A DNA stretch of 32,000 nt from Pseudidiomarina andamanensis (lineage in GTDB: Bacteria > Pseudomonadota > Gammaproteobacteria > Enterobacterales > Alteromonadaceae). The notes under the pieces were generated by a model. The model had not been told where the DNA came from, made no database searches, and saw nothing but the letters and a program-made list of their open reading frames with translations. The stretch lies in the NCBI RefSeq assembly GCF_009734345.1, contig NZ_CP032551.1, positions 2,280,001 to 2,312,000 of the forward strand. Direction: 5' to 3'. The position numbers were made by a program, and so were the translations under genes. The stretch's first letter is position 1, and every line of letters starts with the position of its first letter. Shown here one piece after another: positions 1 to 32,000 of the stretch.

Positions 1-50
1 TTAGCGAGCAGGGCGGCCACGCCGGTGAGTAGTAAAGCCTGAATACGCAT
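1..50 (-). CDS. First 16 codons of a secreted or membrane protein gene that continues past the window edge (partial)
   Basis: The reverse strand reads GGAG-aattt-ATG CGT ATT CAG GCT TTA CTA CTC ACC GGC GTG GCC GCC CTG CTC GCT, giving MRIQALLLTGVAALLA. This is signal-peptide-like and has a Shine-Dalgarno 5 nt upstream. It is too short for a functional call. Confidence 0.35.
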   Translation of the reverse strand, partial: MRIQALLLTGVAALLA

Positions 51-68
51 AAATTCTCCTTGATTAAA

Positions 69-240
69 CGTTATTCGTTATTCGTTAATCGTTATTCGTT
101 AATCGTTATTCGTTAGTTTGGCTCGCTCGATAAATTAAATACGAATTAGCTCACTTCTGTGTGTGCTATTTTTTGTGTTTCGTGTTTCGTGTTTCGTGTT
201 TTTGCTTTTTCGAATAACGAATAACCAATAACGATTAACG
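69..240 (+). repeat. 7-mer-armed palindromic intergenic element, copy 1 (long form, core forward)
   Basis: Left arm 69-115 is CGTTATT CGTTATT CGTTAAT CGTTATT CGTTAAT CGTTATT CGTTA. The core has a GGCTCGCTCG box (120-129), a CTCACTTCTGTGTG box (150-163) and an internal (GTGTTTC)x3 repeat (175-195). Right arm 211-240 is CGAATAA CGAATAA CCAATAA CGATTAA CG, the reverse complement of the left-arm unit. Confidence 0.9.
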
Positions 241-258
241 CATTGTAGCCTTTCTCAT

Positions 259-279
259 ATTAATTTATATTGAATTAAT
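259..279. promoter_or_regulatory. Possible LysR-type operator: ATTAATT-N7-AATTAAT palindrome (T-N11-A class)
   Basis: Perfect 7-bp inverted arms separated by 7 nt lie about 55 nt upstream of the LysR ATG and just before a TTGACT hexamer (281-286). The site is AT-rich, so chance occurrence is possible. Confidence 0.3.
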
Positions 280-334
280 CTTGACTACATATTCAGATAA
301 ACTTAATAAGATAGTGCCTTATGGATTGTGCCTT

Positions 335-1207
335 ATGAAAATACAGCAGCTACAAATGCTCAATGCGTTGAGTGAAACCGGCACATTGCAAGGAGCCGCT
401 GAGCAGCTACACCGAACGCAAGCTGCTGTCAGTATGGCACTTAAAAAGCTTGAGGACGAGGCAGGTTTTCCGCTATTTGACCGTGATGGTTATCGTTTGA
501 AGCTCACCGCTTTTGGCGAACAGTTTCTGCGACAGGCGCGAGAGGTACTCAGGCAACAGCAACGGCTTCAAAGTTTGACGCAACAACTGCGCGAAGGAGC
601 CGAGCCGCTGCTGCGCATTTCCTATGATCATACCTGTGCTCCGGCGAGTTTATTTAAGGCAATGCGCGCCGTGCAAGAGCGTTATCCGGCAACCGATTTA
701 TTACTCAATGGCGAAGCACAACTTCGTTCGTTGCGTGCCGTACGCGAAGGGGAAGCCGATTTGGCATTAACGCCATGGCTGCCAGTGTTTCGTCAACATG
801 GCGACTTTGAAACCAAACTCGTGCGGCCCTTTGAACTGTTAGTGGCAATGTCGCCTAGTTTAGCCGCCAAATATGGTTTGCCTAAACAACGCCGAGACTT
901 ACTCGATATCCCCATGCTCATGCCGCAAAATCAAGATGTCGGTATTAACCTCGATAGAATGATTCGGATGCCGGGGCAACAGCGCATACGCGTGAATGAC
1001 TCCATTGCACAACGTGAACTTCTTGTCGCTGGAATGGGGTGGGGCATTGTGCCTGGCGATATTATTGTGGATGAGCTGGCGCGCGGCGATCTGATTCGCA
1101 TCGACATTCCAGATTTCATTAATCAGGTTCATTTAGAGGTGCATTTGGTGCGTTCAGCAGAGCGAATCGCCGGCCCCGCCGCCCAAATAATTTGGGACCA
1201 CTTTTGA
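335..1207 (+). CDS. LysR-family transcriptional regulator
   Basis: The N-terminal HTH MKIQQLQMLNALSETGTLQGAAEQLHRTQAAVSMALKKLE is typical of LTTRs, followed by a C-terminal substrate-binding-like domain. I place the start at the ATG at 335 rather than the TTG at 281 in the ORF track, because LTTR HTH domains begin within a few residues of Met. Confidence 0.9.
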   Translation: MKIQQLQMLNALSETGTLQGAAEQLHRTQAAVSMALKKLEDEAGFPLFDRDGYRLKLTAFGEQFLRQAREVLRQQQRLQSLTQQLREGAEPLLRISYDHTCAPASLFKAMRAVQERYPATDLLLNGEAQLRSLRAVREGEADLALTPWLPVFRQHGDFETKLVRPFELLVAMSPSLAAKYGLPKQRRDLLDIPMLMPQNQDVGINLDRMIRMPGQQRIRVNDSIAQRELLVAGMGWGIVPGDIIVDELARGDLIRIDIPDFINQVHLEVHLVRSAERIAGPAAQIIWDHF

Positions 1208-1211
1208 AGAG

Positions 1212-1363
1212 CGTTGTTCGTTATTCGTTAGTCGTTATTCGAAAAGCTAAACACGAAACACAAAGGCTAGCGCACAGAAAAACGAGTAAACTTGAATCAG
1301 AGCTATCGAGCGAGCCAAATTCACGAGTAACCAATAACGATTAACGAAAAACGAATAACGAAG
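1212..1363 (-). repeat. 7-mer-armed palindromic intergenic element, copy 2 (long form, core inverted)
   Basis: Left arm 1212-1241 is CGTTGTT CGTTATT CGTTAGT CGTTATT CG. The core is the reverse complement of the copy 1/3 core (AGCGCACAGAAAAACGAG ... TATCGAGCGAGCC). Right arm 1324-1363 is CGAGTAA CCAATAA CGATTAA CGAAAAA CGAATAA CGAAG. The element fills the convergent gap from 4 nt after the LysR stop to 0 nt from the next gene's stop. Confidence 0.9.
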
Positions 1364-1678
1364 TTAAACGAGTTTCTTCCAGATTAAACGCGGCTTCGGC
1401 TCTGGAATATAAATAGCGTAACCGAATTGTGTTCGAAGCTCCGTACCGCTGTTTTGCAAACTCAATAGAGATTCGCTTTTAATATCACTTGCGGTTTCGT
1501 TGCGAATGTCATTGCGCGCAACATCAACACTATGATCCCAGCTACCGACGGCGCGCTCTGCAGAATAAACAAAGCGATACACTTGCATATTAGCTGATTC
1601 AACAGATTCAGCTGCGACAGGTGCTGCAGATGTTATTGCTGCAGCTAAAAAAAGACCTTTCAAAATGGATGTGTTCAT
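1364..1678 (-). CDS. Small secreted hypothetical protein (about 104 aa)
   Basis: The ORF has a Sec-type signal peptide MNTSILKGLFLAAAITSAAPVAA and a GGGGGA Shine-Dalgarno upstream of the ATG at 1678. I recognise no family. It is flanked on both sides by element copies. Confidence 0.55.
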   Translation of the reverse strand: MNTSILKGLFLAAAITSAAPVAAESVESANMQVYRFVYSAERAVGSWDHSVDVARNDIRNETASDIKSESLLSLQNSGTELRTQFGYAIYIPEPKPRLIWKKLV

Positions 1679-1755
1679 GACTAATCCCCCCACGAGATGT
1701 CATGTATTAAGATAGTCTAAAACTGTGAAAGGTTTATGTCACAATTGTAAATAAT

Positions 1756-1891
1756 CGTTACTGGTTGTTCGTTATTGGTTATTCGTGTGCTTGGCTCTCT
1801 GGATAGATTAAATACGAATTAGCTCACTTCTGTGTGCGTTAGCTTTGGTGTTTCGTGTTTCGCTTTTTCGAATAACGAATAACGAATAACG
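1756..1891 (+). repeat. 7-mer-armed palindromic intergenic element, copy 3 (long form, core forward)
   Basis: Left arm 1756-1785 is CGTTACT GGTTGTT CGTTATT GGTTATT CG. A 30-nt core stretch at 1807-1836 (ATTAAATACGAATTAGCTCACTTCTGTGTG) is identical to copy 1 positions 134-163. Right arm 1869-1891 is CGAATAA x3 plus CG, followed by TTTTT. Confidence 0.9.
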
Positions 1892-1950
1892 TTTTTGCAC
1901 TTCATTCACAGCTTTTATCGCAAAGATTGATGCATATATCCTCTTATGAA

Positions 1951-1979
1951 TTTAATTCAGCCACAAAACCTCGTATAAT
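1951..1979 (+). promoter_or_regulatory. Putative sigma70 promoter for acnB
   Basis: There is a perfect TATAAT at 1974-1979 and a weak -35 TTTAAT at 1951-1956 with a 17-nt spacer. It lies inside the upstream extension of the ORF-track acnB ORF, which supports the downstream GTG start. Confidence 0.35.
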
Positions 1980-2019
1980 TCCGCGCACTTTTAAACCGCA
2001 ACAGCAAAAGGGGTACCCA

Positions 2020-4608
2020 GTGCTGCAAGAATATCGTAAGCATGTCGAAGAGCGGGCCGCAGAAGGCATTCCGCCAAAACCACTGACAGCAGAGCAAGTT
2101 GCTGATTTAGTAGAATTATTGAAGAACCCACCAGCCGGTGAAGAAGATTTCTTGGTTGAGCTCATTTCTGAGCGCGTTCCTCCTGGCGTTGACGAAGCGG
2201 CGTACGTTAAAGCAGGCTTCTTGTCAGCCATCGTCAAAGGCGAAACCAGCAGCCCAGTTATTAGCAAAGATGCCGCGGTATCATTGCTTGGTAACATGCA
2301 TGGCGGTTACAACATCGTGACATTGGTAGAGCTATTAGATGACGCAGAACTAGGCGAGCTAGCTGCGGCAGAATTAAAGCACACGTTGTTGATGTTTGAT
2401 GCCTTCCACGACGTGGAAGAGAAAATGAAAAACGGCAATGCGTTGGCGAAAGAAGTCATTGAATCATGGGCTGATGCCGAGTGGTTCACAAGCCGTGACG
2501 AAATGCCTGAAGCCATTAAAGCGACCGTATTTAAAGTAACAGGCGAAACCAACACGGACGATTTGTCACCAGCACCAGATGCATGGTCGCGTCCAGATAT
2601 TCCTTTGCACGCCAAAGCCATGTACAAAATGCCTCGCGAAGGCGTGACTGATGCGGCGAAGCAAATTGAAGAGCTGAAGCAAAAAGGTCACCCAGTAGCG
2701 TTCGTCGGTGACGTTGTTGGTACCGGTTCATCACGTAAGTCAGCGACGAACTCAGTACTTTGGTTCATCGGCGAAGACATGCCAGGCACGCCAAACAAGC
2801 GCGCTGGCGGTATTTGTATTGGTGGCAAAGTTGCACCAATCTTCTTCAACACCATGAAAGACGCAGGCGCGTTGGTGTTTGAAGCTGACGTTGAAAAAAT
2901 GAACATGGGTGATGTGATCACCATTTACCCATATGCCGGCAAAATTGAAAATGAAGCGGGCGACATTATCGCTGAGTACGACTACGCATCACGCGTGATT
3001 CTTGATGAAGTTCGTGCTGGCGGTCGTATTAACCTGATCATCGGTCGTGGTTTGACTGAAAAAGCGCGCGAATCTTTAGGAATGGGTCCATCTGATCTGT
3101 TCTTGAAGCCCGAGCAACCAGCAGATACTGGCAAAGGTTATACCTTAGCGCAGAAGATGGTTGGTAAAGCTTGTGGTATGGAAGGCGTGCGTCCTGGTAC
3201 TTATTGCGAACCGAAAATGACGACTGTTGGTTCACAAGATACCACCGGACCAATGACCCGTGACGAGTTGAAAGACTTAGCATGTTTAGGCTTTACCGCT
3301 GATTTGACCATGCAGTCATTCTGTCACACGGCAGCTTATCCGAAGCCAGTGGATATTGAAACTCAGCATACGTTGCCTGACTTCATTATGAACCGTGGTG
3401 GTGTTAGCTTGCGTCCAGGCGACGGTATCATCCACAGCTGGTTGAACCGTATGTTGTTACCAGACACCGTTGGTACTGGTGGTGACTCACACACCCGTTT
3501 CCCATTGGGTATTTCATTCCCAGCGGGTTCAGGCTTAGTCGCTTTCGCAGCAGCCACTGGTGTGATGCCGCTGGATATGCCTGAATCAGTTTTGGTGCGC
3601 TTCAAAGGCGAAATGCAGCCAGGTATTACATTACGTGACTTAGTACACGCCATTCCTGCGTTCGCAATCAAAGAAGGCTTACTAACTGTTGAAAAACGCG
3701 GTAAGAAGAACATCTTCTCTGGTCGCATTCTTGAAATTGAAGGTTTAGATCACTTAACGGTTGAGCAAGCGTTCGAATTATCAGACGCGTCAGCAGAGCG
3801 TTCAGCTGCAGGTTGTACCATCAACTTGTCAGAAGAGTCTGTTGCTGAGTACTTGCGTTCAAACATCACTATGTTGCGTTGGATGATCAACGAAGGCTAC
3901 GGTGATTCACGTACGCTTGAGCGTCGTGCGCGTAAGATGGAAGAGTGGTTAGCGAACCCGCAATTAATGCGTGCTGATGCTGACGCCGAATACACGGCAG
4001 TGATTGAAATTGATTTGGCAGATATCAAAGAGCCAATCGTTTGTTGCCCGAACGACCCAGACGATGCGAAATTCTTAAGCGAAGTTGCTGGCGATAAAGT
4101 TGACGAAGTGTTCATTGGTTCATGTATGACCAACATCGGTCATTTCCGTGCCGCCGGTAAGTTACTTGAGAAGAACACCCAAGAGCTGAACACGCGTTTG
4201 TGGATTGCACCACCAACGAAGATGGACGAAGCGCAGTTACGTGAAGAAGGTTACTACAACATCTATGCGAACAACGGCGTACGTACTGAAATGCCAGGCT
4301 GTTCACTGTGTATGGGTAACCAAGCACGTGTCGAGGCAGGCACAACGGTGTTGTCGACTTCAACGCGTAACTTCCCGAATCGTTTAGGTGATGGTGCCAA
4401 CGTGTACTTAACTTCAGCGGAATTAGCTGCGGTAGGCGCTATCTTAGGCAAATTGCCAACGCCTGCAGAGTACATGGAATACGCACAAGACATTAACGCC
4501 ATGGCTGGCGAAGTTTACAAGTACTTGAACTTCGATCAGATGGACGCTTTCCGCGAGGCAGAAGCCGCCGCCAAAGCCAACATCATCCCAACCATTAACG
4601 TAGCGTAA
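2020..4608 (+). CDS. acnB: Aconitate hydratase B / 2-methylisocitrate dehydratase (bifunctional aconitase AcnB)
   Basis: The protein is collinear over its full length with E. coli AcnB as I remember it ([111 protein letters not shown]). The E. coli protein begins at MLEEYRKH, so I start at the GTG at 2020 (VLQEYRKH), which has an AAAAGGGG Shine-Dalgarno. The 1927 start in the ORF track is probably an artefactual extension. Confidence 0.95.
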
Positions 4609-4630
4609 TGTTAACGTAGCATAACGTTAG
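4595..4630 (+). repeat. 16-nt tandem duplication spanning the acnB stop codon
   Basis: TTAACGTAGCGTAATG (4595-4610) is followed by TTAACGTAGCATAACG (4611-4626) and then TTAG. The two full units differ at 2 positions. The second unit re-encodes N-V-A-stop in a shifted frame. Confidence 0.6.
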
Positions 4631-4635
4631 TCTTG

Positions 4636-4667
4636 AAAAGGAGCTCTCCCCGAGCTCCTTTTTTTTC
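4636..4667 (+). terminator. Rho-independent terminator after acnB
   Basis: The stem GGAGCTC (4640-4646) pairs with GAGCTCC (4652-4658) around a 5-nt loop. An A-tract precedes the stem and T8 follows it. Confidence 0.8.
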
Positions 4668-4708
4668 TCAAAAATTTCAACCCCTTAAACAAAAGTTATA
4701 AATTTCGC

Positions 4709-4736
4709 TTGCCATAACTCAATCTTTGCATAATCT
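4709..4736 (+). promoter_or_regulatory. Putative sigma70 promoter for the lipoprotein operon
   Basis: TTGCCA (4709-4714), a 16-nt spacer and TAATCT (4731-4736) lie about 70 nt upstream of the first lipoprotein ATG. This is a sequence match only. Confidence 0.3.
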
Positions 4737-4806
4737 TAACGTTAGCTGTTCGTTCAGCGATAAGATGTAAAACAACAACAATAATTTCAGCTCACGGAGA
4801 GCTCCC

Positions 4807-5334
4807 ATGAATAAGATTAAACTCGCCATCGTGGCACTTACCGCCCTTGTTTTAAGCGCTTGCGCAATGGGGCCACAACTTGCTCAGCCTTACCAATTAA
4901 CCGCACCTCCAGCCATTCAAGATAATAGTGGCGAATACATGAGCCCTTATACATCAGACGGCGTTCTAGCCGAATGGGTCAACAATGCCCGTAATGCAGA
5001 AATGGGGGCCGCAATTGGTGGTATGGCAGGCGCATATGCTGGGCAAAAACTTGCCGAAAACATCCCATTTATTGGTGGTTGGTTAGGTCAAGAAATTGGT
5101 AATACTGTCGGACGCGAAATCGCACTAGAAATGGCCGGTGGCGAAGAAGTTATTCGCGGTACTTCTGATATTTCATTTAATAGCCTAGAAGAGTTATCTG
5201 TGTGGATGTACGTGACCCATTCAGCGCACCCTCATTATCAAGATGCGCTGGAATCAGTCATGTCGATATACCCAGAGATGAAAACCGCATATACCCAGGC
5301 GCTGTATCAAGCGTCGGCACAAGCTGGTTTTTAA
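4807..5334 (+). CDS. Lipoprotein with a glycine-zipper segment, function unknown
   Basis: The signal peptide has a lipobox (LVLSAC). The Gly-zipper-like stretch is GAAIGGMAGAYAGQKLAENIPFIGGWLGQEIG. A GGAGA Shine-Dalgarno precedes the ATG. Confidence 0.75.
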   Translation: MNKIKLAIVALTALVLSACAMGPQLAQPYQLTAPPAIQDNSGEYMSPYTSDGVLAEWVNNARNAEMGAAIGGMAGAYAGQKLAENIPFIGGWLGQEIGNTVGREIALEMAGGEEVIRGTSDISFNSLEELSVWMYVTHSAHPHYQDALESVMSIYPEMKTAYTQALYQASAQAGF

Positions 5335-5368
5335 TCACACATTAGCTATTTAGAAAAAGGCATTTGTT

Positions 5369-6001
5369 ATGAAATATCTTGTCATGACAGCGGCGTTAGC
5401 AAGCACAATGGTGCTTGCCGGCTGCTCTAGCACTACTATTGATAATAGCGCTGGCCGCGCAACCGTTTATGAAGATGCACGCTCACCTGGCAAAGTTCAG
5501 GGCGTTGGCGTTGAATCGCAGGACATCATGGCTGTTACCGACCAAATGATGCGCGATATGTTGAGTAATCCTCAGCTTGTCAGTCGCGAAGTTGCACCTC
5601 GAATCATTATTGATAGCCAGTACTTCACCAACGAAAGTTCATCTCGCATCAACAAAAACATGCTCACCGATCGTTTACGTATCAATTTAAACCGTGCCTC
5701 AAATGGCCGTTTAGTTTTCGTCGGTCGTGAATATGCCGACATGGTAGAAAAAGAGCGTGAACTGAAACGCATGGGCGTTGTTGACGGTGGCACGATTCGT
5801 ACCACCCAAGCAACAGCTGGCGCTGATTATCGTTTAGTGGGTCGCATCATGTCACTTGATGCCATGGACACACGTAGCCAAGAACGTTCTCGGTATCATC
5901 AAATCACCTTTGAATTAGTTGACCTTGAACTCGGAACCTATGTCTGGAGTGGCATGTATGAATTCCAAAAAACTGCACAAGACGACGTTATCTATCGCTA
6001 G
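5369..6001 (+). CDS. LpoB/YcfM-like (COG3417-type) outer-membrane lipoprotein
   Basis: The lipobox is VLAGCSS. The length (about 200 aa) and C-terminal pattern (ADYRLVGRIMSLD ... YHQITFELVDLELGTYVWSG) resemble the penicillin-binding-protein-activator LpoB-like family. The assignment is from memory of the family, not a search. Confidence 0.65.
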   Translation: MKYLVMTAALASTMVLAGCSSTTIDNSAGRATVYEDARSPGKVQGVGVESQDIMAVTDQMMRDMLSNPQLVSREVAPRIIIDSQYFTNESSSRINKNMLTDRLRINLNRASNGRLVFVGREYADMVEKERELKRMGVVDGGTIRTTQATAGADYRLVGRIMSLDAMDTRSQERSRYHQITFELVDLELGTYVWSGMYEFQKTAQDDVIYR

Positions 6002-7190
6002 TGCAGCGTTGGTATTGGCGTTGGCAGGGTGTACCAGCACCGGCCCGACGCAATACCAGCCATTAGCACTGAATGCGCAAGAACAAGACGCGGTTACGGA
6101 TAAGCCGGCTTATTTACAGCCGCTTTATCGAAAACTGTTTGAAGAAGGGAAGCGCAACGAAGTTTTAAACCGAATGGAGATTGGTACAGCTGCGTTTTAT
6201 CGAGGTGACCTTGATTTAGCGCGTGAAAACTTTGATGCGGCGTTGGAAACCATTGAAACAGTGTATGCAGATAACGAAGCGGCAACGCAAGCTCGTAGTC
6301 TGTGGCACGAAGAGGGCCGTAAAGACTTTAAAGGTGAGCCTTACGAACGTGCTATGGCGTATTACTATCGCGGTGTGATTTATCTCATTGATGGTGAATA
6401 CGATAACGCCCGTGCCAGTTTTGTCAGTGGTTTAATGCAAGATGCGTTTGCTGAAGAAGAGCAAAACCGGAGTGACTTTGCGGTAATGATGTTATTAGCG
6501 GGCTGGTCGGCTCAGAAAATGGGTAGCCCAGTATTGGCTGAAGAAGCTTATGATGAGCTTCGCGCATTACGTCCTGATTTCCCTATCCCATCTGCTGATG
6601 ACAATGTGCTGATCTTAGCTGAAACCGGCTTCTCACCGCGGAAGTTAGCCGATGGCATGGGGCATTACGAATTGGTTTTCCGCCCAGGTAAAAACTTCAA
6701 AGAAAAGCATGTTGTATTGAATACCGGTGCAGAGCAATTTGAACTCGCACCTGTTGAAAGCGTTTATTGGCAAGCGACGTCACGTGGTGGTCGTCCTGTT
6801 GATGCCATTATTGAAGGAAAGGCTGCATTTGCGAATACCACCGCCGATTTAGGTCGTGATTTAGCCCAACTTGGCGTAACTGCGCGAGTATTTTCGCCAG
6901 CACTTGGTGGTAGTAGTGGTCAAGTGGGTAATACATTAGCACTGATTGGTGTGGCCAGCATGGCATTATCAGCCAATGTTAAACCGCGAGCAGATATCCG
7001 TTATTGGTCGCGCTTGCCTGATGCAGTGCATACCTCAACCATGCGCGCAAACGTTGCAGATGTATCCCAATGGCAAGCGTCTTACACCGATATTGACGGT
7101 AATCCGGTTAGCTTGAAATCAGGTGTGTTTCGACATTACCAAGATTCTCAAGGAAACCATGTGATTTGGCATAGTTCACGGGCTCGATAA
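5958..7190 (+). CDS. Lipoprotein with an N-terminal TPR-like helical region, function unknown
   Basis: The ATG at 5958 gives MNSKKLHKTTLSIASAALVLALAGCTS, a classical lipobox. It overlaps the 3' end of the upstream gene by 44 nt. The helical repeat-like segments are AFYRGDLDLARENFDAAL and YYYRGVIYLIDGEYDNARASF. Confidence 0.7.
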   Translation: MNSKKLHKTTLSIASAALVLALAGCTSTGPTQYQPLALNAQEQDAVTDKPAYLQPLYRKLFEEGKRNEVLNRMEIGTAAFYRGDLDLARENFDAALETIETVYADNEAATQARSLWHEEGRKDFKGEPYERAMAYYYRGVIYLIDGEYDNARASFVSGLMQDAFAEEEQNRSDFAVMMLLAGWSAQKMGSPVLAEEAYDELRALRPDFPIPSADDNVLILAETGFSPRKLADGMGHYELVFRPGKNFKEKHVVLNTGAEQFELAPVESVYWQATSRGGRPVDAIIEGKAAFANTTADLGRDLAQLGVTARVFSPALGGSSGQVGNTLALIGVASMALSANVKPRADIRYWSRLPDAVHTSTMRANVADVSQWQASYTDIDGNPVSLKSGVFRHYQDSQGNHVIWHSSRAR

Positions 7191-7210
7191 GAACAATAAG
7201 GAACCCAAAC

Positions 7211-7675
7211 ATGAAACGTACGTTATTTATTATTGCTGCTGGTTTAACGTTAACACTAGCCGGCTGTGGAAGCACACAGAATGGTTACAGTGGCGCACAT
7301 CCAGTGCAACGCACAACAACCAATGAGCTCAATACAATTGTATTTATTGATCACAACCTCAATCGTACCGATATCACGAAAACGTTCATGGGCGAAAAAG
7401 TCCGTGATACCGTGAAAGTGACACTTGATCGCAGTGGTATGAGTAACACCGCCACCGGCCAGCTTGAGGTTTGGACAATGATCCGTAACCGTACGGATTA
7501 TGATCTGCAAATTGAAGGCAAGGCGTTGTTTTTTGATGCAAATCAAACACCATTAATGGATGAATCAATGTGGCGTCGCGTCTATGTTCCCGCCAATGGA
7601 ACAGCGATTTACAAAGAAACATCGTTAAATGATCGCGCAGAGTACTTCTTAGTAGAATTAAGAGAAGGTCGATAA
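7211..7675 (+). CDS. YcfL/DUF1425-like lipoprotein
   Basis: The lipobox is TLAGCGS. The beta-rich C-terminal pattern (LEVWTMIRNRTDYDLQIEGKALFFDANQTPL ... VPANGTAIY ... AEYFLVELR) resembles the YcfL family, which is a genomic neighbour of lpoB in E. coli. Confidence 0.6.
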   Translation: MKRTLFIIAAGLTLTLAGCGSTQNGYSGAHPVQRTTTNELNTIVFIDHNLNRTDITKTFMGEKVRDTVKVTLDRSGMSNTATGQLEVWTMIRNRTDYDLQIEGKALFFDANQTPLMDESMWRRVYVPANGTAIYKETSLNDRAEYFLVELREGR

Positions 7676-7676
7676 T

Positions 7677-8558
7677 ATGAAAGCCGTGCATGTTTATATA
7701 TTTTGTGCGGCTGCCACCTTGTTGGGTAGCAGCCTTGCTTATGGGCAAGATACGCCTGCTCAACCGATGTTGAACGACAGTTATTTTGACCGCGCACGTT
7801 CAGCCGAACAGCAACAAGTGAGTCTTATAACTGTCGATCAGGCCACCTTTAAGGCCGCCTATGAAAAAGCAGGCAAACCCAAACTGGTGATGTTAGTTGG
7901 CGAACCATTCAGTGACATGGTATCTGATTGGCATATGCAGCGTCGGGTGAGTGTGAATGCACAAGCAACTGGTACTGAAGGCACGTTTGTGCCGGAATCG
8001 CAAAGCGTACAAGTGGGCGTTGAGCAGCGTAGTTATGATAATCCTCGTCGCTCAACCATGTTAACCGGAGCGCAATGGGACGAGTATCAACGAGGTTACC
8101 AAAGTACACTGATGCAATACGGTGTGCGTTTAGTGAACCGTGCAGTCGCTATGCGATTGTTAGATTCAGAAATTCGTGCCGAGTCGAAGCGCAATCCGCA
8201 AGATGATAATCAGCGCCTTGAAATGGACATGTTGCGTAAGCACACCAATCTTCTGTTAGAAGTGATGCCGTATCGCGAGAACAAGCTTAACTTTGAGCCT
8301 ATTGGTTATCAAATCACGATGACCTCGCTCGAAGATGCGACCTTGTTGGCGGATGATCGTATTTCGATTCCGCAAGGCGCACTGGAATATCGTGCTGGCG
8401 CCGGTGGCTATAACCTGCAGCGTCCGCGTCAGGTGGCTGGAGTAACCGCTCAGCCTGGCGGCTATGAAGTCATTGAGGAAGAACTTGAGCTTTGGGCTGA
8501 GCAAGGCACACTTGCAGCTCAGGCAACGCTACAAATGCTTTACGATCGCTATTTGTAG
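7677..8558 (+). CDS. Secreted hypothetical protein
   Basis: The ATG lies 1 nt after the upstream TAA (TAATATG), indicating translational coupling. The Sec signal peptide ends at LAYG-QD. I recognise no family. Confidence 0.65.
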   Translation: MKAVHVYIFCAAATLLGSSLAYGQDTPAQPMLNDSYFDRARSAEQQQVSLITVDQATFKAAYEKAGKPKLVMLVGEPFSDMVSDWHMQRRVSVNAQATGTEGTFVPESQSVQVGVEQRSYDNPRRSTMLTGAQWDEYQRGYQSTLMQYGVRLVNRAVAMRLLDSEIRAESKRNPQDDNQRLEMDMLRKHTNLLLEVMPYRENKLNFEPIGYQITMTSLEDATLLADDRISIPQGALEYRAGAGGYNLQRPRQVAGVTAQPGGYEVIEEELELWAEQGTLAAQATLQMLYDRYL

Positions 8559-8564
8559 CGCTAC

Positions 8565-8606
8565 GCTCAAAGGCACAGATAACCGAGGAGTAACTGTGCT
8601 TTGAGC
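8565..8606 (+). promoter_or_regulatory. Hairpin enclosing the ribosome-binding region and start codon of the S41-like gene
   Basis: GCTCAAAGGCACAG (8565-8578) pairs with CTGTGCTTTGAGC (8594-8606), giving 13 bp with one bulged G. The 15-nt loop ATAACCGAGGAGTAA contains the GAGGAG Shine-Dalgarno. The TTG start (8601-8603) is inside the 3' arm. Confidence 0.45.
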
Positions 8607-9896
8607 GCAACCAAATGGATCACGTTAATGCTGAGTTGGCTACTTGCGTCTTGTAGCTCCTCAGCGCTACCACCACCTCTACAACTCAGTGATGGCGTTT
8701 ATTGGTCAACCCACTACCAGAGCTATTTGGTTGTTGATGATGACATTGTCACGCGTTATCAATGGACGCCAAGTCAGTGCTGGTCAGCTGATGCAGGCTT
8801 ACTTCCACGGGTGTTTTCAAGCGCTCAAAATCCTGGTCAGCATACTTGGATTGGTGCTGGCGAACGTACATTAGTTCTTCAACGATTATCAGATGGCCTA
8901 CCGGTTATTTTTACTCGGGAACCTTTTCTGCCGCGCCATTGTACGAAGCCTCCTGAAAATACCGCTGTAAATGTTGTCATATCTGTTAGCGAAATACTTG
9001 CTCAGTTTCATCATGGTATCTCGCAAGCAGCACTAATACGTTGGCGTTCTGAAGCCGAGCTACTTGATAAGGCGGTTGAGATGCCAGTGCTCGATAAGAA
9101 ACTGGCGCTGTTTCAAATTGTAAGTGAAGTATTGGAGGATAGCAGCGACGAGCATGCTTTTATTCTGGCAAATGATATTCAGCGATACCACCGCGTCAGC
9201 GATTTTGCGGTAGGTGAATCGCAGCGTAAACAATCTCGTCAAAACCTGCTGAATCAACTACGACAAAGCCGGCTGACTCAGGGGTGTAACGAGGCATTGT
9301 GGTGGGGTCTGTTGACCACCGGTGAGTATTATCTCGGAGTCCAACGGTTGCATTTATATGGCACCGATGCCTCTTACAGCGAAGCGGGACAACGCTGTTT
9401 GCAACGCTCGTTGAGAGCTGTTGAGGAAGAATTAAAGCGAGTGATTCAAACTCGAGGTGAGAAACCTAAACTGCTTATTGATCTGCGCTTTAATGAGGGC
9501 GGTAGTTTGTTGTTAGCAAGTCAGTTGGCCAATAGTCTTGTGAGTCGAGAAGAGCCTTTGACAACCATTCGGCAGCAAGCAGTTTATGAGCAACGGTCGC
9601 CGAATTTAGAGGCGCTTCATCAGCAAGGTACGGTACTGGTGACAGAAGTGACGGCAAGCGCAGCTGAGCATCTCGCTCAAGCATTGCGGTTGCGTGGATT
9701 TTTATTGCGCGGCCAAAACACCCGTGGCGCATTCGCACCGACCACAGTGAAGAGTTTACCGAATGGCTGGGTGGTAGGGCTGTCGATGTATGCGCCCAAA
9801 GAGATGCTCGATGGGCGCGGTACAGTGTTACCGGAAGGCGTCGGGTTAACCCCCGACGAAACACTTTCCCCCGAAATCTTATTTCCGGCGAAGTAG
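8601..9896 (+). CDS. S41 (C-terminal processing/tail-specific) peptidase-like lipoprotein, possibly non-catalytic
   Basis: A TTG start with a lipobox (WLLASCSS). S41-type boxes are present: LLIDLRFNEGGSLLLA and VLVTEVTASAAEHLAQAL. The expected G-x-x-T-x-G-K-G box reads GQNTRGAF. Confidence 0.65.
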   Translation: MSATKWITLMLSWLLASCSSSALPPPLQLSDGVYWSTHYQSYLVVDDDIVTRYQWTPSQCWSADAGLLPRVFSSAQNPGQHTWIGAGERTLVLQRLSDGLPVIFTREPFLPRHCTKPPENTAVNVVISVSEILAQFHHGISQAALIRWRSEAELLDKAVEMPVLDKKLALFQIVSEVLEDSSDEHAFILANDIQRYHRVSDFAVGESQRKQSRQNLLNQLRQSRLTQGCNEALWWGLLTTGEYYLGVQRLHLYGTDASYSEAGQRCLQRSLRAVEEELKRVIQTRGEKPKLLIDLRFNEGGSLLLASQLANSLVSREEPLTTIRQQAVYEQRSPNLEALHQQGTVLVTEVTASAAEHLAQALRLRGFLLRGQNTRGAFAPTTVKSLPNGWVVGLSMYAPKEMLDGRGTVLPEGVGLTPDETLSPEILFPAK

Positions 9897-9930
9897 CCCG
9901 GCTTTACTTTGCAGTGGAACGCCGGGCTAC
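9893..9930. terminator. Perfect 10-bp hairpin at the convergent junction (possible bidirectional terminator)
   Basis: GTAGCCCGGC (9893-9902) pairs with GCCGGGCTAC (9921-9930) around an 18-nt loop. The hairpin covers the TAG of the + gene and the TAA and last codons of the - gene. There is no clear U-tract. Confidence 0.4.
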
Positions 9931-11727
9931 GCCCTCATCAATCCAGTTGCGGATTTCTTGTTCGAGGATGTCGAGCGGGATACTGCCGTTGCGCAGAACT
10001 ACGTGATGGAACTCACGCAGGTCAAAGTCGGCGCCGAGTGCGGTTTCAGCCTCGGTGCGCAATTGACGGATGAGCATTTCGCCAAGTTTGTACGACAGCG
10101 CCTGACCTGGCCAGGTGATGTAACGGTCAATTTCAGTCTTCACGTTATGTAGGCTTAGAGCTGTATTCGAAGCCATGAAGTCCATGGCTTCTTCACGGGT
10201 CCAACCCATAGCGTGCATGCCCGTATCAACTACCAAACGGGCGGCGCGCCACATTTCATAACTCAAACGACCAAAGTCACTGTATGGGTCTTGATAGAAG
10301 CCCATTTCTTTACCAAGCCACTCCGAATATAAGCCCCACCCTTCGCCAAAGGCAGAGATATAAGTATAGCGGCGGTAGTCTGGCAAGTTATCCATTTCGC
10401 GCGCTAATGCCCCTTGTAAATGGTGCCCCGGCACAGCCTCGTGCAAGGTTAGCGCCTCCAACTGATACAACGGACGACGGTCTAATGCGTAGGTATTTAC
10501 CCAGTAAAAACCAGCGCGGTCACTGCGATTGCTGCCAGCGTAGCGACCTGTGGTGTATTTCGGTGCAATTTCCGCAGGCACCGGCGCCACACCGTATGGC
10601 TGACGTGGTAGCAACTTAAAGAATTTCGGCAATTCACCGTCGGCTTTTTTGGCAATATATGAAGCTTCTTTCAACAATTCCTCGGCAGTCTTCGGATAAA
10701 ACTGCGGATCAGTACGCAAGAAATTCGTGAATTCTTCGAAGCTACCTTTAAAACCTGTTTTCTCGATCACCACCGCCATTTCATTACGAATTCGCTCAAC
10801 TTCGGCGAGGCCGCGCTGATGAATTTCTTCAGGCGATAAATCTAACGTGGTGTAATGCTTTATGCGGTTTTGATAATACTCACGACCGTTCGGTAGTTCA
10901 CTTGCACCGACGCTGTCGCGACTGTTTGGCAAGTATTCCATGACCATAAAATCGAAATAGTCTTGATAAGCAGGAAGCACTAACCCATCAATAACATTGG
11001 CTGCCTGTGTTTGTAACTGTTGCCACTGCTCAGCGGTGACAAATATTGGCTTATTTGTCTGAAACGGTTGGTAGAACAAACTCTCTTGTGGCGATTGAAC
11101 AATGTATGCAGCGATGCTTTCTTCAAAGCCCTGCATGGCCGCTTTGGGTTGCGTGTAGCCTTCGTTAAGCGCGGCTTTTAACCAATCGGTTTGTTGAGAC
11201 ATATAACGCGGAATAGATCGCAAGCGCTGTAAGTAATTTTGATAATCCTCAAAACTACGGAAACTGGCATTACGTACCATAAAACCTAGGTTGCTGTGAA
11301 ATCCGCCCTCGGCGTTGAGCGGCATGTAATGCTCTTTGTAAGCAAAGCCATCGATGTCATTCTTGAGGCCGTAAGTTAGCATACGGTGATTAATTTGGTT
11401 TTGTCGTGACAGCGCATTCACATCAACCTGCTCAAGTTGCGCTAACCATACGCTTTGCTCATCAGCGCGCTGCTTTAAGGCTTCAGCCGACATATCGGGT
11501 AACTCTTCACTCTGCCAGGGGTTCTGCGCTTGTAGCTTCTTATAAATGCCATCAGCTAGCGCTTGGTAGCGGCTGTCTGCACTCTCAACAACTTGTTTAG
11601 TACTGGTGTCAGGTTTTGCTTCTTGGGTCGCGGCACAACCACCTAATAATAGAGTCAGCGAGGTGGCTAAAACGGTGGTTTTAAACAGGTGCTTCCTGCG
11701 TAACGCAGCAGTGAATTCTGAACGCAT
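9904..11727 (-). CDS. DUF885-family secreted protein (metallopeptidase-like)
   Basis: The signal peptide has a lipobox-like LLGGCAA. The HEAVPGHHLQ motif and the length (about 600 aa) are typical of DUF885. Confidence 0.8.
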   Translation of the reverse strand: MRSEFTAALRRKHLFKTTVLATSLTLLLGGCAATQEAKPDTSTKQVVESADSRYQALADGIYKKLQAQNPWQSEELPDMSAEALKQRADEQSVWLAQLEQVDVNALSRQNQINHRMLTYGLKNDIDGFAYKEHYMPLNAEGGFHSNLGFMVRNASFRSFEDYQNYLQRLRSIPRYMSQQTDWLKAALNEGYTQPKAAMQGFEESIAAYIVQSPQESLFYQPFQTNKPIFVTAEQWQQLQTQAANVIDGLVLPAYQDYFDFMVMEYLPNSRDSVGASELPNGREYYQNRIKHYTTLDLSPEEIHQRGLAEVERIRNEMAVVIEKTGFKGSFEEFTNFLRTDPQFYPKTAEELLKEASYIAKKADGELPKFFKLLPRQPYGVAPVPAEIAPKYTTGRYAGSNRSDRAGFYWVNTYALDRRPLYQLEALTLHEAVPGHHLQGALAREMDNLPDYRRYTYISAFGEGWGLYSEWLGKEMGFYQDPYSDFGRLSYEMWRAARLVVDTGMHAMGWTREEAMDFMASNTALSLHNVKTEIDRYITWPGQALSYKLGEMLIRQLRTEAETALGADFDLREFHHVVLRNGSIPLDILEQEIRNWIDEGVARRSTAK

Positions 11728-11951
11728 GATATCTCCAGCAGTTGGCTCAATGAGTTATAACGTTTTAATATGACATGAATTTGCTAGACTTTTATATCAA
11801 CAAGCATCAACAAACGTGTCAATTTATGGTAAAAATCAATAATCGATTAAAGCCAATCTATGGCACAGCCAAACCTTTACCACAAGAGCATTGCGATTGA
11901 TGCGGCAGTTTCGGCGAGGAACCGCACCAAAGAGTGGCCACTGAGGAATCT

Positions 11952-12863
11952 ATGAACAACGCGCAAACGGGCATTTACGCAGAACCCAATTTACACGGCA
12001 TCACGCTCTTGTTGAATGTGATGACTGACGATGCCGACTATATGCGCCGCAAACTAGCGCGAGTTCCTAAGTTGATTGACGATCTTGATCTTCGCTTCTC
12101 TGAATCAATGCTGAATGGTTTTATTGCCGTGGGCAGCGATTACTGGGATGTGCTGTATCCCGATGTGCGACCGTTGCAATTAGCAAGTTTTCCAGATTTG
12201 AGCGACGGTGATCGACACACACCGCGTGAATCGGCTGACTTACTATTGTGTATTCGCTCCGATCGCTTTGATGTGAATTTTCAAGCTGCGCGTACATTAA
12301 TGGAATGGCTCGGTCACGATGTTGAGCTGGTAGAGCAGAGCAATACCTTCCGCTTTATGGATGGCCGCGATCTACTCGGTTTTATCGATGCGCCTGACAA
12401 CCCTCGTGGCATGCGTCGTCGCGAGGTTGCCGTTGTTTCTGACGATGCCATTTTCAAAGGTGGTAGCTATGTGTTTACCCAAAAATTCCGTTATGACTTA
12501 AGGCGCTGGGAGCAGTTAAGCACCGAAATTCAAGAGCATGTGATGGGGCGGAAGAAAGTAACCGGTGAGCGTATCAGTGAAGCGGTACTTAGCATGGTCA
12601 CGCATACTCAAAAAGCCCGTTTATTAGATGTTAATGAGCAGCCACTCGAATTATTGCGTCAGAATATGCCGTGGGGCGATCTTCGTGAACAAGGGCAGTT
12701 GGCGATGTATTTTTCAGGTAAGCCGCAACATGTGGTGCAGTGGCTCAAGAATCGCTACATTGCAGATGAGCAGGGCGATTATGATCCGTTGTTAGATTAC
12801 ATTGAGGCAACGGCAAACGCGGCCTATTTCGCCCCCTCAATTGAGTTCCTGAAAAATCGTTAA
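11952..12863 (+). CDS. Dyp-type peroxidase (YfeX-like)
   Basis: It resembles E. coli YfeX in the N-terminus (QTGIY vs QSGIL), in LLGFIDAPDNPRG vs LSGFVDGTENP, in REVAVV, GGSYVF and in the C-terminal YFAPS. I start at the ATG at 11952, which has a GAGGA Shine-Dalgarno. The TAA stop lies inside the first heptamer of element copy 4. Confidence 0.85.
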   Translation: MNNAQTGIYAEPNLHGITLLLNVMTDDADYMRRKLARVPKLIDDLDLRFSESMLNGFIAVGSDYWDVLYPDVRPLQLASFPDLSDGDRHTPRESADLLLCIRSDRFDVNFQAARTLMEWLGHDVELVEQSNTFRFMDGRDLLGFIDAPDNPRGMRRREVAVVSDDAIFKGGSYVFTQKFRYDLRRWEQLSTEIQEHVMGRKKVTGERISEAVLSMVTHTQKARLLDVNEQPLELLRQNMPWGDLREQGQLAMYFSGKPQHVVQWLKNRYIADEQGDYDPLLDYIEATANAAYFAPSIEFLKNR

Positions 12864-12995
12864 TCGTTATTCGTTATTCGTTATTCGTGCGTTCGTCTCG
12901 CTGTTGAAAATTGAGGCAAACTTGATCATTTTTTTGTGTGGTCGCTTTGGTTTTTCGCTTTTCGCTTTTCGCATTTTCGCATTTTCGAATAACGC
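12858..12995 (+). repeat. 7-mer-armed palindromic intergenic element, copy 4 (core forward, degenerate right arm)
   Basis: Left arm 12858-12887 is CGTTAAT CGTTATT x3 plus CG. The core GTTCGTCTCGCTGTTGA...TTTGGTTTTTCG closely resembles copy 7. An internal array of TTTTCGC x3 and ATTTTCGC x2 lies at about 12952-12987. The right arm is reduced to CGAATAACG. The element fills the whole convergent gap between the dyp and argR stops. Confidence 0.85.
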
Positions 12996-13469
12996 TCAAC
13001 GCTCTTGCTGTTGCTCAAAAAGTTTTTTGACGTTCTGAAGCGTAAAATCGATTTCTGAAACCTTCAACGGCGCAATAAAAATTGTGTCATCACCAGCAAT
13101 CGTTCCCAGAACACCTTCTTTTTTGCCGACTGAATCGAGTAAACGCGCAATAAGCTGCGCCGCTCCTGGCGTGGTGCGAATAATCACCATCACATCATTG
13201 TGCTGTATATCCAGAACAAGCTGGGTCAATGGAGCGCGGGTGCTTGGAATACCAAGTTCAGCAGGCAAACAATAGACCATTTCTTGGCGGGCATTACGCG
13301 TACGAACCGCACCGTATTTACTTAATAGGCGCGATACTTTTGATTGGCTAATGTTCGCAAAACCCTGTTCTTTTAAGGCATCGACAATGTCACCTTGAGA
13401 GCCGTAACGCTCTTCTTTCAATAGCGCTTTGAAGGCCTCAATCATGTCTTCGGTTTTTTTTGTTGGCAT
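12996..13469 (-). CDS. argR: Arginine repressor ArgR
   Basis: It shows high similarity to E. coli ArgR (FKALLKEE, QGFxNIxQSKVSR, [43 protein letters not shown]). It is divergent from mdh, as in enterics and vibrios. Confidence 0.95.
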
Positions 13470-13659
13470 GACTCTCGCTCAATCATTTGTTCAAAATAAT
13501 GGTCAAATTAATCGTCCATCATATACTTGCGCCTAATTTACGCAAGAGCTACGCAATGATTTCAGAGCGCCGACACAAGCGCCTTTGGTTGTAATTTCGG
13601 CGTAAAAGGAGTAGAGTTTTCGCCCTGAAATTTCCCCAAATAACTGGATGGAGTCTGAG

Positions 13660-14592
13660 ATGAAAGTTGCAGTTTTAGGTGCAGCTGGCGGTATCGGCCA
13701 AGCACTATCATTACTTTTGAAAACCCAATTACCGGTTGGTTCTGAGCTAGCGTTGTATGACGTAGCGCCTGTTGTTCCTGGTGTTGCTGTTGATCTCAGC
13801 CACATTCCAACCGCTGTTTCTGTAAAAGGCTACGGTAAAGACGATTTAGCTTCAGCATTAGTTGGTAGCGACATCGTATTGATTCCTGCAGGCGTGCCAC
13901 GTAAGCCAGGTATGGACCGTTCAGATCTGTTCAATATCAACGCAGGTATTGTTGCTAACTTGGTTGAAGCCATTGCTGACAACTGCCCGAATGCATGCAT
14001 TGGTATCATCACCAACCCAGTGAACACAACGGTCGCTATCGCGAAGAAAGTTCTTGAGAAAAAAGGCGTTTACAACAAGAACAAATTATTCGGCGTCACC
14101 ACGCTTGACGTGATTCGTGCAGAAACTTTTGTTGCTGAAGTACACGGTAAGAACCCTGCTGAAGTAACGGTTCCTGTAATCGGCGGTCACAGCGGCACAA
14201 CGATTTTGCCATTGTTGTCGCAAACTGGTTTGAGCTTCTCTGATGAACAGATCGAAGCATTGACCAAGCGTATTCAGAACGCTGGTACCGAAGTTGTTGA
14301 AGCAAAAGCTGGCGGCGGTTCTGCAACCTTGTCAATGGGTCAAGCAGCAGCGCGTTTCTGCTTATCGTTAGTGAAAGCATTGCAAGGCGACAACAGTGTT
14401 GTTGAGTGCACTTATGTTGAAACTGATGGTCAAGATGCATTGTTCTTCGCACACCCAGTTCGCCTAGGCGCGAACGGCGTTGAAGAAATTCTGCCATACG
14501 GTGAGCTAAGTGCGTACGAAGAAAAAGCGAAAGCTGACATGTTGGATGGTCTGAAAAACGACATTCAAATCGGCTTAGACTTCGTTAAATAA
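13660..14592 (+). CDS. mdh: Malate dehydrogenase (NAD)
   Basis: [25 protein letters not shown]..., [32 protein letters not shown] and GGHSG match E. coli Mdh closely. I start at the ATG at 13660, which has a GGAG Shine-Dalgarno, not at 13648. Confidence 0.96.
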
Positions 14593-14602
14593 GCAAACTA
14601 CA

Positions 14603-15160
14603 ATGCCAAAGCAGAGCGTCTTACCACCCATAGTGATAAGCGTTCTGCTTTTTTGTTTCTTCTACTTCCTCACTCCTTGGCACGACCACCTTCTTATGCG
14701 CTACCCGCGAGTAATTGATGGCGCATGGTGGCAACTCATTACTAGTCAGTTGATGCATCACGATGCACCGCACCTCTGGTTCAATATTGCCGGTATATGG
14801 ATTGCTTGGTTGTTGTTTCCTGAACAATTAAAAACGCCAAACGATTGGTTGATGGTTGTTCCTATCCTATTGGCGAGTAGTGCATTCGAACTTTTAGGCG
14901 CGCCGACTTACGAAGTCTATGCAGGTTTTTCAGGCGCACTTTATGGTGTGTTTGCATACGCAGCCTTGCAAGATGCATTAAAGAAACATTGGATTGGTGG
15001 CATAGTATTCGTCGGATTAATAATCAAAATAATTCTCGATTTAGACCAACCTGAGCATGGAGATGTTGTCGCAGTTTACGCACACATAGGTGGCGCGGTT
15101 GCTGGCATTGTTGCGGTATTTTTAACCCAAAAACCCTTCATTAATCAGCCCGAAAAATAA
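14603..15160 (+). CDS. Rhomboid-family intramembrane serine protease, short form (probable rhombosortase)
   Basis: All three rhomboid boxes are present: WWQLITSQLMHHDAPHLWFN (H..H...N), GFSGALYG (catalytic Ser) and AHIGGAVAG (catalytic His). The 185-aa all-membrane size fits the rhombosortase subfamily. The gene begins 10 nt after the mdh stop. Confidence 0.75.
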   Translation: MPKQSVLPPIVISVLLFCFFYFLTPWHDHLLMRYPRVIDGAWWQLITSQLMHHDAPHLWFNIAGIWIAWLLFPEQLKTPNDWLMVVPILLASSAFELLGAPTYEVYAGFSGALYGVFAYAALQDALKKHWIGGIVFVGLIIKIILDLDQPEHGDVVAVYAHIGGAVAGIVAVFLTQKPFINQPEK

Positions 15161-15237
15161 CTAATGTTATAGTTCGTGGCGAAATTGATCAAAAATCCTC
15201 CTTGTATTATTTGAACAATTGGCGATATTTAATACAG

Positions 15238-15259
15238 TGCATAGTACTTTAGTGCTATG
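15238..15259. promoter_or_regulatory. Palindrome or hairpin in the TonB-dependent receptor leader
   Basis: GCATAGTAC-TTTA-GTGCTATGC forms a 9-bp stem with one T/G position. It lies about 50 nt upstream of the ATG at 15309. It may be an operator or a 5' UTR hairpin; its function is unknown. Confidence 0.25.
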
Positions 15260-15308
15260 CGCATTCGCACAACAACACAAAACAACAAGAATAATCGGGG
15301 AGAAATTT

Positions 15309-17915
15309 ATGGCAAAACCTGTCATTGAAAAAGTAGTCCCAGTTGCACATGGTATTCGTCCAACCTTGGTCGCATGTGCAATTTTAGCGAGTCTATCAAC
15401 CACATCATTTGCGCAAGAGGCGAGCACCGACGGTGCTGAACCAGAGACCAAAGCAGATGAACGAATTGCGGTAGTGGGTACACGTTCAGCGCCACGCTCG
15501 GTTGGTGATTCTGCAGTGCCGCTCGATATTGTCGGTGCTGATGAGTTGCGTGACCAAGGCTCCACCGACATGATGAACATGGTGAGCACAGTAGTGCCTT
15601 CGTTCAACGTGAATGACCAGCCAATCAACGATGCATCTACCTTGGTTCGTCCTGCCAACCTTCGCGGTTTAGCATCCGACCATACCTTAGTTCTGGTCAA
15701 TGGTAAGCGCCGCCATCGTAGTGCGGTCATCACATTTCTTGGTGGCGGGCTTTCCGACGGCGCGCAAGGGCCAGATATTTCTAATATTCCAGCGTCGGCA
15801 TTGAAACAAATCGAAGTACTCCGTGATGGTGCCGCGGCGCAATATGGCTCAGACGCGATAGCTGGTGTGATTAACTTTGTACTGAACGATGCTGCCGAGG
15901 GTGGAACTCTTGAAGCTCGCTATGGAACGACCGCCGAAGGCGATGGCGATACCTTCCAGATTAGCGGCAATATTGGTCTGCCGTTGAGTGAGCGTGGTTT
16001 TGCAAATTTAAGTATGGAGTACCGCGAAGCTGATGCAACCAGCCGCTCTGTTCAGCGTGATGATGCTGCTGCGTTGATTGAAGCAGGTAATACGTTTGTT
16101 GCTGATCCTGCTCAGATATGGGGAACACCTGAAATCAAATATGACTTCAAAGCACTCGGTAATTTTGGGCTTGATTTAGGTAACAACAAAGAAGCTTATT
16201 TATTCGCAAATTATGCCGAACGTGAAATTGAAGGTGGCTTCTATTATCGACATCCACATGACCGCAGTGGCGTTTATTTTGGTGGCTTCAATGACCAAGA
16301 CGAGCAACTCTTATTAGTTGGTGACTTGGATGGTGTTGGTCAGGGGCTGTCATGTCCAGAAGTGCCAGTGGGTGACAATGTACTTGATTCGCCGGAATAT
16401 CAGTTAATTGCCGACAATAGCACGCCACTGGGCGCGAACTGCTTTGCGTTCAATGAACTGTTACCTGGAGGCTTTACACCGCGGTTTGGTGGCATTGTTA
16501 CTGACGCATCATTTGTTGCTGGAACGAATGGTTATTTTGCAAATGATTGGGCGTATGACGCATCAATCGGCGTCGGTTACTCTCGCGTCGAGTATTTGTT
16601 GTTCAACACAGTAAACCCATCGTTAGGGCCTGATACACCATTTAACTTCAGCCCAGGCGCTGCTAGCCAGTTAGAGAAAAACTTTAACCTTGATTTCAGT
16701 AAAGGATTTCAGGTTGATGGGTTCTACGATTTAGTGAATGTCGCCACTGGTATTGAATATCGTCGCGAAACCTTTAAGCAAGAGGTTGGCGATCCGGCAT
16801 CATTCGCAATTGGGCCACTGACCGATCAAGGTTTTGGTATCGGTTCAAACGGTTTCCCAGGCATCAAGCCTGAGGCAGCTGGTGAATGGAGTCGTGGTAA
16901 CTGGGCTTGGTATGCTGATGTTGAGACTTACCTCACCGCAGATTTCATGGTCGGTGCTGCAGTACGATTTGAAGACTTCAGTGATTTTGGTTCAACCTCA
17001 AACGGCAAACTCTCGGCACGTTGGCAGCTAACCTCCGATTGGGCGATTCGCGGTGCAGTAAGCACTGGCTTTAAAGCACCAACGGTAGGCCAAAGTAATG
17101 TTATCAACGTGACGACGGCGTTCGTTGGCGATAGTTTACAAGATCAAGCGTTGTTGCCACCAACGAACCCAATTGCTGCATTGAAAGGCGGTAAACCATT
17201 ACAACCGGAAGAATCGGTATCATACAGTTTCGGTGTTGTTGGTGAATTCCAAAGTGGTCTCTACCTAACCATCGATTACTTTAATATTGAAGTAACCGAT
17301 CGTTTGAGCCGAACTTCGGCAATTCCATTAACACAAGAAGACCGCGATGCGCTGATTGCTCAAGGTGTTCGTGATGCCGCAAGTTATAGCAGTGTTGTTT
17401 ACTTCACTAATGATTTCGATACCACCACACAAGGTATCGATGTGGTCGCCAACTACGGGCATGACCTGTGGGAAGGTGATATGAAATATACACTGGCCTA
17501 TAACTGGACGGATACAACCGTTGATTCATTTAATCCAGACAACATCAACCTTGCCAAGGTACAGATGTTAGAGGACAACCTACCGGCACATCGTGCAACC
17601 TTTACAGCGAACTACCGGTTTGATGCAATGCGCACACTCGCTCGCGTCAATTATTACGGTAAGTACTATGAAGACCATGTTGATGCAGGTGGTGGCTTGG
17701 ATATCTTCCCGGGCGCTGAAACAACCCTTGACCTTGAGTTTAGCTATGACTTTAGCGAAAGCTTCACAGCCGCTATCGGCGGCAAGAACGTGCTCGATAA
17801 TCGTCCTGATGAGAACCCGTTCGCAAGCTCAGTGGTTGGATCGTTATATCCACCAACATCACCGATGGGTGTAAACGGCGGTTACTACTACCTTCGTGCG
17901 CAATATAAGTTCTAA
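15309..17915 (+). CDS. TonB-dependent outer-membrane receptor
   Basis: The signal peptide ends at SFAQEAS. Plug-domain motifs are present (ERIAVVGTRS, VLVNGKRR, IEVLRDGAAAQYGSDAIAGVINFVL). The long beta-barrel ends in the terminal motif YYLRAQYKF. I start at the ATG at 15309, which has a GGGGAG Shine-Dalgarno. Confidence 0.9.
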   Translation: MAKPVIEKVVPVAHGIRPTLVACAILASLSTTSFAQEASTDGAEPETKADERIAVVGTRSAPRSVGDSAVPLDIVGADELRDQGSTDMMNMVSTVVPSFNVNDQPINDASTLVRPANLRGLASDHTLVLVNGKRRHRSAVITFLGGGLSDGAQGPDISNIPASALKQIEVLRDGAAAQYGSDAIAGVINFVLNDAAEGGTLEARYGTTAEGDGDTFQISGNIGLPLSERGFANLSMEYREADATSRSVQRDDAAALIEAGNTFVADPAQIWGTPEIKYDFKALGNFGLDLGNNKEAYLFANYAEREIEGGFYYRHPHDRSGVYFGGFNDQDEQLLLVGDLDGVGQGLSCPEVPVGDNVLDSPEYQLIADNSTPLGANCFAFNELLPGGFTPRFGGIVTDASFVAGTNGYFANDWAYDASIGVGYSRVEYLLFNTVNPSLGPDTPFNFSPGAASQLEKNFNLDFSKGFQVDGFYDLVNVATGIEYRRETFKQEVGDPASFAIGPLTDQGFGIGSNGFPGIKPEAAGEWSRGNWAWYADVETYLTADFMVGAAVRFEDFSDFGSTSNGKLSARWQLTSDWAIRGAVSTGFKAPTVGQSNVINVTTAFVGDSLQDQALLPPTNPIAALKGGKPLQPEESVSYSFGVVGEFQSGLYLTIDYFNIEVTDRLSRTSAIPLTQEDRDALIAQGVRDAASYSSVVYFTNDFDTTTQGIDVVANYGHDLWEGDMKYTLAYNWTDTTVDSFNPDNINLAKVQMLEDNLPAHRATFTANYRFDAMRTLARVNYYGKYYEDHVDAGGGLDIFPGAETTLDLEFSYDFSESFTAAIGGKNVLDNRPDENPFASSVVGSLYPPTSPMGVNGGYYYLRAQYKF

Positions 17916-17937
17916 TTGGTTGCGATAGAAAAACACC

Positions 17938-17965
17938 AAGGCAGGCCGAGCGCCTGCCTTTTTTC
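17938..17965 (+). terminator. Rho-independent terminator after the TonB-dependent receptor gene
   Basis: The stem GGCAGGC (17940-17946) pairs with GCCTGCC (17952-17958) around a 5-nt loop and is followed by T6. Confidence 0.8.
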
Positions 17966-18026
17966 TGTGCCCTTCAGCGAAATTCGTGTACAATCTTTGG
18001 CTTAATTTAACAGTCACACTGAAGCT

Positions 18027-18998
18027 ATGAAGTTATCAGAAATCAACGCCTTGATGGCCGACGACATGACCGGAGTGAACCAACTAATTGGTGCAGAACT
18101 TCAGTCAGATGTTGCTCTTATCAATCAATTGGGTCTGTATATTGTGAACAGTGGCGGCAAACGTCTACGTCCGCTACTTGCTGTCACCGCCGCGCGCGCC
18201 GTAAATTACGAAGGGCAGGGGCATCTAACCCTCGCGACCATCATTGAGTTTATTCACACCGCGACCCTGTTGCACGACGATGTCGTTGATGCATCAGAGC
18301 TACGTCGCGGTAAAGAAACTGCCAACGCTGTATTTGGTAACGAAGCGAGCGTATTAGTTGGCGATTTCTTGTATACCCGCGCATTTCAGTTGATGGTGAC
18401 GTTGAATTCGATGAAGGTGATGAAGATTCTCGCCGATGCAACCAATATCATTTCAGAGGGTGAGGTGTTGCAGTTGATGAACTGTAATGACCCAGACACT
18501 ACTGAAACGAGCTATTTTGACGTTATTTACGGTAAAACAGGTAAACTCTTTGAAGCCGCCACGCAACTCGGTGCCGTTCTTGCTGAACAACCACAAGAAG
18601 TAGAAGATGCGCTTGCAGCTTATGGTCGACATCTTGGCACCGCTTTCCAATTAGTGGACGACTTACTTGATTACACTGCCGATAGCGAAACTATGGGTAA
18701 ACAAGCCGGTGATGACTTAGCTGAAGGTAAGCCAACATTGCCATTGCTTTACGCTATGTGGCATGGCAATGACCAGGAAGCAGCAATGATTCGTCTTGCG
18801 ATTGAACAAGGTGATGGCCGTGACCAATTGCAGCAAGTACTTGCAGCAATGCAGCGCACGGGCGCACTGGAATACACGCGTAATCGTGCTTTAAAAGAGG
18901 CGGAGTTAGCGCAGCAGCAACTGGCGCATTTGCCGGCGTCGCCGTATCGCGAGGCGCTGCACGCCCTCGCTGCTATCGCCGTCGACCGCATCGCTTAG
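18027..18998 (+). CDS. ispB: Octaprenyl-diphosphate synthase (trans-polyprenyl diphosphate synthase)
   Basis: It carries the two Asp-rich motifs LLHDDVVD and FQLVDDLLD plus GKRLRP. The position upstream of rplU-rpmA-obg is the canonical ispB context. Confidence 0.9.
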   Translation: MKLSEINALMADDMTGVNQLIGAELQSDVALINQLGLYIVNSGGKRLRPLLAVTAARAVNYEGQGHLTLATIIEFIHTATLLHDDVVDASELRRGKETANAVFGNEASVLVGDFLYTRAFQLMVTLNSMKVMKILADATNIISEGEVLQLMNCNDPDTTETSYFDVIYGKTGKLFEAATQLGAVLAEQPQEVEDALAAYGRHLGTAFQLVDDLLDYTADSETMGKQAGDDLAEGKPTLPLLYAMWHGNDQEAAMIRLAIEQGDGRDQLQQVLAAMQRTGALEYTRNRALKEAELAQQQLAHLPASPYREALHALAAIAVDRIA

Positions 18999-19001
18999 AA
19001 C

Positions 19002-19068
19002 CGTTACTCGTTATTGGTTACTCGTTACTCGAAAAACAAAACGAACGAATAACGAATAACGAATAACG
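19002..19068. repeat. 7-mer-armed palindromic element, copy 5 (minimal hairpin form, no core)
   Basis: CGTTACT CGTTATT GGTTACT CGTTACT CG, then the loop AAAAACAAAA, then CGAA CGAATAA x3 CG. It begins 3 nt after the ispB TAG. Confidence 0.85.
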
Positions 19069-19071
19069 TAC

Positions 19072-19100
19072 TTTACTCACGCAGCGAGTTTATGTACAAT
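19072..19100 (+). promoter_or_regulatory. Putative sigma70 promoter of rplU-rpmA
   Basis: TTTACT (19072-19077), a 17-nt spacer and TACAAT (19095-19100) lie 55 nt upstream of the rplU ATG and immediately after element copy 5. Confidence 0.45.
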
Positions 19101-19155
19101 TCGCGCCCTGAATTTAATTCAAATAAAGACCCCTCGGGGAAAATCGGAGAAAGAC

Positions 19156-19467
19156 ATGTACGCAGTATTCCAAAGTGGCGGTAAGCAACACCGTGTAACT
19201 GAAGGCCAAATCGTCCGCCTGGAAAAACTGGAAGCGGCCACTGGTGATGTGGTTGAGTTCGATCAAGTGTTAATGCTATCGAACGGTGACGACGTGAAAA
19301 TCGGCGCACCTTTTGTTTCTGGTGGATCTATCAAGGCGGAAGTTATCAACCACGGTCGTGGCGACAAAGTGAACATTATCAAGTTCCGTCGTCGTAAGCA
19401 CCACATGAAACGCCAAGGTCATCGTCAGTGGTTCACCGAAGTGAAAATCACTGGTATTAACGGTTAA
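19156..19467 (+). CDS. rplU: 50S ribosomal protein L21
   Basis: [18 protein letters not shown]...[23 protein letters not shown] is canonical L21. Confidence 0.97.
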
Positions 19468-19485
19468 TTGAAGGAGTAACGACAC

Positions 19486-19743
19486 ATGGCACACAAAAAA
19501 GCCGCAGGTTCAACTCGTAACGGTCGTGACTCAGAAAGTAAACGTCTGGGTGTTAAGCGCTTCGGTGGTGAGTCAGTATTAGCTGGTAGCATCATCGTTC
19601 GTCAACGTGGTACTAAATTCCACGCTGGTGACAACGTCGGTATCGGCCGTGACCACACTTTGTTCGCATTAGCGGACGGTAAAGTTTCTTTTGCGGAGAA
19701 AGGTCCAAACAACCGCAAATACGTTAGCATCGTTACTGAATAA
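19486..19743 (+). CDS. rpmA: 50S ribosomal protein L27
   Basis: [29 protein letters not shown]...[12 protein letters not shown] is canonical L27. Confidence 0.97.
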
Positions 19744-19773
19744 TTTCAGTTAGAAAGCTAGCGAAGAGATAAG

Positions 19774-19803
19774 AAACCCCGTCCGGAGTGGCGGGGTTTT
19801 TTC
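19774..19803 (+). terminator. Rho-independent terminator after rpmA
   Basis: AAACCCCG pairs with CGGGGTTT around a 10-nt loop and is followed by a T-run. Confidence 0.8.
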
Positions 19804-19822
19804 ATGTAAGCAGGTAGGTTAA

Positions 19823-20995
<1,173 letters not shown>

Positions 20996-20998
20996 AAA

Positions 20999-21128
20999 CG
21001 TTACTCGTTATTCGTTATTGGTTACTCGAAAAACCAAAAGACAATGCGCATAGAAGTGAGCAAATACGTTTGCGATTTCAAGAGCGCGCTGAAGCCACGA
21101 ATAACGAATAACGAACAACGAATAACGA
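20999..21128 (-). repeat. 7-mer-armed palindromic intergenic element, copy 6 (long form, core inverted)
   Basis: Left arm 20999-21028 is CGTTACT CGTTATT CGTTATT GGTTACT CG. The core contains CGAAAAACC ... CATAGAAGTGAGC ... AGAGCGCGCTGAAGCC, the reverse complement of the forward boxes. Right arm 21098-21128 is CGAATAA CGAATAA CGAACAA CGAATAA CGA. The element begins 3 nt after the obg stop and ends 13 nt before the folA ATG. Confidence 0.88.
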
Positions 21129-21141
21129 TTTGGGGGGTGAG

Positions 21142-21651
21142 ATGCATATTGCTTTAGTTGCGGCCATGGCGGCCAATCGCGTCATCGGAAAAGACGGCAA
21201 AATGCCTTGGCACCTCCCTGCCGAACTGCAACACTTCAAACGCATTACCCTCGGTAAGCCCGTTGTCATGGGTCGCACCACCTACGAATCCATTGGGCGT
21301 CCGTTGCCAGGACGCACCAATATTGTTCTCAGTCGCAAACACCAGCAGCCTTATACTGACGAGCAGGGCGTGGTTTGGGTTAATAGCCCTGAGCTTGCTG
21401 TGCAGGTGGCCGGCCATACTGAAGAGCTGATGGTGATTGGTGGTGGACATGTTTACGCCGAGTTTTTGCCACATGCACACCGATTATATCTTACCCAGAT
21501 TCAATTAGAGACTGAGGGCGATACGTTTTTCCCCGACTATCACGCCGAAGCAACTTGGGAACTGACTGAGTCGGTAGAGCATCCTGCCGATGATAAGAAT
21601 CCTCACGCATTTGTAACAGAAGTTTACGAACGTCAAGATGAGCCTCGCTAA
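21142..21651 (+). CDS. folA: Dihydrofolate reductase
   Basis: MHIALVAAMAANRVIGKDGKMPWHLPAELQHFKRITLGKPVVMGRTTYESIGRPLPGR and VIGGG..Y align with E. coli FolA. I start at the ATG at 21142, which has a GGGGGGTGAG Shine-Dalgarno. Confidence 0.93.
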   Translation: MHIALVAAMAANRVIGKDGKMPWHLPAELQHFKRITLGKPVVMGRTTYESIGRPLPGRTNIVLSRKHQQPYTDEQGVVWVNSPELAVQVAGHTEELMVIGGGHVYAEFLPHAHRLYLTQIQLETEGDTFFPDYHAEATWELTESVEHPADDKNPHAFVTEVYERQDEPR

Positions 21652-21678
21652 CGCAATAAAAGTGTAAAGATTGCGTTA
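21649..21678 (+). terminator. Hairpin overlapping the folA stop (weak terminator candidate)
   Basis: TAACGCAAT (21649-21657) pairs with ATTGCGTTA (21670-21678), a perfect 9-bp stem with a 12-nt loop. No U-tract follows. Confidence 0.3.
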
Positions 21679-21767
21679 ACAAGTGGCGACTTTTAACATT
21701 TTAATCCGTTGCAGACGCTAGAACGCCTCGTTAACATACCTTTCAAATAATAGTTTAGTGATAATGT

Positions 21768-22178
21768 ATGAAAGGTTTTGGGATGGCTCGCACGAGCTTC
21801 ATAATAACAATGAGCATGGGTCTAGTGATGACTAGCGGAGCAGCGGTGGCACAATCAATGTTACCGAGCTTCGGTGATGATGTGGCGTTGTTGTTTTGCA
21901 GCCAAGTTCGGCACAACAATGCCAGTGAATTTCGTAACAAGTTGCGCGAATATCGTCTGCGTATTCGCGACATTTATCCCCACATTCGCTGTAATGGCGA
22001 AACCATGATTCAATTCGCTCAGCGCAATGGCTCGTTTGAGATTGGTCGTTTCATTGCCTATAGCGTTCTTATCGACGACTTACATAAACTTGGCGATGCC
22101 ACATGGGCACAAAACTTACCTCAACAGAACCGTATCCGCCAAGTGATTGATGAACGGTTGGAACACCTATCTCAGTAA
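21768..22178 (+). CDS. Small secreted hypothetical protein
   Basis: It has a signal peptide (SMGLVMTSGAAVAQS) and two Cys residues (LLFCSQV ... IRCNGETMIQFA). It is reminiscent of small periplasmic DUF3718-type proteins of marine gammaproteobacteria, but I cannot verify this. The start could be 21768 or 21783. Confidence 0.5.
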   Translation: MKGFGMARTSFIITMSMGLVMTSGAAVAQSMLPSFGDDVALLFCSQVRHNNASEFRNKLREYRLRIRDIYPHIRCNGETMIQFAQRNGSFEIGRFIAYSVLIDDLHKLGDATWAQNLPQQNRIRQVIDERLEHLSQ

Positions 22179-22269
22179 AAAATAAAACAAACTTTTACAG
22201 TTTGTTGCTTTCCAGCTACCACGTAGTCGGGATAAACTGGGGTGAATTGTTACAACCGGATAACAAATC

Positions 22270-23769
22270 ATGCTAAATAAGGGAATATCAGCCGTAGCTA
22301 TTTTGCTAGGCGGAACACTCTACCTAAGCGTTACCAATGCTTTATATGCAGCAACGCAAGACCCTGCGGCGCAGACAACTGCTCCGGCATCACAGCAAAA
22401 ACCATTAGCTTCGTGCTACCTGAAGAACATAAGTGAGCAGGTTTTATGTGGCACACTCATGGTTCCTGAGAACTACGATCAACCAAATCAGCGACAAATT
22501 CCTATCAACTATGCTGTTTTGCCCGCCGTAAGCGAAAATAAAAAGGCCGACCCGCTATTGATTTTAGCTGGTGGTCCAGGACAAGCCGCTACCGAACTGG
22601 CAGCAATGATTAACCGTATGTTTAGCGATGTGCGGAAGCAACGAGATATTTTGTTGATTGATCAGCGCGGTACCGGTAAGTCGAACCCACTGAGTTGCGA
22701 ATTAAGTCATGTTGATGAGTTGGTTAAGGCCGATGATGATATTGAGCTCTCGCGCATTGCGGGTGAGTGTTTGGCTAAATATACTGACGAAGACCTGACG
22801 CAATACCATACAGTAAATGCAATTCGCGATTTTGAAGCCGTTCGAGAGCATTTAGGCTATCAGCAGGTCAACCTGTATGGTGGTTCATATGGCTCTCGCG
22901 CAGGCTTGGTATATATGCGAGAGGCGCCAGAGTCGGTGCGCGCAGCTGTACTTGATGCCGTTGCGCCTCCGGAAGTCGTCGTTGGCCCGTTTGGCCGCCA
23001 CGGCGCTGATTCGTTTGAGTTATTACTCGAGCAATGTGCGAACTCCAAAGCCTGTGAGTCGACATTCCCTAATTTAAAAACAACCTACGCCGAGACGCTT
23101 GAGCAACTTGAAGCTAACCCGGTTCCATTAACGGTCAACGACCCGTTAACGAATAAGCCAACGGATATTTTAATTACTGCAGGCCGTTTTACTTCAGTCA
23201 TGCGGGTGGGCTTATATCATCCAGTCACCAGACAATTACTGCCTTATGCAATTCAAGAAACCCATCGTGGTAATTACACGCCTTTAGTTGGTTTGATTGG
23301 CAGTAGCATGTCGCAATCGGAAATGTATATGGGGTTAACATTGTCGGTGTTGTGCAGTGAAGACTTACCTCGTGCAACCGACGAGCTTTTAGCCGAGGAC
23401 GGTGCCAATGATTTTATCGGTAGTCGCACTGCGGACGCATTTATTGAAATGTGTTCTGTATGGCCATCGGTACCTCGTCCTGAGTCTTGGTTTGCGCCGG
23501 TAGAAAGTGATATTCCAAGTTTATTACTTTCTGGACGTCATGACCCGGTAACGCCTCCAACATGGGGCGCACTGGCGGCACAAACCCTCTCGAATAGCCG
23601 CCATTTGATTGCTCCGCATGGTTCACACACGATAGCAGGGCACACTTGTGCTAATAAGTTGGCCGCTCAGTTTATCGATACATTAGATTTAGCCGCACTC
23701 AACGAAGATTGTTTGCAAAAACAAAAACCGTTGCCGTTTGTACTCAATTCGAACGGCAAAGGCCTGTAA
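22270..23769 (+). CDS. Secreted alpha/beta hydrolase (S33 prolyl/tripeptidyl aminopeptidase-like)
   Basis: It has a signal peptide, an oxyanion-type box LILAGGPGQA, a DQRGTGKS box and the nucleophile elbow GGSYGS. A C-terminal HGSHT-like region is also present. Confidence 0.8.
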   Translation: MLNKGISAVAILLGGTLYLSVTNALYAATQDPAAQTTAPASQQKPLASCYLKNISEQVLCGTLMVPENYDQPNQRQIPINYAVLPAVSENKKADPLLILAGGPGQAATELAAMINRMFSDVRKQRDILLIDQRGTGKSNPLSCELSHVDELVKADDDIELSRIAGECLAKYTDEDLTQYHTVNAIRDFEAVREHLGYQQVNLYGGSYGSRAGLVYMREAPESVRAAVLDAVAPPEVVVGPFGRHGADSFELLLEQCANSKACESTFPNLKTTYAETLEQLEANPVPLTVNDPLTNKPTDILITAGRFTSVMRVGLYHPVTRQLLPYAIQETHRGNYTPLVGLIGSSMSQSEMYMGLTLSVLCSEDLPRATDELLAEDGANDFIGSRTADAFIEMCSVWPSVPRPESWFAPVESDIPSLLLSGRHDPVTPPTWGALAAQTLSNSRHLIAPHGSHTIAGHTCANKLAAQFIDTLDLAALNEDCLQKQKPLPFVLNSNGKGL

Positions 23770-23779
23770 GGTAACTGCA

Positions 23780-24514
23780 ATGATTCAAGTGACAGAACTT
23801 CGCAAACAATTTGGTAAGGTTACCGCGCTCGACGGCCTGACGTTTACAGCACCTGAAGGTCAAATAACAGGTCTTTTAGGCCCAAATGGTGCCGGTAAAA
23901 CAACCTGCTTACGTACTATTTATGGGTTATTGAAAGCGGATAGCGGACAAGCACTTATTGATGGCATTGATGCAACGAAGCAACCGTTAGAAGCGCGCCG
24001 AAATATTGGTATTTTCCCAGATAAATTTGGCTTATATGAGCGCCTGACCGCACGTGAGCAAGTTGCTTATTTTGCAGCGCTGCACGGTCTCGACAAAGAC
24101 GCTGGTCAAGCAGCTGTACAAGAGGCGCTTGAGCGTTTAGATATGCTTGCCATTGCCGACCGTAAAGCTACTGGTTTCTCGCAAGGCCAGCGAATGAAAG
24201 TGGCGCTAGCACAAGCAATTGTCCACCGCCCTAAGCATCTTATTCTTGACGAGCCAAGTCGCGGCCTAGATGTAATGAGTACCCGTATTTTGCGAGACTT
24301 GCTGCGCGAGCTTCGCAGTCAAGGAACCAGTATTTTGTTCTCAAGCCACGTCATGCAAGAGGTGGCGGCATTGTGCGATCAGGTTGTTGTGGTTGCCAAA
24401 GGAAAAGTGGCTGCGCAAGGTACAACAGAAGAACTGTGTCAGTTAACTGGCGAATCAGCGCTCGAAGAAGCGTTTGTTAAAATAATCGGAACCGATGAGG
24501 GAATCGCGGCATGA
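23780..24514 (+). CDS. ABC transporter ATP-binding protein (NatA-like ABC-2 exporter ATPase)
   Basis: Walker A is GPNGAGKTT, the signature is FSQGQRMK and Walker B is LILDEP. I start at the ATG at 23780 (MIQVTELRKQFG), 10 nt after the hydrolase stop. Confidence 0.9.
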   Translation: MIQVTELRKQFGKVTALDGLTFTAPEGQITGLLGPNGAGKTTCLRTIYGLLKADSGQALIDGIDATKQPLEARRNIGIFPDKFGLYERLTAREQVAYFAALHGLDKDAGQAAVQEALERLDMLAIADRKATGFSQGQRMKVALAQAIVHRPKHLILDEPSRGLDVMSTRILRDLLRELRSQGTSILFSSHVMQEVAALCDQVVVVAKGKVAAQGTTEELCQLTGESALEEAFVKIIGTDEGIAA

Positions 24515-25671
24515 GTAAGTCTGTTCGCAGTCCAATAGGAATTGTTTGGCGCAAAGAGTTAAAAGACGCAATTCGTGACAAACGCTCAGTAATGGCGGCT
24601 ATGTCGTACGCTTTTTTCGGACCATTACTCATGGCGGTTGCGTTTTACGTCATGATCAGTCAACTCACTGATCCAAGCGATGTTGAAATTGACATCAAAG
24701 GCGCGGAGCACGCACCAGCCCTCATCGATTACTTACAACAGCAAGGCATTATTGAACGTGAGAAAGATTGGCCGGCAGGTCAACAGCCTATTGAGCTGGT
24801 TATTGGTGAAACTTGGGCGGAAGATATTGCAACGGCACAGCCAGCTCCAGTGACACTAACCGCTGACTTTAGTGCAACCAAACAACGTTCGGACATTCGC
24901 CGAATTGAAAAAGCCATTGAAGGTTATAGCAGTAAGCTCTCGTTTATTCGTCTGCAAATGCGCGGGCTCGATCCACGTGTGGTACAGCCGATTGATTTGG
25001 TCAAACACGATACCGCAACGAAAGGCTCTCGCTCAGCTATTTTGATGGGAAGCGTCCTGATATTCATCCTGTTGTCAGTATTCTTCTCTGGCATGAACGT
25101 TGCCATTGATATTAGCGCCGGAGAACGAGAACGTAACTCACTCGAGTTGCTGTTATCACAACCACTGAGTTCTCATCAGTTGGTATTAGGTAAGGCTTTC
25201 GCAGCAAGCTGTTTTGCCATGTTTGGTGGCGTGTTAAGTGTGGTGTTGATCCCGCTTATTTTCCGCTTCTTACCATTACACGAAATCGGCATCAGTGTTG
25301 CTATTGAATGGCCAATGATGTTGTTGATGGTGCTTATGTTGGCACCGTTAGCCCTGTTCGCAACGGCACTTCAGCTATTTGTTAGCTTCCGCGCCAAGAG
25401 CTTTAAAGAAGCGCAAACCTACATTTCGTTCTTGTTGATGCTGCCAATGTTAGCCGTATTTGGCGTTGAATTCGCGCGCCTTAAGAACCCTGTTCTTTAC
25501 TATTTACCTCTAACAGGTCAGCACCAAGCATTGCTTGATATCATTAAGGGCGAAGCATTGCAGTGGTTGCCATTATTGGTCAGTGGGGTAGTTACGGCGA
25601 TTGTGAGTTTGTTGATTATTCGCTTTATTGGCAAAATGCTCGCCAGCGAAAAAGTCGTCTTCGGCCTGTAA
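24511..25671 (+). CDS. ABC-2 type permease (NatB-like)
   Basis: An ATGA overlap with the ATPase gene indicates translational coupling. The protein has an N-terminal TM helix, a large extracytoplasmic loop and a C-terminal bundle of about 5 TM helices, as in NatB-type permeases. Confidence 0.85.
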   Translation: MSKSVRSPIGIVWRKELKDAIRDKRSVMAAMSYAFFGPLLMAVAFYVMISQLTDPSDVEIDIKGAEHAPALIDYLQQQGIIEREKDWPAGQQPIELVIGETWAEDIATAQPAPVTLTADFSATKQRSDIRRIEKAIEGYSSKLSFIRLQMRGLDPRVVQPIDLVKHDTATKGSRSAILMGSVLIFILLSVFFSGMNVAIDISAGERERNSLELLLSQPLSSHQLVLGKAFAASCFAMFGGVLSVVLIPLIFRFLPLHEIGISVAIEWPMMLLMVLMLAPLALFATALQLFVSFRAKSFKEAQTYISFLLMLPMLAVFGVEFARLKNPVLYYLPLTGQHQALLDIIKGEALQWLPLLVSGVVTAIVSLLIIRFIGKMLASEKVVFGL

Positions 25672-25679
25672 AGCAAGAG

Positions 25680-25800
25680 CGTTGTTCGTTATTCGTTATT
25701 CGTGGGTTCGTCTCGCTGTTGAGGTTAGAGACAAATTTGCTCATATTTCTGTGTGATCACTTTGGTTTTTCGACTAACGACTAACGACTAACGAATAACG
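25680..25800 (+). repeat. 7-mer-armed palindromic intergenic element, copy 7 (core forward)
   Basis: Left arm 25680-25702 is CGTTGTT CGTTATT CGTTATT CG. The core GTTCGTCTCGCTGTTGAGG...CATATTTCTGTGTGATCACTTTGGTTTTTCG closely resembles copy 4. Right arm 25771-25800 is CGACTAA x3, CGAATAA, CG. The last 13 nt are also the final codons (V-I-R) and stop of the convergent oxidoreductase gene. Confidence 0.9.
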
Positions 25801-27119
25801 CTGTTCCACATGTAGTAGAGCCACTGGCCGAGACGTCGCAGCTGCGGTAGCGGAAACTTCGGTAAAGGCGACTCATAGAACGGAAGCGCCGGCAACTTTT
25901 CACCCATCGCTAATTCAGCGACACGCTGCCCAGCTAACTGGGTGAACGTAACGCCAGCACCACAATAGCCCATACTAGTGAATACATTCGTAGCTGGGCT
26001 ATAAATTCGCGGATAATCATCTAATGCCACTGATACCCAACCACTCCAATTGAACTCTGGTTTTTCTCGGCTTAACTGAGTTAAAGCGGGGAAAGTATCT
26101 GCCATTGCACGCAGCAAATTACGTTGATATTTCTCTTTGTGTGCGTCTTTTCCGCGAATGGCACCGCGTCCACCAAATAACAACCGGCCATCTGGTAGTA
26201 ATCTGAAGTAATATTTCAGCGTACGGGTATCCATCACTAACTCATGCGGTGCAACACCTATTGCGCTGCGCTCTTCGTCAGTTAGTATGCGAGTCACAAG
26301 AACACTAGAGAGCACCGGTAAACTGCGGCCATGAATGGCTGGGTGGAGATGATTCGGCGTATAACCGTTTGTAGCAACAATTACTTTCTTAGCTCGAATA
26401 GTGCCTTTGGGTGTCGTTAAATGATGCGAATTGTCACTATCGGTTCGCCACAGCTCGACAGGCGCGTTCTCAACTAGAATGGCACCGGCTTCTGCAGCTT
26501 GACGTGCAACACTTGCCAATAGCAATAATGGATTAACCCCAAAGCTTTGCGAAAAATGGATTGCAGCGTGTGCTTGCGGGCTTTTAACCCGCTGTTGAAT
26601 GGCATGATAATCCAACCACTGCGTCGTTGGTTCATACTGGCATAAAGCTTGATACTGTTGCTGAAGCTCCGGAATTGCTGCTGCTTTGTGAGCAATCTTT
26701 AAATAACCACCGCGTTGTACTTGTAGGCTCTCAGGACATGCTTTTAAGTGGCGTTCTAATCGCTGAAAAGCTAGCTGATATTCGTACTGAATACCCTGTG
26801 CAACGGCTTCGCCACGACGTTTCTTCCATGCCACATAACCTAGTCGACCAGTACCCGGCATAGCAAAGCCGGCATTGCGAGTAGAACAGCCCCAGCCAAG
26901 CTGATTGGCCTCTACCACAACCACACGCTGTTGATAACGCTCGGCAAGCTCTAGAGCAGCATTCAATCCGGTATAACCGGCACCAATAACGACAATGTCG
27001 GCTTGCTCCGGCAACGATTCAGAGCACTGTGGCCAAGCAGTTTGGGTGTGAGTGTGCCAATAACTTGCAGGGTAAGGTTGGTTTGGGCCTGGAGTTTTAT
27101 CATGAAGAGGATCGTACAT
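25788..27119 (-). CDS. FAD-dependent oxidoreductase (DAO family, PuuB/amine-oxidase-like)
   Basis: It has the N-terminal dinucleotide fold VVIGAGYTGLNAALELA, and its length and C-terminal pattern are typical of DAO-family flavoenzymes. The substrate is not inferable. Confidence 0.8.
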   Translation of the reverse strand: MYDPLHDKTPGPNQPYPASYWHTHTQTAWPQCSESLPEQADIVVIGAGYTGLNAALELAERYQQRVVVVEANQLGWGCSTRNAGFAMPGTGRLGYVAWKKRRGEAVAQGIQYEYQLAFQRLERHLKACPESLQVQRGGYLKIAHKAAAIPELQQQYQALCQYEPTTQWLDYHAIQQRVKSPQAHAAIHFSQSFGVNPLLLLASVARQAAEAGAILVENAPVELWRTDSDNSHHLTTPKGTIRAKKVIVATNGYTPNHLHPAIHGRSLPVLSSVLVTRILTDEERSAIGVAPHELVMDTRTLKYYFRLLPDGRLLFGGRGAIRGKDAHKEKYQRNLLRAMADTFPALTQLSREKPEFNWSGWVSVALDDYPRIYSPATNVFTSMGYCGAGVTFTQLAGQRVAELAMGEKLPALPFYESPLPKFPLPQLRRLGQWLYYMWNSVIR

Positions 27120-27138
27120 AGCGCCAGGCCTTTTTAAT

Positions 27139-27696
27139 TTAGAATTTCAGTATCATTTCACCAGCAGTACAGTAGCAAACGCCATCGCAGACAGGGCAAT
27201 GGTAACCTTCGTTAATCGACAGATCATACCAACGCTTGTTGTGCTCGCGAATCAATTCGCCACCGCAACGCGTAAAATATTCAAACGCTGCATTTTGTGG
27301 GCTTTGCATCCAAATATGGGCTAAACCTGCTTTACAACCAAGCTTCTTCGCTTCAGTTATTGAGCGCTCTAGTAAGCCACGACCAATACCGCCACCACGT
27401 ACGTCAGGGTCAACCGCCACACATTTAAAGTAACAGATTTGTTCGGGCGGAACAGGCCAATCAGATGGACTACAGTGACCATCGATATCCCAGTTACCCG
27501 GGGCGAAGGTCAACCGAATACCCGCTAATTTGCCATCAGCAAAGGCAAGCCAATTCAAATTAATGTCGCCCACGCGGCCGCGTTGGTCGTAGTCAGCAAG
27601 TGATTCTGGCGTCAAATAGTTGTCGCCATGAACGCGGTTGCCTAATTCAAGTACGGCCGCGTAATCGGCGGCCGTCAGTTGCTTGTATTCAATCAT
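27139..27696 (-). CDS. GNAT-family N-acetyltransferase with a Cys-rich C-terminal tail
   Basis: The acetyl-CoA box is VAVDPDVRGGGIGRGLLE. The C-terminus is EGYHCPVCDGVCYCTAGEMILKF. The ATG lies 5 nt from element copy 8. Confidence 0.8.
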   Translation of the reverse strand: MIEYKQLTAADYAAVLELGNRVHGDNYLTPESLADYDQRGRVGDINLNWLAFADGKLAGIRLTFAPGNWDIDGHCSPSDWPVPPEQICYFKCVAVDPDVRGGGIGRGLLERSITEAKKLGCKAGLAHIWMQSPQNAAFEYFTRCGGELIREHNKRWYDLSINEGYHCPVCDGVCYCTAGEMILKF

Positions 27697-27701
27697 AAGT
27701 T

Positions 27702-27791
27702 CGTTGTTCGTTAATCGTTAATCGTTATTCGTAGGTTATTTGTCACTTCGCTTTTCCTTTTCGAATAACGAATAACCAATAACGAATAACG
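27702..27791 (+). repeat. 7-mer-armed palindromic intergenic element, copy 8 (short core)
   Basis: Left arm 27702-27731 is CGTTGTT CGTTAAT CGTTAAT CGTTATT CG. The 30-nt core is TAGGTTATTTGTCACTTCGCTTTTCCTTTT. Right arm 27762-27791 is CGAATAA CGAATAA CCAATAA CGAATAA CG. It lies between the ahcY stop (3 nt away) and the GNAT start (5 nt away). Confidence 0.88.
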
Positions 27792-27794
27792 TTT

Positions 27795-29159
27795 TTAGTA
27801 GCGGTAGTCGTCAGACTTGAATGGTCCCTCGACGGCTACGTGAATGTAATCCGCTTGCTGCTGCGTTAATTTCGTCACCACGCCACCGAAACCTTGCACC
27901 ATATAACGAGCAACTTCCTCGTCGAGCTGCTTCGGCAACACTTCAACGCGAAGCTTGGCAGTTTTTTCAGACGCTGGCAAGTCAGCAAATTTTTCTTCGA
28001 ACAAGTGCATTTGCGCTAATACCTGGTTGGCAAACGAGCCATCCATGATGCGGCTTGGGTGACCCGTCGCGTTGCCTAAGTTTACCAATCGACCTTCTGA
28101 CAAAAGCAACAAATAGTCGTTGTCGTCGTCGCTACGATAGATCTTGTGAACTTGAGGTTTTACTTCGTCCCAGCGCCAGTTATCACGCATAAACTTGGTA
28201 TCAATTTCGTTATCGAAGTGACCGATGTTACAAACCACAGCAGTAGATTTCAATGCCGCCAGCATATAGCGGTCGCACACATTCACGTTACCGGTAGTGG
28301 TGACAATCAGGTCAATATTCTGCAATAAGTCACGGTTGATGCCTTCAGCAGAATTCGTATTCACGCCATTAATGTATGGCGAAACGACTTCGTAACCATC
28401 CATACACGCTTGCATGGCACAAATTGGGTCAACTTCAGTCACTTTGACGATCATGCCTTCTTGGCGCAAGCTGGCAGCTGAGCCTTTACCGACATCGCCG
28501 TAACCAACAACCAATGCTTTCTTACCTGATAATAAGTGATCAGTTGCACGCTTAATCGCATCATTCAAAGAGTGACGGCAACCGTACTTGTTGTCGTTCT
28601 TTGACTTGGTGACGGAGTCGTTTACGTTGATAGCTGGTACACGTAAAGTCCCGTGCTTCAACATTTCGAGTAAACGGTGTACACCTGTTGTGGTTTCTTC
28701 CGTAATGCCGTGAATTTTGTCGAGCATTTGTGGGTATTTATCATGAATTAACAGGGTCAAATCACCACCGTCATCCAAAATCATGTTGGCATCCCAAAGC
28801 TCGCCATCTTTGCGACATGTCTGCTCCAAACACCACTCGTACTCTTCTTCCGTTTCGCCTTTCCAAGCAAATACAGGCACACCAGCTGCTGCCATTGCTG
28901 CTGCAGCATGATCTTGCGTCGAGAAAATGTTGCAAGAAGACCAGCGAACTTCTGCACCCAATTCAATCAACGTTTCAATTAGTACCGCTGTTTGAATGGT
29001 CATGTGAATACAGCCAATGATGCGCGCGCCAGACAATGGTTTGCTATCAGCGTACTTACGACGAATGGTCATCAACGCTGGCATTTCTGATTCAGCGATA
29101 GCGATTTCTTTGCGGCCCCAATCGGCCAAGCTGATGTCTGCGACTTTGTAATCTTGCAT
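27795..29159 (-). CDS. ahcY: Adenosylhomocysteinase (S-adenosyl-L-homocysteine hydrolase)
   Basis: [27 protein letters not shown] is the canonical SahH N-terminus. Also present are the NAD fold [20 protein letters not shown] and [17 protein letters not shown]. Confidence 0.96.
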
Positions 29160-29175
29160 ATAAAACCTCTTAATT

Positions 29176-29315
29176 CGTTATTCGTTACTCGTTACTCGTT
29201 ATTCGTAGTTCTGCTCGCTGGTTCACTCTTCATAGCGATTCGCACATTTTTCTGTGCGGTAACTGCTGTCATTCGCTTTTTTTCTCGAATAACCAATAAC
29301 GAACAACGAATAACG
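29176..29315 (+). repeat. 7-mer-armed palindromic intergenic element, copy 9 (long form, core forward)
   Basis: Left arm 29176-29205 is CGTTATT CGTTACT CGTTACT CGTTATT CG. The core has CTGCTCGCTGG, TTTTTCTGTGCGG and CGCTTTTTTTCTCG boxes. Right arm 29286-29315 is CGAATAA CCAATAA CGAACAA CGAATAA CG. It lies between the kinase stop (9 nt away) and the ahcY start (16 nt away). Confidence 0.9.
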
Positions 29316-29324
29316 CTCTTTCTT

Positions 29325-30362
29325 TTAATTAAATTCTGGTTCGTGCTGTAAGCGAATCAACAACTGCTGCTGCCGATCAAGACTCAACCGTGGGCCAAAA
29401 TTCGAAACCACCTCTGCTGCCGCATGACTAGCTAGCAAACCGCAAGCAGCTAACGAATAGTTACGCGTTAAACCATACATCATGGCGCCCGCAAACATAT
29501 CACCCGCACCGTTCGTATCGACCGCTTTAACTTTAACGCCAGGAACAATAACCTGACGTTCACCGTCGCCTAACAAAGCGCCGTTTTTGCCAAGTGTGAT
29601 CGCGACTAAATCAGCGTGTTGCTGCAATTGTTGTAGCGCTTCTTGTACGTCGGTCGTGCCAGTTAAGATCCCAGCTTCTTCTTCATTACAGAAAAGCACA
29701 TCAACGCCACCATCAAGAATCAAATCAATACCATCACGGAAGTATTTGACCATGGCAGGGTCAGAGCACGTAACTGCTATCTTTGTACCGTTGGCTCGAG
29801 CGATTTCTTTGGCGCGAACAATGGCTTCTCGCGCAATCATTGAAGTCACCAAGTAACCTTCAATGTAGAGGTACTGGGCTCGTGCAATGGCATCTTCGTC
29901 TAGCTCATCAACTGATAAATCAGCGGTGATACCTAAATAAGTGCGCATGGTGCGTTCGGCATCAGGGGTAACCATCACCAAACAACGACCGGTTTTGCCT
30001 TCGTGCTTTTGGCTACCTGTATTCGTGGTAATGCCGACCTGTTCTAGGTCTTCACAATAAAATTTACCGGCTTGGTCATCAGCAACTTTACAGCAGTAAA
30101 ATGCTTTACCACCAAACTGGGCAAAACCAACTAACGAGTTGGCTGCAGAACCACCGCCAGATTGTTTCTTCAGTTCGCCGCGCTGAGCCAAGAGTTTAAT
30201 TAGTCGTTCTTGGTCCTCATCTTCTATCAGCGTCATCATGCCTTTTTCAATTTGATGCTGCTGTAGAAATTCGTCAGTGATTTCAAATTCCTGATCAACG
30301 AGCGCGTTGCCAATTCCAACGATATCAATAGGTTCCATGCCTTTCTCGTATAAGGTTTTCAT
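29325..30362 (-). CDS. PfkB-family kinase, adenosine-kinase-like
   Basis: The N-terminus is IVGIGNALVDQEF. The diglycine box is GGGSAANS and the C-terminal ATP/anion-hole box is DTNGAGDMFAGA. The start is ambiguous: ATG at 30362 (MKTLYEKG) or 30338 (MEPIDIVG). The TTG at 30377 lies inside the folE2 terminator and is unlikely. Confidence 0.8.
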   Translation of the reverse strand: MKTLYEKGMEPIDIVGIGNALVDQEFEITDEFLQQHQIEKGMMTLIEDEDQERLIKLLAQRGELKKQSGGGSAANSLVGFAQFGGKAFYCCKVADDQAGKFYCEDLEQVGITTNTGSQKHEGKTGRCLVMVTPDAERTMRTYLGITADLSVDELDEDAIARAQYLYIEGYLVTSMIAREAIVRAKEIARANGTKIAVTCSDPAMVKYFRDGIDLILDGGVDVLFCNEEEAGILTGTTDVQEALQQLQQHADLVAITLGKNGALLGDGERQVIVPGVKVKAVDTNGAGDMFAGAMMYGLTRNYSLAACGLLASHAAAEVVSNFGPRLSLDRQQQLLIRLQHEPEFN

Positions 30363-30373
30363 TAGGTTATAAA

Positions 30374-30412
30374 ACAAAAAAATCCGGCCGCAAAGTATAC
30401 CGCAGCCGGATT
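30374..30412 (-). terminator. Rho-independent terminator after folE2
   Basis: The minus strand reads AATCCGGCTGCGG-TATACTTT-GCGGCCGGATT followed by T7. The stem is about 10 bp with one G-U position. Confidence 0.75.
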
Positions 30413-30430
30413 AGTAGGTCGATAAATTGG

Positions 30431-31369
30431 TTAAGCTTTGTAACCGCCAGGCACGCCTTTGGTGGTGATGCTCACAGCGTCATGAGCGTGCAATGATTCG
30501 TAGTGATTTACGCGCACCCAGAAATCGGAGAATTGCGACTGCAAATTCAGTGCATGCTGTAAACGACGAGCGGCGTCTTCACAGAACATCAAGTTCTGAC
30601 CGTTCAATCGTGCAAACTCTTGTTCGTCTTCACGTTTCACCGCGGCTTGAACTGGCGTCTTCAACGCATCTTCAATTGCATCAATAAGAGCAATAATCGG
30701 TAGCTCTGACACATTGTCGCCCATGATTACTTTCACTTGAGCAATCGAACGCTGACTGTGTGGGGTCGCCACAATACCTTGTGTGGTGCCTAACCAGCGA
30801 TGCACCAGTTCCGCATCCACTTCGCTGTCCGTACCAAATTGGTTTGCAAAGGCTTCTTGAATCAATTGACGTGCCAAAGCCGCTGAACACGGGCAGGTGC
30901 TTGAATATGGCACTTCAACACCCAGTTCGAGGTTCAGTTTGCCACTGTCATAGCGACCAGTTACGGTGACAGGGTAGGCTTTCCAACCTTGCTTTTTGCT
31001 GATCAGTGACTTGCGACGCAAGTGATAATCAAAACTAAATTTCACGTAAGCTTGATCTGCAAGCCCATCGTGACTATCTATAAAGTCGTGCAATAATTTA
31101 CCGAGCGACTGATGGCTAAGTACGTCATTGTTTGATAAATCTTCCAACAGCAGGTAAAGGCGAGACATGTGTATGCCTTTCGCTTTCGGATCGGTAAGAT
31201 TGACAAATGCATCAACGTGAGCGCTTACTGGGCGCTCAGGTTCTTGTGCAGCACCGACCACCAGAGGCATCTCGATATTACTCATGCCGACCCAATCGAG
31301 TTTACCCTCGGTTTGTGCGCGAGTTTGATTGGCGATATCTGGCATCATTGTTGGTGTAGCTGTTGGCAT
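30431..31369 (-). CDS. folE2: GTP cyclohydrolase FolE2 (GCYH-IB)
   Basis: [35 protein letters not shown] and the length (about 310 aa) are characteristic of the FolE2/MptA family (COG1469). Confidence 0.88.
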
Positions 31370-31527
31370 GCTTGTACGGCTCCAAACGTTAAAAATACTG
31401 ATCCCTGCAAAAGGGGGCGATAGTATACAAGAATTATGCTCAATACGGTAGTTTGCCAGATTGGGTTTATAACCGAAGGAAAAGTTTTCGATTAGGTGAA
31501 TCGAAAAATATGGATAAGGAAAGCACG

Positions 31528-31866
31528 ATGTTGGATGAAAAGCTTTTAGAGCAGTATCACGAGCTGCTTGGGAATGAAGGCGTACACGAAATGTACAATA
31601 CCTTTAGTGACAACATTGCCGGTTACTTAGACCACCTGCAACATGTGGTGAAGAAACGTGATGAAGCTGAAACGCGGCGGCAAGCACATAAAGTGAAAGG
31701 AGCCTGTCGTTCAGTTGGCTTGCGTCAACTAGCGAGTCAAATGGAGCGTTTAGAGCGTGAAGAGTGGCATTGGGATGATGCAGATGACTTGCTGGAGCAG
31801 TGGGCCGTTGAATTGCCACTGCACCAGCATCAATTACGTCGTTGGTTACATGCGCGGGGCATTTAG
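31528..31866 (+). CDS. Hpt-domain phosphotransfer protein (LuxU-like size)
   Basis: The [11 protein letters not shown] motif (H-x-x-K-G with a phospho-accepting His) lies in a helical protein of about 112 aa. The start is ambiguous: ATG at 31528 with an AAGGAAA Shine-Dalgarno, or ATG at 31510. Confidence 0.7.
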
Positions 31867-32000
31867 TGACGGTTGCTCAAGATGTTGAATTGAAACGTCA
31901 CCAATAAAGCGATAGCCCTCACCATGAATGGTCGTAATGAGGTTCGGCGAATCAGGCTGAGCCTCAAAGTGACGACGGATACGACGAATTGCAACGTCAA
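31846..32000 (-). CDS. C-terminal end of an OmpR/PhoB-family winged-helix response regulator (partial, runs out of the window)
   Basis: The reverse-strand translation is [50 protein letters not shown]-stop. The VDV.IRR.R.K....P....I.T..G.GYRF pattern is diagnostic of the trans_reg_C domain. It is absent from the ORF track because its start lies outside the window. It overlaps the Hpt gene's 3' end by 21 nt. Confidence 0.6.

What the first reader, a model, noticed from the sequence alone, without database searches (positions are those of the whole stretch)
69..29315. Dense family of intergenic palindromic elements with tandem-heptamer arms (9 copies in 32 kb)
Nine intergenic gaps share one architecture: 69-240, 1212-1363, 1756-1891, 12858-12995, 19002-19068, 20999-21128, 25680-25800, 27702-27791 and 29176-29315. 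They sum to 1146 bp, about 3.6% of the window. On the left are 3-7 contiguous 7-nt units CGTTATT, with variants CGTTAAT, CGTTACT, CGTTAGT, CGTTGTT, GGTTATT and GGTTACT. On the right are typically 3-5 units of the reverse-complement unit CGAATAA, with variants CCAATAA, CGATTAA, CGAACAA, CGACTAA and CGAGTAA; copy 4 retains only about one unit. Between the arms is either a 10-nt A-rich loop (copy 5) or a 30-95 nt core. The core has three recognisable boxes: G(G/T)CTCGCT next to one arm, CTCA(C/T)(T/A)T(C/T)TGTG(T/C)G in the middle, and TTTGGT(G/T)TTTCG next to the other arm. The core occurs in both orientations (inverted in copies 2 and 6), while the arms read the same either way. The arms can pair into long stems in DNA (cruciform) or RNA. 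Because both arms share a 7-nt period, the stem can form in several registers. I see no transposase or RAYT-like gene, no unique spacers and no target-site duplications. I do not recognise this as REP/BIME, ERIC, Correia, RUP, BOX or VCR/attC, and heptamer-periodic arms are not a feature of those families as far as I know. If this density holds genome-wide there would be hundreds of copies.
Basis: partly seen in the sequence, partly recalled or inferred. Interest (0 to 1): 0.85.

Follow-up and report, generated by a model that had tools for sequence, protein, structure and literature searches.

The report
Heptamer-armed fold-back repeats in Pseudidiomarina
The nine intergenic palindromes are real copies of an apparently undescribed REP/MITE-like repeat family of the marine bacterium Pseudidiomarina andamanensis, whose hairpin arms are built from about four tandem 7-base units; related species carry sister families or classical REP elements in the same gene gaps.

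Summary
Nine elements sit at the stated coordinates. Each has (CGTTATT)n on the left, (AATAACG)n on the right, and a loop or a 34-102-nt core between them. The arm 14-mer occurs 54 times against 0.31 expected. The host is Pseudidiomarina andamanensis. All flanking genes are housekeeping genes. There is no Rfam match, no plasmid match and no literature hit.

The elements behave like REP/REPIN or MITE repeats. They are polymorphic for presence or absence and for arm unit number. Short-read assemblies break inside the arms. Six gaps occupied here hold, in congeners, a sister family with GATATTA heptamers, CGTTATT arms around a GC-rich core, or classical GTAG-REPINs. In the P. maritima group these gaps are nearly all empty.

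They fail the defining tests for REP (no short stem, no GTAG/CGTC tag) and for classical MITEs (no target-site duplication, no parent IS found). I found no mobilising enzyme, but I never held a whole genome.

Orthologous copies are about 97.7% identical, while flanking third-codon positions are 56-70% identical. That high identity lies within patches of about 370-420 nt centred on the elements.

Verdict: a new variant of a known kind. Mechanism and function remain inferred.

The parts
69..240 (+). Copy 1. Left arm 69-117 (7 units), core 118-212 (includes a CGTGTTT x4 array at 171-201), right arm 213-240 (4 units). Core in + orientation. Lies in the divergent gap between a minus-strand gene start (about position 50) and lysR.
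1212..1360 (-). Copy 2. Left arm 1212-1239 (4 units), core 1240-1325 (inverted), right arm 1326-1360 (5 units). Lies in the convergent gap between lysR and a 104-aa gene.
1756..1891 (+). Copy 3. Left arm 1756-1783 (4 units), core 1784-1870, right arm 1871-1891 (3 units). Lies in the divergent gap upstream of acnB.
12858..12994 (+). Copy 4. Left arm 12858-12885 (4 units; the dyp stop codon TAA lies in the first unit), core 12886-12987 (includes CGCTTTT/CGCATTTT arrays), right arm 12988-12994 (1 unit). Lies in the convergent dyp/argR gap.
19002..19068 (.). Copy 5. Left arm 19002-19029 (4 units), 11-nt A-rich loop, right arm 19041-19068 (3 units plus 1 degenerate). No core. Lies between ispB and the rplU promoter (-35 at 19072).
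20999..21127 (-). Copy 6. Left arm 20999-21026, core 21027-21099 (inverted), right arm 21100-21127. Lies in the obg->folA gap. The site is empty in L131 and L134.
25680..25800 (+). Copy 7. Left arm 25680-25700 (3 units), core 25701-25772, right arm 25773-25800 (4 units; the stop codon of the minus-strand DAO gene lies in the arm). Lies in a convergent gap.
27702..27791 (.). Copy 8. Left arm 27702-27729, truncated 34-nt core 27730-27763, right arm 27764-27791. Lies in the ahcY->GNAT gap (minus-strand genes).
29176..29315 (+). Copy 9. Left arm 29176-29203, core 29204-29287, right arm 29288-29315. Lies in the pfkB->ahcY gap (minus-strand genes) and ends 16 nt upstream of the ahcY start codon.

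Best explanation
These are copies of a lineage-specific, non-coding, REPIN/MITE-like fold-back repeat family of Pseudidiomarina. Each copy has two inverted arms of about 28 bp, each typically four tandem CGTTATT-type heptamers, around an optional oriented core.

Shown:
- The family is dispersed and present at high copy number.
- It occupies a fixed set of permissive extragenic spaces, mostly gene 3' ends that lack a canonical GC-rich terminator.
- In congeners the same spaces hold a sister family with GATATTA heptamers, CGTTATT arms with a GC-rich palindromic core, or true GTAG-REPINs. In the P. maritima group they are mostly empty.
- Arm unit number varies between near-identical strains.
- Arms are conserved across species while cores vary.

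Inferred:
- Copies spread within a genome through a trans-acting enzyme encoded elsewhere that recognises the heptamer arms, probably as a hairpin. The best guess is a RAYT-like HUH/Y1 or other transposase.
- Arm length changes by replication slippage.
- Gap alleles move between lineages by short-tract homologous recombination.
- Once transcribed, the 28-bp A/U-rich stems act as 3'-end barriers or terminator substitutes. That would be a secondary effect, not the reason the elements exist.
For: 1. The arms are far above chance and the paired polarity is invariant.
2. Seven copies share a homologous oriented 75-nt core, which implies copy-and-paste of whole units.
3. At the obg->folA site, loci with 96.8-99.9% identical flanks are variously empty, type A or type B.
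4. At least eight independent short-read assemblies break inside arms.
5. Unit number varies: copy 5 right arm 3, 5 or about 10 units; copy 7 right arm 4 or 9 units.
6. Elements occur in convergent, tandem and divergent gaps, and flanking ORFs end inside the arms of copies 4 and 7. This is typical of inserted DNA.
7. Six gaps occupied here carry other palindromic families in congeners, including bona fide GTAG-REPINs in P. donghaiensis. Remnants remain of an older type-A element: a half element beside a REPIN in L373, and one leftover CGTTACT unit beside a type-B element in L371.
8. The basal P. maritima-group locus lacks elements at 4-5 of these gaps.
9. CGTTATT arms are shared by P. andamanensis, the P. 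marina-like MAG, P. gelatinasegens, P. donghaiensis and one P. tainanensis gap. The window-type core is restricted to the andamanensis/marina cluster.
10. In a common register, type A and type B heptamers share NTATTNG (sequence inspection).
11. In the window, seven 3'-end gaps carry elements, four or five others carry canonical terminators, and none carries both.
Against: - No transposase or RAYT was found. None is in the window, none lies between any arm pair, and tblastn with E. coli RayT found none in 2.78 Mb of fetched DNA. No whole genome was available, so this is inconclusive.
- There is no target-site duplication and no GTAG/CGTC tag, so the transposition chemistry is unknown.
- The one 'empty' site, AAAAC-G-GTTTT, is itself a mini-palindrome. 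It could be what is left after deletion of a hairpin rather than a pre-insertion site.
- Replacement of one family by another at the same nucleotide boundaries, with few remnants, is not what random insertion predicts.
- Orthologous copies are far more conserved than neutral flanking sites, which could mean host function rather than selfish DNA.
- Few copies have a proper U-tract, and two lie in promoter gaps, so a terminator role is unproven.
Confidence: 0.6

Rival explanations
1. These are host-selected RNA/DNA hairpin modules. The elements exist because they serve as bidirectional transcription terminators, insulators or RNase III/3'-end protection sites at operon ends. Different palindromic families are functionally interchangeable solutions.
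For: - Seven of nine copies sit at gene 3' ends, and elements and canonical terminators are mutually exclusive in the window.
- The GNAT->ahcY gap has a canonical GC-rich terminator in the P. maritima group where other species have heptamer elements.
- In the subset of gaps first compared between a type-A and a type-B lineage, occupancy coincided: 4 occupied in both, 0 in only one, at least 8 in neither (about p = 0.002).
- Many copies are flanked by A-rich 5' and T-rich 3' segments.
- Orthologous copies are 97.7% identical against 56-70% at flanking third-codon positions.
Against: - Copies 1 and 3 lie in divergent promoter gaps where termination has no role.
- Most copies lack a U-tract on the relevant strand.
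- Core orientation is unrelated to transcription direction.
- The core has no conserved RNA structure, and arm variants are not compensatory.
- The obg->folA site is dispensable within one species cluster.
- The conservation peak extends about 125 nt into both flanking genes, as expected of a recombination tract.
Confidence: 0.22
2. These are in-situ simple-sequence-repeat palindromes. Heptamer arrays arise and expand by slippage and quasi-palindrome template switching at pre-existing hairpins, with no transposition at all.
For: - Tandem heptamer triples of any similar composition are common: 19 viral contigs for CGTTATT against 47, 12 and 16 for composition-matched controls.
- Inverted heptamer arrays occur sporadically in many phyla.
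- Unit number is hypervariable, and mutated units are amplified locally, as with CGACTAA x3 in copy 7.
Against: - Seven copies share one 75-nt oriented core.
- All copies in a genome share the same lineage-specific heptamer and a modal arm of 4 units.
- Two unrelated types and an empty state occur at one site between loci with nearly identical flanks.

Independent slippage cannot produce these patterns.
Confidence: 0.08
3. These are protein-binding arrays. The heptamer arms would be arrays of sites for a nucleoid-associated or single-strand-binding protein, such as H-NS-like, IHF/gyrase as in BIMEs, or a cold-shock OB-fold protein that binds one heptamer per monomer. Their role would be to organise DNA or RNA.
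For: - The modal arm of four units and the conservation of arms over cores suggest that a measured cis-site is recognised.
- CspB binds one protein per heptamer, as discussed in PMC4679880.
- From memory only and untested: the H-NS high-affinity motif tCG(t/a)T(a/t)AATT resembles TCGTTAAT and TCGATATT.
Against: No binding data exist. The sequence resemblance is partial and rests on memory. The idea does not explain dispersal or the shared cores, so it is better seen as an add-on to the mobile-element model.
Confidence: 0.07
4. The arms are written by templated repeat addition. A telomerase-like or reverse-transcriptase activity adds lineage-specific heptamers to both 3' ends of a break, and joining the ends yields (X)n...(rcX)n.
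For: The model would automatically give the invariant polarity, variable unit numbers on each side, variable fillers, and a genome-wide lineage-specific heptamer with in-place replacement.
Against: The shared 75-nt cores, the position-specific unit variants and the modal four units fit copying of whole elements better. No such enzyme was seen. The idea is entirely speculative.
Confidence: 0.03

Closest known systems
REP / REPIN / BIME elements mobilised by RAYT (GTAG and CGTC super-families; Di Nocera et al. 2013, PMC3733652; Bertels & Rainey 2011, PMC3116915)
   Same: - Extragenic, palindromic, high-copy and lineage-specific.
- Occupy the same extragenic spaces across related species while the sequence type turns over.
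- In P. donghaiensis, true GTAG-REPINs sit in four of the same six gaps.
- No target-site duplication.
- Often overlap gene ends.
   Different: - Arms are 21-49 nt arrays of tandem heptamers, not a 5-13-bp stem.
- There is no GTAG or CGTC tag.
- Unit number is hypervariable.
- An optional 34-102-nt oriented core is present.
- No associated RAYT was found.
Bacterial MITEs (e.g. Correia/NEMIS, ERIC, RUP, Nezha)
   Same: - Short non-coding elements with terminal inverted repeats and a variable internal region.
- Dispersed in intergenic DNA.
- Show presence/absence polymorphism.
- Can supply stop codons or regulatory signals to neighbouring genes.
   Different: - No target-site duplication.
- The terminal inverted repeats are internally 7-bp periodic and variable in length.
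- No parent IS with the same ends is known.
Intergenic tandem heptamer arrays (TAACTGA repeats of Beggiatoaceae, cyanobacteria and Bacteroidetes, PMC4679880; cyanobacterial STRR, from my own knowledge)
   Same: - 7-nt tandem units.
- Intergenic location.
- Variable copy number.
- Mixing with related heptamers.
- No known mechanism.
   Different: Those arrays are direct (169 direct sets against 1 inverted in BOGUAY) and oriented towards the downstream start codon. Here the arrays always come as inverted pairs around a loop or core and form a dispersed family with shared cores.
Eukaryotic Foldback / Galileo-type transposons (PMC3573991, PMC4079207)
   Same: - Long inverted arms built from short tandem sub-repeats.
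- Variable arm length.
- Variable central region.
   Different: They are eukaryotic, kilobase-scale and linked to known transposase superfamilies. The resemblance is architectural only and does not indicate membership.

Membership tests
REP/REPIN (GTAG or CGTC super-family) | Unit of 20-40 bp with a 5-13-bp stem and a 2-20-nt loop | tested here: not met
   Arms are 21-49 nt of tandem heptamers and elements are 67-172 nt. Criteria taken from PMC3733652.
REP/REPIN (GTAG or CGTC super-family) | Unpaired GTAG or CGTC tetranucleotide tag at one end | tested here: not met
   Termini are CGTTAYT...ARTAACG. GTAG occurs only at the arm/core junction of copies 8 and 9. True GTAG-REPs (GTAGCCCGGCG...) are a separate family in these genomes.
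REP/REPIN (GTAG or CGTC super-family) | A RAYT (Y1/HUH) gene flanked by the repeats somewhere in the genome | not testable with these tools
   No whole genome was available. tblastn with E. coli RayT against 2.78 Mb of fetched loci gave no significant hit. No ORF-bearing arm pair was found.
REP/REPIN (GTAG or CGTC super-family) | Extragenic, dispersed, high-copy, with species-specific turnover in conserved extragenic spaces | tested here: met
MITE | Terminal inverted repeats around a short non-coding interior | tested here: met
MITE | Target-site duplication of fixed length | tested here: not met
   The best flanking direct repeats are 2-4 nt, no better than 2000 random position pairs.
MITE | A cognate autonomous IS with the same ends | not testable with these tools
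   None in the window or in the fetched loci.
MITE | Insertion polymorphism between close relatives | tested here: inconclusive
   The obg->folA site is empty, type A or type B in loci with 96.8-99.9% identical flanks. The empty site is a mini-palindrome, so deletion cannot be excluded.
Direct heptamer SSR arrays (TAACTGA / STRR type) | Direct tandem arrays, usually oriented towards a downstream start codon, without an inverted partner | tested here: not met
   All nine are inverted pairs. Comparator description in PMC4679880.
Intrinsic (Rho-independent) terminator | GC-rich stem of about 5-15 bp followed by a U-tract, at a gene 3' end | tested here: inconclusive
   The terminator scan does not flag the elements. 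The stems are A/T-rich and only some copies have T-rich 3' flanks. Even so, 7 of 9 lie at 3' ends and never coincide with a canonical terminator.
Rfam RNA families | Match to any of the 4227 covariance models | tested here: not met
   No hit at gathering thresholds. Only chance-level hairpin hits at E <= 1.
Integron attC / VCR | Single imperfect palindrome with R/L boxes bounding promoterless cassettes next to an integron integrase | tested here: not met
   The flanking genes are syntenic housekeeping genes conserved across species, with no integrase and no cassette array.
CRISPR | Direct repeats separated by unique spacers of similar length | tested here: not met
   The repeats are inverted pairs dispersed over 29 kb between genes.

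The most novel reading that the evidence does not exclude
The heptamer arms may be the cis-sites, or even the products, of an undescribed trans-acting system that measures DNA or RNA in 7-nt steps. Candidates are a new hairpin-targeting transposase or HUH family, or a templated repeat-writing enzyme. Such a system would preferentially integrate into existing palindromes. That would explain why successive families (A+GC-core, A-long-core, B, GTAG-REPIN) replace one another at identical nucleotide boundaries with almost no remnants. It would make these elements a new class of bacterial fold-back mobile element rather than a REP or MITE variant.
Probability: 0.18. Interest if true: 0.8.

Novelty: new variant of a known kind. 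Interest (0 to 1): 0.55.

Why it matters
1. It adds a structurally distinct type, arms built of tandem heptamers, to the catalogue of bacterial extragenic palindromic repeats, in a genus where none had been described.
2. Pseudidiomarina offers a natural experiment. Closely related species carry type A, type B, GTAG-REPINs or almost nothing in the same gene gaps. Comparative genomics across these species could therefore identify the mobilising or recognising factor, and could show how one palindromic family displaces another in place.
3. The arms are hypervariable minisatellites, with 3 to 10 units between strains about 99% identical in flanking DNA. That makes them ready-made strain-typing (VNTR) markers.
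4. The arms are also a practical cause of fragmented short-read assemblies of these genomes.
5. The link between generic heptamer simple-sequence repeats and organised fold-back elements may help explain why heptamers are the favoured long repeat unit in prokaryotic intergenic DNA.

Tried and rejected
- **Rfam.** Neither the gathering nor the E-value search gave a family.
- **Plasmid collection.** blastn with copy 7 gave no match.
- **Literature.** String searches for the arm sequence and searches for Idiomarina repeats found nothing.
- **A specially conserved heptamer across phyla.** The genome and metagenome scans returned CGTTANT arrays from many phyla, which first suggested this. I rejected it after composition-matched control heptamers proved as frequent or more so in viral contigs: 47, 12 and 16 against 19.
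- **An autonomous version.** I looked for arm pairs enclosing an ORF. The only candidate, in L011, is a GNAT acetyltransferase.
- **Recurrent neighbour proteins.** Clustering across 240 loci gave only translated repeats and sigma-54 activators.
- **RAYT.** tblastn with E. coli RayT found nothing significant.
- **Conserved core RNA structure.** RNAalifold gave -0.97 kcal/mol and essentially no covariation.
- **Outward promoters in the elements.** The promoter scan does not support them.
- **Element-confined purifying selection.** The high identity extends into a 370-420-nt patch, so recombination is an equally good reading.

Full report
**Observation**

Each begins with tandem CGTTATT-type heptamers and ends with the reverse-complement AATAACG-type heptamers.
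- The arm 14-mer, with up to 2 mismatches, occurs 54 times in 32 kb against 0.31 expected. All but one occurrence (7221, 2 mismatches) lie inside the nine elements.
- Tandem Repeats Finder reports the period-7 arrays, and my own period-7 detector finds tracts only inside these elements.
- The polarity is always (CGTTATT)n ... (AATAACG)n.
- Twelve of 18 arms have exactly four units; the range is 1 to 7.
- The arms pair into long stems on either strand (dG -20 to -55 kcal/mol, z down to -7.8).
- Arm variants are not compensatory between the two arms. Copy 7, for example, has ATT units on the left and a locally amplified AGT unit (x3) on the right.
- The long cores of copies 1, 2, 3, 4, 6, 7 and 9 are homologous and oriented, with copies 2 and 6 inverted. 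Copy 8 has a truncated core and copy 5 only an 11-nt loop.
- The right part of the core is itself made of heptamer arrays (CGTGTTT, CGCTTTT).
- The core shows no conserved secondary structure of its own.
- There is no target-site duplication beyond a random-position null.

**Host and context**

The window is 100% identical to a 1.78-Mb contig of GCA_054779515.1. Its Obg, AhcY and FolE2 proteins are those of Pseudidiomarina andamanensis. All genes in the window are ordinary chromosomal genes, including lysR, acnB, lpoB, dyp, argR, mdh, ispB, rplU-rpmA-obg, folA, an ABC transporter, ahcY, pfkB and folE2. There is no transposase and no tRNA.

Elements lie in convergent gaps (copies 2, 4, 7), tandem gaps (5, 6, 8, 9) and divergent gaps (1, 3). 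The stop codons of dyp and of the DAO gene lie inside arms.

**Not a named family**

- Rfam gives nothing at gathering thresholds and only chance-level hairpin hits at E <= 1.
- The plasmid collection gives no match.
- Full-text searches for the arm sequence and for Idiomarina repeats find nothing.
- Against the published definition of REPs (5-13-bp stems, 2-20-nt loops, a GTAG or CGTC tag, RAYT association; PMC3733652), the elements fail the structural criteria.
- Against the MITE definition they have terminal inverted repeats, but no target-site duplication and no known parent IS.

**Evidence that it is a genome-wide, evolving family**

1. Independent short-read assemblies of this organism terminate inside the arms at both contig ends. 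The ahcY contigs, for example, are the gene plus or minus about 45 nt. A tenth copy lies about 5 kb to the right of the window.
2. Contigs encoding the identical L21 or L27 protein gave orthologous gaps. The obg->folA gap is 20 nt (empty) in L131 and L134. It holds a GATATTA-type element in L130 and a CGTTATT-type element with a GC-rich core in L137. The L130 and L137 flanks are 99.8-99.9% identical, and L131/L134 are 96.8-99.7% identical to L130.
3. Unit number varies between close strains. The right arm of copy 5 has 3, 5 or about 10 units, and that of copy 7 has 4 or 9.

**Comparison across named species**

I fetched 21-kb syntenic loci from P. tainanensis, P. donghaiensis, a P. gelatinasegens-like genome and a P. 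maritima-group genome. A five-protein identity matrix gave the rough tree (maritima-group,(donghaiensis,(gelatinasegens-like,(andamanensis,tainanensis-group)))).

Six gaps occupied by copies 4-9 in the window have these states in the other species:

| Gap | P. maritima group | P. donghaiensis | P. gelatinasegens-like | P. andamanensis (window) | P. tainanensis group |
|---|---|---|---|---|---|
| dyp>argR | none (genes overlap) | GTAG-REPIN | CGTTATT arms + GC-rich core | type A, long core (copy 4) | type B (GATATTA) |
| ispB>rplU | degenerate half of a type-A element | REPIN + right half of type A | CGTTATT arms + GC-rich core | type A, short loop (copy 5) | type B |
| obg>folA | empty (12 nt) | REPIN | CGTTATT arms + GC-rich core | type A, long core (copy 6) | type B, type A + GC-rich core, or empty (polymorphic) |
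| abcP>DAO | empty (3 nt) | four tandem REP units | CGTTATT arms + GC-rich core | type A, long core (copy 7) | type B |
| GNAT>ahcY | canonical GC-rich terminator | CGTTATT arms + GC-rich core | CGTTATT arms + GC-rich core | type A, short core (copy 8) | type B |
| ahcY>pfkB | none (49 nt) | CGTTATT arms + GC-rich core | type B | type A, long core (copy 9) | type B, plus one leftover CGTTACT unit in L371 |

Where two types occupy the same gap, they begin at the same nucleotide, the point where homology between lineages ends. Eight other gaps of comparable size are never occupied by a heptamer element in any species; one of them, rpmA>obg, carries a GTAG-REP insert in some relatives.

So these are permissive repeat niches in which unrelated palindromic families replace one another. 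I know this behaviour for REP/BIMEs in enterobacteria from my own knowledge.

In a common register the two heptamers are related: type A is TTATTCG, type B is ATATTAG, CTATTAG or ATATTGG, and both fit NTATTNG.

Arms are the conserved part. The CGTTATT arms are shared by at least five species or lineages, whereas the window-type core is confined to the andamanensis/marina cluster. Type-B arms are 57/58 identical between L129 and L130, while their core is only about 76% identical (sequences, counted by eye).

**Function**

In the window, seven 3'-end gaps carry elements. Four or five others carry canonical GC-rich terminators: acnB->g4, tonB->ispB, rpmA->obg, folE2->pfkB and a weak one at DUF3718->hydrolase. 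No gap has both. Many copies are bracketed by A-rich and T-rich segments. This fits a terminator-substitute or 3'-end-barrier effect.

Several observations weigh against that being their purpose. Two copies sit in promoter gaps, most lack a proper U-tract, and core orientation ignores transcription direction. I therefore treat function as secondary and unproven.

**Conservation**

Copy 7 (left arm plus core) is 91/93 identical between the window and L148. The flanking abcP and DAO genes are 63.7% and 56.0% identical at third-codon positions. Copy 6 is 126/129 identical between the window and L132, against 70.1% and 62.7% for its flanks. Fisher p is about 1e-15 in both cases.

At fine scale, the high identity is a patch of 370-420 nt centred on the element that decays on both sides. 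This fits selection on the element with hitch-hiking of the flanks. It fits equally well short-tract homologous recombination that moves gap alleles between lineages, which would also explain why gap alleles do not follow flank divergence.

**What I could not show**

I found no mobilising enzyme.
- No arm pair encloses a transposase-like ORF.
- Neighbour-protein clustering is uninformative.
- E. coli RayT finds nothing in 2.78 Mb of fetched DNA.

No whole genome could be searched, so this is inconclusive. The only empty site, AAAAC-G-GTTTT, is a mini-palindrome and may be a deletion scar, so the direction of that event is open.

**Broader context**

Scans of genome and metagenome collections for CGTTANT triples returned arrays from many phyla, some of them fold-backs. 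One is a low-GC family with arms of 100-200 nt and a shared loop, TTTTGCTTCGCAAAA. Composition-matched control heptamers are as frequent or more so in viral contigs: 47, 12 and 16 against 19. These hits therefore reflect the general abundance of heptamer repeats (PMC4679880, PMC4692102), not common ancestry. I restrict the claim to Pseudidiomarina.

**Verdict**

It is an apparently undescribed REP/MITE-like fold-back family with heptamer-built arms. I class it as a new variant of a known kind. How it spreads and what it does remain inferred.

Noticed in passing
window 9893-9930: A pair of GTAG-REP-like motifs (GTAGCCCGGCTTT on the plus strand, GTAGCCCGGCGTT on the minus strand) overlaps the converging ends of the S41 peptidase and DUF885 genes. 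It is the only trace in the window of the GTAG-REP family that is abundant in P. donghaiensis.
   Followed up: partly
L373 5658-5820, 9019-9138, 11170-11279, 15760-16002 (also L374, L375): P. donghaiensis carries classical GTAG-tagged REPINs (GTAGCCCGGCGTTTTACGCCGGG ... CCCGGCG..CGCCGGGCTAC) in the gaps that hold heptamer elements in P. andamanensis. The dyp>argR REPIN contains an internal 22-nt tandem repeat (TTGCTTCGATTAGCCGCAGCCA) with 3 copies in L373 and 5 in L375.
   Followed up: partly
L122 4259-4420; L370/L371 9853-10000; L373 9861-10000: A GTAG-REP-containing insert of about 65-80 nt lies in the rpmA->obg gap, upstream of the conserved canonical terminator. It is absent from the window (82-nt gap).
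   Followed up: partly
L370 2593-2759, L372 2785-2899, L371 2691-2753: The S41>DUF885 gap, 7 nt in the window, holds 1-3 tandem copies of a 52-nt GC-rich unit (CAATCACGGCGCTATGCGCCACCCGGCGCATCAACACCGAATTATCCCCATG) in the P. tainanensis group. This is another variable repeat family.
   Followed up: no
L186 1507-1717, L211 4383-4551, L234 2189-2381, L254 1835-2012 (also L150, L167, L190, L220, L250): Low-GC (0.35-0.43) metagenome contigs of unknown taxon carry much longer fold-backs. Their 100-200-nt arms mix CGTTATT with 7/8-nt units (CGTGGACT, CGTGTATT, CGTTGATT, CGTTATC). They share a small loop, TTTTGCTTCGCAAAA. This is an analogous family in another organism.
   Followed up: partly
L005 4460-4603, L009 4341-4400, L053 1510-1560, L090 7097-7160, L039 5100-5215, L118 465-580: Inverted pairs of CGTTACT/AGTAACG-type heptamer arrays occur sporadically in Saprospiraceae, Anaerolineae, Chloroflexota, Thermomicrobia, Acidobacteriaceae and Thermoanaerobaculia MAGs. 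They appear in both polarities, unlike the single polarity seen in Pseudidiomarina.
   Followed up: partly
L124 (Logan SRR14866213), junction near 1478: This contig joins obg, truncated at window position 20516, directly to the dyp 3' end and copy 4 region (window 12824 onward). It is either a chimeric assembly or a real rearrangement. No heptamer element lies at the obg side of the junction.
   Followed up: no
window 15219-17915 versus L130, L371, L373 and L379: The TonB-dependent receptor gene between the rhomboid gene and ispB is present in P. andamanensis, L129, L132, L136 and L378, but absent in the P. tainanensis group, P. donghaiensis and the P. maritima group. This is a gene-level presence/absence polymorphism inside otherwise conserved synteny.
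   Followed up: no
window 4595-4629 and 310-337: Two small tandem duplications unrelated to the family: TTAACGTAGCATAACG x2.2 spanning the acnB stop codon, and GATAGTGCCTTATG x2 just upstream of the lysR start codon.
   Followed up: no
L129 5844-6093: The type-B element in the obg->folA gap of 'Idiomarina sp. 34-48-12' shows higher-order duplication. A 42-nt left-arm block (CAAATTCGATATTAGCTATTAGATATTGGATATTAGAACTG) is repeated three times and the right arm twice, giving a 250-nt gap.
   Followed up: partly
L379 15814-16855: In the P. maritima-group genome the DAO oxidoreductase gene is called as a 249-aa fragment followed by a 292-nt structured gap. In the other species it is 442-444 aa, so this copy is possibly a pseudogene.
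   Followed up: no
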